Source of the DNA: an uncultured bacterium | Lineage (GTDB): Bacteria > Oederibacteriota > PGYV01 > CAWJRG01 | Reading direction: 5' to 3' | DNA: 64,000 nucleotides | Assembly: GCA_963845185.1 (NCBI GenBank) | Contig: CAWJRG010000010.1 | Span: 672,001 to 736,000, forward strand | Shown here: in pieces, positions 1-64,000 of the stretch | Layout: each line of letters opens with the position of its first letter | Numbering within the stretch: position 1 is the first letter of the stretch | Notes under the pieces: model-generated | What the model was told of the DNA's origin: nothing | Databases searched by the model: none | Seen by the model: only the letters and a program-made list of their open reading frames with translations | Made by a program: the position numbers and the translations under genes

Positions 1-78
1 AAACAGGTGTGCAATTCCCCATACAGCAGTTAAAACTCCCCCGGTAATCAGCAATATTTTTCGTATCATAATTAACAT
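1..78 (-). CDS. Partial (5' end) putative membrane protein, runs off the window
   Basis: ATG at 78 with AGAGG SD; reads MLIMIRKILLITGGVLTAVWGIAHLF (hydrophobic); directly downstream of arsC. Confidence 0.6.
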   Translation of the reverse strand, partial: MLIMIRKILLITGGVLTAVWGIAHLF

Positions 79-88
79 TTCCTCCTAT

Positions 89-517
89 TTATATTGCTAG
101 AAATCCTTTTACCCATTCTACCACTTTTTTCTTAATTTCATCCCTGATTTTATTTGTGGCTTCAAGCTTCTCTTCCGGAGTTCCCTTTAGTGCCGATGGG
201 TCCGGGAATGACCAGTGCAGCCTTTGCGTCACGCCCGGGAATATGGGGCAGCGCTCGGCTGCTTCCCTGTCGCATACGGTTATGACATAGTCAAATAATC
301 TTCCCTGCTTGTAAAAATCAAAAACTGACTTGGTTTTGTTTTTTGAAATATCTATCCCGTCCTGTTGCATGCTTTTGACTGCAACAGGGTTCAAAACTCC
401 GGGCTCTATGCCAGCGCTTTCCGCAATAAACCTGTCGCCAGCAATCTTGTTAAGGTACGCTTCAGCAATCTGACTCCTTGCGCTGTTGTTGTTGCAAACG
501 AACAATACTTTTATCAT
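89..517 (-). CDS. arsC: Arsenate reductase, thioredoxin-coupled LMW-PTP family
   Basis: P-loop [21 protein letters not shown] resolving Cys pair, HWSFPDP; start moved to the ATG at 517 (GGAGG SD at 526-530). Confidence 0.9.
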
Positions 518-639
518 ATTCTTAACCTCCTGAAGAGATATTCCGGAAGTATTGCACATGCTGGTACTTCAAAAGTAAATCGGTGAAATCTTTTTATCCA
601 TTCTTACATTTTGAACAATTTTTCTGATAAATTTATCCT

Positions 640-1593
640 TCACTTACCCTGTTCCGCAGCTTTGTCAATAGGATATCCGGCTTTCTCCCACTGCGACAGC
701 GCGTTGTTAAAAATATGGATTTTTTTATATCCGGCTTTGAACAATTTTTCTGCGGCTTTTGAGGCGTTTCCGTTAAAAAACCCGCGGCAATAAACTACAA
801 TTGGTTTTTGGCTTAAAATTGCGCTATAACTTTGCAGCATATCCCCGGTTTTATCGGCAGGTATTGAATAAGCCCACTTTATTCGCATTTTATTGAATTT
901 ATCCGCATCATCTGCATCTATAAAATTGGCAAGGTCGTTATCGTAAAGAAACTTCGCTTCGGTCAGTGTCAATTTTTTTACAGCACCGGCTGATGCGGCT
1001 TCATCGAAAAGATATTTATATTCAGCAGGCGGCTCATATTTTTGTACCGGCATATTTGCCTGCGTCCATTCCGGCCATCCGCCAAAAAATATGCAAATTT
1101 TCCTGTAGCCCGCGTCAAACAGGGCGGCTGCAACTTTATCGGACAGATGGCATCCGGTTCCGTGGCAGTAAGTTACGAGTACTTTATCCTGCAATTTGTC
1201 TTTTAACAACGGTATTTTTGTGGCTGCTTCGCTTGCTCCCATGGATTCCGAGCCTGGTATATGAGAAATATTGTACTCGCCGATACCCCTCGCGTCTATA
1301 AACAGCGCTTTGCCGCTTTCATACAAGACCTTTGCTTCTTTCAGATGGATTTTAGGTATTGTCTCTTTGGTCTTTGATTCCGCAAAAAGATATTTATATT
1401 TAGCAGGTATTTTATAATTTATTTTAGGCTTGAGCGCGGAAGCTGCCGTCTGTTGGTTAGAGTCCTGCTGAACCTTGATAACCGGCGGTGAAGGCTGATT
1501 ATTATCCGCTTTGATTACTTCCGAATTGACAAGTAAAGACACAGTTAAAAAAGCAGAGGTAACAAATACTTTAAAATATACTTTTCCAATCAT
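640..1593 (-). CDS. Exported tandem rhodanese-domain protein
   Basis: Signal peptide; two rhodanese domains (FIDAR..HIPG, YCHGTGC, GGWPEW; YCRG..WEKAGYP). Confidence 0.85.
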   Translation of the reverse strand: MIGKVYFKVFVTSAFLTVSLLVNSEVIKADNNQPSPPVIKVQQDSNQQTAASALKPKINYKIPAKYKYLFAESKTKETIPKIHLKEAKVLYESGKALFIDARGIGEYNISHIPGSESMGASEAATKIPLLKDKLQDKVLVTYCHGTGCHLSDKVAAALFDAGYRKICIFFGGWPEWTQANMPVQKYEPPAEYKYLFDEAASAGAVKKLTLTEAKFLYDNDLANFIDADDADKFNKMRIKWAYSIPADKTGDMLQSYSAILSQKPIVVYCRGFFNGNASKAAEKLFKAGYKKIHIFNNALSQWEKAGYPIDKAAEQGK

Positions 1594-1619
1594 GTTTTGC
1601 TCCTTTAATTTTTCTTTAT

Positions 1620-2280
1620 TTAATTGCCTATCTTTCCATTTATAATCCTTATTACCCTATCGGCTGATTCTGATATTTTCGGGTCGTGGGATACAACTAC
1701 AACGGTTTTACCCTGGGTCTTTATGTCTTTCAGCATTGATATTACCTGTATGGCATTATCCGGGTCAAGATTGCCGGTAGGCTCGTCTGCAAGTATTATC
1801 TCGGGGTCTTTTATCAGTGCCCTTGCAGAGCGCCGCCCTTTGCTGTTCCCCCACGCTCAATTCTCCGGGTAAATGTCCTGCCCTGTGTGGGATATTCATT
1901 TTTTCAATTACAGCCGTTATCCGGCTCTTATCGATACTGACGGGTTTTGACAAACCAAGCGCCAGTTCTATGTTTTCAAAAATCGTAAGATAAGGTATTA
2001 AATTAAATGTCTGGAATAAAAATCCTATATATTTCGCTCTCCATGCGGCCCTTTTTTTTCTGTTCCATTCGTATATAGATGAGTTGTTCCATTTGACCTT
2101 GCCTTCCTCCGGGGCGCTCATTCCTCCCAGGGCAAGAAGCAACGTACTCTTACCGCTTCCGCTCGGTCCGGTTATTGCCAAAAATTCGCCATTTTTTATT
2201 TCAAACGAGGCGTTGTCAACGGCTGTTACCTTTCCATGCTTGTGTTGAAAAATTTTTGTTATATTAATTGCGCTAAGCAT
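1620..2280 (-). pseudogene. LolD/MacB-type ABC ATPase with a one-base frameshift near 1827
   Basis: GPSGSGKST and LSVGEQQR, then an extra base; the shifted frame gives ARALIKDPEIILADEPTGNLD...VSHD..IINGKIGN and stops at 1620. Confidence 0.85.
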
Positions 2281-2282
2281 AA

Positions 2283-3488
2283 TTAATCCTCTCTTATTAT
2301 AGAATATGGGTCGACCCTTATTGCGTTCAATACCGGGACAAAAGCAGCGGCAGCTGACACTATTAAAGACAGCACCGCCACTATTAAACCCAATAAGGGA
2401 ATTGGTCTTGCTTCTATTCCGGCTATTGCCTGTCCCAGCAGCATTGCGATAACCGAACCAAGAATAAAACCGGTCACCGCGCCTGAAAATCCAATTATCA
2501 GGGCTTTGGATATAAACAGCTTTGCGACGAACCGGTCGTCCGCGCCCATCGAAGTCAGGATGCCGATTTCTTTTCTGCGCTCATAAACGTCGTCAAACAT
2601 GAAATTTGCGATGCTTGCAGCGCCCATTAAAAGTACTATTATTATCAGGATATTTGAGATGCCATTCATTATCTTATTTGTATTTATCTGCGTAGCTACT
2701 ATCTGGCTTATGGTCACGACTTTCGCGTCTGGAAGAGCCTTATTAATTTTGGCTATAAGCCCGGTCGATATTGCCGAACAGCATCCTTCTATTTCTATGG
2801 CGCTTAACACCTGTTTTTTATTAAAGAGGTGCTGCATGGTTTTTAAATGTATAAATATCCTGGCGTCATCTGTGGTACCTGTCTGCGGAAGCACCTGCAT
2901 TACCGTAAATGTTTCGCCTTTAATTTTAAACCGGCTGTTTTCTTTAATCTTCAACCTGGAAGCGACGTCATAGCCTACAAGAGCCTGAAATTTGCCAAGG
3001 TCGCTTATGACCCTGTTCTTTTTATTGTCCACGTTGCCGGGAACCACGAACCCGGGCGCACAGCCTTTGGGCTTTGTAAATAATCCGACCGCTCCGGCCC
3101 AGACTGATTTTGATTTAAATTCATTGAGCGGCAGTATTCCCGTCGCAATTACCCTCATGCCTTCCACTTCTGTTTTGACATTCAGTTTTGGCGAGATATT
3201 ATCAAGCCCCTCCATTCCTGAATTTGTAAGCTTTGATATATACACTTCCGGAATTTCATCCTCCTGCAAATCCGCCTGGTAATAATCCTGCACGGTGGCG
3301 GATTTTGGAAGTATAAGAATATTGGCGCCAAGCGTGTCAAGCTCGGAGGATATTTTATTTTCAGAATAAAACGATATGGTTTTTATCGCAACAATGACCG
3401 CTACTCCCAGCGCAACCGCCAGTAATCCCGAAAAAAGCCTGTTTTTTTTCAAAAATATTTCTTTTAAAAGCATTCCTGATATTTTCAT
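2283..3488 (-). CDS. ABC transporter permease, FtsX/MacB family
   Basis: N-terminal TM, large periplasmic domain, VYERRKEIGIL..MGA motif, three C-terminal TMs. Confidence 0.9.
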   Translation of the reverse strand: MKISGMLLKEIFLKKNRLFSGLLAVALGVAVIVAIKTISFYSENKISSELDTLGANILILPKSATVQDYYQADLQEDEIPEVYISKLTNSGMEGLDNISPKLNVKTEVEGMRVIATGILPLNEFKSKSVWAGAVGLFTKPKGCAPGFVVPGNVDNKKNRVISDLGKFQALVGYDVASRLKIKENSRFKIKGETFTVMQVLPQTGTTDDARIFIHLKTMQHLFNKKQVLSAIEIEGCCSAISTGLIAKINKALPDAKVVTISQIVATQINTNKIMNGISNILIIIVLLMGAASIANFMFDDVYERRKEIGILTSMGADDRFVAKLFISKALIIGFSGAVTGFILGSVIAMLLGQAIAGIEARPIPLLGLIVAVLSLIVSAAAAFVPVLNAIRVDPYSIIRED

Positions 3489-3504
3489 TGATTATCTCAC
3501 TTTC

Positions 3505-4248
3505 CTAGTGATGGCAGCAGCTGCCGCCGCTGCAGGCTTTAATGCCTGTTAATAATTGATCTTTGTTTGTTTTACCCTTATACACGCCGCCTATTCTTCC
3601 CGGAGGCACGATCATAACGATGGTTGCTTCCGTGATTGGCCCTGTTATTGTAGACTTTGTGATGAATTCCTTGCTGGCCGCATCGTCAGGGTCGATGTAA
3701 ATAGTCTCCACAGCGCCCATGAGGTTCTTTATCTTCGCAAAATCCTCAGCCGCTTTTGTCGATTCTTTGTTGTATTTTGTGCCGCTGTTTTGGAGCATCA
3801 CAAGCGCAAGCTTTCCTTCCTCCATGATTTTTAAAATATTCAAAACAGTCTGGCCCGGGAAACTTTTTTCAAGCTGTTCATCCGATACCTGCTGCGGAAA
3901 TCCGCCTGTTACCACGCCGTTTGGCGCAAAAACAAGCAACAAAGGCATAGGTGTGCCCGTTACCCTGTATTTTGCTATTATTTCCGCTTCTTTTGTGTCG
4001 CTTATCTTTGCCCTGTAAATCAAAGGTTTGTCCATACCGTCTTTTTTAAAAGCTTTTATTTTTTCATTCATTACTTTGTACAAGCTGTCTTTTTTTTCAT
4101 AAAAAATTACAAATACCCATTGATTTTTTGCCTGAGCTTCGCTTATTGCCTCCTGCGCGCTTTGCGGCGCCGCGGCAATATTACGTGATAAAAACATTAG
4201 GGTAAAAAAAACTGATAACTGCAATAAAATTGAATATGTTCTCTTCAT
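3505..4248 (-). CDS. Exported protein, possibly thioredoxin-like fold, with Cys/His tail
   Basis: Start MKRTYS at 4248 with AAGGAG SD; signal peptide; ends ACSGGSCCHH. Confidence 0.7.
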   Translation of the reverse strand: MKRTYSILLQLSVFFTLMFLSRNIAAAPQSAQEAISEAQAKNQWVFVIFYEKKDSLYKVMNEKIKAFKKDGMDKPLIYRAKISDTKEAEIIAKYRVTGTPMPLLLVFAPNGVVTGGFPQQVSDEQLEKSFPGQTVLNILKIMEEGKLALVMLQNSGTKYNKESTKAAEDFAKIKNLMGAVETIYIDPDDAASKEFITKSTITGPITEATIVMIVPPGRIGGVYKGKTNKDQLLTGIKACSGGSCCHH

Positions 4249-4264
4249 TTTTTCTCCTTTGGTT

Positions 4265-4471
4265 TTATGGTTTTTTATAATAATAATTAACCAGGGGAAT
4301 GATAATGTTGTCGTTATCAACGCAGGTACAATTAGGTCCGCATAAAACAAATAATGGCTTTACTTTTGTTTCCAGTTTTGGCGTCTTTTCTGCGCAACCT
4401 TGATAAAATAATGTTAATAGCAGTATTAAAATCCACTTTATTAAACGTATGTAAATCCCTATGTTTTTCAT
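4265..4471 (-). CDS. Small putative lipoprotein with CxxxCxC motif
   Basis: AGGAG SD; lipobox-like YQGC; LCGPNCTC; fills the operon gap. Confidence 0.55.
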   Translation of the reverse strand: MKNIGIYIRLIKWILILLLTLFYQGCAEKTPKLETKVKPLFVLCGPNCTCVDNDNIIIPLVNYYYKKP

Positions 4472-4494
4472 TTTTCTCCTTCTGGTATTTTAAT

Positions 4495-5841
4495 TTAAAC
4501 TTTTTTCATCCAGTCCTGGCCTGCCATCTGCACAGGGTCCCACGGCGTGCTCAAAGGCGGCGTATAGCTCAGGTCAAGGCTGCTTAAGGCGCTTATCGTC
4601 ATTGAATTATAAATGGCCGCAGCCGCTATGTCTATCCTTTTTGAAATCTCTGCTGTCCTGCTCCCTATCATCTGGAACCCCAGGAGCCTGCCTGTTTTCC
4701 TGTCGCCTGTCATCCTTATTGAAATTTTTGTCGCGCTAGGATAATAGACCTTGTGGTCCCACGCCTCAAACTCGGACGTAAAAGGTTCAAACCCTGCGCC
4801 TGTCGCCTCCCTGTCGTTCAACCCTGTCCTTGCCATGACCATGTCGAACAATTTCAATGACTGGGTGCCAAGTGTGCCTTCGAATTTAACATTATTGCCG
4901 AGCGCATTTTCTCCCGCTATCCTGCCCTGCTTGTGCGATATGGTGCCCAGCGGCAGGTAAACATATTTCTGAGTTATTCTGTTCCATGTTTCCACGCAGT
5001 CCCCTGCCGCGAAAATATCCGGAATATTTGTTTCCATTTTCCTGTTTACGATAATTGCGTTTTTTTGGTCTGTTTTGACCCCGGCTTCCATAGCGAGCTT
5101 TGTGTTCGGCACTGCGCCTGTCGCTATTAATACAAGGTCAGTGGAGGCGGAAAAGCCATTACTTCCCGTGACATCCAGTTTTTTGTTGTTTTGTTTTATT
5201 GCCGATACCGATACGCCTGTAAAAACCTTTGCGCCTTTTTCTTCGAGCTTTGCCATGACAAGGTTTCCAAGCTGGACGTCCATGGTCGGCAGCACCGTGT
5301 TTAAGAACTCGACTACGGTTATTCCAATGCCGCGGTTGAGCAAAGCCTCGGACATTTCAATGCCTATATATCCTGCGCCTATGATAACCGCGTTTTGGGG
5401 CTTATTCTTTTCCATGTACTCCTTGAAAGCGACTGATTCCCCTATCCAGCGAATATAAAATACGCCGGGCAGGTCCCTGCCCTCTATTGGAGGCACAGCT
5501 GATGTTGCGCCTGTGCCTATGACAAGGCGGTCGTATTTTATTTCCATGGGCTTGCCGTCTTTTGGCGCGGCATATATTTTCTTTTCTTCCGGTAAAATTT
5601 TTGTGACAACCGTGTCCAGGAGCAGCTTTATACCCGTGCCTTCTATCTCGGCCCGCGTTCTGTGCGCGAGAGTCCTCCAGTCCTTAATCTCATCTCCTAT
5701 ATAAAAAGGTATGCCGCATATGCTGAAATTTGGGAACTCATCTGATGTAATTATCAAGGGCTCTATTGTCTTGTCCAGCTCGCGTATCCTGAGCGCAGCG
5801 CTTATGCCCGCGTCGCTACCACCTATAATTACAATTTTCAT
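4495..5841 (-). CDS. CoA-disulfide reductase / NADH oxidase family flavoprotein
   Basis: GGSDAG, FSICGIP redox Cys, GAGYIG, AAGDC, LSYTPPLS. Confidence 0.85.
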   Translation of the reverse strand: MKIVIIGGSDAGISAALRIRELDKTIEPLIITSDEFPNFSICGIPFYIGDEIKDWRTLAHRTRAEIEGTGIKLLLDTVVTKILPEEKKIYAAPKDGKPMEIKYDRLVIGTGATSAVPPIEGRDLPGVFYIRWIGESVAFKEYMEKNKPQNAVIIGAGYIGIEMSEALLNRGIGITVVEFLNTVLPTMDVQLGNLVMAKLEEKGAKVFTGVSVSAIKQNNKKLDVTGSNGFSASTDLVLIATGAVPNTKLAMEAGVKTDQKNAIIVNRKMETNIPDIFAAGDCVETWNRITQKYVYLPLGTISHKQGRIAGENALGNNVKFEGTLGTQSLKLFDMVMARTGLNDREATGAGFEPFTSEFEAWDHKVYYPSATKISIRMTGDRKTGRLLGFQMIGSRTAEISKRIDIAAAAIYNSMTISALSSLDLSYTPPLSTPWDPVQMAGQDWMKKV

Positions 5842-5874
5842 GCAATCCTCCAATAATTGTATTTTTCGGATATA

Positions 5875-6735
5875 TCACCCGTATACTCCGAACCTGATGT
5901 TGTTCTTTCCGTGATTTTTTGCTTCATACATAAGGCTATCCGCTGCTTTTATCATCTCGTCTATGCTTTTAGGCGGTTTCGTCAAAGTAAGTACCCCGGC
6001 GCTGAAAGTTAACGGGTAGCCGGATTTCTTCATTTCCTCGCGGATAATTTCCCCAAGATGTTTTAAAAACGGTTGTACCGAATCCGCGCCCATTTCAGGC
6101 AGGAGAATCACGAATTCATCCCCGCCAAGCCTTGCCAAAGCGTCGGTTCTCCTTATATTGGACCTTACGATGTTTGCCACTGTAATCACGAGCCTGTCGC
6201 CTTCCAGGTGCCCCATCGTGTCGTTTACTTTCTTGAAATCGTCTATGTCCATGTAAATAATTGTCAGGGGTTTGTTGTACCTTTGTATCCTGTTTATTTC
6301 TATAGCCGCGTAATTATAAAATGCCCTTGCGTTTGATGCCTTTGTCAGGAAGTCTTCCATTGCCGATTCTTTCTGCCTTTTGATTTCCTTCTTAAATTCA
6401 ACAAGCATAAATGTAAAAATACCGCAGAATATAAACCCGGTTACCGCGCTCCATACTGGGATAAAATAGCCTCCCTTTTAGCTGATTTCCAGTTTGTCCG
6501 CAAAAAATAGCGTTACGGCAATTAAAACCGAAATAGCCAGCCCTGTTTTTTTACCCGTGAACCACGCCGTGATCCCTACGGGAATGAGGAAAAATATTAT
6601 AAAAGGCAGGTCAGTGCCTGTCTTCACGTCGAACCAGCGGTCCACAAACCCCAGAAATACTGCTAAAACCGCCGAAAATGTGAATATAACCGCTTTGACG
6701 GTTATGGAATCTGTTTTTATGCCGCTAAAATTCAT
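5875..6735 (-). pseudogene. Membrane diguanylate cyclase interrupted by an in-frame TAA at 6478-6480
   Basis: TM ORF 6478..6735 and GGDEF ORF 5875..6408 are in the same frame, joined by KGGYFIPVWSAVTGFIFCGIFTF; DIDDFKKVND and RLGGDEF intact. Confidence 0.8.
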
Positions 6736-6758
6736 GGCAGCTCCTTTAATTATATTTT

Positions 6759-7799
6759 TTACAGGAAACTTTTTTTCATTGCCAGCGCCGCGTTTACAAG
6801 AAGTATGAGCGCAGGCACTTCCACGAGCGGGCCTATGACTGTAGCAAAAGCCTGTCCCGAACTTATGCCAAAAAGCGCAACAGACACTGCTATTGCCAGC
6901 TCAAAATCATTGCTCGCTGCCGTGAACGCTATGGTCGCGCACTTTTCATAAGGCGCACCTGCCTTTTTTGCCAGGAAAAAAGCCGCGAACCACATGATGC
7001 CGAAATAAAAGACAAGCGGTATGGCTACCCTGAGGACGTCCATGGGAAGCGAAATAATTGCCCCGCCCTTGAAAGTAAACATTACAATTATTGTAAAAAG
7101 TAGCGCAAAAAGTGTTATGGGCGAAACTGCTTTTACAAACCCATTGTCGTATTTTTCCGCGCCAATTATCGGCCTCAGTGTTATACGAGTAATAAAACCC
7201 GCGGCAAAAGGAATGCCGAGGTATATGAGCACGCTTTTTGCCGCTTCCCACATGGAAATATTTACATTGATTCCTTTGACAAGCCCTGTCAGGTTAAGGA
7301 AAAAACTGACAAAGAACCATATATATACGGAATAAAAAAGCACCTGGAATATTGCGTTAAAACCGACAAGGCCAACAGCCAGTTCGCGGTCACCGCCCGC
7401 AAGCTCGTTCCATACTATAACCATGGCTATACACCGTGCCAGCCCCACCATAATAAGCCCTATCATAAGCTCAGGCCTATCATGCAGGAAAAGCACTGCA
7501 AGCCCGGTCATAAGCACAGGGCCTATTACCCAGTTAAGGACAAGGGAAAGCGAAAGGAGTTTTTTATTGCTGAAAACAAGCCCCATTTCCCCGTAGCGCA
7601 CCCTCGTAAACGGCGGGTACATCATGAGCATGAGCCCGATGGCAATAGGGATGGAGGTCGTGCCTATATTGAATTTGCTTATGAACCCGGTTGCCTGCGG
7701 CCAGAAATATCCTATTGCCACGCCCGCGCCTATTGCCATGAAAATCCATAAGGTCAAAAATCTGTCAACAAATGATAATTTTTTGATTGTTGTTTCCAT
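6759..7799 (-). CDS. acr3: Arsenite efflux transporter ACR3
   Basis: [42 protein letters not shown]. Confidence 0.95.
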
Positions 7800-8162
7800 C
7801 TATTTATCCTGGCTGCGGAATTTCATGCAGCATTCTGCTTTCTTCTTAATAACAATTTTTGCTTTCTTTAAATCTTTGCCCAGTGTCTTATCCGCCCGTG
7901 TCAATGCCCTGGCGAATTTTGATATTGCCCTACCTGGATCGTCTTTAACTGCTGAATAGTGTATCCAGAGACCGTCTTTCCTGTCTTTCACAAGCCCTGA
8001 ATTCTTCAGCAGCCCGAGTGCCCTGGAAGCATGTGTCTGGGATATTTTAAGAGTATCCATGATGTGGCAAACGCAAAGCTCGCCTTTTTCCGAAAGCAGC
8101 CTGTAGATGCGCAGCCTTGTTTCGTCCCCCAGCGCCCTGAATGCCTTGATTGCCTGTTCCAT
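7800..8162 (-). CDS. arsR: ArsR/SmtB family repressor
   Basis: FRALGDETRLRI, ELCVCHI, SQTHASRAL; C-terminal CC. Confidence 0.92.
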   Translation of the reverse strand: MEQAIKAFRALGDETRLRIYRLLSEKGELCVCHIMDTLKISQTHASRALGLLKNSGLVKDRKDGLWIHYSAVKDDPGRAISKFARALTRADKTLGKDLKKAKIVIKKKAECCMKFRSQDK

Positions 8163-8177
8163 ATTAAATACTCCTTT

Positions 8178-8227
8178 TAAAGTATATTTGATTTTACAAA
8201 TATACTTTATTAAGAGTTATTTGTCAA
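8178..8227 (-). promoter_or_regulatory. sigma70 promoter with overlapping ArsR-type operator
   Basis: TTGACA (8227-8222)-N17-TATATT (8204-8199); perfect 13-6-13 inverted repeat TAAAGTATATTTG/CAAATATACTTTA at 8178-8209. Confidence 0.8.
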
Positions 8228-8243
8228 GTTATTTAAATCCGAA

Positions 8244-8744
8244 TTAAAGTTTCCCGTACAAATCCATTGCCCAGGATTTTATCGTTTCCCAGTTTATGTA
8301 GTCCTGGTCTTTCATTTTCGCCATCTTCTCAAATATAAAACGCGCAAAAAATCCAAGTTTCGCCAGTTCCACTTTACCGGCAAACAACCCCTCACTTACG
8401 GGCTTGACCACGGCTTTTATCGGTTCCAGCCACGAGCTTACCTTTATTCTGTTTTCCGGCGTATCGTCTTTCATTGTCAGGCACACCACAAAAAGCGCCA
8501 CAGGAACTTTGTTTAACGCTTCCTTATAACGGCTAACAAAACTCTTTACTGACCCTTTTATATGCCCTGCTCTGATATTTGTTCCTATAACAACCGCGTC
8601 ATATCCCGCAATATTCTTTATTTTCTCAACAGGATTTACCTCGACAAGAGCTCCTTTTTCCGCCAGTATTTTTCCTATGAAATCCGAAACTTCGGCAGTT
8701 GAACCCGCGCTCGACCCAAAAGCTACAAGAATTTTTTTTGGCAT
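8244..8744 (-). CDS. Flavodoxin-domain protein (HemG-like)
   Basis: ILVAFGSSAGSTAEV, YDAVVIG, VALFVVCL, FAGK, DYINWETIKSW. Confidence 0.85.
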   Translation of the reverse strand: MPKKILVAFGSSAGSTAEVSDFIGKILAEKGALVEVNPVEKIKNIAGYDAVVIGTNIRAGHIKGSVKSFVSRYKEALNKVPVALFVVCLTMKDDTPENRIKVSSWLEPIKAVVKPVSEGLFAGKVELAKLGFFARFIFEKMAKMKDQDYINWETIKSWAMDLYGKL

Positions 8745-8818
8745 TTTTCCTCCTTTTGCATATTTTTTGTATTTCTGCTTCCAATTATACTATACTTTCC
8801 ATCAATATCTTATGAAAT

Positions 8819-8895
8819 AAAAAAAGGGCCCCGTTTTTGATGAGTGTTCTTTAAATAGGGAGAGAGAGGATTTTGGAGGGTGCGGAGCCCTTTTT
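8819..8895 (-). terminator. Terminator-like stem with an unusually large pyrimidine-rich loop after phoU
   Basis: - strand AAAAAGGGCTCCG...CGGGGCCCTTTTTTT. Confidence 0.6.
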
Positions 8896-8932
8896 ATGAA
8901 TAACCAAAATTAAATATTCAGAAATTTTTAAG

Positions 8933-9628
8933 CTATTTTAAATTATTTTCGCCCTTATGCCCTGAATCATCCAAAATTTCGTCCTTGTGGTGCTTTATTA
9001 CCCTGCCTTCAACCATGAAAATCACGTCTTCTGCAATGTTTGTGGCAAGGTCAGCAAGGCGCTCCAAGTCGCGCGATATCCTCAGCACGTGTAAAGATGC
9101 CGTGATGCCTGCCGGGTTTTCTCCCATTGACTTGATTGACTCCTGCAGAATATGGTCTCCTATCTCATCAACCGCGTCGTCCCTTTCGCAGACGTCTTTT
9201 GCAGTCTTCGGGTCGTTGTTTATAAAAGAATTTATGCTGTCTTTCAGCATGTACTCTGCAAGCGAGCTCATTTTTTCAAGGTCGTCAAGGTGCTCCACAT
9301 CACGCCTGCCTGCGAGGAAAAGGTTGCTCTGGCATACATTTACCGCCATATCTCCTATTCTCTCGAGGTCGTTGTTTATTTTCAGCACCATGAGTATTGT
9401 CCTCATGTCAATTGCCTTTGGGCTGAACTGGGCTATGAGCACAAAGCAGTTTTCCTCTATCACCAGTTCCCTGCTGTTTGCTATGGGCTCGTCTTTTTGT
9501 ATCACTCCGAGCAGCATGCCCTTGTCGTTTTTTAAAAGGCCCTTGACGCTTTTGTTAATCATGTCATCCACAAACAGCGCGTATTCCACGAGCATTTTTT
9601 TCAGGTCATTTATCTTTTCTTCAAACAT
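8933..9628 (-). CDS. phoU: Phosphate signalling protein PhoU
   Basis: DLERIGDMAVN and DLERLADLATNIAE; follows pstB. Confidence 0.95.
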   Translation of the reverse strand: MFEEKINDLKKMLVEYALFVDDMINKSVKGLLKNDKGMLLGVIQKDEPIANSRELVIEENCFVLIAQFSPKAIDMRTILMVLKINNDLERIGDMAVNVCQSNLFLAGRRDVEHLDDLEKMSSLAEYMLKDSINSFINNDPKTAKDVCERDDAVDEIGDHILQESIKSMGENPAGITASLHVLRISRDLERLADLATNIAEDVIFMVEGRVIKHHKDEILDDSGHKGENNLK

Positions 9629-9641
9629 TATTTTCCTCCTT

Positions 9642-9737
9642 GCAAGAGTTTATTTTGCAAACCTAAGGGTGCAGCAAAATATTACTCTTGCATGCACCCG
9701 CTCAAGCCCGAGGCTACAAGCCGAGGGCAAGAGGTGC
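9642..9737 (-). repeat. Two-hairpin structured element, copy 1 (abuts phoU SD)
   Basis: GCACCTCTTGCCC..GGGCTTGAGCGGGTGC + GCAAGAGT-AA-TATTTTGC..GCAAAATA-A-ACTCTTGC. Confidence 0.8.
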
Positions 9738-9740
9738 TTA

Positions 9741-9900
9741 AATTCCGTTTACTTTGCCAAGCCGTCGAAGGCAGTCAAATAGTCCTGTGGACTATTTGGC
9801 GGGTAGTTACCATAAGTCATCATATAAAAGCTACCCAACAAAATCTTACGGAGTCTTGCACCCGCTCCAGCCCGAGGCTACAGCCGAGGGCAAGAGGTGC
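9741..9900 (-). repeat. Two-hairpin structured element, copy 2, with nested module B
   Basis: Same hairpin 1; hairpin 2 GACTCCGT-AA-GATTTTGT..GCAAAGTA-A-ACGGAATT enclosing GGGTAG..CTACCC + CAAATAGTCCACAGGACTATTTG. Confidence 0.8.
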
Positions 9901-9917
9901 TGATTATCTTGCCTTTA

Positions 9918-10721
9918 TCATCCAAACCTTCCTGTAATATAGTCCTCGGTAATTTTCTTTCCCGGGTTTGTGAACATCTTTGATGTAGTATCGTACTGCA
10001 TAATCTCTCCCAGCATGAAAAATGCGGTCATGTCCGCTATCCTTGCTGCCTGCTGCATGTTGTGCGTGACTATTACGATTGTATAATTTTTCTTAAGTTC
10101 TACTATCAGGTCCTCTATTTTTGAGGTTGACAAAGGGTCAAGCGACGCCGTGGGCTCATCCATCAAAATGACTTCCGGCTTTATCACAAGGCAGCGCGCT
10201 ATGCACAGCCTTTGCTGCTGGCCGCCTGAAAGGTCAAAAGCATTGCGTGACAAAATATTTTTTACCTCTTCCCACAACCCTGCTTCTTTCAGGCTTTGCT
10301 CGACTTTTGCCTCAAGCTCTGCCTGGTTTTTATGAAGCCTGTTTATCCTGAGCCCGTACGCCACGTTTTCGAAAATTGATTTTGGAAAAGGGTTTGGTTT
10401 CTGGAAAACCATACCTACCCTGCGCCTGAGCTGGGTAACGTCAATACCCTCATTGTATATGTTGTTTCCATCAAGGTTCAAATCCCCGTCCACGGTGAAA
10501 TGCTGTATAAGGTCGTTCATCCTGTTTATCGAGCGCAGAAAAGTTGACTTGCCGCACCCTGACGGGCCTATGATTGCCACCACGTTGTTTGCCTGTATCT
10601 GCAGATTTATATTTTTCAGCGCAGCCACCCCGTCGTAATAGGCGTTGAAATTTTTTGCCTCAATCAGCACAGTTTCAGTTTGAGCCGTTTCTTCAGGCGT
10701 TTCTGTTTTATTTTCATTCAT
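9918..10721 (-). CDS. pstB: Phosphate ABC transporter ATPase
   Basis: [40 protein letters not shown]; start MNENK at 10721 with GGGAG SD. Confidence 0.95.
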
Positions 10722-10736
10722 GGGTTTACTCCCTAT

Positions 10737-10832
10737 GACAGCGTTTGTTTTATCAAGCCGAAGGCGCTGGTAAAACATTACGCTGTCTTGCACCCGCTCA
10801 AGTCCGCAGCCAAAGCTGGGGACAAGCGGTGC
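10737..10832 (-). repeat. Two-hairpin structured element, copy 3 (abuts pstB SD)
   Basis: GCACCGCTTGTCC..GGACTTGAGCGGGTGC-AA-GACAGCGT-AA-TGTTTTA..TAAAACA-A-ACGCTGTC. Confidence 0.8.
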
Positions 10833-10877
10833 TTTCTATTATATTTTGTTCCTCAAAACTTTTTTTGTTCCGGAAAT

Positions 10878-11729
10878 TTACCATTTTCTTTCCTTCCTTA
10901 TTTTTGTCCTTACTATTATTGCGGACGCGTTGATGACAAGCACGAGCAGCAAAAGCACCAGCGCAGTGCCGTAAGCAATGCTTACCTGCTCGGGCCTGTT
11001 GCCTTCTGTCATGAGCGCGTAAATATGGTACGGCAGAGCCATTACTTCCGAGAGAAGAGACGTCGGCAGTTTTATTGTGTAAAACGTGGCAGCTGTCATA
11101 AGTATAGGCGCTGTCTCTCCTGCTGCCCTGCCTATGCTTAGTATGACTCCGGTCAATATGCCGGGCAGCGAATTCGGAAGCACTATTTTATAAACTGTCT
11201 GCCATTTTGTCGCGCCGAGCGCGAGTGATGCTTCCTTGAAAGTAAGCGGCACTGTAAGTATAGCCTCCTCTGATGTCCTTATTATCGTGGGCAGTATAAG
11301 CATGCCCAGCACAAGGCTTCCTGAAAGCAGGGAAACGCCAAACTCCATGAATTTCACAAAAACAGCCAGGCCAAAAAGCCCGAAAACTATCGAAGGTACG
11401 CCTGAAAGCGCATCTATGCCGACGCGTACAATCCTTACTGCCCTCCTGTTCCTGGCGTATTCCGTGAGCCATATTGCTGTCAATATCCCGAGAGGCACCG
11501 CGAAAATTACCGCGCCTATTGAAAGCAGGAAAGTTCCCATAATTGCCGGGAATATCCCGCCTTTTGTCATGCCGTCGCTCGGGAACTGGGTAAAAAACCC
11601 GAAACTCAATACCTTTATGCCTTTTGCCGCGATGAATAAAATTATTGTGCCTAAAAACACAAGGACAAAAAGCAGGCAAAGCCTTATAAAGAGAAAACCT
11701 AATGCCTGGGATATTTTCCTGTAATTCAT
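10878..11729 (-). CDS. pstA: Phosphate ABC transporter permease PstA
   Basis: GGIFPAIMGT, GVPSIVFGLFG, EASLALGATKWQT, GRAAGETAP. Confidence 0.95.
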   Translation of the reverse strand: MNYRKISQALGFLFIRLCLLFVLVFLGTIILFIAAKGIKVLSFGFFTQFPSDGMTKGGIFPAIMGTFLLSIGAVIFAVPLGILTAIWLTEYARNRRAVRIVRVGIDALSGVPSIVFGLFGLAVFVKFMEFGVSLLSGSLVLGMLILPTIIRTSEEAILTVPLTFKEASLALGATKWQTVYKIVLPNSLPGILTGVILSIGRAAGETAPILMTAATFYTIKLPTSLLSEVMALPYHIYALMTEGNRPEQVSIAYGTALVLLLLVLVINASAIIVRTKIRKERKW

Positions 11730-11730
11730 T

Positions 11731-12582
11731 TTATTTTGCCCTCACATATATTTCCGCAAGCAGGGAAAAAATCAGGTTGAATACAAAAAGTACTATGCCT
11801 ATGCCGAAGAGCGCGTGGTAGTGCATACTGCCGACCACGGCCTCGCCCATTTCAAGCGCTATCGAGGCGGTCATCGCCCTCATCGGCTCGAAAATCGTCC
11901 CGGGCATTTTTATGGCATTGCCTCCCACCATCAGCACCGTCATTGTCTCGCCCATTGTCCTGCTTACTCCGAGGATAATTGCCGTGAATATCCCTGACCT
12001 TGCCGCAGGTATAACCACCTTTATTATTGTTTCCCACTTGTTTGCTCCCAGCGCGTATGAAGCGTGCCTTAATTCCTTTGGTACGGCAGCTATCGCGTCC
12101 TCTGTAATGCTGGCAATAAGCGGCACTGCCATTACTGCCAGTATGAGCGCGGCAGTAAATCCGCACTGTCCCGTCGGCAAATGGAATACTTTCTGTACAA
12201 GCGGTGCGACAAATACTATCCCAAAAAACCCGAAAACAACCGATGGAACTCCTGCGAGTACTTCCATCACAGGCTTTATTATTTCCCTGGTCCTCGCGCC
12301 TGCCATTTCAGAAATATACACTGCGCTGCCTATGCCGAGCGGCAGGGCTATAAGTACTGCTGCCACGGTAATTACCCACGACGCGACAACCATGGTCATT
12401 ATGCCGAACTCGGGGTCTGCCGCAGTCGGCTGCCACTGGGAACCGAACAAAAATTTTAAAATGCCGTATCCTTTAAAAACCGGAAATCCTGCGAATAGGA
12501 GCGTCAGGGCAATGGCTCCAAGGAATATAAGGGACACCGAAGCAAATATTGGGAGCATTTTTTCTATGAAATTTTTTTTCAT
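11731..12582 (-). CDS. pstC: Phosphate ABC transporter permease PstC
   Basis: LAGVPSVVFGFFG, SYALGANKWET, RTMGETM, IALEMGEA; alternative start at 12600. Confidence 0.93.
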   Translation of the reverse strand: MKKNFIEKMLPIFASVSLIFLGAIALTLLFAGFPVFKGYGILKFLFGSQWQPTAADPEFGIMTMVVASWVITVAAVLIALPLGIGSAVYISEMAGARTREIIKPVMEVLAGVPSVVFGFFGIVFVAPLVQKVFHLPTGQCGFTAALILAVMAVPLIASITEDAIAAVPKELRHASYALGANKWETIIKVVIPAARSGIFTAIILGVSRTMGETMTVLMVGGNAIKMPGTIFEPMRAMTASIALEMGEAVVGSMHYHALFGIGIVLFVFNLIFSLLAEIYVRAK

Positions 12583-12727
12583 TGTTTTCCCTCTTTCCAT
12601 CGCCTTTATTTAATTGCAGGGACGGCCATAGGCCGTCCCAAAAATCTAACTTCGAAACAGCCTTTTTTGGCATGGGACGCTGCCAAAAAGGATGCTTCAT
12701 GGCGCATTACAAGTATATGAACCAACC

Positions 12728-12765
12728 TTTAAAAACATATTAAAATTGTGTTAATTTTGTGTTAA
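12728..12765 (-). promoter_or_regulatory. Pho-box-like direct repeats upstream of pstC
   Basis: TTAAC/TTAAT/TTAAA half-sites at 11-bp period (12761, 12750, 12739, 12728). Confidence 0.65.
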
Positions 12766-14300
12766 GTCGCCTTTTCAAAATTGACCTTTCTGCCGTAAAC
12801 CTCCTCAAAAAGGAACTTTTTCACATCCGCGCCCCATATGGCAATGTCAATATTGCTTTTTGACGAGTATTTTAGTATTAAGTTGACGGTATTCCTGCGG
12901 ATAACACATCTGACAAATTCGATTGCCGAGGAGTGCATCCTGTCCAGGCCGTCTGCTATCCTGAGTATTGCAGCCAGTTTCCTGACTTTTTCGCGGTCAT
13001 TGTCCGACAGATTTAAAAAGCCCGGGTGCTTCATTTTTGGGTGGCTTTTCCTGTGGTACCTGCTTATGTTTGCTATTATTTCTTTTTCGTTTTCGGTAAA
13101 CCCGAAAAGTTCGGCGTTCCTGATAAGGTAGTATGAGTGTATGTGGTGCTGTGAGTGGGAAAGCACCAGGCCTATGTCGTGAAGTATGGCGGCGTAGCGC
13201 AAATATTCCCGCTCCGCGTGCTTGAGCCTGTGCAAAGATTTCAACTGGTCGAAAATCTCAAGCGCAAGTTTTTCCGTCTGGAAAGCATGTTTTTCCTCAA
13301 GCCGGAAAGTCCTGCCAAGTGCTATCACGCTTTTATAACGCAGGTCTATGAACATGTGCGAATATTTACCCGGATATGCCCTTTGCATCGTGTCAAAAAT
13401 CAGGCCTTCCCTGAGCGCGTATTCCGAAACCTTTAATTCCTCAATATCAAACTGCCTGAATATCTCGCTTAGTATAATTATGCCGGATATTATTATGTCC
13501 GCCCGTTTTTTATTAAGCCCGGGAATCACAGCTATCTTTTCCGGGGTTCCGGCATGGAGTATCTTTTCAGCAACTTTTTCAAATTCCTTCCTTGTCAGGA
13601 CATTGTTTTCATTTTCATGGCTGCCTGAAAGCTTCCGCGCCACATTCAGTGCATTTATTATTGTGCCGGATGTGCCTATGACCTCGTCATACTTTATTTT
13701 TTTTACTGCCCTTACTATGGGGAACAGCATGCCTTTAACGAAACTGCGGCATTTTTTTACGGCCTTGCGCTTGAATTTATGTTCCGGGAAAAATTTTTCA
13801 GTCAGCCTCACCGTGCCTATTTTGAGGCTGTTGCCGTAAAAAATATTGTTCTTTTGCCCCACAAGGAATTCCGTGGAACCGCCGCCAATGTCGACCACCA
13901 GGATTTTCTTGTTGTAAACAGGCAGGGCGTGAAGCACTCCCTGGTAAATGAGCCGCGCTTCCTCGAATCCCGATATGACCTCTATGTCGATTCCTGTTTC
14001 CACTTTTACTTTTTTCAGGAAAAAATCCACGTTCAGCGCCTCGCGCACCACGCTTGTCCCCACTGCCCTGATCGAGGCCTTTTTTGCAGTACAGATTCTC
14101 TTGAATCGTTTCAGCGTGTCTACGGCTTTCGCCATAGCTTCGCCGCTTATAAATTTCATGTTCGCAGACCCGGAACCGAGTCTTATCATTTCTTTTTCCC
14201 TGTCTATTATGTAAAGCTTGCTGTTTTCAAGGTCAACCCTGGCTATTATCATATGGAATGAGTTTGTGCCGGCGTCTATTGCTGCAATGTGTTTGTTCAT
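12762..14300 (-). CDS. ppx: Exopolyphosphatase Ppx/GppA with HD domain
   Basis: IDAGTNSFHM, ISGFEEARL, DIGGGSTE, ALREG, LHDIG..HHIHSYY, LRIADGLD. Confidence 0.93.
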   Translation of the reverse strand: MNKHIAAIDAGTNSFHMIIARVDLENSKLYIIDREKEMIRLGSGSANMKFISGEAMAKAVDTLKRFKRICTAKKASIRAVGTSVVREALNVDFFLKKVKVETGIDIEVISGFEEARLIYQGVLHALPVYNKKILVVDIGGGSTEFLVGQKNNIFYGNSLKIGTVRLTEKFFPEHKFKRKAVKKCRSFVKGMLFPIVRAVKKIKYDEVIGTSGTIINALNVARKLSGSHENENNVLTRKEFEKVAEKILHAGTPEKIAVIPGLNKKRADIIISGIIILSEIFRQFDIEELKVSEYALREGLIFDTMQRAYPGKYSHMFIDLRYKSVIALGRTFRLEEKHAFQTEKLALEIFDQLKSLHRLKHAEREYLRYAAILHDIGLVLSHSQHHIHSYYLIRNAELFGFTENEKEIIANISRYHRKSHPKMKHPGFLNLSDNDREKVRKLAAILRIADGLDRMHSSAIEFVRCVIRRNTVNLILKYSSKSNIDIAIWGADVKKFLFEEVYGRKVNFEKAT

Positions 14301-15026
14301 TTATTCTGTGATCCCCAGAACCGACATTATGCCTTCCTTGAGTATTTTGTTGACATGGGAAAATTTTTTACCTGCGTCAACTACCTGGAACCCGTATTCT
14401 TTTGCCATTGAGTCGAATATTGAGATAACTTTTTTCTGGTAATGGATGAAGCTGTCGTAAAAATCCTCACCGAGCCTCATGTCCATGCCCGATTCCCAGA
14501 AATCCATCATTTTCTCCGTGCTTTTCCAGTACTCGTCTCCCAGGTTGTCGCTGTTTAATATGCGCGGGATGAGCGCCTTTACCCTTACGCGCATATAAAA
14601 AACCGCGTCAGGTACAAGCGCAAAACCGTATGATTTCAACAGCCACTCCCTGTCAATGCCCCTGGTGAGCGAGCGGGCAAAAGCAGTGTATATGTAACGG
14701 TCTGCCAGCACTATGTAACCCGCTTTCAGCGCAGGTATTATCTCGTGCTCGAGCCTGTCCGCAAAATCAGCCAGGTAAAGCAAACTGAAAGTATGTACAT
14801 TTAAATTCTGGCGTTCTTTTGCGTCCTGGACTGCCTTGCCGATAAAAGGCGAGCGTATCCAGCCGGTCACAGATACCGGATAACCCTTTACTTCGAGCCA
14901 CTCCTTAATGTCGCTTATCTGGGTGGAACGTCCAACACCGTCAGTGCCCTCTATCACAATCAGCTTGCCTGTTATGTCGCTCAAGTCAATTTTTGGCAGC
15001 GTTATCCCTGAAAAAGTCTTGATCAT
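14301..15026 (-). CDS. Thymidylate-kinase-like protein with degenerate P-loop (candidate PPK3-type regulatory subunit)
   Basis: LIVIEGTDGVGRST (Walker A K to R), LADRYIYTAFAR; overlaps its paralog. Confidence 0.75.
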   Translation of the reverse strand: MIKTFSGITLPKIDLSDITGKLIVIEGTDGVGRSTQISDIKEWLEVKGYPVSVTGWIRSPFIGKAVQDAKERQNLNVHTFSLLYLADFADRLEHEIIPALKAGYIVLADRYIYTAFARSLTRGIDREWLLKSYGFALVPDAVFYMRVRVKALIPRILNSDNLGDEYWKSTEKMMDFWESGMDMRLGEDFYDSFIHYQKKVISIFDSMAKEYGFQVVDAGKKFSHVNKILKEGIMSVLGITE

Positions 15027-15709
15027 ATTATGGGCTCCGGCACATAATTTTCGAGCACTGATTTTGTCATTTCGCGCACCAGATGCTGCTGGCTGTTTAT
15101 GCTCTGCGTCGCGTCAATGACATTCAGGCCGTACTCAGCGCATATCCTGTCATATTCCTCCAGTATTTTTCCCTGGAATATTTTGAAACTTTCCTCCGGG
15201 TCGTCGGAAAAGCCTATATCCATGCCTGCCTCGTAGTATTTCAGGCTCGGCCTTCCTATCATTATTCTTTTTATGGAAACATCCGTGTTAACCTTGAAAT
15301 ATAATGCGAGATTTGGTTTTATAGCAAAACCGTAAAGATCCTTGACCCACTCGCGGTCAACTCCCCTCACTGCGTCTCTGGCAAATGCAGTATATATGTA
15401 GCGGTCGGCAAGGACTATCATTCCTGCTTTTAACGGCGGCAAAATCAAATGGTTCAGCCTGTCTGCAAAATCAACAGCGTGCAAAATGCTGAATGTAGTC
15501 GGAGTAAGAAGATTTTTTTTCTTTCCTCTCCTTATAGTTTCGTTGACAAGGTCGGAAGAGTTCCACTCCGTGAAAAAAACCTGGTGCCCGAGGCTTTTGA
15601 GCCATTCCTGGAGCAGCCTGAGCTGCGTGGATTTTCCCGAGCCGTCTATGCCTTCAACTATTATTAGTTTTCCCGGATAAGGGTGCTGGTCAAGATATTT
15701 TCTTGGCAT
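15023..15709 (-). CDS. Thymidylate-kinase-like protein (candidate PPK3-type catalytic subunit)
   Basis: LIIVEGIDGSGKSTQ, TEWNSS, LADRYIYTAFARD, YYEAGMD. Confidence 0.8.
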   Translation of the reverse strand: MPRKYLDQHPYPGKLIIVEGIDGSGKSTQLRLLQEWLKSLGHQVFFTEWNSSDLVNETIRRGKKKNLLTPTTFSILHAVDFADRLNHLILPPLKAGMIVLADRYIYTAFARDAVRGVDREWVKDLYGFAIKPNLALYFKVNTDVSIKRIMIGRPSLKYYEAGMDIGFSDDPEESFKIFQGKILEEYDRICAEYGLNVIDATQSINSQQHLVREMTKSVLENYVPEPII

Positions 15710-15714
15710 TATTT

Positions 15715-16218
15715 TTACCTAATCGCGCGAAGCTGTTTGGGCTGCATGAGCCACACAAGCTTCGTGGTATTTTCAGGCGGCAGGCCGTCCATGTCAAGCC
15801 TAGCGACCGCGCCTTTTTTCAGGACAATTGAAATATTCATTGAGCCCAGCATAAACCCGATCATCACCGATAAGTCGGGCTCATGTCCCACAAGCAAAAT
15901 GCTGTTGCACGCCTTGTGCTCGGCTATTGTCAGGGCAAGCATTTTCATGCTTCCGCCAGGCGCGAGTTCCTTAATAACCTCGATTTTTTTCTTGAACCCG
16001 TATTCCTGCGCGACTATTATGGCAGTTTCAAATGCGCGCTTTAGCGGGCTTGAAAAAATGCACGCGATGTCAGGCACAATTTTTTTCAGTCCTTTTGCTG
16101 CCTTTGCCACCTTTTTTATGCCGTCTTCTGTGAGCGGCCTCTCTGAATCCCTGTCGCGGAAAAGCGGGATGTTCTTGTCCACGGCCGGACCGTGCCGCAT
16201 AAAATATAATCGGGTCAT
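15715..16218 (-). CDS. sixA: Phosphohistidine phosphatase SixA
   Basis: RHG, DSERPLT, SSPLKRAFETA, LVGHEPDL. Confidence 0.9.
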   Translation of the reverse strand: MTRLYFMRHGPAVDKNIPLFRDRDSERPLTEDGIKKVAKAAKGLKKIVPDIACIFSSPLKRAFETAIIVAQEYGFKKKIEVIKELAPGGSMKMLALTIAEHKACNSILLVGHEPDLSVMIGFMLGSMNISIVLKKGAVARLDMDGLPPENTTKLVWLMQPKQLRAIR

Positions 16219-16269
16219 GTTTTCACCTATTTTTGTAGTTAAATTATAAGATATGAGTATTGTGGAATT

Positions 16270-16296
16270 TTTAAGAAATAGTTAATTATTTGTTAA
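16270..16296 (-). promoter_or_regulatory. Pho-box-like repeats upstream of sixA
   Basis: TTAACAAATAA-TTAACTATTTC-TTAAA, 11-bp period. Confidence 0.6.
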
Positions 16297-16325
16297 AATT
16301 TTTGGACTGATAAGCGAGCTGTGGA

Positions 16326-16465
16326 GCCCCCCGCCTTCACAGGCGGGGCACCTTTAAAAAATTCTCATATGCTCCCTCCCCGGAGCGGTCATATATCCCA
16401 CCGGGATATATTCCTATCCCAGCCTGACTTCGGCTGAGCTCAGTCGAAGCCCTACCGGCGGGGAT
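16326..16465. repeat. Cluster of short REP-like palindromes
   Basis: CCCCGCCT-TCAC-AGGCGGGG, ATATATCCC-ACC-GGGATATAT, CTTCGGCTGAGCTCAGTCGAAG. Confidence 0.55.
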
Positions 16466-16524
16466 TTTCGCGGAGTGGGATTAAATGAAAATTTTTATAT
16501 ATTTTATGCCTTCATTGCCCCATC

Positions 16525-16569
16525 CTTACCACTTACCACTTACCACTTACTCCTACCCTTACCACTACC
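16525..16569. repeat. Heptamer tandem repeat (CTTACCA)n
   Basis: Three perfect and several degenerate units. Confidence 0.8.
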
Positions 16570-16874
16570 TTGGATGGCGCAGTTACATATGTTTCAGTCT
16601 TTTTTCCACTTGATACTTATAGGTTGTGGAGAAATAAGGGGGATGATTATGCGAATTGGGTTGGGCATAGTGCGTATATAGTATTTTATACGAAATTTGT
16701 TTTTAAGAGGTTTTTTCCAATGTTTATCATACAAATCTTTGGTTTAAAGGAATTTGTATAACATTTTATATGAAATTAGATTTTCATGATATATTTTGCC
16801 CGAATTCTGCTTTGGCCCCTATTTGCATCGGGATTAATTTTGTTCTCATCATATTGCTTCTACTTTGGCATTTC

Positions 16875-17042
16875 TTATTTATCCTTGATTTCATGTATTT
16901 CGTGAAAAGCAAACTGCTCGTGTTCCCCCGTATCCATTTTGATAGTAAATGCAACTTTCCCTTTTGGAAGATGTATCTCTTTTACTATTTCCCCATGCTT
17001 ATCTTTATGCTCTCCCAACTTCAATCGTATTCTTGTTGACAC
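16875..17042 (-). CDS. Small 55-aa KOW/SH3-like protein (absent from the ORF track)
   Basis: GGGAG SD, GTG start; MSTRIRLKLGEHKDKHGEIVKEIHLPKGKVAFTIKMDTGEHEQFAFHEIHEIKDK. Confidence 0.65.
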   Translation of the reverse strand: MSTRIRLKLGEHKDKHGEIVKEIHLPKGKVAFTIKMDTGEHEQFAFHEIHEIKDK

Positions 17043-17146
17043 TATTTACTCCCAATTTTACTTAAATCTTAATTTTTCCCCCTTCCGCGAACACAACCTT
17101 TAATCAATCTTTTCTTCAGCAAACACTGAATTTTAATACTTCTAAT

Positions 17147-19120
17147 TTATTTATATACCGTACTTTTTATTATTATCTCAACTCTCCTATTTTTCTGCCT
17201 GCCTTCATCCGTATCGTTTGTCGCTATGGGTTGTGTTTCCCCATAGCCTTCTGTTTCTATCCTTTTCTCGTCCATTCCAAGCAGGTTCACCATGAAAAAC
17301 TTGACTGCATCTGCCCTTGCTTTGGACAGCTCCATATTTGAATTGTATTTTTTACCCGTAGTCTGGGTATTATCGGTATGGCCCGCGACTATTATGTCGC
17401 TATCCGGATATTTGTCGATTGTTTCTTTCATCCCATTCAGAACATTATAAGCGGATATTTTTACGTCTGCCTGGCCAAGGTCAAACAGTGTATCCGACGA
17501 GAATATGAGTTTTATGTTCTTTAGCAGTACAACCTGCGACTGAACCGGTGTCTGCGCTTTGTTTCCCACCGTGTCATGCGCGATAAAGCTGTAATAATAA
17601 ATATCTCCTGTATTCACGTAATCGCCATTGTTTCCTTTGCCGTCCCATATATAAGAAATTGGCGGTTCGCCTTTCCCTTGGGTTGAAAAGAATATCTTTT
17701 TATCCTTATCCCATATAACAAACTGCCATGCCCCTATATTATTTTTGTCATGCGCATAAAAAGTAAACGTTACCGGGATCAGCAAGTTTTCTTCACCAAA
17801 TTTTAAAAGTTTTGGCTCGGCATCAACCCTCACGTCAGGCGGTGTGTTGTCTATTTCAACAGGAGCTTCGTTCGACTCTGACTTCCCCTTGTCGTATTCT
17901 ACTGTTGCTTTTGCCTTGTATGCGCCGTCCTGTAAAACAACGCCGTTTGCCTTACCGTCCCATTCAACTGATTTATCAAGGCCTCTTTTCGCGTCTATGC
18001 TTGTTAAAAACGTCTGCCCTGTCTCGCCATAAATATCGATTTTGAGCGACTTTATTTTATCGGGTAATTTCGCAGAAGTGGAAAAATATGTTGTGTCCAT
18101 AAACTTATCGTCGTTTGGCGAAAATACCGCAGGCGAAACTGTCAGTTTTAAAGGCGGCGTTCCCCACGCATAAACAAGGGAAACCCTGTTGGTATTTCCA
18201 AGTTCATCATAACTTACATAAGCATAGTTAAACTCAATGTCCGCGTATTTTAAACCTACGCCGAATGTCGGCTGGTTATATGCTCCGAATTCGTATCCCA
18301 GCCTTAAAGCCAGTATATTATTTATCCAGTATTCCGCGCCTACTCCGCATAGCGGATCATAATCAGTCTGCGGTATAACCTGCCCCGATACTGTAAGTTC
18401 ATTGCCGTATAAATTAACCTGATCCGCCAGTCCAATTTGCAAATTTAACGGCGTGCTGAATGCCTCATCATTCATCTTTAAGCTTGCGCCAAGGTTCGAA
18501 ACCGTCAACCCCGCCCTTATAAGATTATTATTTAATTCTTTTTTATACATCACGCCTATATTCCCTGCAAGATTCGAGCCGCTGAAATTATCTATGTTTT
18601 CCGAATTAATCTTTAAAGTTAATCCAGCACTGAAATTATCATTTATGTCCTGCCCATATCCAATTATAACCGAATAATCAAATGGAGAAAAATATCCGTT
18701 TATTAAACTATCCGGGTTTATGCTGTTTAAATATGATGAATCGTAGGAAGGTAATACAGACGACTTACCAATGTTGTTAACCTGCAGCCATGCAAAAGCA
18801 ATGCCGATCTTTCCAAGATCCTCAGCATGTGGAATTGGCCCTACAAAAGACGCAAATTCATAATTGATGTCCTGAAACCAAGCAATATGGCTTGCTTGAA
18901 CCTCATATCCCATCAGCGAACCGATGCCTGCGGGATTATAATATAAACCATATGTCCCGTCTGATATCGCAGTATAGGCCTCTCCCATTCCCTCTGCTCT
19001 CGCAAAAGGCACGATTTTTAGAAAATTTGTGCTCGTTGTGCCTGCAAGCTCTGCCCCGGCGTAAATACTGTTTATAAAAATACCCGTGCTAACAGCTATA
19101 AATATTAATACCTTTTTCAT
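17147..19120 (-). CDS. PorV/UPF0164-like beta-barrel fused to FlgD Ig-like repeats and an OmpA peptidoglycan-binding domain
   Basis: FLKIVPFARAEGMGEAY..YYNPAG; FSPNDD..WDGK..DGAY; FDLGQA..GHTD..LSKARA..GYGE..NRRVE. Confidence 0.85.
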   Translation of the reverse strand: MKKVLIFIAVSTGIFINSIYAGAELAGTTSTNFLKIVPFARAEGMGEAYTAISDGTYGLYYNPAGIGSLMGYEVQASHIAWFQDINYEFASFVGPIPHAEDLGKIGIAFAWLQVNNIGKSSVLPSYDSSYLNSINPDSLINGYFSPFDYSVIIGYGQDINDNFSAGLTLKINSENIDNFSGSNLAGNIGVMYKKELNNNLIRAGLTVSNLGASLKMNDEAFSTPLNLQIGLADQVNLYGNELTVSGQVIPQTDYDPLCGVGAEYWINNILALRLGYEFGAYNQPTFGVGLKYADIEFNYAYVSYDELGNTNRVSLVYAWGTPPLKLTVSPAVFSPNDDKFMDTTYFSTSAKLPDKIKSLKIDIYGETGQTFLTSIDAKRGLDKSVEWDGKANGVVLQDGAYKAKATVEYDKGKSESNEAPVEIDNTPPDVRVDAEPKLLKFGEENLLIPVTFTFYAHDKNNIGAWQFVIWDKDKKIFFSTQGKGEPPISYIWDGKGNNGDYVNTGDIYYYSFIAHDTVGNKAQTPVQSQVVLLKNIKLIFSSDTLFDLGQADVKISAYNVLNGMKETIDKYPDSDIIVAGHTDNTQTTGKKYNSNMELSKARADAVKFFMVNLLGMDEKRIETEGYGETQPIATNDTDEGRQKNRRVEIIIKSTVYK

Positions 19121-19200
19121 TAGGTCCCACCTGTATCTTGACTTACCTTATTTATAATTGCCTGCCATGTTCTTCCTTTCCTCATTCCAAATCCCGCATT

Positions 19201-20865
19201 TTACTTAACCACCGCCATCTTTCCCCATACTTTTTTCTTTCCCTGGCCATCCATTGTTTCTATGCTGTAAATATATGTCCCGCTTGCCACTCCCCTGCCT
19301 GTTTTATTTTTTGCATCCCAATATATGCTGTTCATGCCGGGCTGGCCCTGTTGCGTCAATTCAACAACAACCTCCCCGCTTATTGTATATATTTTTACCT
19401 TTACATCTGCTTCATTGCATAATTGATAAATTATATTTGTGCCGTTTGAAAAAGGGCTGGGCGAATTTTGATATAACTTTAAACAAAGCGTTGCTGTAGG
19501 CGTGGGTGTTATTGTTGTAGTACATGTTATGCTTGTTGTAAATGTTTGTGTTGTTGTAATTGTATTGGTTGGTGTTATGGTTATAGTCGGTGTCAATGTA
19601 TCAGTATTCGTAATTGTATTGGTTGGCGATGCTGTATAAGTCGGTGTCTCAGTACATATTTCTGTCATAGTCAATGTAAATGTATCAGTGCCAGTAATTG
19701 TATTGGTTAACGATGCTGTATAAGTCGGTGTTTCAGTACATGTTTCTGTCATAGTTGATGTAAATGTATCAGTATTCGTAATTGTATTGGTTGGCGATGC
19801 TGTTAGCGTTGGAGTGTATGTATAAGTTGGCGTTGTCAAGTGAGTCGGGCTGGGTGTGTAAGTGGCACTGACGGTCGGCGTGGCAAGCAGAACGCCCTGG
19901 TTTAATCCGTAATAAGCAACCCAGGTAAGGCTCTGTCCCGGTGGCAGTGTATAGCTGCTGTTTACTCCTCCGCCGCTGCCGTTTGTCCACCATAGCTGTA
20001 CTGCGCTGTCATCCCCTATTGCGGAACCCGATTGTGTAAGGCTCCACGGGCTTGACGTGGTAAAAAGCTGGTTGGTCATGGCAGACCAGCTTCCTATCAT
20101 AAAAATATCAGGTTCACTAGCAGGGTCATCGTACGGGTTGTTGTACAGATGTCCCCTGCCCACCAGGTTTGGAGTGCCGGTTTTCGGGTCAACGTCATAA
20201 TCCCACCAGTCCGCAGGCATGGGCGATGATTTATAAAAAATTTCGCTGTTTGTTATTGTCGTAAACCCGTCATTGGTCGAAAGAATCGCGCCATCATTTC
20301 CGTTTACTTCGGTGTCAAACATAAGCATAAGGGAAACAGTGTGGCTGTTTGATGCGTCAATATTTGTGGCTGTAAATTCAAATTCTGCGGTATCCGCGTT
20401 AATGCCGGTCGAGGGGTTATTTACAAATTTATAATCCATTTTCAGGTCAATGTAGCTGTCTATTGTTTTAGTCCCATATATCTCAGAACCGGTATTTGAA
20501 ATATTACCTACCATGGGCCAGTTGTCCTGCGCGTCATATGCCTCTCCGTCTATGTTTATTATTACGAAGCTTGTAAACCAGTCATTCTCTGTAGCTGAGA
20601 AAAGGCATTCTCCGCCATAGGCATAGGTCAACCCGGCATTGGCTGGGGTATAGGATGACGATGTGCCGACGGAAAAAAGCATCGAAGAATCAGGCGAGAA
20701 ATCATAGTTTGCGAAATCGTAATCCACATTCATGCCTAGGTAATTGTTCTGTATGCATGTACCACCGGCAAAAGCAAATGAATTACATGCTGTTAACGCT
20801 ATAATCAAAAAAAATTCCGTTTTTTTTGCTAAAAAACTTTTTTTATTTTGGTTTTGTTTTTTCAA
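19201..20865 (-). CDS. Secreted protein with Thr/Pro linker and T9SS-like/FlgD C-terminal domain
   Basis: Signal peptide; T-rich 28-aa repeats; CTD NSPSPF..VKIYTISGE..WD..GVASGTYIY..KMAVVK. Confidence 0.8.
   Translation of the reverse strand: MKKQNQNKKSFLAKKTEFFLIIALTACNSFAFAGGTCIQNNYLGMNVDYDFANYDFSPDSSMLFSVGTSSSYTPANAGLTYAYGGECLFSATENDWFTSFVIINIDGEAYDAQDNWPMVGNISNTGSEIYGTKTIDSYIDLKMDYKFVNNPSTGINADTAEFEFTATNIDASNSHTVSLMLMFDTEVNGNDGAILSTNDGFTTITNSEIFYKSSPMPADWWDYDVDPKTGTPNLVGRGHLYNNPYDDPASEPDIFMIGSWSAMTNQLFTTSSPWSLTQSGSAIGDDSAVQLWWTNGSGGGVNSSYTLPPGQSLTWVAYYGLNQGVLLATPTVSATYTPSPTHLTTPTYTYTPTLTASPTNTITNTDTFTSTMTETCTETPTYTASLTNTITGTDTFTLTMTEICTETPTYTASPTNTITNTDTLTPTITITPTNTITTTQTFTTSITCTTTITPTPTATLCLKLYQNSPSPFSNGTNIIYQLCNEADVKVKIYTISGEVVVELTQQGQPGMNSIYWDAKNKTGRGVASGTYIYSIETMDGQGKKKVWGKMAVVK
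19597..19803. repeat. 84-bp intragenic tandem repeat, about 2.5 copies
   Basis: TGTATCAGT recurs at 19597, 19681, 19765; encodes TASPTNTITNTDTFTSTMTETCTETPTY-like units. Confidence 0.85.
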
Positions 20866-20902
20866 CTATAATATACCTGCTTCTACAACAAATATTTTAT
20901 TT

Positions 20903-21373
20903 TTAATTTAGGGGGCCAGGAAAGCCTTTTCCCATCATTTTATTACTTTCAGATTTTATTTTTTCTTTCAATATCTGCTGTTGTTTTTTTGTCAATACGG
21001 ACTTGATTTTAATTATACTTTGGAACTGGTTTTTCATAATTACCTTGTGGTTCTCGGAAATTTTATTTATAAGCTCGTCTACTTTTTTCTCGTCGGGATT
21101 GTCTTTGTCTATTTCTTTACGCATATCCTCCATATTTGCTCTTAGTTCGCTCATAACTTTTTCTTCTACTTTCTTTGATTCCTTCTCAATCACAATAAGT
21201 TTTTCTATCTGGCCGGACGTCAGGTCAAGGTCATCGGCAAAATTCAATATGCTCATATGACCGGGCGACATAAAAGGTCCAGGCCCCGGTCCTGGCCGCG
21301 AACCTGCGTACGAGTACGTCGAAAGGACAAACAACATACAAAATGTCCAAAACACAGCAAGATTGTTTTTCAT
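20903..21373 (-). CDS. Spy/CpxP-family periplasmic protein
   Basis: Signal peptide, LDLTSGQ and VLTKKQQ (LTxxQ) motifs; third gene of an ECF operon. Confidence 0.75.
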   Translation of the reverse strand: MKNNLAVFWTFCMLFVLSTYSYAGSRPGPGPGPFMSPGHMSILNFADDLDLTSGQIEKLIVIEKESKKVEEKVMSELRANMEDMRKEIDKDNPDEKKVDELINKISENHKVIMKNQFQSIIKIKSVLTKKQQQILKEKIKSESNKMMGKGFPGPLN

Positions 21374-21395
21374 TTTTTCACCTCGTCTGTTTTAT

Positions 21396-21803
21396 TTAAT
21401 ATGATTTATCCAGATATTTTTCCTGGTAATAATCAAAATCATACATTGTTTTATACGTGGTATAAACAAACTCATATACATCCTTGTTCTTGCTTTCTTT
21501 TTTAAGCTTGTAATGGACCATAAAAAGTGCCGAAAAAAGTATAAATATGGTGCATAATACGACAGTTGCCGGTTTTAAAAACAGCCTCCATATATTCGCC
21601 ACGGATTTCCTTGGCCATATGCGCGGCTCAAGACCCTGGGATTTTTCCATTGTTAATTTAAAAAGCCCGCTTATTTTTGAAACCTTTTTTAGTTTGCGTC
21701 TGCATGCGGCACAGGTTTTAAGGTGATCCTTTATTGCCTTTTTATGGTCTCTGTCAATATCGTCCTTAAAATAAAAATACAATTTATCCTCGTTGTAATG
21801 CAT
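21396..21803 (-). CDS. Zinc-binding anti-sigma factor (zf-HC2)
   Basis: HLKTCAAC (HxxxCxxC) plus one TM. Confidence 0.8.
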   Translation of the reverse strand: MHYNEDKLYFYFKDDIDRDHKKAIKDHLKTCAACRRKLKKVSKISGLFKLTMEKSQGLEPRIWPRKSVANIWRLFLKPATVVLCTIFILFSALFMVHYKLKKESKNKDVYEFVYTTYKTMYDFDYYQEKYLDKSY

Positions 21804-21805
21804 TT

Positions 21806-22276
21806 TTATGCCTCCTCCGCCACGAATTTCGCCATCTTTTTAATACTTCTACTTATGCGTGACCTAACCGTTCCTTCGCCTATTTTTAGAATTAAAGCTA
21901 TTTCTTTCTGCGAACAACCGGCTATTTCATACAACAAAACTGCAGCCCTCTGCCCTGAGGTCAGTTTTGAAAGCAAAGAATCAAGCAGCAACCGGTCGGT
22001 ACTTATAGTTATCTCACCTGATTGAAAGCTCTTCACGGCGCGGTCTCTTTGTGAATGTTGCCTTCTTATTAAATCTATGCATTTATTTATGGTAACTCTG
22101 TAAATAAAAGTCTTAATGCTTGAAGTACCCAGAAAAGATTCTAATTTTTCCTGCAGTTTTACAAAAACTTCCTGGGCTACATCTTCCGCATCGTTCCTGT
22201 TTTTCAGCATCTTTTGAGCTACATTATATACAAACAAAAAATATTCACTGTAGATGCCTTGGATATCCACAGTCAT
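21806..22276 (-). CDS. ECF RNA polymerase sigma factor
   Basis: DAEDVAQEVF, TFIYRVTINKCIDLIR, SQKEIA..GTVRSRISR. Confidence 0.9.
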   Translation of the reverse strand: MTVDIQGIYSEYFLFVYNVAQKMLKNRNDAEDVAQEVFVKLQEKLESFLGTSSIKTFIYRVTINKCIDLIRRQHSQRDRAVKSFQSGEITISTDRLLLDSLLSKLTSGQRAAVLLYEIAGCSQKEIALILKIGEGTVRSRISRSIKKMAKFVAEEA

Positions 22277-22304
22277 TAAACACCTCGCTCTTTCTTTGAT
22301 AATT

Positions 22305-22375
22305 TAGACGTTTATCGTGCCGTATATGCTGCATGGCCTTTTGTGAGGGAGCATATAATCACCGGCTTGCGTCTA
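22305..22375. promoter_or_regulatory. Back-to-back ECF-type promoters
   Basis: - strand TGCAGC-N17-CGTCTA (22333-22305); + strand GGGAGC-N17-CGTCTA (22347-22375). Confidence 0.55.
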
Positions 22376-22420
22376 TATATACAGTGGCATGAATACTAAA
22401 ACTGAAAGGAGGTGATAAAC

Positions 22421-22732
22421 ATGAGCACGTCATCAGTATCCTCTATATCTTCAGCTTTATCAAATTATTTGCTTTATTTGCAGAAAGCTGCTGCAAACGA
22501 TTTGTTAACCTCAAGTTCGTCCAAGAAAACAAAAAAGCATGATTTTTTAAAGGAGCTGTTGAAAACGCTACAGAATCTCGTAGGAGACAAGGTTACGGTC
22601 AAATCAAAAAATTCTTCTGGCAGCGTCACAGGGACAGTGGAAGCGGTAAAGGAGGTAGACGGTAAATTAAAGGTAGTAATAAACGGCGTCGCATACGATT
22701 TATCGGATGTGACGCAGGTATATAACACCTAA
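22421..22732 (+). CDS. Small FlgD Tudor-domain-like protein
   Basis: AAGGAGG SD; LVGDKVTV..VTGTVEAV..DGKLKVVING..YDLSDV. Confidence 0.6.
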   Translation: MSTSSVSSISSALSNYLLYLQKAAANDLLTSSSSKKTKKHDFLKELLKTLQNLVGDKVTVKSKNSSGSVTGTVEAVKEVDGKLKVVINGVAYDLSDVTQVYNT

Positions 22733-22788
22733 AATTTTCAATAAGAGTAGTCCGGACCTTGGAAAAAGGAGGACATCTTATCTCCTGT

Positions 22789-22833
22789 AAAAGCCAACGG
22801 GCGCAATTTTTATCTTGCCTGTTGGCTTTTTTT
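22789..22833 (+). terminator. Intrinsic terminator
   Basis: AAAAGCCAACGGGC..GCCTGTTGGCTTTTTTT. Confidence 0.7.
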
Positions 22834-22970
22834 ATTATGCCTAATTATAATTCACCTCTGTAATCCTTTTGATTTGTCAAGGTGAATTGGATTATGGAGT
22901 GCATAAAACAATGTGTAATTTTTCATATTAAGCCGAATATATAATTTCTTCACCAACCGAAGTTGGAATT

Positions 22971-23025
22971 TTTTACAAAAAAAACGGCGGCCTTTTCAGC
23001 CGCCGCCACATAAGGGAGGAAACAC
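22971..23025 (-). terminator. Terminator with C-rich 5' arm, duplicated at 23971
   Basis: CGGCGGCTGAAAAGGCCGCCG followed by T-tract, preceded by GTGTTTCCTCCCTTA. Confidence 0.7.
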
Positions 23026-23193
23026 GTGGTTAATCCCTGTATGTTACAATACCTCCCCTTTAGCAAGTGGAGGTAAATAGTCCAGTGGACTAACTAAATA
23101 GTCCGGTGGACTAGCTATCGGAGGTTTTACAGTCGCAAGGCAAACCTCCCCTGACCCCTCCTTGTTAAGAAGGGAAAAAAACAAACAGTGTTT

Positions 23194-23397
23194 TTAATCC
23201 AGATTATCCTCGTGTATTGCCCATTTGCCTTTTTCCAGGGCCTGGATATCAAGCCTTGTTTTATTGCAAACAGAACAAATCAGTACAGCCCGCTCTGCCG
23301 GCGGGTTAAAAGGCTTTGTACTGCCGCCGTAAATGGAACAGTTGAGCGAATAGATGTTGTGCTTTCCTTTGACAATCATGTGTTTTAAATCAGCCAT
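23194..23397 (-). CDS. Small hypothetical protein with CxxC
   Basis: GAGGTG SD; CSVC; coupled to the upstream gene. Confidence 0.65.
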   Translation of the reverse strand: MADLKHMIVKGKHNIYSLNCSIYGGSTKPFNPPAERAVLICSVCNKTRLDIQALEKGKWAIHEDNLD

Positions 23398-23408
23398 GAT
23401 AAATCACC

Positions 23409-23594
23409 TCACAATCCGTATTTTTTTTTAATCACTTTTTCTGCCAGCAGCCAGTCCGAAAGCGCGTCGCCTGGCTGCTTTTTGGCCATCCTGTTCTTAT
23501 AGATTTCCTCGGCGTGCATGCAGATTTCGTACTGCAAATCTTCAAGGCTTGGTTTCTTCTGTGCTTTTTTCGTTTCTTTTGTTTCTTTTGCCAT
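23409..23594 (-). CDS. DUF2934-like small protein
   Basis: AAGGAGG SD; ICMHAEEIY..R..PGDALSDWLLAE resembles the DUF2934 AY..R..G...DW..AE pattern. Confidence 0.7.
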   Translation of the reverse strand: MAKETKETKKAQKKPSLEDLQYEICMHAEEIYKNRMAKKQPGDALSDWLLAEKVIKKKYGL

Positions 23595-23608
23595 GTTTCA
23601 CCTCCTTA

Positions 23609-23837
23609 GATTTCGTTTACTTTGTCAAGCCGTCATTATGGCAGTCGAATAGTCCTGTGGACTATTTGACGGGTAGTTCCCATAAATTATCATCATAAAA
23701 GCTACCCAGCAAAGTATTACAAGCTCCATGCTTCGCATGGACATGTCAGAGTAATGATTTTGCTTCGCTGTTGACGCTTGCAAAATCAAACTCTGTCAAG
23801 CCGCTCAAGTCCCGAGCTTGCGAGGGACAAGCGGTGC
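23609..23837 (-). repeat. Two-hairpin structured element, copy 4 (composite, one hairpin inverted, module B nested)
   Basis: GCACCGCTTGTCCC..GGGACTTGAGCGG; inverted hairpin 2 at 23745-23797; a second hairpin 2 with module B abutting the SD. Confidence 0.8.
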
Positions 23838-23927
23838 CAGTTTTTGAAACAAACCCGCAGGGTGTTAGTCATCATGCTTTTTCAAACAAAATATACAATC
23901 TTATGCTTTACTATGCATAAATAATTG

Positions 23928-23943
23928 GTTAATTTTGGGTTAA
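23928..23943 (-). promoter_or_regulatory. Pho-box-like repeat
   Basis: TTAACCCAAAA-TTAAC. Confidence 0.5.
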
Positions 23944-23970
23944 ATCGTGACTGGAGATTTGAGGAGGTTT

Positions 23971-24008
23971 TTTACAAAAAAAAACGGCGGCCTTTTCAGC
24001 CGCCGTCA
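23971..24008 (-). terminator. Terminator downstream of pstS
   Basis: Same stem-loop as 22971-23008, followed by T-tract. Confidence 0.75.
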
Positions 24009-24172
24009 TACTGGAGTTTCACCAAAAAATTATCATTTGGCGACGTAAGCCGCAACAGTCGTCTGGCATATAATTAACCAGACGGCTGTGCAGGCTTATA
24101 AGGGAGAAAACACTCTGCCCTTATATATAAAGAACGTATATTTAAGAAACGCTTCTTTTAATGAAGTGTTTC

Positions 24173-25021
24173 TTACTTGCCTCCGTTTAAAGGCACATAG
24201 CCTGTTTCTTTTACTATTTTCTGGCCGTCATCGCTCAGGATAAAATCAATAAAATCCTTTGCGAGTCCTGACGGGTCGCCGTTTGTGTACATGTAAAGCG
24301 GCCTTGAAAGCTCGTATTTCCCGGATAATACTGTCTCTTCGGAAGGCGCTGTGCCGTCAACAACAAATGCCTTCATTTTCTTTGTCATAAAACCAAGCCC
24401 TATGTAGCCTACTGCGCCCGGTGTGCTTTCCACTGCCGAGGCAACTTCCTGGTTTGACGCTGTCATTAACGCATCTTCCCTGAGCTTGCTGCCCTTAAGC
24501 ACTTTTTCGTTGAAAACCTCGAAAGTACCTGAAGAGGAATCCCTTGAGATTACCACTATCTTCAAATCCGGGCCTCCAAGGTCTTTCCAGTTTTTTATCG
24601 CACCTGTGTATATGTCCTTAATTTGCTCCAGGGTAATGTCAGTCAGGTTGTTTGCCTCTGCGTTTACGACCACTGATATGCCGTCCTTGCATATCACCGT
24701 GCCGACCGGGTTCACGCCTTTTGTTTTTGCTTTTGCTATCTCGCTTGACTGCATTGGCCTCGAGGCGTCTGCTATGTCTATTGTGCTGTCGATTATCGCC
24801 GCTATACCTACCCCAGAGCCGCCGCCTCTAACGCTGATGTCAGCGCCGGAATTTTTCTGCATGTACATTTCGGCTGCTTTCTGCGCCAGGGGCAGGACCG
24901 TTGTCGAGCCGGATAAAGTAAGCTTGTTCGCGCTCTTTTGCATCCATGGCCAGTTCCACGCGAAAAGCGCTGAAACAAAAACCATGCTTAATACTGTTGC
25001 TATTGCGAATACTTTTTTCAT
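24173..25021 (-). CDS. pstS: Phosphate-binding protein PstS
   Basis: SGSTTV, GGGSGVG, SRDSSSGTFE, GYIGLG, LSRPLYMY. Confidence 0.95.
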   Translation of the reverse strand: MKKVFAIATVLSMVFVSALFAWNWPWMQKSANKLTLSGSTTVLPLAQKAAEMYMQKNSGADISVRGGGSGVGIAAIIDSTIDIADASRPMQSSEIAKAKTKGVNPVGTVICKDGISVVVNAEANNLTDITLEQIKDIYTGAIKNWKDLGGPDLKIVVISRDSSSGTFEVFNEKVLKGSKLREDALMTASNQEVASAVESTPGAVGYIGLGFMTKKMKAFVVDGTAPSEETVLSGKYELSRPLYMYTNGDPSGLAKDFIDFILSDDGQKIVKETGYVPLNGGK

Positions 25022-25099
25022 TTTGCTTCCTCCTTAGAATAATTTTCATTTTTCAGTTTTCAATTATCAATTGATAATTTTTCATTGACAATTTTTATG

Positions 25100-26290
25100 T
25101 TACCAAGCCCAGACCATCTGGGCAAGCAACTGGTTTTGGTTGATTGGATTTCCATTTGCGTCTTTGCTGCTCGCGTCGTTTGCTTTACCGCCGTATTCAT
25201 TTTCCTTTAATTCATAGTTTAACTGCAAAGTAGCGTTGCTTGCAACCTTGTAATTAAGTCCTGCTATATACACGTCGTATTCCTGGCCCGGCATAAATGT
25301 ATCCGGGTTTACATAGTCAAACATGAATTGCAGGGAAAGCGGGTCAAGCAGCTGTATTCCAAGATAACCTGATATTCCTTCAAGTATCCCTGATTTGCCT
25401 GCGCTTTTTGGGCCGCATTGCTGAATAAGCTCGAAAAACGACTGTATCGGTCCGCTTGCGTAACTGAGTACAAGCGCCTGTTTGATTGTCTGCTGGTACA
25501 AAGCGCTTGGGGCGCCTTTTATCCATCTGTCCTCGCCTAAATGGCTTGCGTAAATGGAACCCCTGAGAGAAAAGCCAGCGTACGGAACTATGTTTACGCT
25601 TGCAAGTATCGGCTTGTCAAGGTCTGATTCCATTTTCTTGTAGCCGTTTCCGTCATAAACCGCTATTTGGTAATCCCCGAAACCCATGGGTATATTCCCA
25701 AGAAGCGCGACTCCCATGTCTGCGCTGCTTATTACACCGGTGTAATCCTCAATTACCTTTTCGATAACAGGATATTGCCACGTGTCTATTGTGCCGAAAT
25801 AGCTGTCCTGCTGCCCAACCCTTACCTTCATATCCGCGTCCTTAAGGAAAGGCAGGGCTTTTAAATCAACAAAAGCTTTTTTTATCCAGATTGCCCAGTC
25901 AACGCTCCCTGAACCTGTTGCTGAATTTACCACATTTAACGTCTTTGTATTTGCGGTATAGGTATTTGCATTTGGAGCCGATACCGGTGTAACACCGGTC
26001 GCCACGCTGAACCCCTGGTCGTTTGCCACATTGTTAATATCAAGTGTCAACTCGCCTTCGTAATCGTTTGTCTTTACTTTTGTCCTGATGTATGTCCTCG
26101 GTACCTGTATCAGGCTTGAAACGTCATTAAAATTATTATACTGATCGCTGTACCTGATCCACTGGTAACCGTAAATATCGAGCCCTGGCTTGTCGCCGTC
26201 CTGCTGGACAACCGTCACGCCAAACGACAGGCTTGTAGTTACCCAGATCATTACCGCGGTAAAAATTATCCTTAAAGCGATATTTTTCAT
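25100..26290 (-). CDS. Outer-membrane beta-barrel, putative phosphate porin
   Basis: Start MKNIAL (GGAGG SD); signal peptide, amphipathic strands, terminal aromatic residue; upstream of pstS. Confidence 0.7.
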   Translation of the reverse strand: MKNIALRIIFTAVMIWVTTSLSFGVTVVQQDGDKPGLDIYGYQWIRYSDQYNNFNDVSSLIQVPRTYIRTKVKTNDYEGELTLDINNVANDQGFSVATGVTPVSAPNANTYTANTKTLNVVNSATGSGSVDWAIWIKKAFVDLKALPFLKDADMKVRVGQQDSYFGTIDTWQYPVIEKVIEDYTGVISSADMGVALLGNIPMGFGDYQIAVYDGNGYKKMESDLDKPILASVNIVPYAGFSLRGSIYASHLGEDRWIKGAPSALYQQTIKQALVLSYASGPIQSFFELIQQCGPKSAGKSGILEGISGYLGIQLLDPLSLQFMFDYVNPDTFMPGQEYDVYIAGLNYKVASNATLQLNYELKENEYGGKANDASSKDANGNPINQNQLLAQMVWAW

Positions 26291-26470
26291 TTTTTCCTCC
26301 CGTGCAATATTTTGTTTTTTCAATTTTTTCATCGCATATTTTTGCGATGCCTTGCTTTCTTTCCTGTCCGGGGCTTTAATCCGGCTATGCTTTTGTAAAA
26401 CTTCACCTCCTTATTGGCATAAAATCTTAAAATCTCTTTTGCCTTATGCGTCTGTCTTAAATTTCATGTA

Positions 26471-26525
26471 TATGATATAAAATGACGGTTAAGAACAGAT
26501 AATCAAAAAATTAATTTTTGGTTAA
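26471..26525 (-). promoter_or_regulatory. Pho-box-like repeats plus TATCAT -10 upstream of porin-pstS
   Basis: Half-sites at 26521, 26510, 26488; then TTAACCGTCATTTTATATCAT. Confidence 0.65.
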
Positions 26526-26560
26526 CACCTTTTGCCCCCGGCGTGCGGCCCGGACTTTTG

Positions 26561-27004
26561 TTAAAAGCCCTTGTCTGCCGTAATTACAGATGCCCATTCC
26601 ACCATTTTTACTTTTATGTTGTCCCTTACCTTCCTTGTCCTCTCAAGTTTTTCCGCTTCAGTGCCTTTAAACTTCGCCGGCTCAGGGAATTTCCAGTGCT
26701 TTCTTTTTGCCGCACCGATATAAACCGGCCACTTCCCGGTAGAAGCCCCATCGCCAACCGTGATTACATGGCTGAACAGATTGCCTTTTTTGTGAAAATC
26801 AGAGACTCTTCTGGTCGGATTTTTCGATATATCAATGCCTATTTCAGCCATTGCTTCGACCGCATACGGGTTTAATTTGCCCGGCTTAAGCCCTGCGCTT
26901 TGAGCGTCAAACTTGTATCCTGCGTATTTGTTCATGAAAGCCGCGGCCATCTGGCTTCTTGCGTTGTTGCGCTCGCATACGAAAAGGACCCTTGTCTTTT
27001 CCAT
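26561..27004 (-). CDS. ArsC/LMW-PTP paralog lacking both resolving cysteines
   Basis: CERNNARSQMA retained; ITVGD..GKWP replaces ITVCD..GKCP; FPEP replaces FPDP. Confidence 0.8.
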   Translation of the reverse strand: MEKTRVLFVCERNNARSQMAAAFMNKYAGYKFDAQSAGLKPGKLNPYAVEAMAEIGIDISKNPTRRVSDFHKKGNLFSHVITVGDGASTGKWPVYIGAAKRKHWKFPEPAKFKGTEAEKLERTRKVRDNIKVKMVEWASVITADKGF

Positions 27005-27066
27005 AATCAAAACCTCCTTTGCTGTGCATACAGTGTTTTAAACTTCCCAATGTTTAAATTGACCTG

Positions 27067-27525
27067 TCAGAATTCTTTGCCTACCATCATTATTGAAGCC
27101 CATTTCAATACTTTTACTTTTATTGCATCCCTTATCTTCCTCGTCATCTCAAGCTTTTCTTCTATTGTGCCGTCAAATTTTGAAGGGTCAGGGAAGCTCC
27201 AGTGCTCCCTTGTCGCTGTGCCGGGAAATACCGGGCATTTCCCGGCAGTGGCCTCATCACAGACGGTAATTACATAACTGAACAAATTCCCGTTTTTATA
27301 GACGTCAAAAACACTTTTGGTCTCGTTTTTCGATATATCAATGCCTATTTCAGCCATTGCTTCAACCGCGTATGGGTTTAACATGTCCGGCTCAAGCCCG
27401 GCGCTTTGTGCCTCGTATTTATATCCTGCGTATTTATTCATGAAAGCCTCGGCCATCTGGCTCCTTGCGCTGTTGTGCTCGCATATGAAAAGAATCTTTA
27501 TTTTTCCTGAATTTATTTTTTCCAT
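27067..27525 (-). CDS. arsC: Arsenate reductase, LMW-PTP family
   Basis: [27 protein letters not shown]. Confidence 0.88.
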
Positions 27526-27595
27526 AATCAAATCTCCCTTTAAATTTTTGTTTCCTGTAAATATTCAAACCAATGAAACATTTATTTTCAATGAA

Positions 27596-27649
27596 ATGAT
27601 ATAAAAAGGAGGTTAAAAGAAAATTATATAATAATTAATTTCGTGTTAA
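27596..27649 (-). promoter_or_regulatory. Pho-box-like repeats plus TATCAT -10 upstream of the arsC pair
   Basis: Half-sites at 27645, 27634, 27612 in 11-bp register; then TTAACCTCCTTTTTATATCAT. Confidence 0.65.
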
Positions 27650-27686
27650 GGCGTGAACTCTTATCTGACATGTCAGGTAATTAAAT

Positions 27687-27719
27687 AAAAAGGGACGGTT
27701 ATTAAACCGTCCCTTTTTT
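27687..27719. terminator. Bidirectional-type intrinsic terminator
   Basis: AAAAAGGGACGGTT-ATT-AAACCGTCCCTTTTT. Confidence 0.8.
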
Positions 27720-27736
27720 GTATTGCCTAAAACCTG

Positions 27737-28504
27737 TTACCAGTTTATGTCGTCAAAAAGAATTGTCTCTGAAGATGTAGCTGCAGTCGCGCCGGTATTA
27801 GAATATATCTGCATTCCAACCTGGATAATCGCTGTAATATCGTCGTTGGTCAATGTTGCAGGCAGAACCCAGCTATACTGCTGCCATCCCGCTGCGGTAA
27901 TATTGATATAAGTTGCGTCCCAGCCGTACGCTGCGCTCTGGGCGTATATATCAACCTGATAATTACCACCGGTCATGTCTGCCGGAACATTTATCCAGCA
28001 TGAAATCGTTTTGCCGGTAAAATCTGCCGGAGTTGAGCTGAAATTGGTGTTTATATCACCTTTAACAGGAACAGTGGAATAATCTCCTGTAAACTGCATA
28101 CAGCCTGTGCTTCCGTTATGGCCTGCGCCTGCAGTAGTATTCCAGGTTTTTGCCGATAAGGCTGCGTTATCACCTGCTAAATTCCAACTCGGCGTTTGGT
28201 CTGTATCGAAACAAAACAGCGCATTACAAGGAACCGCTGTCGGGACTGCTGTTGGAACTGCTGTCGGAACCGCTGTATCTACTGCAGTCGGAACTGCCGT
28301 TGGAACTGCAGTCGTAACCGCTGTTGGTACTGCCGTTGGAACTGCTGTATTAGTAGACGTTACTGTAGCTGTCACTGTTTTTGTAGATGGTACCGCTGTC
28401 TTTGTCGGCGAAGGTGCTGTTACTGCCTTCCTGCCGCATGACACTGCAATTAATAAAGCTAAAACTGTGAATCCTAAAACAATATTCATTGAAAATTTTT
28501 TCAT
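27737..28504 (-). CDS. Lipoprotein with (TAVP)n stalk and carbohydrate-binding-like domain
   Basis: Lipobox AVSC; repeated TAVP units; aromatic beta-sandwich ending ILFDDINW. Confidence 0.75.
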   Translation of the reverse strand: MKKFSMNIVLGFTVLALLIAVSCGRKAVTAPSPTKTAVPSTKTVTATVTSTNTAVPTAVPTAVTTAVPTAVPTAVDTAVPTAVPTAVPTAVPCNALFCFDTDQTPSWNLAGDNAALSAKTWNTTAGAGHNGSTGCMQFTGDYSTVPVKGDINTNFSSTPADFTGKTISCWINVPADMTGGNYQVDIYAQSAAYGWDATYINITAAGWQQYSWVLPATLTNDDITAIIQVGMQIYSNTGATAATSSETILFDDINW

Positions 28505-28693
28505 TTTGTCACCTCCTTTCTTTTTATTCTTTTTAGATTTTTTTTACTTTGGGTAAATTGTACTTTTATATTATTAAGATTTGATTAAGAAATATTAAAT
28601 TTTCCTTAAGTTAAATAACGGGGAATAATGTTGGTTAATTTTCATGTTTGGAATAAATGATTTTGGAATTTTTATAAGGGGGTTGGTTATTAA

Positions 28694-30412
28694 TTATACC
28701 GGCAGTGTCAAAATGAATTTCGTGCCTGCGCCGTACCTGCTGTCGACCTTTATTTCGCCCCTGTGCAGAAGCGCTATGTGTTTTACAATCGCAAGGCCGA
28801 GCCCGGTGCCGCCCATTTTTCTGGAGCGCGACGCATCCACGACATAAAACCTTTCGAAAATCCGCGGCAAATGCTCTTCGGGTATTCCTATGCCCGTATC
28901 CTGGATTTCAACGGTAACGTTGTTATCCTGGTTTTTTAAATTTATGGTTATCCTGCCTTTTTCAGTGTACTTGACTGCGTTGTCGATAAGGTTGATAAAT
29001 GCCTGCTCGAGCTTGAAAGAATCGCCTTTTATCATCGGGATATTTTCTTCATTTTTTAATGTTATTTCTATCCCCTTGTCTTTTGCCTTCTGCTCAAAAA
29101 GCTTTATTGCGGTATTTATTGACTGCATCAAATCGACCTTTTCCTCGACGATTCCTTTTTCCTCAAGCTCTGACAGCAAAAGCAGGTCGTTTACTATATT
29201 GATTACCCTTTCGGTATTTTTCTTTATTATGTCTAGGTAATGCCTGTTTTCCTCGTCAACGCTGCTTTCCATGGTCTCAACAAATCCCTTTATGGCAGTA
29301 AGCGGGGTTTTCAGCTCGTGCGAAACATTTGATACAAAATCCTTTTTTATTTTTTCCACCCTGCTGATTTCGGTGATGTCGTTAAATACAGCCATTATTT
29401 CATTCCTGTTCTGCAAATATGCCGCGCTCACCAGGTAAATCCTCTGGTTTATGTCAATCTGCTCGGTTATGCTTGTCTTGTCTTTTATGCTTCTTGCAAA
29501 CAGGTCGTTGAATTTCATTGATTTTAATACTTCCCACGAACGCTTGCCTTCGGGCGCTTCATCCTGCGCGATTTTTTTAAAGCTCTCGTTGCACATCAGG
29601 ATTTTTTCCTTGTCGTCTGCCAGGAGCAGGCCTTCCTTCATTGAAGAAATCACGCCGTCCAGCTCCTCGGTGCGGAAATTCAGCTCCTCAAAAAGGGTTT
29701 TTATTTCCGTGGACATGTTGTTGAAACTGTCCGCCAGTTCCTTAAACTCGCCTTTCCCCTCCGAGGGGACCTTCACTCCGAAATTTCCCGAGGCTATTTC
29801 CCTTGCGCCTGATGCCAGGCTGTTTATCGGGCCCGCGAATGTCCGCGCGAAAAAATATGAAACCGCAAGGGATAAAATTACTATGAGCAATGATATGCCG
29901 GCTATGCTTTTTTGAAGCTGCTCCAGAAGGCTGTTCACCTGGCGTAAAAATACGCTTACCCTGAGTATGGCAATGATTTTTCCGTTTTTTTCCAAAGGCA
30001 TAGCAACGTAAAGCATCCTGTCCTTTAACGTGTAGCTAAACCGCATGGATTTGCCTATGCCGTTTTTGAGCGCCTGCTTGACTTCATCCCTGTTCTTGTG
30101 GTTTTCCATCAAAGCAGGGTCCATCTCCGAGTCTGCCAGCACCCTGCCGTCCGGCGCTATGACCGTGATTCTCGTGTCTATCTGCCGCCGCATTGCCTTT
30201 ACAAATGCATCCATTTCCTTTGTTTTGTTTTTCTCAAGCAGCGGCATTATCTCGTCCTTAAGCATGAAAGTGTCGTTTTTCAGGCTTGTTGTTTCCCAGC
30301 TTATGTAATGGGACCTGATTATTATGTAGGAAAAAATTATTATGAGGCTTGAAAGCGCCGCAATAAGCAAAAGGTATCTTAAAAAAAGCCTGTAAAAAAT
30401 TGTGTTCTTCAT
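28694..30412 (-). CDS. phoR: Phosphate regulon sensor kinase (HAMP-PAS-HisKA-HATPase)
   Basis: DFVSNVSHELKTPLT, NLIDNAVKY, DTGIGI, RIFERFY, GGTGLGLAIVKH. Confidence 0.9.
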   Translation of the reverse strand: MKNTIFYRLFLRYLLLIAALSSLIIIFSYIIIRSHYISWETTSLKNDTFMLKDEIMPLLEKNKTKEMDAFVKAMRRQIDTRITVIAPDGRVLADSEMDPALMENHKNRDEVKQALKNGIGKSMRFSYTLKDRMLYVAMPLEKNGKIIAILRVSVFLRQVNSLLEQLQKSIAGISLLIVILSLAVSYFFARTFAGPINSLASGAREIASGNFGVKVPSEGKGEFKELADSFNNMSTEIKTLFEELNFRTEELDGVISSMKEGLLLADDKEKILMCNESFKKIAQDEAPEGKRSWEVLKSMKFNDLFARSIKDKTSITEQIDINQRIYLVSAAYLQNRNEIMAVFNDITEISRVEKIKKDFVSNVSHELKTPLTAIKGFVETMESSVDEENRHYLDIIKKNTERVINIVNDLLLLSELEEKGIVEEKVDLMQSINTAIKLFEQKAKDKGIEITLKNEENIPMIKGDSFKLEQAFINLIDNAVKYTEKGRITINLKNQDNNVTVEIQDTGIGIPEEHLPRIFERFYVVDASRSRKMGGTGLGLAIVKHIALLHRGEIKVDSRYGAGTKFILTLPV

Positions 30413-31089
30413 TCTTCCAGCTTATAACCTACCCCTCTTATGTTTTTTACCAGTTTCCCGCCAACGCCTAGTTTTTCCCTAAGGTGCTTTATGTGCACGT
30501 CTATTGTCCTGTCCACCACTATTTTTTCGTCTCCCCACAGCAAGTCAAGAAGCTGCTCGCGCGAAAAAACCCTTCCTGGCTTTTCCATGAGTATTGTAAG
30601 TATCTTAAACTCGGTGGATGTCAGCTCGACTTTTTCGCCCTTTACGTATGCTTCAAACTTTTCAGGGTCTATTTTCAGTATTCCGCCGCGCTCGATGCCC
30701 GTGTTTTTTTCTTTTCTTTCTTTCCGCCGCAGCACTGCTTTTACCCGGGCAGTCAGCTCCCTGGGCGAAAACGGCTTTGGCACATAATCATCTGCGCCCA
30801 TTTCAAGCCCCAATACCCTGTCGGTTTCGTCTGTTTTTGCAGTAAGCATTATTATGGGTATGTCGCTGAACTTGTCGTCTTTTTTTATGATTTTGCATAC
30901 TTCGATGCCGTCCATGCCGGGCATCATTATGTCAAGAATTGCCAGGTCGGGCTTTGATTTGGAAAGGGATTTTATGAAGGAATTCCCGTTTGAAAATTCT
31001 TTTATTTTAAAACCTGCTTTTTTAAGGTTTACTGACACCAGTTCCCTTATATCGTCTTCGTCGTCAATTATTGCTATAAGGTTTTCCAT
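30409..31089 (-). CDS. phoB: OmpR-family response regulator, PhoB/PhoP type
   Basis: LDIMMPG, MLTAK, GADDY.PKPF, RTIDVHIKHLREKL, RGVGYK. Confidence 0.88.
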   Translation of the reverse strand: MENLIAIIDDEDDIRELVSVNLKKAGFKIKEFSNGNSFIKSLSKSKPDLAILDIMMPGMDGIEVCKIIKKDDKFSDIPIIMLTAKTDETDRVLGLEMGADDYVPKPFSPRELTARVKAVLRRKERKEKNTGIERGGILKIDPEKFEAYVKGEKVELTSTEFKILTILMEKPGRVFSREQLLDLLWGDEKIVVDRTIDVHIKHLREKLGVGGKLVKNIRGVGYKLEE

Positions 31090-31124
31090 AAGGCACCGCC
31101 TTTCCTGCATATTATACAATAAAT

Positions 31125-32000
31125 TTAGTTAATTATTTTTGTCTTTTTTGTTAATTTATTGTAAAGAAAAAGCAGTATGTTCAGTATTAAAAGTCCGGCA
31201 AAACCCGCAGCTCCGGTTACGCCTACGGTAAGGTCGTTCCCGCCTTTGATATACAACAGCGCGAAACCTGCAGAAGCGTTCAAAGTGCCGTGCATTATGG
31301 ATGTGGCTATAACCGAGCCTGTTTTTAGCCTAATAAAATGGAAAAGCGGCGACAAAAGCATGCACCACAGTACCATAAAAAGCACGCCGATTTTATGGTG
31401 CTGGAAGTAATTATGCCCCTGCAGTATTATGGGCGCGTGCCATATTCCCCAGAGAAAGCCCGTGTAAAGCGACGCCTTATAAAAGCCCTTGTCCTTGAGC
31501 TCATTGAATAAAAAACCCCTCCAGCCTGTTTCCTCGCCAAAGGCTGCCAGGGCATTTACGGTAATTCCTGCAATCAGGGCCTGCGGTATGGCTATAAAAA
31601 TGTAATTTACAGGCAGGCCCTGCATCTGGCTTTTTATCAAATCCATTTTTCCCTTTGTCATGATATTCTGGAACCTGTTTATGCCTGACATGTCAGGCGC
31701 AAACGCAGTGCCCGGAAAAAGCAGGCCAATGCCAAGAGAGATAAATGAGTATATCAAAGGCATGAGCCAGGCAACTATATACCAGCCGCTGAACCTGAAT
31801 CCTATGCCGATTTCCTTAAAGGATTCTTTGTAAACGGCCTTTTTTAAAATGACTGTGGTCAAAAGCGGCAAGAACATGTATACAACCGTAAGCAATGTCC
31901 CGACAGTGCTCCTGTAAGGGAAAATAATATAAATCAGCGAAAACAAATAGGAAATACCAAGCACAAGCACTGTGTAAGATAATATTCTGTTTTTAAACAT
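31125..32000 (-). CDS. CPBP/Abi family intramembrane metalloprotease
   Basis: GEETGWRG, WGIWHAP, MHGTLN. Confidence 0.88.
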   Translation of the reverse strand: MFKNRILSYTVLVLGISYLFSLIYIIFPYRSTVGTLLTVVYMFLPLLTTVILKKAVYKESFKEIGIGFRFSGWYIVAWLMPLIYSFISLGIGLLFPGTAFAPDMSGINRFQNIMTKGKMDLIKSQMQGLPVNYIFIAIPQALIAGITVNALAAFGEETGWRGFLFNELKDKGFYKASLYTGFLWGIWHAPIILQGHNYFQHHKIGVLFMVLWCMLLSPLFHFIRLKTGSVIATSIMHGTLNASAGFALLYIKGGNDLTVGVTGAAGFAGLLILNILLFLYNKLTKKTKIIN

Positions 32001-32057
32001 TGTTATTACCTCGAGGGTTATTGCTGAATAAGTTACCACTAACTTTTTTATAATACC

Positions 32058-32214
32058 CCTTCCCCCTCGACGGGGGAAGGCTGGGATGAGGGTGATGTAG
32101 CAGCTGAAAGTATTTTACTTTTCACCCATACTTTAATGCCATTTTGCCGCTGCTTCACCCTCTCCTTTTTCCTCTCCCATCGAGGGAGAGGATACCACCG
32201 ACTTTAGTCGGTGG
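32058..32214. repeat. Inverted REP pair (MITE-like) plus an extra palindrome
   Basis: CCTTCCCCCTCGACGGGGGAAGG..GGGTG ... CACCC..CCTCTCCC..GGGAGAGG; then CCACCGACTTTAGTCGGTGG. Confidence 0.75.
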
Positions 32215-32238
32215 ATTAGATTTTCATTAAACTCTCAA

Positions 32239-32925
32239 TTACAATTTCACGCTGTATATCATTATCCCGCCCGGGTCATATTCTATTTTTTTAATGGGCT
32301 TGCCGCTGCGGTATTCAATCTCGACTTTTAAATTGCCTGTTTCGTAATATGCCTTGAAACTGCCCTCTTCTTTTCCGTCCCTGTAATAAACTTCGCTTTT
32401 TAGAAACTTGTTTTTATAGTATGACCTGCTCATGCCGCTCATTTTGCCGAATACGTAGGGCAGCTCGAGCATTAAAACTCCGTCCCTGTAATACCATTTT
32501 TCAACGCCGTTTTTAATCCCCCTTTTGTAAGGTGTCTCGCTTTTAATCTCGCCTGACTCGTAATACTCTTTTTCGACGCCTTCCTTTATGCCTTCCACGT
32601 AAACGGTTTCAAACCACAACTCGCCTGTTTCATAAAATATTTTTTCAATGCCGTTGATTGTGCCTGATTCATAAGGCGCTTCCACCCATAAAACCCCGTT
32701 TTCATGATGCTGCTTCAGTATGCCTTCCTTTGGCATGCCGTCCGGCTCGTATTCAACCTGTTTTATCCTGAAATCCGTTTTATATTCTGTAACATTTTTC
32801 AAATTGCCGGACTCGTAGTACTCCCTTTCAATGCCGTCCTTTAAGTTATCTTTGTATGTGGTTTCTTTCCATAAAGCGCCGTTGTTGTAATATTCTTTCA
32901 TTATCCCGTTGAGTAGTTTAGCCAT
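32239..32925 (-). CDS. MORN-variant repeat protein (YwqK-like)
   Basis: Repeated G..KEYYESG.LK.E..Y units. Confidence 0.85.
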   Translation of the reverse strand: MAKLLNGIMKEYYNNGALWKETTYKDNLKDGIEREYYESGNLKNVTEYKTDFRIKQVEYEPDGMPKEGILKQHHENGVLWVEAPYESGTINGIEKIFYETGELWFETVYVEGIKEGVEKEYYESGEIKSETPYKRGIKNGVEKWYYRDGVLMLELPYVFGKMSGMSRSYYKNKFLKSEVYYRDGKEEGSFKAYYETGNLKVEIEYRSGKPIKKIEYDPGGIMIYSVKL

Positions 32926-32953
32926 GATTTTTTACCCTATTCCCTAAGTGAAG

Positions 32954-33028
32954 TGGAGGCGGCGATCGGAATTGAACCGATGAATAAGGGTTTTGCAGAC
33001 CCGTGCCTTACCACTTGGCTACGCCGCC
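32954..33028 (-). tRNA. tRNA-Cys (GCA)
   Basis: GGCGGCGTAGCCAAGTGGTAAGGC..CTGCAAA..GGTTCAATTCC..CGCCGCCTCCA; cloverleaf with encoded CCA. Confidence 0.97.
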
Positions 33029-33062
33029 TGTTGCGTTTTGAATGATTAAATATACTTCTAAA

Positions 33063-34322
33063 CTAAGTGCCTTCCTGCCATGAACTTAAATATTTTACCT
33101 GCTCCGGCGTAAGTTTCTCGAGCTTTACGCCCATTGACTTTAATTTCAGTTTCGCTATTTTCCTGTCTATATCTTCAGGGACATTATAAACTTTTTTCTG
33201 AAGTTTCTTGCCCATTTTAACCATGTATTCAGCGCCTTTTGCCTGGTTTGCAAAGCTCATATCCATGACCATTGCCGGGTGGCCTTCTGCAGCCGCGAGG
33301 TTTACCAGCCTGCCCTCTGCGAGCGCACTAATTGTCCTGCCGTTTTTAAGCTTGTATTCGACGACAAAAGCCCTGGGCACTTTTTTTGATACGGCAATTT
33401 TTTCAAGCGCCGACAAATCGATTTCCACGTTGAAATGGCCTGAGTTTGCCACTATTGCCCCGTCTTTCATTTTTAAGAAATGTTCTTTTCTTATTACGTT
33501 TATGTCTCCGGTAACCGTAACAAAAATATCTCCTTTGGCAGAAGCTTCAGACATGGGCATGACTGAATACCCGTCCATCCTTGCCTCGAGCGCTTTTATC
33601 GGGTCTATTTCAGTAACTATAACGTTTGCGCCAGCACCGGACGCCCTCATAGCCAGGCCTTTGCCGCACCAGCCGTAGCCTGCTATCACAAAATTCAGCC
33701 CCGCAATAAGCGAATTTGTGGCGCGTAAAATGCCGTCTATGGTCGACTGGCCCGTACCGTACCTGTTGTCAAAAAAATGTTTTGTCATTGCCTCGTTTAC
33801 CGCTATTATCGGGTAAGCAAGCACACCGTCTTTTTCCATTGCTTTTAACCTTATCACGCCTGTCGTTGTCTCTTCTGTGCCGCCTATTATTCCCGGAATG
33901 AGGTGCCTGTGTGTCTTGTGTATCACTGAAACTGTATCTGCGCCGTCGTCCATGGTCATGGTGGGCTTGTATGCCAGGGCCGAAAGTATATGAGAATAAT
34001 AAACCTTGTTTGACTCGCCTTTGATAGCGAACACGGGGATTTTGAAATGCTTGACAAGCGCTGCTGCCACGTCATCCTGCGTGGACAGCGGGTTAGACGC
34101 ACAGGCAACCACGTTTGCGCCTCCCTCTTTCAATGTCCACAATAGGTTTGCCGTTTCTGTGGTAATGTGAAGGCATGCCACAAGTGTCTGGCCGCTTAAA
34201 GGCTTGCTTTTCTTAAAATCCTGCCTTATAAGCCGCAGGACCGGCATGTTTTTTTCGCTCCATTCTATCCTTTTTTTTCCTGCTTCAGCAAGTTTTAAAT
34301 TTTTTACGTCGTATTTTTTCAT
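33063..34322 (-). CDS. ahcY: Adenosylhomocysteinase
   Basis: [46 protein letters not shown]. Confidence 0.97.
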
Positions 34323-34341
34323 TTATGCCTCCGTAAACTTT

Positions 34342-34481
34342 CCTTCCCCCTCGATGGGGGAAGGTCAGGATGGGGGTGAAGTAGCGGCTACACTCAAATA
34401 ATGAGCAATGCTATTTTTTAATAAATAGTTTTTACTGCTTCTTCACCCTCACCCTTTACCCTCTCCCGTCAAGGGAGAGGG
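34342..34481. repeat. Inverted REP pair (MITE-like), second copy
   Basis: CCTTCCCCCTCGATGGGGGAAGG..GGGGGTG ... CACCCTCACCC..CTCTCCC..GGGAGAGGG. Confidence 0.75.
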
Positions 34482-34514
34482 TATAAAATTGGTTAGTCTC
34501 CAAATTTAATATTT

Positions 34515-35723
34515 TTATTTTTTTGTTTTGCTTTTCTTTTTACTTTTTGCCTTTTTTGCTTTAACTTTTGGTTTTGCGCCGAAAGCTTCTTTTCTCATGG
34601 CAGCCGCCACGTCTGTGCTTTCCCATGTAAAATCCTTGTCATTTTTTCCAAAAGGGCCATAAGAAGCGGATTTTTTATATATCGGCCTGCGCAGGTTCAA
34701 TGTTTCCATTATTCCTTTTGGTGTAAGCTTGAAGTACCTTCTCACAAGCTCTGATATTTTTTTTTCGTCCACCTTGCCTGTGCCGAAAGTATTTATCATG
34801 ACAGACGTGGGCTCAGCCACTCCAATGGCGTAGGAAAGCTGAACCTCACACCTTTTTGCCAGTCCCGCGGCAACAATATTCTTTGCTATGTACCTTGCCA
34901 TGTAAGAAGCTGACCTGTCCACTTTCGACGGGTCTTTTCCGGAAAACGCACCGCCTCCGTGCCTGCCCATGCCTCCATAGGTGTCAACAATTATTTTTCT
35001 ACCCGTCACGCCTGTGTCTCCGAGCGGCCCGCCCACCTCAAACCTGCCTGTGGGGTTCACGAATATTTTTGTCTTTGCTGAAACCATTCTTTTTGGTATG
35101 ACAGCATCTATGACAAACTGCTTTATGTCTTTTTGTATTGTTTTAAGTTCCACGCCAGGGCCGTGCTGGGCTGAAACAACAATTGCTGTCACAGCCACAG
35201 GGTTCCCGTGCTTGTACGCGACCGATACTTGCGATTTCCCGTCAGGCCTTAAATAAGGAATAATACCCTTTTCCCTTACTTCCTGCAGGCGCTGTGTAAG
35301 CCTGTCCGCCAGTGTTATTGGCAGCGGCATGAATTCATCTGTCTCGTCAGACGCGTAACCGAACATCATTCCCTGGTCACCTGCGCCGTCCCTGTCCACG
35401 CCCATCGCGATATCGGGCGACTGCTGGCTTATGGATATTAAGACCTTACAGGTATCAGCACCTATGCCTATTTCAGGGCTTGTATAGCCTATTTCCCTGA
35501 TTGTGTCCCTTGCTATTTTTTCATAATCGACTTTTGCTTTTGTAGTGATTTCCCCTGCAACGACTACAAGCTCTTTTGCAAGCAGGGTCTCGCATGCCAC
35601 CCTTGAGTACGGGTCCTGCGCAAGGACCGCGTCAAGAACAGCATCTGAAACCTGGTCAGCGACCTTGTCGGGATGGCCCGATGTGACTGATTCTGATGTA
35701 AAAAGCCCTTCTTTTATTTCCAT
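34515..35723 (-). CDS. metK: S-adenosylmethionine synthetase
   Basis: [45 protein letters not shown]. Confidence 0.98.
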
Positions 35724-35737
35724 TTTTTGCCTCCTAA

Positions 35738-35832
35738 GAGTCCGTTGATTTTGCCAAGCGTCAACAGCGAAAGCAAAATCTTACGGAATCTTACACCCGC
35801 TCAAGTCCGAGTTCTATCCGGACAAGCGGTAT
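35738..35832 (-). repeat. Two-hairpin structured element, copy 5 (abuts metK SD)
   Basis: ATACCGCTTGTCC..GGACTTGAGCGGGTGT-AA-GATTCCGT-AA-GATTTTGC..GCAAAATC-A-ACGGACTC. Confidence 0.8.
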
Positions 35833-36007
35833 TTGATATCATGCTTTATTATTTACGCTAACTCTTAATTGATAATTTATATCATATATCTTATTGCTTT
35901 TCCATAAAAATATTATTGGAATTCCCTGCTTTTGAAGTGACTGGCTAAAAAATTATATTTGAATTTATTATTACGCAGTATAATAGCCTTTTTTTAGTTA
36001 ATTCCCG

Positions 36008-38035
36008 TTATTTCTTGCCTGTCGAAAGCCTGTCTGTCCTTTTTAACTTCCCTATTATATAACCTTTATCATCAATGCCTTCATGGTTAAATTCAAAAAC
36101 ATTATGCATCAATATGGTATCGCCTTCCATGCCTGTCAATTCTGATATATAAGTCACTTTTCTCGTGCCGTCTTTTAATCGGGACTGCTGGACAATTATG
36201 TCTATCGCGCTTTTTATCTGCTCCCTTATTGCTTTGACAGGCAAATCAACGCCTGCCATTAGGACCATGACTTCCATCCTGGAAAGCGCGTCCCTGGGTG
36301 AATTTGAATGAAGCGTTGTCATGGAACCCTCATGCCCGGTATTCATTGCCTGCAGCATGTCAAGAGTCTCGCCTCCTCGGCACTCTCCTACCACAATTCT
36401 GTCCGGCCTCATCCTTAATGCGTTCCTCACAAGGTCCCTTATTGTGACTTCTCCCCTGCCTTCTATATTTGCAGGCCTTGACTCAAGCCTGACAACATGT
36501 TCCTGGTTTAATTTTAATTCAGCCGAGTCCTCTATTGTCAATATCCTTTCGTCTTCCGGTATAAAAGACGACAGGACATTCAGCAGGGTTGTTTTGCCTG
36601 AGCCCGTGCCGCCTGATATAAGTATATTTTTTTTGCCGGCAACCGCGGCTTTTAAATACTCCGCGGCTTCAGGCGTAATACTCCCGTATTTCACAAGGTC
36701 GTCTGACGTGAGTTTCCTGTCTGAAAATTTTCTTATGGTCAGTACTGAACCGTCTATCGCGAGTGGAGGGATTATTGCGTTTACCCTTGAGCCGTCCGGC
36801 AGCCTCGCGTCTACATAAGGCTGGCTTTCGTCAATCCTCCTGCCGAGCGGCATGACAATCCTTTCGATTACCCTCCGCACGGTTTTCTCATCCGTGAATT
36901 TCTTGTCATAAAGAGTTAACCTGCCTTTTTTTTCGACATACACCTCATTGTATTTATTGACCATTATTTCACTTATTTCCCTGTCGACCAGCATATCCTC
37001 GATTATGCCAAGGCCAGTAACCTCGTTAAAAATATCTTTGGCAAGTACTTCCCTCGCGCTCCTGTCTGTTATGGTATTATCCATCCTGTCAAGTATGCTC
37101 CGTATTTTTGCCATTACGTTGTCAAACATCTGTTTTTTCTTTTCCGGATCGACCAGGGCATCCCTTTCCAGGTTCTTGATGTCAATCTCCTCGAACAATT
37201 CGTTATGTACGGCTTTTCTTAAGCTGCTGTATTTGTCGGTTTTTTCAACTTTTACGCTGCTTTTAACTGCAACCATTGCTGGTTCTTTTGATAGCAGCTG
37301 AGGTTCCGTTGTTTTTTCTTCAAGCGCAGTTTTATCAGCGTATTTTTCAAGCAGCTCAATATACGGCCTGGTAGACGGCATTGTTGCTATAATAGCCTCG
37401 ACAGATGCCTGCAATGATTTAATAAAGGCGCTTTTTTTGTTTTTATAATAATAAATCTCTCCCCTGCTGCCGCAGTCCTCGATTTCCTTTACAAAAGGCA
37501 GTATAGCCTGGACTTTTGTTTCCTTAAAGACTTCCTGCATATGTTCTATGATTATAAAATTATTTGTGTTTTTATTTACTATAATATTAAATAATGATGA
37601 TTGAAATTTTAAGTCAAGCAGCCTCTGCACGGTATACTGGGCATATTTTATATCAAGCGCGGTCATGGCAGTTGGTATTATAATTCTGTCGGATATTTCA
37701 AATATAATTTCCTCGGTTATCCCGTCAGTATCAATAATCAATATATCCAGTTTATCGTTGAACTTTTTAATTACTTCCCCAAATTTACTTTTGCCGGCCC
37801 ACAATAATGAAAATCTGTCTTTTGCCGGCAAATAATCATCAATATTTTTCTCCGCGCTGTATAAATGGCTTTTCTTCACGCCCGCATAAAGCTCAGTGTC
37901 ATATATTGCCTCGTTATAATCCAAAAAGCCGGTTTTTAATTTAAGCGCATCACTAAGTATTGCAGCAATATTAAGGCCTATTGTGGTTTTTCCTGTTCCT
38001 GATTTTTTATTTAGTAGTGTTATGATGTGCTTCAT
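36008..38035 (-). CDS. cpaF: Tad pilus ATPase CpaF/TadA fused to an N-terminal ParA/CpaE-like domain
   Basis: N-terminal KKSGTGKTT; C-terminal VDARLPDGSRVN, GGTGSGKTT, ALRMRPDRIVVGECRG, AMNTGH. Confidence 0.88.
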   Translation of the reverse strand: MKHIITLLNKKSGTGKTTIGLNIAAILSDALKLKTGFLDYNEAIYDTELYAGVKKSHLYSAEKNIDDYLPAKDRFSLLWAGKSKFGEVIKKFNDKLDILIIDTDGITEEIIFEISDRIIIPTAMTALDIKYAQYTVQRLLDLKFQSSLFNIIVNKNTNNFIIIEHMQEVFKETKVQAILPFVKEIEDCGSRGEIYYYKNKKSAFIKSLQASVEAIIATMPSTRPYIELLEKYADKTALEEKTTEPQLLSKEPAMVAVKSSVKVEKTDKYSSLRKAVHNELFEEIDIKNLERDALVDPEKKKQMFDNVMAKIRSILDRMDNTITDRSAREVLAKDIFNEVTGLGIIEDMLVDREISEIMVNKYNEVYVEKKGRLTLYDKKFTDEKTVRRVIERIVMPLGRRIDESQPYVDARLPDGSRVNAIIPPLAIDGSVLTIRKFSDRKLTSDDLVKYGSITPEAAEYLKAAVAGKKNILISGGTGSGKTTLLNVLSSFIPEDERILTIEDSAELKLNQEHVVRLESRPANIEGRGEVTIRDLVRNALRMRPDRIVVGECRGGETLDMLQAMNTGHEGSMTTLHSNSPRDALSRMEVMVLMAGVDLPVKAIREQIKSAIDIIVQQSRLKDGTRKVTYISELTGMEGDTILMHNVFEFNHEGIDDKGYIIGKLKRTDRLSTGKK

Positions 38036-38048
38036 GTTTTACCCCTAA

Positions 38049-38212
38049 GTAAGAATTTATTTTGCAAGCCCTCAAGGTGCAGCAAAATATTACTCTTGCT
38101 TGCACCAGCTCAAGTCTGAGGCCGCCAGGCTGAAAGTTAAATAGTACAGTGGACTATTTAACGGGTAGTTTCCATGGGTTAATATAATATGAAAACTACC
38201 CCAAAGCTGTGC
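38049..38212 (-). repeat. Two-hairpin structured element, copy 6 (abuts cpaF SD; module B nested in hairpin 1)
   Basis: GCACAGCTT..[module B]..GACTTGAGCTGGTGC-AA-GCAAGAGT-AA-TATTTTGC..GCAAAATA-A-ATTCTTAC. Confidence 0.8.
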
Positions 38213-38226
38213 CTGATAAATTTTTA

Positions 38227-39180
38227 TCAGCCGCCAGATATTTTCGGCGTTACAAAAATAACAAGCTCGGTTTTTTGATCAATGGTCTGGGTTGTTTTGA
38301 ATAATTCTCCCAATAAAGGAATTCCTGATATTATCGGAACCCCGCTCGTTACTTTTGATTGCTCGTTTTGAATCATACCTGCTATTACTATGGTATTCTC
38401 AGGCTCGACTGTTATAGTTGTTTCCACTTTTCTTGTTTTTAAAGCAGGCATCACACCGCCGCTTATTCCTATTTTTACCGCATTTGCGTAATCCAGATCG
38501 CTTACCTCAGCCTTTAATTTGGCGGTTATGTTATTGTCTTTCCCAATCACAGGTTCAATACCGAGGCTTACACCGTATTTTTTCCATTCCACGCTTGTAT
38601 GTCCCTGGGTATCTGTTGTCGCTATTGGAACTTCGCCTCCTGATAAAAATTCCGCATTTTTTCCATTTGCTGTTAAAAGTTTTGGTTTCGCTAGGACCTT
38701 GGCATAATTTTTTTGGACAAGAAAATCGACTATGACATCAATAGGTCCCCTCTGGAACTTGCCGAAAGCAAGCAACGGCGGGTTCTGTTCCTGTACATTG
38801 GCAGCGCTGTTTATCAATGTAGGCCAATCAACTCCGTAATTAGCCGTATCCGAATCTGTTATCTCAAGTACCTGCACATCTATTTCTATCATTGCCTCTG
38901 TTTTTACGCTGTTTTTCACATTTATAACCAGATTTTCAACACCTTGCGGAGTATATAAATTAATCACGCATGTACCTGTTTTTTTTGCCTCCACGATCAC
39001 TTCCTTGTCGGAAAGTATTGTGGCTGCTGCGATATCCTGGTTTGATATGTCGATTTTGCTGACGCTGTCCGCATTGATTACCTGCGATGTGCCTTTTTCG
39101 AGGTTTATTTGCATGCCGGTAGAAAAAATAAGATGTGTTAAAAATATAATACATGAAAAAATAAAAAAAGTTTTCCGCAT
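38227..39180 (-). CDS. cpaC: Secretin, CpaC/RcpA type
   Basis: AKVLAKPKL, FLSGGEVP, YGVSL, GVPIISGIPLLGELFK, ELVIFVTP. Confidence 0.85.
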   Translation of the reverse strand: MRKTFFIFSCIIFLTHLIFSTGMQINLEKGTSQVINADSVSKIDISNQDIAAATILSDKEVIVEAKKTGTCVINLYTPQGVENLVINVKNSVKTEAMIEIDVQVLEITDSDTANYGVDWPTLINSAANVQEQNPPLLAFGKFQRGPIDVIVDFLVQKNYAKVLAKPKLLTANGKNAEFLSGGEVPIATTDTQGHTSVEWKKYGVSLGIEPVIGKDNNITAKLKAEVSDLDYANAVKIGISGGVMPALKTRKVETTITVEPENTIVIAGMIQNEQSKVTSGVPIISGIPLLGELFKTTQTIDQKTELVIFVTPKISGG

Positions 39181-39308
39181 GAATACCACCTCATATCATT
39201 TTTAAATCACACCCGATTAATTGTCTTTCGCCGGAATTATACTGCAAAATTAAAACGAAAGTCAATGTTTTTATTGCAAAGGACAAACTTTTTCTATTTC
39301 GTTTAAAA

Positions 39309-39343
39309 TAAAAAAGTCCATGGGTTTACGCCCATGAATTTTT
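39309..39343 (-). terminator. Intrinsic terminator after nrdG
   Basis: AAAAATTCATGGG-CGTAAA-CCCATGGACTTTTTT. Confidence 0.7.
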
Positions 39344-39482
39344 ATTTCCCGGGGCAGATTTTTGGGGGTTTTGGAGGGGATATTAAGGGGGTCTGCCCCG
39401 GAAATATTTCACTATTATTATTTCAATTTAATCGGCTTTATTCTTTGCCGCCTATTCTTTTTACCAGCAATTATTCAGGACC

Positions 39483-40172
39483 CTATATGTTAAAAATTTC
39501 CACTTTATGGGCATAATTGCCCATTATTTTTGCGAATTCTTCCAGTTCTAATTTTGAATAGGGCTTAATTCCGCGCCATGACTTATCAAGCGTCCTTTGG
39601 TTATTATATTGCTGCAAAACATAATATTCGCCGCCTTTTATTAATTCCCCTATTTTTACGAAGTCCTCTTTTTCAATCAGTTTCGGGACCACGGTTGTCC
39701 TGAATTCATAACTAACCCCTGACTTCATCACAAATTCAATACTTTCCTTTATTTTTGATGTATCTATTTCTATACCTGCTGTAAGTTTGTATTTTTCTAA
39801 TGAATTTTTAATATCCAGCGCTATATAATCGACAAGATTATCTCCGACAAGTTTTTTTATTGTTTCCGGCGAATACCCGTTTGTGTCAAGTTTTGCCTTT
39901 AATCCCATTGATTTCACCTGCCTGAAAAAATCCTCAAGATCGTTCTGCATCGTGGGTTCGCCGCCTGTTATTGTAACTGCATCAATAAACTGCCGGGTAT
40001 TATAAATATCCTCCATGACTTCCTTTTCATCTATAATATCCGAATTAACGGGTATAAGCGATGGATTATGGCAGAATGGGCATTTAAAATTGCATGGCGA
40101 CGTATAAAGCAAAGCGCATATAAGACCCGGATATTCAATGAGGGAAGCATTTAAAAAACCGTTTATTATCAT
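39483..40172 (-). CDS. nrdG: Anaerobic RNR activating radical-SAM enzyme
   Basis: CNFKCPFCHN, ITGGEPT, KLDTNG, YEFRTT. Confidence 0.92.
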   Translation of the reverse strand: MIINGFLNASLIEYPGLICALLYTSPCNFKCPFCHNPSLIPVNSDIIDEKEVMEDIYNTRQFIDAVTITGGEPTMQNDLEDFFRQVKSMGLKAKLDTNGYSPETIKKLVGDNLVDYIALDIKNSLEKYKLTAGIEIDTSKIKESIEFVMKSGVSYEFRTTVVPKLIEKEDFVKIGELIKGGEYYVLQQYNNQRTLDKSWRGIKPYSKLELEEFAKIMGNYAHKVEIFNI

Positions 40173-40230
40173 TAATTAAAATCCTTTCATGTTATTCTTT
40201 GCTATCCTTGAATCAGCAACAAAATAGCTT

Positions 40231-40434
40231 CTAAGATACCTTGATTTCTTCCTCTTCCTGGACGATTTCAAACTCTGCCCTATCATTGAATTCTTCTTGC
40301 TTGCCGTTATTCCATTGCTTTACCGGCCTAAAATACCCGACAATCCTGCTGTAAACTTCGCACTCTGAGCCCTTAACATTTTTTAATTCTGTTTCTAAAG
40401 CCTCAATCTTTAAAAATATTTCCTGCTTTTCCAT
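40231..40434 (-). CDS. Stand-alone NrdD glycyl-radical domain (67 aa)
   Basis: AGGAGG SD, MEKQEI start; CEVYSRIVGYFRPVKQWNNGKQEEFNDR. Confidence 0.88.
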   Translation of the reverse strand: MEKQEIFLKIEALETELKNVKGSECEVYSRIVGYFRPVKQWNNGKQEEFNDRAEFEIVQEEEEIKVS

Positions 40435-40530
40435 CTGCTCCCTCCTTGTTGCGTGCCACGTGATTTGTGCCGCGTGCTGCGCAAAAATACTTTTTTGCTG
40501 CACGTCACACACCCCACGTCACACATTTTT

Positions 40531-42573
40531 TTATATCGCCAGCTGCGCTTTTAATTCCTCAATCTGGTTTATTATCTGACTTTGTTTTTCATCCTTGCAA
40601 ACAGGGCATTCTGCGTGCTCGCCCTGGATATAGCCGTGTACAGGACATACGCTGAATGTAGGTGTAAGCGTGTAATAAGGAAGAGAAAACTGCTCGGCTA
40701 TCTTCTTTACTATATTTTTTGTCGCGCCTATTGAATTCAGCCGTTCGCCCAGATATACATGCAGTACGGTTCCGCCGGTATATTTTGTCTGGATCTCATC
40801 CTGGTGCTGCAGCGCCCTGAAAATGTCTTTTGTGTAATAAACAGGCAGCTGGGTTGAATTGGTGTAATACGGTTCTTTTTTACCCATTGATATTATTTCA
40901 GGGTACTTCTCCTTGTCTATCTTTGCAAGCCTGTATGACGTTCCCTCGGCAGGCGTTGCTTCAAGGTTGTAAAGATGACCGGTCTGCTCCTGGTAGCTCA
41001 TCAATTTATTCCTCATGAATTCGAGTATTTCTATTGCCATTGTCCTTCCCTCGGGAGTTGTTATATCCTTGCCTATGAAATTTAAAAGCGCTTCATTTAC
41101 ACCGATGAGCCCTATAGTCGAAAAATGGTTTGCCCAGTAATTATCATGCCGCTTTTTTACCGGGCTTAAATAAAATTTGGAATAAGGATACAACCCCTGC
41201 TCGGTAAGCCTTTCAAGAATTTTTCTTTTTATTTCCAGGCTTTCCTTTGCCATTTCCATAAGGCTTGTGAGCTCCGAATAAAAAGCCTCTTTGTTGTTTT
41301 TAAATTTAAACCCAAGCCGTGGCATATTTATTGTTACGACACCGATTGAGCCTGTAAGCGGGTTTGAACCGAAAAGACCTCCGCCTCTCTTCACAAGTTC
41401 CCTATTGTCAAGGCGCAACCGGCAGCACATTGAACGCGCATCCTCGGGCTTCATGTCTGAATTCACGAAATTTGCAAAATACGGTATTCCGTATTTTGCA
41501 GTCATCTCCCACAATGCATCAAGTTCGGGATTCGACCAGTCAAAATCTTTTGTTATATTATATGTAGGTATCGGAAAAGTAAATATCCTGCCTTTTGCGT
41601 CACCTTCAAGCATTACTTCCGCAAAAGCCTTGTTTATCATGTACATCTCTTTCTGGCAGTCTCCGTATGTGATATTTTGCAGCTCGCCGCCGATTACAAC
41701 TGCTTCGTTTTTAAAAATTTCCGGCACGGTAAGGTCCATCGTGATATTGGTAAAAGGGGTCTGAAAGCCTACCCTTGTCGGTATATTCATATTAAAAAGG
41801 AACCTTCTCATTGCCCTTTTTACATCTTCATAAGAAAGTTCGTTGACTTTTATAAAAGGCGCGAGAAGCGTATCGAAATTCGAAAACGCCTGGGCGCCTG
41901 CCGCCTCGCCCTGAAGCGTGTAAAAAAAGTTCACTATCTGTCCCAGGGCAGACTCGAAATGCGACGGCGGCGCTGATTCTATCTTTCCTTCGACTCCGCC
42001 GAATCCCCGCAGAAGCAGGTCCTTTAAATCCCAGCCGCAACAGTAACCGGAAAGCAGCCCAAGATCATGGATATGGAAATCACCGTCGGCATGCGCTTTT
42101 TTGATTTCAGGAGGATAGATTTTATTAAGCCAGTAGTTTGATATTATAATCGATGACACATAATTGTTCAGGCCCTGAAGCGAGAAGCTCATGTTCGAAT
42201 TTTCTTTTATTCTCCAGTCAAGCTTCCTCAGGTAATCATCCACCATGGTTATTGAGTCCGAAAGAAGTGTTTTCACTTCCCTCATTTTGGCGTGCTGGTC
42301 GCGGTATAGAATATATAATTTTGCTATGCTGGTATATCCGTTATTTAGGAGGGTTGTTTCGACCAAATCCTGCACGTTTTCAACTGTAGGAACTTTGCCG
42401 TCTTTATATATTGCGTTGATTATCGATATTACCTGTGCTGAAACTTTTTCCGCCTTGTCTTTCTCATAATTGTTGTTTGCTTTAAACGCCTTAAAAACCG
42501 CCTCTGTAATTTTAGCCTCATCAAAAACAACAACTCTTCCGTCTCTTTTTCTAATATGTGAAACTTGTGCCAT
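40531..42573 (-). CDS. nrdD: Class III ribonucleotide reductase large subunit (ATP cone; lacks the glycyl-radical tail)
   Basis: IRKRDGR ATP cone, HIHDL, YCCGW, RSMCCRL, LEATPAEG, CPVH..CPVC then stop. Confidence 0.95.
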   Translation of the reverse strand: MAQVSHIRKRDGRVVVFDEAKITEAVFKAFKANNNYEKDKAEKVSAQVISIINAIYKDGKVPTVENVQDLVETTLLNNGYTSIAKLYILYRDQHAKMREVKTLLSDSITMVDDYLRKLDWRIKENSNMSFSLQGLNNYVSSIIISNYWLNKIYPPEIKKAHADGDFHIHDLGLLSGYCCGWDLKDLLLRGFGGVEGKIESAPPSHFESALGQIVNFFYTLQGEAAGAQAFSNFDTLLAPFIKVNELSYEDVKRAMRRFLFNMNIPTRVGFQTPFTNITMDLTVPEIFKNEAVVIGGELQNITYGDCQKEMYMINKAFAEVMLEGDAKGRIFTFPIPTYNITKDFDWSNPELDALWEMTAKYGIPYFANFVNSDMKPEDARSMCCRLRLDNRELVKRGGGLFGSNPLTGSIGVVTINMPRLGFKFKNNKEAFYSELTSLMEMAKESLEIKRKILERLTEQGLYPYSKFYLSPVKKRHDNYWANHFSTIGLIGVNEALLNFIGKDITTPEGRTMAIEILEFMRNKLMSYQEQTGHLYNLEATPAEGTSYRLAKIDKEKYPEIISMGKKEPYYTNSTQLPVYYTKDIFRALQHQDEIQTKYTGGTVLHVYLGERLNSIGATKNIVKKIAEQFSLPYYTLTPTFSVCPVHGYIQGEHAECPVCKDEKQSQIINQIEELKAQLAI

Positions 42574-42652
42574 TTCTACGTCCCTCCCACTTAGCTTTTA
42601 ATTACTATTTGTTGCATATTGTAGGACAAAAACAAGGCTATGTCAAGAAAAA

Positions 42653-42796
42653 AATCAATATATTGTTGATTGTAGACAGTGCATACACTATATGTTGTGT
42701 TATATTATACAAAAAAGACCTATTTTTAGTATATTTTGCTATAATATATTGTATAAAACAGCATATTAAATAATTGTATAGCCCTATATGTTGTGT
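42653..42796. promoter_or_regulatory. NrdR boxes upstream of nrdD
   Basis: AATCAATATATTGTTG (42653) and ACACTATATGTTGTGT (42685) 32 bp apart; GCCCTATATGTTGTGT (42781); match acaCwAtATaTwGtgt. Confidence 0.8.
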
Positions 42797-43066
42797 TAAA
42801 AAGAGATTTTAATTTATGTCAAATTGTTAAAGTACAACTTTAATAAATCCTATTTTTTAAATAAATTAAATTTCTGATACAAATTAAGTTTTCTAATTTT
42901 TTGGGAAGATTATCACTAATTTAGTACATTTTTGTATAATTGAATAGCAGCTAAAATTATTTTTTGAATTTAAAATATCATTTTATTTTTCCCTTTTATG
43001 TTGTATTATATTTTTATCCGGCACAATAAAAAGTCATATCCGGAAAAAAATATAAGGATGCTATTT

Positions 43067-43672
43067 ATGCCAAACACTGAAGAATTGAAAAAAGAATATT
43101 TTTTCCTGCTTGAAAAAATCATCACTAAGCCCGGCGTAAAAGCACTGAGCGATTATCTTGTTAAAAATGGTTTTTTTACAGCGCCCGCTTCCACAAAATA
43201 CCATTTATGCGTGGAAGGCGGCCTTCTAGCGCATACCTTGCATGTTGCAAACCTTGCTCTTGAACTTAAAAAAATCCTTGCCCCTGATATTTCTGAAGAT
43301 TCGGTCATCCTGTGTTCCCTTTTTCACGATTGTCACAAGGCTACCGATGGTTTTTCCAACCCGACTTATTTAAAAAACGAATCACCACGTGAAACACAAA
43401 TGCAACCTTATTTATGGAACAAAGAACAGTTCAGTTTTTCAGGTGCGCAAAAAAGTCTGCTTATAGTTTCAGGTTTTATAAGCCTGTGTCAGGATGAGAT
43501 GCAGGCAATTGCCTATCATGACGGGCCATTTGTCCCCAGCTGGGAAGATATCAATGGGAATGTTTATCCTCTAACGTTTTTAATACACTTTGCCGACCTC
43601 TGGAGCAGTTGGGTTACTGAAAAAGGAAAAACTAAAATGAGGTTTGATAAATTCTTTCTACAGGATAAGTAG
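43067..43672 (+). CDS. HD-domain phosphohydrolase
   Basis: FFTAPASTKYH..EGGLLAH, LFHD, AIAYHDG, LIHFAD. Confidence 0.85.
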   Translation: MPNTEELKKEYFFLLEKIITKPGVKALSDYLVKNGFFTAPASTKYHLCVEGGLLAHTLHVANLALELKKILAPDISEDSVILCSLFHDCHKATDGFSNPTYLKNESPRETQMQPYLWNKEQFSFSGAQKSLLIVSGFISLCQDEMQAIAYHDGPFVPSWEDINGNVYPLTFLIHFADLWSSWVTEKGKTKMRFDKFFLQDK

Positions 43673-43693
43673 AATCATTTGCTGATTGTATAT

Positions 43694-44440
43694 TTACTTC
43701 TCGTTTTTACCTGCCCATTTCCACTTTACATTTTTATTGTAATCTTTCAACTGATCTTTCAAAAAATTCATCTTTTCCTGACTGATAAACGGATCCGGCA
43801 TTTCTTCATCGGCTTTTTTTATGTAAAAAGTTGCCTCTCCTTCCCTCAATAACGTGTGGTATTCAATTATATCAGGTACCATGTCGTCAAACTGGTAAAA
43901 AATAAGATCCCAAGGCATTTTAATCGTAGTAAACTGCTGCTTGCTCCTTTTTAAATCTTTAGGATCAAACCCGTTGTAGACCAGTGTCAAAAACTTATCT
44001 TTATTTTTGTCGCTTTCTTTTCCATCATATGCCATTAGTACAACTTTTGGCGTTTCGCCGTTGAATAGTTCCCATGTAGTGAGATAAACAATAGGGGTTC
44101 TTGAGTAATCAAGCTCTATATTAATAAAATTGCTGACTTTTTCCCCTCCTTTTATTACATCTACTACCAAATGCTGGTTGTATATGCTGACTGCTTGCTT
44201 TTTTCCTTCCGGCATATGCCTGACTCTGTAAGGTATAATTAATTCGTCTCCCGGTTCTCCGTCTATATTTGCGTAAAGTATATAACCATTGGTTTCTGTT
44301 GTTCCTGGATCGTAAAATTCTACCGGTATTTCGTCTTTATCCGCATATTTTTTTGCTGTTTCAAGCTGGGTTTCATAACCAAGTGATAAAATAAAGCACG
44401 GCAGGAATATTGTCAATAAAGCTATAAAATATTTCTTCAT
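43694..44440 (-). CDS. Exported hypothetical protein
   Basis: AGGAG SD, signal peptide, NIDGEPGDEL loop. Confidence 0.7.
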   Translation of the reverse strand: MKKYFIALLTIFLPCFILSLGYETQLETAKKYADKDEIPVEFYDPGTTETNGYILYANIDGEPGDELIIPYRVRHMPEGKKQAVSIYNQHLVVDVIKGGEKVSNFINIELDYSRTPIVYLTTWELFNGETPKVVLMAYDGKESDKNKDKFLTLVYNGFDPKDLKRSKQQFTTIKMPWDLIFYQFDDMVPDIIEYHTLLREGEATFYIKKADEEMPDPFISQEKMNFLKDQLKDYNKNVKWKWAGKNEK

Positions 44441-44501
44441 ATGCTAAAACTCCTTTTGTTAATATTTGTTATTATAATAAAATTCCTTTAGCATTTCAAG
44501 T

Positions 44502-46286
44502 TTAGTAATTAATATCCGCCCTTAGCATTATGGTTCTTCCCATTGCAGGTATTCCTATAATTTCTTCATAATAAGCATTGAAAATGTCTTCAACTTTTAG
44601 CGAAATTTCAAGCCAGTCAAGAATTTTCTTCGCTACGGTACAGTCAAAATTATTATACAAATCGCTCCTGTTGATATATTTTTTATATATATATTTTAAA
44701 TTAATATCCATACCCAATAAATTAAAATCCCCTCCCAGCACAAGCTTGTCTTTTAAGTATGTAATGCCGTATTTTGATTTATATTGTTCCGACTCGCTGG
44801 AGTCAAGATAAGTATACCCAGTCGAGAATTTCATGTTTCCAAAATCAACTGTCGCGTCAAGAGTATAGCCGGCCGTATTTATTTTGCCTATGTTTCTTAT
44901 CTGCCAGCCGTTCCTTGCAATGCCGTCGGAGCCGGTTACCATTCCAGCCGCCCAGTCAATTGCATCAAAATTAAACCTGTAAAACACGCTGTTTTTAATG
45001 GTCAAAATACCCAGGTTGCTCCCCAATCCCAGTCTCTCCTCATAACTTCTCTCGGGTTTTAATTCCGGATTCCCCAAATCATACTGGTCTTTATAATACA
45101 ACTCCGTGAAATTCGGGTACCTTACGGTATAACTGGAACCGATTGACATTTTAAGCAGGCTGTCAAATGAATACACCGCGCTTATTTCCGGTAAAAAATC
45201 ATAATTGCTGTAAATATCGTATTTCTCCAGGCTTAAATTTGCATCAACAAAAAGCTCGTCAGTAAAGTTAAAAACCCCGTTTGCAAGAAGCAGATTCTTG
45301 TCCCTGTAATGATCGCCGAGATTTGAACTTTGTACTTCTTCCCTCTGCAGGTTGTACTTAAATAAAAACATCTCGTTTTTATTTATGGTATAGGAATATT
45401 TTGCGTTTGCCCCGTATTCCGTCTCATTTGTCCTGTTGTTTTCACTAGGGTTGTTTTCAATCAATGTAAACTTGTCGCTGTGTGTCCTTAAATATGAATC
45501 GAATGATAAATCCTGCGTATTAAAAAATTTAAGGTCCATGTATTTTGTGTATATTTGTTCCCTTGATGCCAGATTCAAGCCTGGTGTGTAAAAATCATAC
45601 GCGCCATAGTCTTTATCGTTTAATCCGATATCCGCAATAAAATCATTTTTATAGTTTGCTTTAATGTAAGCTGTAAAAAAATTATAATCCGTATCGTTGT
45701 GAAATCCGGCGGATGAGCTTTTTTCAAATGTCCCAGATACCGCAGAGTCTCCAAGCCACTTTGCTGCGTTTATTGCCGTATCATAAGTATTGTACGAACC
45801 GTAAAACCCGCTTACTGCGACAGTATCCTTGGAATAGCCTTTAGTCTTGATGTCTACAAGCCCTGTAAACCCTCCGTCGCCGTAACTCACGCTCGCGCTA
45901 TTAATGACATTTATCTCGCTTATATCCATGATTGAAAGCGGCATATCCAAGCTGTAGTGCCCTGTCTGGCTGTCATTTACTTTTATGCCGTCAACAATTA
46001 TTGATACTTGCTCAAATGTTCCGGCGTTTGAGAAGAGATCGCTTTGAATCAAAGAAAACCCGCGGCTGACAACGTTGAAGCCGGATATACCGTTGATTAA
46101 ATCCCCAATACTCTGAACTTTCTCGTGTGCTATTTTTTCCTGGTTAAAATTATAGTCGTATAACTCTACCTTGTTTGCCTGTACGATAATTTCATCAGCG
46201 GCATGTTCCACGCTGAACATACAGAATAAAAAAATAAAAACAAAAAGAAACCTTTTGTTTTTCTTTTCACGCTTCTTAGGCTGCAT
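44502..46286 (-). CDS. TonB-dependent receptor (BtuB-like)
   Basis: DEIIVQAN TonB box, plug IIVDGIKVND, YPNFTELYY..GNPELKPE, terminal MGRT..INY. Confidence 0.85.
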   Translation of the reverse strand: MQPKKREKKNKRFLFVFIFLFCMFSVEHAADEIIVQANKVELYDYNFNQEKIAHEKVQSIGDLINGISGFNVVSRGFSLIQSDLFSNAGTFEQVSIIVDGIKVNDSQTGHYSLDMPLSIMDISEINVINSASVSYGDGGFTGLVDIKTKGYSKDTVAVSGFYGSYNTYDTAINAAKWLGDSAVSGTFEKSSSAGFHNDTDYNFFTAYIKANYKNDFIADIGLNDKDYGAYDFYTPGLNLASREQIYTKYMDLKFFNTQDLSFDSYLRTHSDKFTLIENNPSENNRTNETEYGANAKYSYTINKNEMFLFKYNLQREEVQSSNLGDHYRDKNLLLANGVFNFTDELFVDANLSLEKYDIYSNYDFLPEISAVYSFDSLLKMSIGSSYTVRYPNFTELYYKDQYDLGNPELKPERSYEERLGLGSNLGILTIKNSVFYRFNFDAIDWAAGMVTGSDGIARNGWQIRNIGKINTAGYTLDATVDFGNMKFSTGYTYLDSSESEQYKSKYGITYLKDKLVLGGDFNLLGMDINLKYIYKKYINRSDLYNNFDCTVAKKILDWLEISLKVEDIFNAYYEEIIGIPAMGRTIMLRADINY

Positions 46287-46291
46287 TAGCT

Positions 46292-47347
46292 TCACATCCT
46301 TCCAAGTTCTTTTGCGAAAGCAACCCAAAATGGATCAATCCTTGGATGTTCCAGTTTTTTTTCCATACCATCCTCGATTATATTGATTCCCCTGCTTTTT
46401 TCCATCACATCCCCCACAATTGATGCATGAATATTGTTTTGTTCTAACTTTTTAACTATATCATCTGCTTTGTCAGCTTTGGCTGTTATCAGTAATGTCC
46501 CTTCGCTGATTGAAGAATATGGATCCATATTAAATTGCTCGCATATTGCTCTCGTCTCCGGTAAAACTATTATCTTTTCTTTTTCTATGCGCATTCCTGT
46601 TTCTGATGCCTGTGCTATTTCATACAGCCCACCCCATATTCCGCACTCTGTGGCATCATGCATTGTCGTAACGCCTTTTTCGCGCACACCAACCGATGCT
46701 GCAATCAGCGCGTCGTCAACAACCGACATCTTGTAAAAAATCTCTTCCGCCTTTTTCGCAAAATCATTACCGAAAATATTTTTTATTTTCTCCTGAAAAG
46801 CAACTGCAAATATGCCTGTTGCTTCAATGGCAGCCCCCTTTGTTATTATTATTTTATCGCCCGGCTTTGCGTCCCTTGGGGTTATATATTTATCCTTGTC
46901 TCCTATTGCCATCACGGTCGCTCCGCCCACCATTGGATAATTGCATCCTTCGTATTTCGCCGTATGCCCGCTTATTATTGATATGCCCATTTTATCGCAT
47001 TCTCTGTTTATAACATTCCACATAGTGGTTAATTCCTGTTTTTTTATGGAAAGCGGCAAATTTAAATCTATGCACAAATAATTTGGTTTTAAACCTGAGG
47101 TCACTACATCCGACACAAGTATGTGTATGGCAAACCATGCCGCCCGTTCCCATCCGTATTCAGGAACAATAAAAACAGGATCGGTTGTTGTAGCCATGAC
47201 TTTCCCGCCTCCAAGGTCTATGACTCCTATATCAACCCCGTGCTGGGGCCCTACGAGGATCGATTTATCTTTTTTTCCCAGCTTTGTATAAATAAGCTCA
47301 TCAAATATCTCAGGCGAAATCTTTCCTATTTCCGGTAAATCAGCCAT
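46292..47347 (-). CDS. AIR-synthase-related (PurM/HypE/ThiL superfamily) protein
   Basis: TTDP, ISGHT, KPGDKIIITKG, MHDATECG, ISEGTLL. Confidence 0.85.
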   Translation of the reverse strand: MADLPEIGKISPEIFDELIYTKLGKKDKSILVGPQHGVDIGVIDLGGGKVMATTTDPVFIVPEYGWERAAWFAIHILVSDVVTSGLKPNYLCIDLNLPLSIKKQELTTMWNVINRECDKMGISIISGHTAKYEGCNYPMVGGATVMAIGDKDKYITPRDAKPGDKIIITKGAAIEATGIFAVAFQEKIKNIFGNDFAKKAEEIFYKMSVVDDALIAASVGVREKGVTTMHDATECGIWGGLYEIAQASETGMRIEKEKIIVLPETRAICEQFNMDPYSSISEGTLLITAKADKADDIVKKLEQNNIHASIVGDVMEKSRGINIIEDGMEKKLEHPRIDPFWVAFAKELGRM

Positions 47348-47394
47348 GACAGCCTCCTGAAAATATGCAGGCCCTGTTTGAACCCTGCGTAATC

Positions 47395-47432
47395 AAAAAC
47401 AAAAACCTTCTGCCTGTCCGGCAAGAAGGTTT
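47395..47432 (-). terminator. Riboswitch expression-platform terminator
   Basis: AAACCTTCTTGCCGGACAGGCAGAAGGTTTTTG. Confidence 0.7.
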
Positions 47433-47464
47433 GATTTTCATTTTAAATCTTGCAATTTCATTCT

Positions 47465-47557
47465 CTTCTTCCTGCGCCGGCATTGTCCGTATCAGGTTCA
47501 ATGGGTATAATCTCAGGTATTTTGGCCTTATCAGCTTCAAATACCACCCCGTTTTTA
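47465..47557 (-). ncRNA. TPP riboswitch
   Basis: GGGGTG..CTGAGA..ATACCC..GAACCTGAT..AATGCCGGCGCAGGAA consensus. Confidence 0.92.
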
Positions 47558-47605
47558 TCATTTCTCTTTATATGTTTCTATTTATAATAAAAGGCAGTTT
47601 ATTTT

Positions 47606-48271
47606 TTACTTTGCACTCGGGTTTATAAATGACTTTTCGGAAACAACCTCGCCTTTTTTATTGTAAGTTTTTATCGTAACCAGGGCCCCCTCGTCATAAA
47701 TATGCTCTTCTTTCAAAGTCTTGCCGACATAGTATTTAACTATACCATCTATTATTTCGCCTTCCTTTATTATGGTACCATCTTCGTTATAAGTCCATTT
47801 CGCTATTTCCCTGCCCATTTTATAGAAAACTTCTATATTCCCTGTCTTTATGCTCACAATTTCTGCAAATATTTTATCTGACAAAAGCATGCCGTTCTCC
47901 GCATAGGTTTTCAGTCTTATCATCTGATCCGACCTGAAACGGCCTTCCTTCCATACATTACCCGATGGATAATATAGTTTATATGCTCCGTTTTTTTGTC
48001 CGCCGAGATATTTTTTTTCAACCATCAAAGCGCCGTTTTCATAATATTCCACAACATCCCCGTCCGGCACATCACCGTTAAGTTCGTACCTGATCAATAC
48101 ACCCTCTTTATTGACAACTTCAACTGCGTAAGTTTCCACATTATTTTTTGCGGTAAGCAGTCTTCCATCCTGGTAAAAATTGATTTTATAAGTCGTATTG
48201 CCCTCGTGGTCGGTACCGAGAATTATCGTTTTTTGAATCATTTGCACTTGCTTTTTTTCATTTTCTGCCAT
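47606..48271 (-). CDS. MORN-variant repeat protein
   Basis: DGDVVEYYENG, NGAYKLYYPSG units; GGAGG SD. Confidence 0.75.
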   Translation of the reverse strand: MAENEKKQVQMIQKTIILGTDHEGNTTYKINFYQDGRLLTAKNNVETYAVEVVNKEGVLIRYELNGDVPDGDVVEYYENGALMVEKKYLGGQKNGAYKLYYPSGNVWKEGRFRSDQMIRLKTYAENGMLLSDKIFAEIVSIKTGNIEVFYKMGREIAKWTYNEDGTIIKEGEIIDGIVKYYVGKTLKEEHIYDEGALVTIKTYNKKGEVVSEKSFINPSAK

Positions 48272-48414
48272 AATAATCCCTCCTGTGACTGCTTTTTACC
48301 TTTAATTTATGCCAAAAAATTATATCATAGTTTTCCCCTGATTTCTATTAAAATTATGCATTTCGATAAAAATATGGTATACTTATTAAAGCGGAGGATA
48401 AATTGAAAATTTTT

Positions 48415-48442
48415 GGAACAAATTTGATTAAAAATTGTCTAA
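48415..48442 (+). promoter_or_regulatory. Putative sigmaE/ECF promoter
   Basis: GGAAC-N17-GTCTAA upstream of the 48482 operon. Confidence 0.45.
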
Positions 48443-48481
48443 TAAGTAGGTAGTAAGTGTTAACAAAAGGAGGCGTTCGTT

Positions 48482-48931
48482 ATGAGAAAAAAAATAACAT
48501 TATTCATGGTTATATTGTTCATTTTATCTTGTTTTAGCGTTTATGCGGGAAACAAGGCATATAATTCCGCTGATTTTAAGGCTGAGATAAAGGATAAACG
48601 CGACAAATTTTATTTGCAAATTAAGGATAAATTTAATTTTAAGGATGCCGATATCAAGGCATTCAGGCAAAAAGGTTACAGCCCGTTTTTTAATTTTATC
48701 ATGCTTTCAATTGCGCACAAGGCAAATGCTCCGGCCGCGGATATAATAAAACTGCATGATGAAGGAAATACCTGGGACGAAATATGCAAGGCATTAAACA
48801 TAGATTATCCATCACTTATGGGTGATGTTGAAAAAAATATAAAAGCAAACAAAATACAATTTCCTGCGGCAACGGCTTCAGAGGGAAAAGCTGATTCGGT
48901 GCCTCCAAAGAAAACGGGGGTGCAAAAATGA
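48482..48931 (+). CDS. Exported hypothetical protein
   Basis: AGGAGG SD, signal peptide, G.TW.EIC..L helical motif. Confidence 0.75.
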   Translation: MRKKITLFMVILFILSCFSVYAGNKAYNSADFKAEIKDKRDKFYLQIKDKFNFKDADIKAFRQKGYSPFFNFIMLSIAHKANAPAADIIKLHDEGNTWDEICKALNIDYPSLMGDVEKNIKANKIQFPAATASEGKADSVPPKKTGVQK

Positions 48932-51012
48932 AAAAATTTATCCTGTTCTTGTTAGTTTTTGTATTTGCATTTGTTCCACTTGAATTTGCTAGTTGGCAGC
49001 AATTCCAGTGCAATGCGCAGCATAATGCGGCACAATGCGATGTGCCCATAAATTCACCTCTCTGCATTTCATGGAGGCATAAAATTGACGGAGTATATTC
49101 ATGTGCTTTGCCTTTAATTGACGATAATGGCAAAGTATATTTAAATAGTATGACTTCTGTTTATAGATTTGATGCAATAACAGGCGCTGTTGATTGGTGC
49201 ACAAATATTGATCCCACCAATTCGGTAGATGGCGCAGGTATTTTATATAATAATATGTTTATTTATAACTATAATGATGGTTTCAGGGCTCTTGATACTG
49301 GAACCGGTAATGTCTTATGGCAGAAAGATATTGTTGGAAATACCGGGGTTATTAATTTTGGCGAGGGTTATTCTTGCAATCCAATTCCTACTTTATATAA
49401 CGGGAAAATATATATTGGGGATTCAGCTGGTGAAATTATAGTGGTAAACCCCGATACAGGAGATACAATAAACATTTTTAAAGTAACTTCTACCGGCATA
49501 CAGGCCGCGCCTGCGATTGACACGGAAGGTGTGCTATATTTTGGCGCTGATGACGGTTATTTTTATGCAATAGACAGCAATACAGGCGCGGTAAAATGGC
49601 GGACATATTGCGGAAATCCCATTAATGCAAGCGCCTCGCTTGATGATAATGCTGCATATGTATGCGCACAGAATGAAATATTAAAATTTAACCGCTCGGA
49701 TGGCAGTATCCAATGGTCTGTTTTAATGGGCAGTTTTAGCAATAGCACAGGGACCGTGCTTAATGGCCATTATTATTGCGGTTCTGACGACAGGTATGTT
49801 TATTCAATAGACACTAATACAGGCGAGATTGCATGGAAAATTTATACCGAAGATAATATGTGTAAAATGTCTTGTATAATAATATGCTCAAAATTATTTG
49901 TAAACGGCTGTGTTGACAAAACTGTCATGATTGATGTTGACCAGGGACTTAAAGAATGGATATGCCATGCGTCAAGCGGCAGTTACACTACACCAGCTTA
50001 CTGGAACAAGCATATATTTTCAACTTCCGAAGACAGTTACCTGTATTCTATAGGCGAATGTGGGAATTGCCCGTGTGCATGTGACGCCAGGCCGACCGCG
50101 ACTTTTGAAGCAGCAAATCCTTGGATAGTAACAAAGACGCCTACAATATCGCCAACTTCCACCCCGACGCCTCCGCCTTCTTGGACATTTACAATAACGC
50201 CGACATATACAGTTACCCCTGTTTTAACGCAAACATTAACCTGTACAATAACGGTAACTTTTACATACACATTGACATTTACTGCAACTTTAACGCAGAC
50301 CCTGACTTTTACTTCTACGCCAACTTTGGTATTGCCGCCATCGCCAACTATAACTTCGACTCCTTTGCCGTGTGACGGCGTAACGCCTCCTCATTTTACT
50401 GTGAAAATGGTCTATAATTCTGATAATGCCAATAACACTGTATTTGAAATTACAAGCTCTGAGCCTCTGCAATCACCCCCAAAAGTTACTGTATACACGG
50501 AAGGTGCTGGTGTTATAAACGCAAATTCAATTAAAGCGCAGTGTTCAGGTAATCAACAAGCATTGACATTTACCGCACAGCCAGTGCAGGGTGAAAATCT
50601 TGAATACAGCCTCACTTACCCCAATCAGGCAGGTTTTAGTAATATTGACAAAGTAGTTATTGAAGGCACTGATATGTGCGGGGTAACAGGAACAAGCGAC
50701 GGGTCTTTTGACAAGCAGGTAATTACTGACCAGGATGTTAAAATGTTCAGCAATGTGATAGACCCTGATAAGGGCGACCATTGCACGATAATGTATAACG
50801 TTTATAAAAATGACAATGTAATCGTGAAAATTTATGACAGGAGCGGCACGCTTATTAAGACATTGGTAAATACAGCCCAGGCACAGGGCCAGTATGAAAC
50901 GTTATGGGATGGAACCAATGATAACGGCGATAAAGTTTCAAGCGGGATATACCTGGTTGTTGTAAAAACCTCGAATTACACTGCAAAGGAAAAAATAGCC
51001 GTAACAAGATAA
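48928..51012 (+). CDS. Secreted PQQ-like beta-propeller protein with Thr/Pro linker and T9SS-like/FlgD CTD
   Basis: WQQFQ, repeated A.D..TG.V.W units; T-rich linker; VKIYDRSG..WDGTND.G..VSSGIY..KIAVTR. Confidence 0.85.
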   Translation: MKKFILFLLVFVFAFVPLEFASWQQFQCNAQHNAAQCDVPINSPLCISWRHKIDGVYSCALPLIDDNGKVYLNSMTSVYRFDAITGAVDWCTNIDPTNSVDGAGILYNNMFIYNYNDGFRALDTGTGNVLWQKDIVGNTGVINFGEGYSCNPIPTLYNGKIYIGDSAGEIIVVNPDTGDTINIFKVTSTGIQAAPAIDTEGVLYFGADDGYFYAIDSNTGAVKWRTYCGNPINASASLDDNAAYVCAQNEILKFNRSDGSIQWSVLMGSFSNSTGTVLNGHYYCGSDDRYVYSIDTNTGEIAWKIYTEDNMCKMSCIIICSKLFVNGCVDKTVMIDVDQGLKEWICHASSGSYTTPAYWNKHIFSTSEDSYLYSIGECGNCPCACDARPTATFEAANPWIVTKTPTISPTSTPTPPPSWTFTITPTYTVTPVLTQTLTCTITVTFTYTLTFTATLTQTLTFTSTPTLVLPPSPTITSTPLPCDGVTPPHFTVKMVYNSDNANNTVFEITSSEPLQSPPKVTVYTEGAGVINANSIKAQCSGNQQALTFTAQPVQGENLEYSLTYPNQAGFSNIDKVVIEGTDMCGVTGTSDGSFDKQVITDQDVKMFSNVIDPDKGDHCTIMYNVYKNDNVIVKIYDRSGTLIKTLVNTAQAQGQYETLWDGTNDNGDKVSSGIYLVVVKTSNYTAKEKIAVTR

Positions 51013-51076
51013 TGATTTAATTGCAATATCAGTGTATATTATAACTGAAAAAAATCTTTATTAAAGGCCAAACAAT

Positions 51077-52342
51077 ATGAAAAGATTATATTTTTCAGTT
51101 ATAATAATTTCAGCCTTTTTTTTATTTTTCCAAAATATTTTTCCTGCTACCTGCCCTACCAAAAACTGCCCTGCAGACAGGGACACTCCCTTGGCCGAAT
51201 ATTTGTTTCAAAATAATTTAAACGACTCTAGCGGCAATAATTTGACTGCAGGCGACGTTAATCCTGCATATCCCGTAAATTATTACCAGAACATAGGCGG
51301 CAGGCCGGGCTATTCCGTTGATAATTTTGTATTCGGAAGTTCTACCGGCGTGACAATACCCGCTTGTGTATTATACAGAAATGAAGGAGAAATTGATTGG
51401 TATCAGTATGTAACATTCTCCGGCAATGGCTATACAAATTATTTTTTAGTCTGGTCTACAGCGACAACCAACCCGCTTTGTTCTCTCGGTATATATACAG
51501 GAGATGCTTCGGTTTTTGGCCCGGATATTGTACGGGTTGATTATACTACATTAAGCGGTACCAATGTTGCCGTAGAAGAATATATGGGAGACTGGCTGGT
51601 ATTAAATCAATGGCAGCACTTTAGTTTTCAATGGGGAAATTTTGGTACCAGATTTTATGTTAATGGTGTAATGGTCGCGGGAGACTTTTCCACTTTTTAC
51701 CAGGGTGCAGAGGATAGCACTATCCTGGCTTTAGGTACATGGGGCGGATTAGCAAGCTCTGGTTTTTACGGCTACATAGCCGATCTTACATTCTGGCCAT
51801 GTTCAAGCCACGGCACAATGACCCAGACTCCCACTTTAACAGCAACTCCTTCCTGTACGCCAGGTGGGCCTTCTTTAACAATAACTGAAATTTTTACACA
51901 AACAACCATATTCACCGAAACCCCAACATTCACATATACGCTCTCAATTATAGGCACAATTACTGCAACTGTTACTTACACTGCATCCTCAACTTTCACA
52001 ATAACACCTACAATTACTCCCACTTTTACCATTACGCCGACACTAATTTATAACGGATTTGATTTTATTGGTGTTTACCCGAGCCCGGCTAAGAAAACAA
52101 CAAACTTTATCTTCGTGTCTTACGAAGATTGTAACGTAAAGATATCCCTGTATACCGTGTCAGGCGAAAAAATCAATGAGATAAGCTCACACGGCCAGTA
52201 TGGAGTTAACAATATAACATACGATTTGACCAATTATTCCGGTAGGCAGCTGGCAAGCGGCATATATATTTACAGTATAGAAATGAAAAGTGTTTCAGGC
52301 AGCAAAAAAACAATATGGAAAAAACTTGCAGTGGTAAAATAG
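51077..52342 (+). CDS. Secreted LamG-like protein with Thr/Pro linker and T9SS-like CTD (paralog 1)
   Basis: YLFQNNLNDSSGN, NQWQH..FYVNG, FYGYIAD; YPSPA..LASGIYIY..KKLAVVK. Confidence 0.8.
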   Translation: MKRLYFSVIIISAFFLFFQNIFPATCPTKNCPADRDTPLAEYLFQNNLNDSSGNNLTAGDVNPAYPVNYYQNIGGRPGYSVDNFVFGSSTGVTIPACVLYRNEGEIDWYQYVTFSGNGYTNYFLVWSTATTNPLCSLGIYTGDASVFGPDIVRVDYTTLSGTNVAVEEYMGDWLVLNQWQHFSFQWGNFGTRFYVNGVMVAGDFSTFYQGAEDSTILALGTWGGLASSGFYGYIADLTFWPCSSHGTMTQTPTLTATPSCTPGGPSLTITEIFTQTTIFTETPTFTYTLSIIGTITATVTYTASSTFTITPTITPTFTITPTLIYNGFDFIGVYPSPAKKTTNFIFVSYEDCNVKISLYTVSGEKINEISSHGQYGVNNITYDLTNYSGRQLASGIYIYSIEMKSVSGSKKTIWKKLAVVK

Positions 52343-52377
52343 GCTTTAAAATGCATTATATTGAAAGGTTGCATAAA

Positions 52378-53637
52378 ATGAAAAAGTTGTATTTTTCATT
52401 AATAATTGCAGGTATTCTTTTATTATTGCCTTTTTATATTTTTCCTGCTACCTGCCCTACCAAAAACTGTCCGGCAGACAGGGACACTCCCCTGGCTGAA
52501 TACCTGTTTCAAAATAATTTAAACGACTCAAGCGGAAACAATTTGACAGCTGGCGACGGTAATCCTGCATTTCCCGTAAATTATTACCAGAACATAGGCG
52601 GTATGCCGGGTTATTCAGTTGATAATTTTAGCGGGGCATCCAGTATTTCAATACCCGCATGTGTATTATACAGGTCCGAAGGAGAAATTGACTGGTATCA
52701 ATATGTAACTTTTTCAGGAACCAGTACTTCAAACTATTTTCTGGTCTGGGCCACAGAGTCAACCAACCCGCTTTGTTATCTTTTTATAGTTACTGGAGAT
52801 GGTGCAGTTACAAGCCCGGATATTATTAGGGTTGATTATACTACATTAGACAGTACAAATAATGTTGTCACAGAAGAATTTATGGGGGACTGGCTGGTAT
52901 TGAACCAATGGCAGCACTTCAATTTTCAATGGGGTAGTTTTGGCACCAGGTTTCTTATTGATGGTGTTATGGCAGCAGGAGATTTTTCCATCTGGGACCA
53001 GGGCGCACAGGATAGCCCCGACCTGTATTTAGGAATCTTTCCTACTACAAACGATGGTTTTTACGGTTATTTAGATGATGTTGAATTCTGGCCGTGTTCA
53101 AGCCACGGAACAATGACACAGACACCTACTTTGACAGCTACTCCTACCTGCACGCCCGGCGGGCCTTCTTTAACAATAACTGAAACTTTTACACAAACAA
53201 CTATATTCACCGAAACCCCTACATTCACATATACGCTATCAATTATAGGCACAATTACTGCAACTGTTACTTACACTGCATCCTCAACTTTCACAATAAC
53301 GCCCACAATTACTCCCACTTTTACCATTACGCCGACACTAATCTATAGCGGATTTGATCTTATTGGTGTTTACCCGAGCCCGGCTAAGAAAACAACAAAC
53401 TTTATCTTCGTGTCTTACGAAGATTGTAACGTAAAGATATCCCTGTATACCGTATCCGGTGAAAAAATCAATGAGATAAGCTCACACGGCCAGTATGGAG
53501 TTAACAACATAACATACGATTTGACCAATTATTCCGGCAGGCAGCTGGCAAGCGGCATATATATTTACAGTATTGAAATGAAAAGTGTTTCAGGCAGTAA
53601 AAAGACAATATGGAAAAAACTTGCAGTGGTTAAATAG
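52378..53637 (+). CDS. Secreted LamG-like protein with Thr/Pro linker and T9SS-like CTD (paralog 2)
   Basis: Tandem duplicate of 51077..52342; start MKKLYF at 52378. Confidence 0.8.
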   Translation: MKKLYFSLIIAGILLLLPFYIFPATCPTKNCPADRDTPLAEYLFQNNLNDSSGNNLTAGDGNPAFPVNYYQNIGGMPGYSVDNFSGASSISIPACVLYRSEGEIDWYQYVTFSGTSTSNYFLVWATESTNPLCYLFIVTGDGAVTSPDIIRVDYTTLDSTNNVVTEEFMGDWLVLNQWQHFNFQWGSFGTRFLIDGVMAAGDFSIWDQGAQDSPDLYLGIFPTTNDGFYGYLDDVEFWPCSSHGTMTQTPTLTATPTCTPGGPSLTITETFTQTTIFTETPTFTYTLSIIGTITATVTYTASSTFTITPTITPTFTITPTLIYSGFDLIGVYPSPAKKTTNFIFVSYEDCNVKISLYTVSGEKINEISSHGQYGVNNITYDLTNYSGRQLASGIYIYSIEMKSVSGSKKTIWKKLAVVK

Positions 53638-54391
53638 ATTTTACAAAAAATTTAAAATATATCATCAGCATAAATAATACCGCCATAAAGCAAAGTGCGA
53701 ATATATCCTTGTAATTCATGCTGTATTTTTCCCTGATATCTATTTTGTTCTGCGGCGAAAAGCCTTTGGACTCAAGCGCAGCTGTCAGGCTCTGCGCCTT
53801 TTTTATGCCGTTTAAAATCAGCGGTATCAGAAGAGGCACATATGACTTAATCCGCATTATTATGCCGCCTTTTTCTACGTTGTTTCCCCTCACTTTTTGC
53901 GCCTCGACTATTGTGAATCCGGTTGATATAAAAATTATCACCATTCTTAACGACAGCGATACGGCAAAAGCCGCTCCGTAAGGCACTTTAAGCATGACAA
54001 GCCCGTCGGAAAATTCCTCTAGCGACGTTATCGACAAAAATAAAAGCCCTGAAAGGAGCATGTTGACAAATCTCATGCCAGCTGTGGCGGCGTAATAAAT
54101 GGAATTCTTATAAAACACAAATATTTTATCCCCGCTGCCGTGATAGAAAACAAGCCAGAGCACAAAAGTCATAAATCCTATCAGGATAAATAAAGCAGCT
54201 ATTTTCTTGATATTTGCCGTGCTTTCGGCAAGTAAAAAAAATACAATAATAAACGCAAAAATAAAAAGCATGTTGTAAATATTTGTGCTTGCGGCGGAAA
54301 TTATGAACAAAAAAAATAAAAAAATGATTTTCACAACAGGGTTAAACCTGTGCAGGAAAGTGTTTTTGTCGCTGTAAAAAAATACGCTCAT
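53630..54391 (-). CDS. ecfT: ECF transporter T component
   Basis: FLHRFNP..K, AQKVRG, ALESKGF. Confidence 0.88.
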   Translation of the reverse strand: MSVFFYSDKNTFLHRFNPVVKIIFLFFLFIISAASTNIYNMLFIFAFIIVFFLLAESTANIKKIAALFILIGFMTFVLWLVFYHGSGDKIFVFYKNSIYYAATAGMRFVNMLLSGLLFLSITSLEEFSDGLVMLKVPYGAAFAVSLSLRMVIIFISTGFTIVEAQKVRGNNVEKGGIIMRIKSYVPLLIPLILNGIKKAQSLTAALESKGFSPQNKIDIREKYSMNYKDIFALCFMAVLFMLMIYFKFFVKSI

Positions 54392-56013
54392 CTTTCCCTC
54401 CAGCACTGCTTAAACTCATTTTCATTCAGGAGCAGCTTTGAATTAAGCTTCAGCGACAGTTCCATAATTTCAGTTTTTGTTATTTTTGCCGCTTCAAGCA
54501 GGTTTTCATCAGAAAAAAACCGCCTTTTGTCGCCGTAGAAGATTATTTTTCCCTCGTTTAAAGCCATTATCTTATTGCCGTACAAAGCCGCTGTCTCCAT
54601 CGCGTGGGTAATCATTAATATAGTATGCCCGTTTATGTTAAGCCCTTCTATTATGCCCATTAATTCGCATAACGACGGATAATCAAGGCCTGTTGTAGGC
54701 TCGTCAAGGATGATAATTTCCGGTTCAGCAACGATTATTGAAGCGCACGCGATTTTTTCCCTGTCGCCTTTTGGCAGAATGAAAGGGTCCATGTCCTTTT
54801 TATCATAAAGCCCCATGGTTCTCATCAGGCTGTCAACCCTGTCTCTCATTTTTACTTCATCCAACTTTTGCATTTTCAGTATAAAAGCGATTTCATCGAA
54901 TACAGTTTCAGCAAATATCTGGTTATCAGGATTCTGGTATACATACCCGATAACCCCTGAAAGCATTTTATCCTTTATGCTCATACCTTTATAAAAAATA
55001 AAACCGTACTCGGGTTTTAATATGCCTGCCAGAATTTTCATAAGCGTTGTTTTGCCAGAGCCGTTTGCCCCCACCACAGTTACAAAATCCCCCCTCTTAA
55101 TTTCAAAATTTATGTTATCTATTGTTTGCGTGCTTATATCCTCGTATTTGAAGTACAAATTTTTTGCCTCTACTATTGTTTCAGATTGTTCATTTTTATT
55201 TTGCGTGATTGTTTCATATTCTTTTTCGTCGAAATAATATCTTTCTTTTATCAAATCTTCGTTTATTCCCTGTGAAAATATTTTATACGCCCCCGGGGCG
55301 GAAAGCCCTGCCAAAGAAAGCAATTCCTTGTCTTTAACTGCACTTTTATCGCCGTCATAAATTATTTCCCCGTCATTAATGATTATTATCCTGTCAAAAT
55401 AACTGTAAAAGTCCAGTGACTGCTCAAATAATATGATATTTCCCTTATATCCGCCGCTTTTTAAAAAGTCCAAAATAAACTGCCTGGATGCCGGCTCTAT
55501 GTCAGTAAACGGCTCGTCAAGGATTAAAACTTCCGGGTTAATGCCGAAAAGGCTTAAAAGCGCTATTTTTTGTTTTTCTCCTCCGGACAGTTCGTATATG
55601 TTGCGTGTTAAAAGGCTTGTGATGCCGAATTTTTCCGCAAGCTCTTCTGCTTTTTTTAAAGCTTCTTTGTAACTTGAGCCGGTATTTAAAGAATAAAAAA
55701 CAAGTTCTTCTTTTACCGATGTTGATATTATCTGGGTTTCAAAATCCTGAAACAATATTGAAATGTTTTTGACAAGATTTTTGTATACGTAGGCATTGAT
55801 ATCCCTGTTTCGGAATAAATACTGCCCCTGCGCGCTGCCCTTTTCAACATTTGGTATTATGCCGCTTAAAATTTTCGAAAGTGTTGTTTTGCCCGCCCCA
55901 TTTTTACCGGCTATGAGTGTTTTTTCGCCCGGATTTATTTTAATATTTATATCTTTTAAGACCCGCGGCGTATTTGATTTATACCTGAAATTAAGATTTT
56001 TTATTTCTATCAT
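54388..56013 (-). CDS. ecfA: ECF transporter duplicated ATPase
   Basis: Two ABC domains: GKNGAGKTT/LSGGEKQ and GANGSGKTT/QNPDNQIF/LDEPT. Confidence 0.9.
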   Translation of the reverse strand: MIEIKNLNFRYKSNTPRVLKDINIKINPGEKTLIAGKNGAGKTTLSKILSGIIPNVEKGSAQGQYLFRNRDINAYVYKNLVKNISILFQDFETQIISTSVKEELVFYSLNTGSSYKEALKKAEELAEKFGITSLLTRNIYELSGGEKQKIALLSLFGINPEVLILDEPFTDIEPASRQFILDFLKSGGYKGNIILFEQSLDFYSYFDRIIIINDGEIIYDGDKSAVKDKELLSLAGLSAPGAYKIFSQGINEDLIKERYYFDEKEYETITQNKNEQSETIVEAKNLYFKYEDISTQTIDNINFEIKRGDFVTVVGANGSGKTTLMKILAGILKPEYGFIFYKGMSIKDKMLSGVIGYVYQNPDNQIFAETVFDEIAFILKMQKLDEVKMRDRVDSLMRTMGLYDKKDMDPFILPKGDREKIACASIIVAEPEIIILDEPTTGLDYPSLCELMGIIEGLNINGHTILMITHAMETAALYGNKIMALNEGKIIFYGDKRRFFSDENLLEAAKITKTEIMELSLKLNSKLLLNENEFKQCWRER

Positions 56014-56090
56014 TTTCCCCGTCTTCTTATGCCAGTTTTAATTTTATGGCTGAGCGCAATAAAGCAAAACCTAATTTGAGTTTTATCTAA

Positions 56091-56651
56091 CTAATCCTTT
56101 TCTCCATAAATCAAATCCATTTTTTTTATCCTGGCGTACAATAATTTCATGAGTATGGGCCCGAGTATGCCGGACATTATTGAATTATTGATAAAAACCA
56201 CTAGAAATATGACTTTAAAAGGCGCAAAACCCAGAACCTGCACCCCGAAACCGACAATCAACGCGCAGACAAGGCTTGATATTACCCCGCATAAGACAAA
56301 TATTGCCGATTGTTTCCATTTCATTGTTACTTCTTCCCTGACCATGACACACCACAATATGAACGCTGTATAGGAAAAAAAGAAATTTCCCGCAAATCCA
56401 AAAGCGCTTGCAGGGGAAAGCATCCCGAAAAAATCCGCGATTAAGTTTCCTATTGCAGAGCCCCACGCCGCAGCAGGGCCGAACAAAATCCCGAACAAAA
56501 CAGGTATCACGCCTGCCGGCCTTAATTCGGCAAGCCCCGGTATTATCTGTATGGGTTTGAAAGGTATCAGGGTGCCAGCATATATGGCTGCAGTTATGGC
56601 TACCATGACTATCTGCCTTGTCTTTCCCCACACGGCAAAAATTTCCTTCAT
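56091..56651 (-). CDS. ECF transporter S component (QueT-like)
   Basis: AAIYA, LRPA..P..FG.LFGP..AWG.AIGNLIAD. Confidence 0.75.
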   Translation of the reverse strand: MKEIFAVWGKTRQIVMVAITAAIYAGTLIPFKPIQIIPGLAELRPAGVIPVLFGILFGPAAAWGSAIGNLIADFFGMLSPASAFGFAGNFFFSYTAFILWCVMVREEVTMKWKQSAIFVLCGVISSLVCALIVGFGVQVLGFAPFKVIFLVVFINNSIMSGILGPILMKLLYARIKKMDLIYGEKD

Positions 56652-57757
56652 TGCGTTTCCTGTTTTATTAAATACGCTTTTAATTTTTCCTTTTTTATAA
56701 AATCCCAGGCATACGCCTTTGCATCGTTTTGCGAAACGAATTTACCTATCTGCACGGCGTAAAACTTGTCGTGTTTTTTCAGGAAGGCAACATATTTTTT
56801 TCCCTGCATTTTGCCGTATATCATATCGGCAAATTTTTTGTTTGAGTACGCGCCTATCTGTATGGTGTAATATGTGCCGTTTTTAGGCATTGCCTGTATG
56901 ACAATGGTTTCCACCGGCTCAGGCGTCATTATTTCTTCGGGCGTGGGCCCTTCCATGTTGGCTGTATAATACCTTGCTTCTTTGCTGTCCGGGTATTTTT
57001 CTACAAGTTCCTTGATAAAAGCCTCGGCTCCTTTGTTGTCCTGGTTTTCCTTTGATGCAGCCACTATTTTGGAATAAACAAAAGGCATGTATATATTCTG
57101 GTCTTCAAGCCCTGATTTGATTACTTCTTTGTACATATTAATTGAGTCCTGATAGTTTCCTTGGTTAAAAAGCGCGTTAGCGTAAGCAAGGCTTATCCTG
57201 TTTTTAAAGGCTTCAGGAGTTTTATTGCCCTTGTAATCTTTGTAAATCGATTCTGCCTCTGAATATTGCTTAAGGCCGTAAAGCGTGAGCATCATCCCGT
57301 AATAAGACGGCTCAAGCCATGCGCTGTCCCTGTGTTTTTCAAGTATTGCCGCGAAATATTCCTTTGATTTTTTATAATCATCCATGGCGTAGTACAGCTG
57401 GCCAAGCGAATATTCAGCTTCAGCCTCGTATTCGCTGCCTGCGTATTTGTCTATGACGCTGCTGTATAAATCGGCTGCTTTTTCTTTTTCTTCGGCAATG
57501 CTGCCGAGCTTTATCAGGAATTCCGGCACAAATTTGCTGTTTGGAAAATCCTTGATAAAAGCGTTCATTTCTTCCCTTGCCTGGTCAAAATCTTTGTTAT
57601 TATAAGCATTTATGGCCGAATTATAAGCATCCCCTTCAAGCGCTATGGGATATATGGAAACCGCGGTCATTAATAAAATAATCATTGCCGTTAATACTGT
57701 TATTAACGATATTTTTTTTAATCCAAAATTTTGAATCCCAAATCCCGTATTATTCAT
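56648..57757 (-). CDS. Exported TPR protein with C-terminal SPOR domain
   Basis: TPR units (FIKDFPNS, LVEKYPDS); YYTIQIGAY..Y.VQIG.F. Confidence 0.85.
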   Translation of the reverse strand: MNNTGFGIQNFGLKKISLITVLTAMIILLMTAVSIYPIALEGDAYNSAINAYNNKDFDQAREEMNAFIKDFPNSKFVPEFLIKLGSIAEEKEKAADLYSSVIDKYAGSEYEAEAEYSLGQLYYAMDDYKKSKEYFAAILEKHRDSAWLEPSYYGMMLTLYGLKQYSEAESIYKDYKGNKTPEAFKNRISLAYANALFNQGNYQDSINMYKEVIKSGLEDQNIYMPFVYSKIVAASKENQDNKGAEAFIKELVEKYPDSKEARYYTANMEGPTPEEIMTPEPVETIVIQAMPKNGTYYTIQIGAYSNKKFADMIYGKMQGKKYVAFLKKHDKFYAVQIGKFVSQNDAKAYAWDFIKKEKLKAYLIKQETQ

Positions 57758-59037
57758 ATCATTACTCCGGACAATGACGCGCCTTTTGCGCCGTTTATTT
57801 TCACCCTTATTATTTTGCCTATCAGGCCTTTTGAACCCTCAAAAAATACGTTTTTGGCGTTGTCAGTTGTTGCCTTTAATTTGCCGCTGTCCCTGGCGTC
57901 TGTATCTTCCACAAGCACTTCAAGTTCCTTCCCAATATATTTATTGCTGATATCTTCGCTGATTTTTTTTTGCAAATCAAGTATATAATTAAGCCTGCGC
58001 AGTTTTTCTTCCTCGGGAACGCTGTCCGGGTATTCTGCGGCCTTTGTGCCCGGCCTTGCCGAATACTTGAATAAATACGCGTTGTCAAACCTTGTGCTTT
58101 CCATGATTGAAACCGTGTCCTTAAAATCCTGCTCTTCCTCGTAAGGAAACCCGACAAGCAAATCGCTTGTGATGGCCACATCGCTGATTTTTGACCTTAT
58201 TCTTCCTATTTTTTCAATGTACTCTTTTGCCGTATATTTCCTGTTCATCAGGTTCAATATCTTGTCCGAGCCCGACTGCAGCGGCAGATGAAAATGCTTG
58301 CACAGTTTTTCATCCCCTGCGACTGTATCTATAAGCTCCATTGTCAGGTCTTTCGGGTGCGATGTCATAAACCGTATCCTTTTTATACTGTTAATCTTTG
58401 AAACTTCTTTCAGCAGCTCGGGAAAATTTTTTTCATGTTTATCCCTTCCGTATGAATTTACATTTTGCCCCAAAAGCATTACTTCCTTGTAACCGTTGTC
58501 TGCCATTGTCCTGATTTCCCTGATAATATCCGCTGCCGGCCTGCTCCTTTCCCTGCCGCGCACAAAAGGCACGACGCAGTAGGAGCAGTAGTTATCGCAT
58601 CCCTGCATTATTGTGGTATAGCCTTTTACAGCATCTGTCCTTTTAATATTCAGGTCGTATATTTCCTCTATTTCGTCGACATATACCTTTTTCCTGTTGT
58701 CTTTTATTATTTTTGATATGTCGGAAAAATGGAATGTGCCTAAAACTGCATAAAGGTTCGGATATTTTTTTATCAGGCTGTCTTTTAAATTCTGCGCCAT
58801 GCAACCTGCAACAATGACTTTTTTATCCTTTGCTGCTTTAACTATATAGCTTATTTCCCTGTCCTCTGCATGCTTTCTGACGCTGCATGTATTGACCACG
58901 ATAAAATCAGCTTCTTTTTCGTTTGCTGTAAGCTCGTAGCCGTCATGCTGCAGCACTCCTGCCATGCGTTCCGAGTCATACTCGTTCATCTGGCATCCGA
59001 AAGTTTTGATAAATATTTTTTGCAAATATGTCACCAT
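57754..59037 (-). CDS. miaB: tRNA methylthiotransferase MiaB
   Basis: TFGCQMNEYDSE, NTCSVR, GCDNYCSYCVVP, LGQNVNSY, RFMTSHP, TRAM domain. Confidence 0.95.
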   Translation of the reverse strand: MVTYLQKIFIKTFGCQMNEYDSERMAGVLQHDGYELTANEKEADFIVVNTCSVRKHAEDREISYIVKAAKDKKVIVAGCMAQNLKDSLIKKYPNLYAVLGTFHFSDISKIIKDNRKKVYVDEIEEIYDLNIKRTDAVKGYTTIMQGCDNYCSYCVVPFVRGRERSRPAADIIREIRTMADNGYKEVMLLGQNVNSYGRDKHEKNFPELLKEVSKINSIKRIRFMTSHPKDLTMELIDTVAGDEKLCKHFHLPLQSGSDKILNLMNRKYTAKEYIEKIGRIRSKISDVAITSDLLVGFPYEEEQDFKDTVSIMESTRFDNAYLFKYSARPGTKAAEYPDSVPEEEKLRRLNYILDLQKKISEDISNKYIGKELEVLVEDTDARDSGKLKATTDNAKNVFFEGSKGLIGKIIRVKINGAKGASLSGVMI

Positions 59038-59124
59038 TTTCTGTGTAAATTTATGTTTGAATTATATCCCCTGTTTATGGCATTGTCAATGATGGGTAAC
59101 GCAGTGTTAATCAAACCTGCTATA

Positions 59125-59205
59125 TGCGGCGGGAACAAGACAAAAGCCTCCAAAGCCCTGGGCATCAGCCAGGCGACTTTATGGAGAAAGCTCAAGGAAA
59201 AATAA
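59125..59205 (+). pseudogene. Fis-type HTH remnant of a sigma54-dependent activator
   Basis: CGGNKTKASKALGISQATLWRKLKEK with no AAA+ domain upstream. Confidence 0.65.
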
Positions 59206-59265
59206 AAGGGTTTACCATTCTTACCCCAAGAATACGGGGTGCTGTGCCGTGGTTTTGCTATTTAT

Positions 59266-59417
59266 CTCCCCCTTAACAATGGGGGGACTGCAGGGGGATT
59301 TGCCACCCCAGCCACTGGATTTTATAGCTTAGCAATAATTTGTACGATCTTACCCCTCGAGTTTTACACTTTAAATGTAAATTGCCCTGCCTTTGTCCCC
59401 CCTTAACAAGAGGGGGG
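59266..59417. repeat. Two related REP-like palindromes
   Basis: CTCCCCCTTAACAATGGGGGG and CCCCCCTTAACAAGAGGGGGG; related to 23145-23175 on the other strand. Confidence 0.55.
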
Positions 59418-59950
59418 TAAACATGCCTGCGGGATGTTTAACGGGTAGAGTCATCTTAATAATATGCCTTTCTACCCAGGATAGGGGGTTTTATACCGAT
59501 GGTATGAATTTTCCCCTCCCAGACCTAAATTTCTTACCATTGGTAAGAATTGCCTTTTTTTCCGTTTTCCCCAAATATTGACAAGGCTTTTATGGCACGC
59601 CCGACAATAAATTGCTATACTGCTACCCCATCTTTGACCCGCCCAGCCACCGGATTTATTGCATTGCAATAAATTACCATGAAACAGGCGCCTTATCACC
59701 ACATTTTTTATAAATTCGTTTCAAATTGAAACATACATGCCACGAATAATTAGCGTGTCCTAAATTTGAGCAGCAGTAGCGAATAGTTTGTGGTGGTTTG
59801 GGCATTCTATAAACTTAAACGTCAGCGAATGGTTTATTGTTGTGGATTCGTCCGAATTGCCTTGATTAATGCGGTTAGTTACAATTTCGTACAAAGTATT
59901 TTATACGAATAGTGTAGATAATAATATAAGGTAATTTAAAATTATGTGGA

Positions 59951-61372
59951 TTACTTTTTAGGATGGATAAGGTATTTATCTATTTCTTCTGCTGCTTTTA
60001 TGCCTTCTGCCAGCGCCCATACTATCAGTGAAGGCCCGCGGTATATGTCGCCGGCGCTGAATACTCCCTTGACCGACGTCATAAAATCCTCGTTTCTCGC
60101 AACATTTCCCCTGTCGTCGAATTTTACTTTCAGCTCGCTTAAAAGCCCCTGCTTTTCCGGGCTTGTAAACCCCATTGCAAGTATCACAAGGTCTGCTTCT
60201 ATGTCAAACTCACTTCCTTTTACATCTTTCATCACCGGCCTTGCCTGCCCGGGCTCTTTTACAAACTCAACCCTTGCGCATACTGCTTTTGTCACCCTTC
60301 CGGATTCACCTGTGAATTTCTTTGTTGTTATTGCCCATTTTCTTTCCCCGCCTTCCTCGTGGCTCGACGACACTTTAAGTATAAGCGGGTACTTTGGCCA
60401 CTCCTGCCCTTTTGGCCTTTCTTTTGACGGCTCAGGCAGTATTTCCACCTGCGTAACGCACTTTGCGCCCTGCCTGTGCGCCGTACCCACGCAGTCAGCT
60501 CCTGTGTCTCCGCCGCCTATCACAAGCACGCTTTTATCTTTTGCGTCCATTAGCTCTTCCCTGCTGAATTTGCTTCCTGCTACCCTTTTATTCGACTGGG
60601 TAAGGTAGTCCATGGCAAAATATATGCCGGATAAATTCCTTCCCTCTATTTTCAAATCCCTTGGCGCCCTGCATCCCATCGCAAGGCATACAGCATCAAA
60701 ATCCTTTTTCAGTTTATCGGCTGTTATATCTGTATTTGTCTTAAACTCAATTCCTTCTGCTTCCCATATTTTGACACGCCTGTCTATCACATTTTTTTCA
60801 AGTTTGAAATCAGGTATGCCGTACCTTAATATGCCGCCTAATTTGTCGTCTTTTTCAAAAACAGTTACGCTGTACCCGAGTTTGTTAAGAGCGGATGCAG
60901 CCGATAACCCTGCGGGCCCTGAACCCACAACCGCAACTTTTTTTCCCGTTCTTATAGCCGGCGGGTTTGGCTTGATAAGCCCAAGCTCAAACGCCTTTTC
61001 AATGATTGCCAGCTCATTTTCCCTGATTGTCACGGGAAAGTCGTTTATGCCAAGCACGCACGCGTATTCGCACGGCGCAGGGCATACCCTGCCTGTGATT
61101 TCCGGGAAAGTGTTCATCGCGTTCAGCAGGTCAAAAGCAGCTGCAAAACGTCCCCTGAACATATTGTCGTTCCACTCGGGCACGTAGTTTCCCAGAGGGC
61201 ACGCCCAGTTACAAAAAGGCGTGCCGCAATCCATGCAGCGCGACGCCTGTTCCATTGTGTGCTCTACCGGCTGTATTAAAACCACTGGCTCAAAATCTTT
61301 TACACGGTCGCATACCGGCCTGTACGTAAAAGTTTTTCTGGGGTATTTTAAAAATCCTCTCTGGTCACCCAT
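59951..61372 (-). CDS. gltD: Glutamate synthase small subunit
   Basis: RCMDCGTPFC..CP, FPEITGRVCPAPCE, GSGPAG, GGGDTGADC. Confidence 0.96.
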   Translation of the reverse strand: MGDQRGFLKYPRKTFTYRPVCDRVKDFEPVVLIQPVEHTMEQASRCMDCGTPFCNWACPLGNYVPEWNDNMFRGRFAAAFDLLNAMNTFPEITGRVCPAPCEYACVLGINDFPVTIRENELAIIEKAFELGLIKPNPPAIRTGKKVAVVGSGPAGLSAASALNKLGYSVTVFEKDDKLGGILRYGIPDFKLEKNVIDRRVKIWEAEGIEFKTNTDITADKLKKDFDAVCLAMGCRAPRDLKIEGRNLSGIYFAMDYLTQSNKRVAGSKFSREELMDAKDKSVLVIGGGDTGADCVGTAHRQGAKCVTQVEILPEPSKERPKGQEWPKYPLILKVSSSHEEGGERKWAITTKKFTGESGRVTKAVCARVEFVKEPGQARPVMKDVKGSEFDIEADLVILAMGFTSPEKQGLLSELKVKFDDRGNVARNEDFMTSVKGVFSAGDIYRGPSLIVWALAEGIKAAEEIDKYLIHPKK

Positions 61373-64000
61373 CTGCTTCATCCTCCAGGTCTTTTTGCGC
61401 GACTGCTTTCCTGAGCTTTAAAATATTTTTATATTCTGTCGGTATTATTTTGACGAATTTTTTCAGTGACGCGTTTAAGTTGTCGAGTATCTCTTTCGCC
61501 CGTGGGCTTCCGGTATATTTGTGGTGGTTAAAAAGCAGGTTGTTTATGATTTTCGAGTCTTCCGCGCTTATTTCCTCGAATTCAACCATGTCCATATTGC
61601 ATTTTTTCTTAAAATCTCCGTTTATGTCAAAAACGTACGCTATGCCTCCTGACATGCCTGCGGCAAAGTTCCTGCCTGTCGGCCCCAGCACGACTATGCT
61701 CCCTCCTGTCATGTATTCACAGCCGTGGTCTCCAGTGCCTTCCACTACGCCCAGAAGCCCTGAGTTCCTTATGCAGAACCTCTCGCCTGCTATGCCCCTG
61801 ATATACGCTTCGCCGCATATGGCGCCGTAAAATGTCGTGTTGCCTATTATAATATTTTCCTCAGGCTTGAACCCTGCTTTTTTCTCCGGGTAAATTATGA
61901 TTTTTCCGCCTGATATTCCCTTTCCCACATAGTCATTTGCCATGCCTTCTAACTCGAACGTCACTCCCTTTGCGAGGAAAGCGCCGAAGCTCTGGCCGGC
62001 AACGCCCCTGAACTTGAAATTTATCGTGTCCTCGGGCAATGCCTGCTCGCCAAATATCCTGCATACCTCGCCTGAAAGCATGGCGCCCGTTGTCCTGTCG
62101 GTGTTATTGATTTCGACATTTGCCGAGACATTCTTCGAGTTTTTTAAAGCAGGAGCAGCGAGTTTTATGAGTTTCCTGTCGAGCACCTTGTCTATCTGGT
62201 GGTTTTGTTTTATAGTGCAGTGTGTCTTGACCGTCTTCGGCACTCTGGGCTTGTATAATATTTTTGAGTAATCCAGGTTTTCCGCTTTCCAGGGAATAAT
62301 ATCATTGTTCATCTCAAGCAAATCAACCCTTCCTATGAGTTCGTCAATTGTCCTTATACCAAGCTGGGCCATTATCTCCCTTGTTTCCCTTGCCACAAAA
62401 GTAAAGTAGTTAATGAGATGTTCCGGCCTGCCCTTAAACCTTGTTTGCAGCACGTCGTCCTGCGTAGCTATGCCCAGCGCACAGTTGTTTAGATTGCAAT
62501 GCCTGAGCATGACGCATCCCATTACCACGAGCCCTGCAGTTCCGAACCCGTATTCCTCTGCCCCAAGGCATGCAGCCACGACTATGTCCCTGCCTGTCCT
62601 CATCTGGCCGTCTGTCTGCAGTCTCACCCTGCTGCGCAGGTCATTCAGCACAAGGGTCTGGTGTGTTTCTGAAAGTCCGAGTTCCCACGGGAGGCCGGCG
62701 TGCATTATTGACGCTCTCGGCGACGCTCCTGTGCCCCCGTCGCCTCCGGATATCAGTATCATATCAGCATGGCCTTTTGCCACTCCTGCTGCTACTGTGC
62801 CAACGCCTATCTCAGACACAAGCTTCACGCTTATTCTCGCCCTCGGGTTGGCGTTTTTTAAGTCAAAAATCAGCTGCTTCAGGTCCTCTATTGAATAAAT
62901 GTCATGGTGCGGCGGAGGTGAAATCAAAGTCACTCCCGGAGTAGTGTACCTTGTCTTTGCTATTATTTCGCTAACCTTGTGCCCGGGCAATTGCCCGCCC
63001 TCGCCCGGCTTCGCGCCCTGCGCTATTTTAATCTGTAATTCATCGGCGTTCACCAGGTAATTTGTCGTAACGCCGAACCTGCCTGATGCCACCTGCTTTA
63101 CAGCGCTCCTTTTCGAGTCGCCATTCGGCATGAGCGTGAATCTTGCCGGGTCCTCGCCGCCCTCGCCTGTATTTGACTGGCCTTTTATCCTGTTCATGGC
63201 TATTGCCATGGTCTCGTGCGCAGGGCCTGATATAGCGCCGAAACTCATCGCGCCTATCACCAGCCTTTTGAATATTTTTTCAATCGCCTCGACTTTTTCT
63301 ATGGGTATTGGTTTTGCCTTTTTGAATTTCATGAGCCCGCGCAAAGTGGCAGGATTTTTTGACTGGTCGTTTATCAGCGACGCAAACTGCCTGTAGCACG
63401 CCTCGTCGTTGTTTTTCGCCGCGTCCTGCAAAGCCGCGACTGAATCCGGGTTCCATAAATGGAACTCGCCGTCTTTTCTCCACTGGTAAATGCCGCCTGT
63501 TTTCAATATGCTGCCAGGCGTGCCTGTATCCGGAAACGCATCTCTATGCCTGAGCCTGTTTTCCTCAAAAATCACGTCAAAGCCGGCTCCGCCTATGCGC
63601 GAGACCGTGCCTGTGAAGCACTTTTCTATTACTTCGCTGTCCAGACCTATTGCCTCGAATATCTGCGCGCCCTTGTAGCTCGGCACCGCTGATATGCCCA
63701 TTTTTGACATTATTTTAAGTATGCCTTTATTGACAGTGTCAATATAGTTTGTTTCGGCTTTTTCATAGCTGATTTTGATGTCCCCGTCTTTTATCATGTG
63801 CCTTATTGCGTCAAAGGACAAATACGGGTTTATTGCGTCAGCGCCGAATCCCAAAAGCGCATTAAAATGGTGTATCTCCCTTGCCTCGGCCGACTCGAGC
63901 ATAATGCCTATCCTTGTCCTAAGCTCTTTTTTTACAAGGTACTGGTGCACAGCGCCAAGGCCAAGCAAATCAGGCAAGGCAGCCTTTTCCCTGCTTATAC
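61365..64000 (-). CDS. gltB: Glutamate synthase large subunit (5'-truncated by the window)
   Basis: AMSFG, SNTGEGG, QVASGRFGV, QGAKPGEGGQLPG, CVMLRHCNLNNC, GCEYMTGG. Confidence 0.98.
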   Translation of the reverse strand, partial: ISREKAALPDLLGLGAVHQYLVKKELRTRIGIMLESAEAREIHHFNALLGFGADAINPYLSFDAIRHMIKDGDIKISYEKAETNYIDTVNKGILKIMSKMGISAVPSYKGAQIFEAIGLDSEVIEKCFTGTVSRIGGAGFDVIFEENRLRHRDAFPDTGTPGSILKTGGIYQWRKDGEFHLWNPDSVAALQDAAKNNDEACYRQFASLINDQSKNPATLRGLMKFKKAKPIPIEKVEAIEKIFKRLVIGAMSFGAISGPAHETMAIAMNRIKGQSNTGEGGEDPARFTLMPNGDSKRSAVKQVASGRFGVTTNYLVNADELQIKIAQGAKPGEGGQLPGHKVSEIIAKTRYTTPGVTLISPPPHHDIYSIEDLKQLIFDLKNANPRARISVKLVSEIGVGTVAAGVAKGHADMILISGGDGGTGASPRASIMHAGLPWELGLSETHQTLVLNDLRSRVRLQTDGQMRTGRDIVVAACLGAEEYGFGTAGLVVMGCVMLRHCNLNNCALGIATQDDVLQTRFKGRPEHLINYFTFVARETREIMAQLGIRTIDELIGRVDLLEMNNDIIPWKAENLDYSKILYKPRVPKTVKTHCTIKQNHQIDKVLDRKLIKLAAPALKNSKNVSANVEINNTDRTTGAMLSGEVCRIFGEQALPEDTINFKFRGVAGQSFGAFLAKGVTFELEGMANDYVGKGISGGKIIIYPEKKAGFKPEENIIIGNTTFYGAICGEAYIRGIAGERFCIRNSGLLGVVEGTGDHGCEYMTGGSIVVLGPTGRNFAAGMSGGIAYVFDINGDFKKKCNMDMVEFEEISAEDSKIINNLLFNHHKYTGSPRAKEILDNLNASLKKFVKIIPTEYKNILKLRKAVAQKDLEDEADG

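Follow-up and report, generated by a model that had tools for sequence, protein, structure and literature searches.

A dispersed two-hairpin element at the Shine-Dalgarno sequences of unrelated genes in a Goldbacteria-type genome

Results

Six copies in the window

The genome of an uncultured Goldbacteria-type (FCPU426) bacterium (3.5 Mb, 99.4% complete) raises the question of why one structured repeat should stand immediately before the ribosome-binding sites of genes with unrelated products. The answer we favour, with a probability of about 0.55, is that the repeat (H1-H2, after its two hairpins) is a non-autonomous structured mobile insertion that enters at the 5' margin of Shine-Dalgarno (SD) sequences, where it becomes part of the transcribed leader. 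A sequence-only reading of the window (the whole 64,000-nt stretch of DNA that was analysed) had listed six copies, all sense to transcription. All six are present, on the minus strand and in the sense of the downstream genes, which are phoU, pstB, a 61-aa ORF, metK and a cpaF-like gene. A search with a core motif, the 3' half of hairpin 1 (15 nt, allowing up to three mismatches), gave six matches in the window, every one of them on the minus strand, compared with 0.84 ± 0.87 after shuffling (none of 100 shuffles gave six), and nhmmer returned the same six places.

Three copies are intact H1-H2 units. Copy A (nt 10737–10832, minus strand) consists of H1 (10790–10832), an AA linker (10788–10789) and H2 (10737–10787); ATA separates it from the SD GGGAG, after which comes the ATG of pstB (10719–10721). 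Copy C (nt 9642–9737, minus strand; H1 9694–9737, H2 9642–9691) is followed by A, AGGAGG and the ATG of phoU (9626–9628), and copy B (nt 35738–35832, minus strand) by TT, AGGAGG and the ATG of metK (35721–35723). Covariance model (CM) scores for A, C and B were 98.3, 86.7 and 85.6 bits. Folded with the SD and AUG, they gave z-scores of -6.05, -4.87 and -4.38, respectively, the SD and AUG being unpaired in C and B.

The single plan proposed for all copies holds for these three, while the others are interrupted or composite. Copy D (nt 9741–9900, minus strand) lies in tandem 5' of copy C, with TAA between them. Its H1 is intact, and the loop of its H2 is broken by a nested second module (module B, 63–67 nt) at 9774–9836; it gave an nhmmer match at 9802–9900 and a partial CM match. 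Copy F (nt 38049–38212, minus strand; nhmmer match 38050–38125) carries module B at 38136–38202 within the 5' half of H1 and has an intact H2 (38049–38099), followed by TTAGGGG and the ATG (38033–38035) of a T2SSE (cpaF-like) ATPase gene. Copy E (nt 23609–23837, minus strand) is a composite of an H1-H2 unit (about 23745–23837; nhmmer match 23754–23837) in which the 3' base of H1 is degenerate, a small hairpin, and a second H2 with module B (23644–23707). It ends 2 nt before the AGGAGG of the 61-aa ORF (nt 23409–23594, ATG 23592–23594). At all five loci hairpin 2 ends 1–2 nt before the A of AGGAG or AGGGAG, as had been claimed. Pfam confirmed PhoU, the ABC ATPase (pstB), MetK and the T2SSE ATPase; the 61-aa ORF, earlier labelled DUF2934, had no Pfam match at E ≤ 0.001, leaving that label unconfirmed.

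Size, structure and age of the family

The host genome gave 181 nhmmer matches, and at least 145 CM matches among the 150 candidates scored, or about 145–181 copies of a unit of about 95 nt with two unlike hairpins. Copies are spread over all large contigs, before housekeeping genes such as metK, rplC, argG and atpB, and tandem arrays occur as well as nested insertions of the second module. Its distribution appears to be limited to a few families within a single order of candidate phylum FCPU426. Dispersed copies are old, with a median identity to the nearest neighbour of 0.87, so that the case for mobility comes entirely from two empty junctions and one order-wide absence, described below.

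Structure was assessed on 43 clean copies, three from the window and 40 from elsewhere in the genome. In their alignment 87.1% of the paired cells can pair, compared with 75.8% after shuffling and 34–45% with slid partners, and changes on both sides were seen in 22 of 36 pairs overall. The two-hairpin structure is thus upheld, and so is the claim that the pairing of hairpin 2 is largely kept as its sequence varies (compensatory changes in 12 of its 18 pairs), except that one of the stems quoted in its support, GATTCCGT/ACGGACTC, has one mismatch. Hairpin 1 had to be redrawn. Its columns 6–39 are unpaired in 20 of the 43 copies and columns 7–38 in 12, and the GCT/AGC stretch that had been drawn as a helix is a conserved internal loop. 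This invariant loop (ACCNCTTGTC / GACTTGARCGGGT) is common to three families of the order, and is predicted to be the recognition site of a trans-acting protein, whether a mobilising enzyme, an RNA-binding protein, or both.

Among 32 independent nearest-neighbour pairs of copies, change per site was 0.073 in paired and 0.148 in unpaired columns, and 27 double changes were found against 4.1 expected, 26 of which preserve the pair. Both hairpins are held by selection on structure. The purifying selection and the conservation of the H1 loop across three families would also suit a different explanation, in which H1-H2 is first of all a functional RNA module to which a conserved protein binds, controlling translation or mRNA stability as a leader in cis and serving as a small RNA in trans in the sister family f10, in a Csr-like network; mobility would then be mere spread. 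We regard this as possible though rather unlikely; the search turned up no binding protein, and further evidence on both sides is given below. The antisense strand folds more stably than the sense strand, by 2.9 kcal/mol on average, so the preference for the sense strand finds no support in folding energies.

Docking at the Shine-Dalgarno sequence

The 3' end is intact in 110 copies, and in 81 of these an ORF (≥60 aa) starts 4–17 nt downstream (antisense control, 7/110). In 51 of 75 copies exactly 3 nt separate the end of the stem from GGAG (s.d. 0.74); the distance from GGAG to the start codon is looser (s.d. 1.52). Between co-directional genes 136 copies are sense and 10 antisense, and a co-oriented gene lies downstream of 160 of the 181 copies; at least six of the 21 cases scored as having an opposing downstream gene are artefacts of a crude gene map, an SD and ATG being present there. 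Since 14 of the 181 copies oppose the local majority strand, orientation follows the gene and not replication. Random orientation and random distance to start codons, which the sequence-only reading had named as counting against it, are not what the genome displays.

Sense orientation and contact with the SD are in keeping with a functional RNA module, but the docked genes show no common function: 40 taken at random from the 77 outside the window belong to unrelated families, and there is no regulon. On the 5' side the boundary is sharp and no conserved promoter was found upstream of the copies; the flank is only A/T-rich, no position other than -1 exceeding 0.26 bit. No target duplication of 2–5 nt was consistent at any offset (best case, 28 observed against 18.4 expected for 2-mers). 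Terminal inverted repeats are lacking: RYACCNCTTG at the 5' end and AAACNNNNNNC at the 3' end are not inverted copies.

In the favoured reading, a copy would be inserted in sense at the 5' border of the SD that the gene already has, leaving 3 nt between its stem and GGAG. Being positioned between the promoter or preceding cistron and the SD, each copy is inferred to form the final ~95 nt of the transcribed leader. The RNA unit would fix this part of the mRNA as two autonomous hairpins and keep the SD and AUG single-stranded, so insertion should be tolerated or even mildly useful, as an insulator or 5' stabiliser.

The sequence just past the stem bears on whether the element targets an SD or carries one. 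Over the 10 nt after the stem, identity within hairpin 2 subfamilies is 5.58/10 compared with 5.09 when permuted (4 of 2000 permutations reach the observed value), and nearest-neighbour pairs show extra identity at +1 to +5, which ends at about +5 and is absent at the start codon. Part of the SD edge, the 3–5 nt co-inherited with the subfamily, may therefore travel with the element; the earlier suggestion that it carries an SD survives for these nucleotides and fails for the rest of the SD. The same correlation is an argument for a duplicated 5'-UTR cassette with its own ribosome-binding site (RBS), which recombination or gene conversion would have spread, the 3' crossover falling within the SD. 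Neisseria REP2 and the Borrelia IR provide a precedent, being described in a review as repeats directly 5' of genes with two stem-loops and an RBS (PMC3184786). The early end of the shared identity, the sharp 5' boundary and the missing upstream promoter speak against such a cassette, as do the relatives.

Presence and absence in relatives

The metagenome relative L108, whose PhoU is 93% identical to that of the host, lacks copies A, C and D. Its pstA-pstB junction has no copy A and its pstB-phoU junction no copy C or D; both orthologous sites are empty and retain homologous SDs of their own. These have the same variants as the filled sites, including the unusual GGGAGT before pstB, and the pstA-pstB upstream spacer is similar in length (45 versus 51 nt), as expected from a simple insertion. 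Both observations weigh against the 5'-UTR cassette, which we consider improbable. The empty phoU site of L108 resembles the 3' arm of H2, and from the sequences the two junctions appear to fit gain and precise loss equally well.

At metK, a CM search (E ≤ 1) of 24 loci in 23 same-order relatives found no leader copy; only the host's own locus matches. These absences, with the two pst junctions, directly support the proposal of a non-autonomous element that targets SDs. A gene-specific cis-regulator such as a metK leader or riboswitch was rejected on the same evidence, and the failure to keep copies at orthologous genes also weakens the case for a functional module.

Search for a known class and a mobilising enzyme

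The view that H1-H2 matches no known RNA family was borne out. At the gathering threshold Rfam returned one tRNA only from the window, at E ≤ 1 it returned nothing from nt 9500–11000, and at E ≤ 1 nine loci of relatives gave a tRNA and two noise matches to miRNA models far below the cut-offs. Membership of an Rfam family (riboswitch, ribozyme, leader or sRNA) was accordingly rejected for the element, at gathering score and at E ≤ 1. A match to Rfam or to known REPs had also been named beforehand as counting against the sequence-only reading, and no link to REP/RAYT emerged either.

A Y1 transposase (PF01797) was searched for in the 99.4% complete host genome and gave no match; the control search was positive in 6 of 14 known genomes. 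Y1_Tnp homologues are present in 14 of the 23 same-order relatives, among them the element carriers G001, G014 and G019. At 12 Y1 loci of relatives, genes of ~325 aa are flanked by their own, different inverted hairpins, and none is adjoined by H1-H2, the single CM match lying 2.8 kb away on L201. Neither a mobilising enzyme nor an autonomous form (H1...ORF...H2) was found, and the host's two abundant DDE IS families contain no H1 or H2 sequence. Together with the missing terminal inverted repeats and target duplications, the last result excludes a DDE-derived MITE.

It is very improbable that H1-H2 is a REP/BIME or IS200/IS605-derived (PATE) hairpin moved as ssDNA by a Y1 HUH transposase (RAYT/TnpA). 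The resemblance is real, since those elements too are hairpin-based with conserved unpaired bases or bulges, lack terminal inverted repeats and target duplications, and form mosaics, nested modules and tandem clusters, and Y1_Tnp does occur in carriers of the element. Yet the genome richest in copies has no Y1_Tnp match, and the Y1 genes of relatives keep company with other hairpins. REP/BIMEs are short GC-rich palindromes, mostly downstream of genes, at their 3' ends, and often in inverted pairs, whereas H1-H2 is a longer unit (~95 nt) of two different hairpins that stands in sense orientation at the 5' ends of genes, its 136:10 bias being unlike REP pairs. PATEs depend on a TnpA (Y1) gene in the genome and on a fixed target of 4–5 nt that adjoins their left end on the 5' side, and the 5' flank of H1-H2 has no such conserved target. 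An integron attC site or cassette array was also rejected. The attC cores have the consensus RYYYAAC ... GTTRRRY and cassettes are arrayed beside an integrase; inspection found no R''/R' cores in either hairpin, and the copies are dispersed before housekeeping genes.

The sister family f10

In f10 the same module is antisense to both neighbours at 13 of 15 loci and abuts a terminator hairpin, which follows after 5–11 A-rich nt; a TATTATAWT box lies upstream. One locus (radC / TPR gene) is conserved between two genera, and a CUCCUC-like anti-SD motif is exposed in the apical part of H2 in 11–12 of the 15 copies. The SD-targeting rule leaves this antisense placement unexplained. For a functional RNA module these are favourable findings: an f10 small RNA would titrate the same protein or pair with SDs. 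On the other hand, the anti-SD motif is absent from the host-genome copies, and the long T-run of the f10 terminators is on the strand of the neighbouring convergent gene, of which these terminators are thus a part. The -10-like box directly adjoins the element's 5' end, too near for a usual start site.

An unlikely synthesis would be a site-directed mobile RNA module, in which a conserved protein reads the H1 loop and places copies at the 5' edge of SDs (here) or at terminators (f10), after which the module acts as a leader in cis and a small RNA in trans. A homing element would in this way have built up a layer of post-transcriptional control across the lineage. The host genome contains six identical group II introns; in a variant of the synthesis, their reverse transcriptase would copy a small-RNA gene in SINE-like fashion.

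Discussion

Small structured intergenic repeats as such are already known. There is a close likeness to REP2 and the IR-A/IR-B repeats of Borrelia plasmids, which a review describes as repeats of ~100–180 nt, 5' of unrelated ORFs, with two stem-loops and no terminal inverted repeats, containing a promoter, RBS and ATG and present in ~25 copies (PMC3184786). H1-H2 is likewise dispersed, sense and directly 5' of unrelated ORFs, with two internal stem-loops and no terminal inverted repeats. Full membership of that class was rejected because H1-H2 has neither promoter nor ATG, its shared identity stops about 5 nt past the stem so that it brings at most the first 3–5 nt of the SD edge, and the host SD is kept. 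It also differs in its ~150–180 copies and its covarying hairpin 2.

The same review lists BOX of Streptococcus pneumoniae, ERIC/IRU of enterobacteria, Correia of Neisseria and bcr1 of the Bacillus cereus group as small intergenic repeats (PMC3184786). H1-H2 resembles these in being small, non-coding, modular or mosaic and rich in stable hairpins; they are carried on neighbouring mRNAs. Correia and ERIC are bounded by terminal inverted repeats and found in either orientation; H1-H2 is predominantly sense, with no such repeats and no target duplication. To our knowledge none of the four has been described as docking at a fixed ~3 nt from an SD. In marine Beggiatoaceae, ~169 sets of TAACTGA heptamers lie mostly 'forward' and directly 5' of the start codons of unrelated genes, and a translational role has been put forward for them and a mobile origin discussed (PMC4679880). 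Those direct repeats are 7 nt long and unstructured, and they overlap the RBS or take its place, whereas H1-H2 is a structured 95-nt unit that ends before an intact SD. Our literature search found no published repeat that lands 3 nt from the RBS, with the host SD intact, at ~80–100 unrelated genes, and the Goldbacteria paper (PMC7031533) contains no occurrence of 'intergenic' or 'noncoding'.

Real targeting would mean that there is machinery able to read SD sequences, as DNA or as RNA, and target choice would then follow a new principle. Should the module act as RNA, one leader would be common to about 3% of the organism's genes, a natural analogue of synthetic RBS insulators and an expression handle in a candidate phylum from which nothing has been cultured. 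H1-H2 is useful as an annotation marker too, its 3' end indicating true start codons.

Copies of the element in the window

The H1-H2 element, a repeat of about 95 nt composed of two hairpins (H1 and H2), is real, and what sets it apart is how exactly it docks to the 5' border of ribosome-binding sites. The minus strand carries all six copies in the window (A–F) as well as their five target genes, which bears out the sequence-only reading that the copies are in sense to the genes. Copies A (10737–10832, before pstB), C (9642–9737, before phoU) and B (35738–35832, before metK) are intact units. Copy D (9741–9900) lies in tandem before copy C and carries a 63-nt second module within its H2 loop, copy F (38049–38212, before a cpaF-like gene) carries such a module within H1, and copy E (23609–23837, before a 61-aa ORF) is composite. 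The 3' half of H1 has six matches in the window, on the minus strand only, against a chance expectation of 0.84. A Pfam search of the target genes confirmed PhoU, the ABC ATPase, MetK and the T2SSE ATPase; it gave no family for the 61-aa ORF, so that the label 'DUF2934' previously attached to this ORF was not confirmed.

The second module (module B; 9774–9836, 23644–23707 and 38136–38202, all minus strand) is a two-hairpin repeat in its own right, with about 45 copies genome-wide. Its hairpins are GGGTAG...CTACCC, then GTCAAATAGTCC-ACA-GGACTATTTGAC. It is found nested inside the H1 or H2 loops of the H1-H2 element and, at a few sites, free-standing immediately 5' of a Shine-Dalgarno (SD) sequence. 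A further mosaic of short hairpins (nt 23000–23190, minus strand), downstream of a 67-aa ORF (23194–23397), includes two tandem units that look like module B's second hairpin; a terminator closes the mosaic.

Architecture and structure

Read in the sense direction, the intact units consist of H1, a linker of 2–3 nt and H2. H1 has the form RYACC-N-CTT-GTCC, a variable distal stem-loop, and GGAC-TTG-AR-C-GGGTRY. In H2, an 8-bp outer stem leads through an AA bulge into an inner stem of 8–9 bp (ATRTTTTG... / ...CAAAAYA) and an apical part, with a single A bulge on the return strand; 1–3 A/T bases separate H2 from the SD.

The covarying two-hairpin structure proposed earlier was assessed with an alignment of 43 copies. 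Pairing cells amounted to 87.1%, compared with 75.8% when partners were shuffled (none of 500 shuffles was as high), and to only 34–45% when partners were slid by 1–3 columns. Changes on both sides were seen at 22 of 36 pairs, including 12 of the 18 within H2. Among 32 independent nearest-neighbour pairs of copies (mean identity 0.88), the change rate was 0.073 in paired and 0.148 in unpaired columns, and double changes at pairs numbered 27 against 4.1 expected, with the pair kept in 26. The structure as a whole is thus upheld, except for two H1 pairs as originally drawn: positions 6-39 are unpaired in 20 and positions 7-38 in 12 of the 43 copies, which makes the centre of H1 a conserved internal loop instead of a helix. 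K-turn motifs require G-A/A-G pairs; these are absent from H1 by inspection, and a K-turn was rejected.

Single copies folded together with the SD and AUG gave z-scores of -4.4 to -6.1, and in the folds of copies C and B both the SD and the AUG remain unpaired. Neither folding energy nor G-U counts were decisive as to the functional strand: the antisense strand is more stable by 2.9 kcal/mol on average, and G-U pairs number 189 in sense versus 114 in antisense, about half of them being the single invariant U-G of H1.

Family size and carriers

The host assembly comprises 3.50 Mb in 11 contigs (42% GC). A hidden Markov model built from 104 seed copies returned 181 genome matches at E ≤ 1e-3, and a covariance model (CM R1) from 43 clean copies returned at least 145, a lower bound as only 150 candidates were scored. 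H1 seldom stands apart from H2: the gap is 8 nt or less in 112 of the 134 H1 matches that have a downstream H2. The dispersed copies (median nearest-neighbour identity 0.87, mean pairwise 0.665) are, judged by this divergence, not recent. One locus (C9:916578–917176, L105) is a tandem array of at least six near-identical 100-nt copies, followed by a copy with a different insert; the array is not directly docked to an SD.

The host genome is the sole member of its family among the species genomes compared. Covariance model matches occurred in 10 of 30 relatives, every one from the same order (families f2, f4, f9 and f10), and in none of seven genomes from the rest of the phylum. Those in f4, and some in f10 (G003, G021), are H2-only hairpins. 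At one such locus (L047, G003:C117, 1447–1724) two H2-only hairpins are bracketed by duplicate copies of a gene's final ~78 nt, which suggests that the insertion duplicated the 3' end of that gene. A scan with the exact H1 pattern matched records titled 'candidate division FCPU426 bacterium', a lineage equated with Goldbacteria in PMC7031533, and a few metagenome-assembled genomes with other titles or none, which match the relatives named above; scattered matches in Actinomycetota and other non-FCPU426 records were taken for chance.

Position relative to ribosome-binding sites

Docking was examined in the 110 matches that extend to the model's 3' end, with target ORFs of at least 60 aa. An ORF starts 4–17 nt downstream in 81 of these (mode 13) and at 28–52 nt in six, while 23 have none within 60 nt. 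Read outward from the opposite end as a control, only seven of the 110 have an ORF start in the 0–17 range. A GGAG/GAGG core is present in 75 of the 81 docked copies, and its distance from the stem is 3 nt in 51, 2 nt in 11 and 4 nt in nine (n = 75; sd 0.74), which extends genome-wide the fixed spacing noted in the window and is far from random. The distance from core to start codon is less fixed (sd 1.52). Selection acting on random insertions alone cannot account for so narrow a docking distance, which implies a chosen landing site or else an SD edge that belongs to the unit. In some copies (e.g. C6:76378 and C9:532501) AGGGAGGGAGC/AGGGATGGAGCGT is followed by ATT, not the usual start codon. 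Such copies could precede short or non-canonically started ORFs missed by the 60-aa filter.

Orientation is equally consistent. On a crude gene map, a co-oriented gene lies downstream of 160 of the 181 matches, and at least six of the 21 exceptions are artefacts of the map, as an SD and ATG are present there. Between co-directional genes 136 copies are sense and 10 antisense, so the sense orientation described for the window also prevails across the genome. Of the 181 matches, 14 oppose the strand that most local genes are on (388 of 2720 genes do so), which indicates that orientation follows the gene and not the direction of replication. The preceding co-oriented gene ends 30 nt or less before 16 of 57 docked copies, which consequently sit within operons. 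The 5' boundary is sharp (A|RYACC). No conserved promoter was found in the 5' flanks; good sigma-70-like promoters occur further upstream at variable distance.

The idea that H2 stacks coaxially on the helix formed by SD and anti-SD, exactly at the 16S rRNA 3' end, was considered. The 16S gene reads CCTCCTTTCT, and the stem-SD junction (W-W-A) is not fully complementary to this tail, so stacking of this kind is not supported.

Empty sites and the origin of the SD

The orthologous empty sites that the sequence-only reading had proposed to look for were found at both pst junctions of L108, a metagenome contig piece from a close relative whose PhoU is 93% identical to that of the window. Neither of the two junctions has an element, and the covariance model gave no matches to L108–L115 at E ≤ 0.1. 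The comparison spans 6.6 kb of the 202-kb metagenome contig of L108, with copies E, B and F lying outside it. At both junctions the SD regions of L108 are homologous to those of the window (AAAGGGAGTGAACCTATG compared with ATAGGGAGTAAACCCATG upstream of pstB, CAGGAGGGAAATAATG compared with AAGGAGGAAAATAATG upstream of phoU), and the pstA-pstB spacer before the insertion point is similar (51 versus 45 nt). The empty phoU site of L108 (TGCAAAACAAAAAC) resembles the 3' arm of H2. With two junctions compared, the difference may represent a gain here or a precise loss in the L108 lineage, which cannot be told apart. Mobility of the element is supported by these few comparisons.

Across the host genome, the 10 nt past the stem correlate with H2 subfamily (4 of 2000 permutations were as high), and nearest-neighbour pairs show extra identity at positions +1 to +5, none beyond, and none at -1 to -8. 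As to whether the SD is part of the unit, the evidence points both ways: the L108 junctions to SDs of the host, the subfamily correlation and shared identity to partial carriage. Our reading is that the unit ends 3–5 nt past the stem and that the join falls on the host SD's first purines.

Two other explanations were rejected. The first is a conserved leader: the element is missing from all 24 metK loci in 23 genomes of same-order relatives. The second is a regulon: among 40 docked genes drawn at random from 77 outside the window, 31 had Pfam matches, and no common theme was apparent. Docked genes include those for a diaminopimelate/ornithine-type decarboxylase, argininosuccinate synthase, glycerol kinase, ribosomal protein L3, ATP synthase subunit a, a GH5 cellulase, a response regulator, NifU and PFK.

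Search for a mobilising enzyme

The suggested search for a linked HUH/RAYT transposase found none. No Y1 (IS200/RAYT-type) transposase gene was found in the host genome. Fourteen of 23 relatives have Y1-like genes of ~325 aa. At the 12 loci examined each gene lies between inverted hairpins of its own, unlike those of the element, and no H1-H2 unit is beside it; a Y1/RAYT link was accordingly rejected. At L202–L212 (G001, G004, G007, G014, G019, G021) these hairpins are of the GGTGTCAGG/CCTGACACC type. The products have an N-terminal Y1-transposase domain and, by eye, a putative DnaA-C-like C-terminal part.

Multi-copy elements of the host genome were collected by DNA self-comparison. Two families of DDE insertion sequences (~1.65 kb, DUF772 + DDE_Tnp_1_6; e.g. 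C10:60633–62285 and C10:342119–343780) have ~14–17 copies each, and an rve_3-type insertion sequence has 5–6. There are also six identical group II introns (RVT_1 with Rfam group-II-D1D4-6 and Intron_gpII) at C9:700695, C9:811636, C9:845477, C10:383780, C10:832145 and C11:62007; a reverse transcriptase occurs in only one of 23 same-order relatives. These elements were rejected as partners, H1 or H2 being found neither within nor beside them at the 10 loci checked. An autonomous form, in which H1 and H2 would enclose a gene, was likewise rejected: only nine pairs are separated by more than 300 nt, and these have either unrelated genes or no gene between them. Neither target duplications nor terminal inverted repeats were found at the copies.

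Comparison with known repeats

No Rfam family matches the element, in keeping with the earlier statement that it matches no recognised riboswitch or ribozyme, and a limited search of the open-access literature found no description of the family. The element is undescribed, and is best filed under a known kind, the dispersed structured intergenic repeat; its targeting mechanism, and any function as RNA, we infer. The nearest described repeats, Neisseria REP2 and the Borrelia plasmid IR repeats, also occur immediately 5' of genes and contain two stem-loops; the review PMC3184786 describes them as bringing promoter, RBS and ATG. The TAACTGA repeats of Beggiatoaceae are likewise oriented and abut start codons but, unlike the element, are unstructured and replace the RBS, according to PMC4679880. 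BOX, ERIC, Correia, REP/BIME and PATE have single traits in common with it.

Placement in family f10

Two copies in G001 (f2) are docked to SDs as in the host genome. The H1-H2 units of four f10 genomes (G014, G019, G020, G023) have no SD after them. A TATTATAWT-like box precedes them; after them come 5–11 A-rich nucleotides and then a copy-specific GC-rich hairpin. At 13 of 15 loci both neighbouring genes are on the opposite strand, and at eight of these 13 the converging gene ends 52–71 nt away; this identifies the hairpin as the terminator of the converging gene and the A-run as the terminator's T-run seen from the other strand. By reading, a T-run is also present on the element's own strand in about 12 of 19 copies. 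Such copies may be small-RNA genes in their own right, borrowing bidirectional terminators, or they may be insertions next to terminators; both readings fit the arrangement. In most f10 copies a CUCCUC-like motif is exposed in the apical part of H2. One locus, between a radC-like and a TPR gene (L042, L044 and L046 in G014, G020 and G019, respectively), is common to two genera and contains an extra 5' hairpin, one or two H1-H2 units and a shared terminator-like hairpin (GGCAGGCAC...GCCCGCC).
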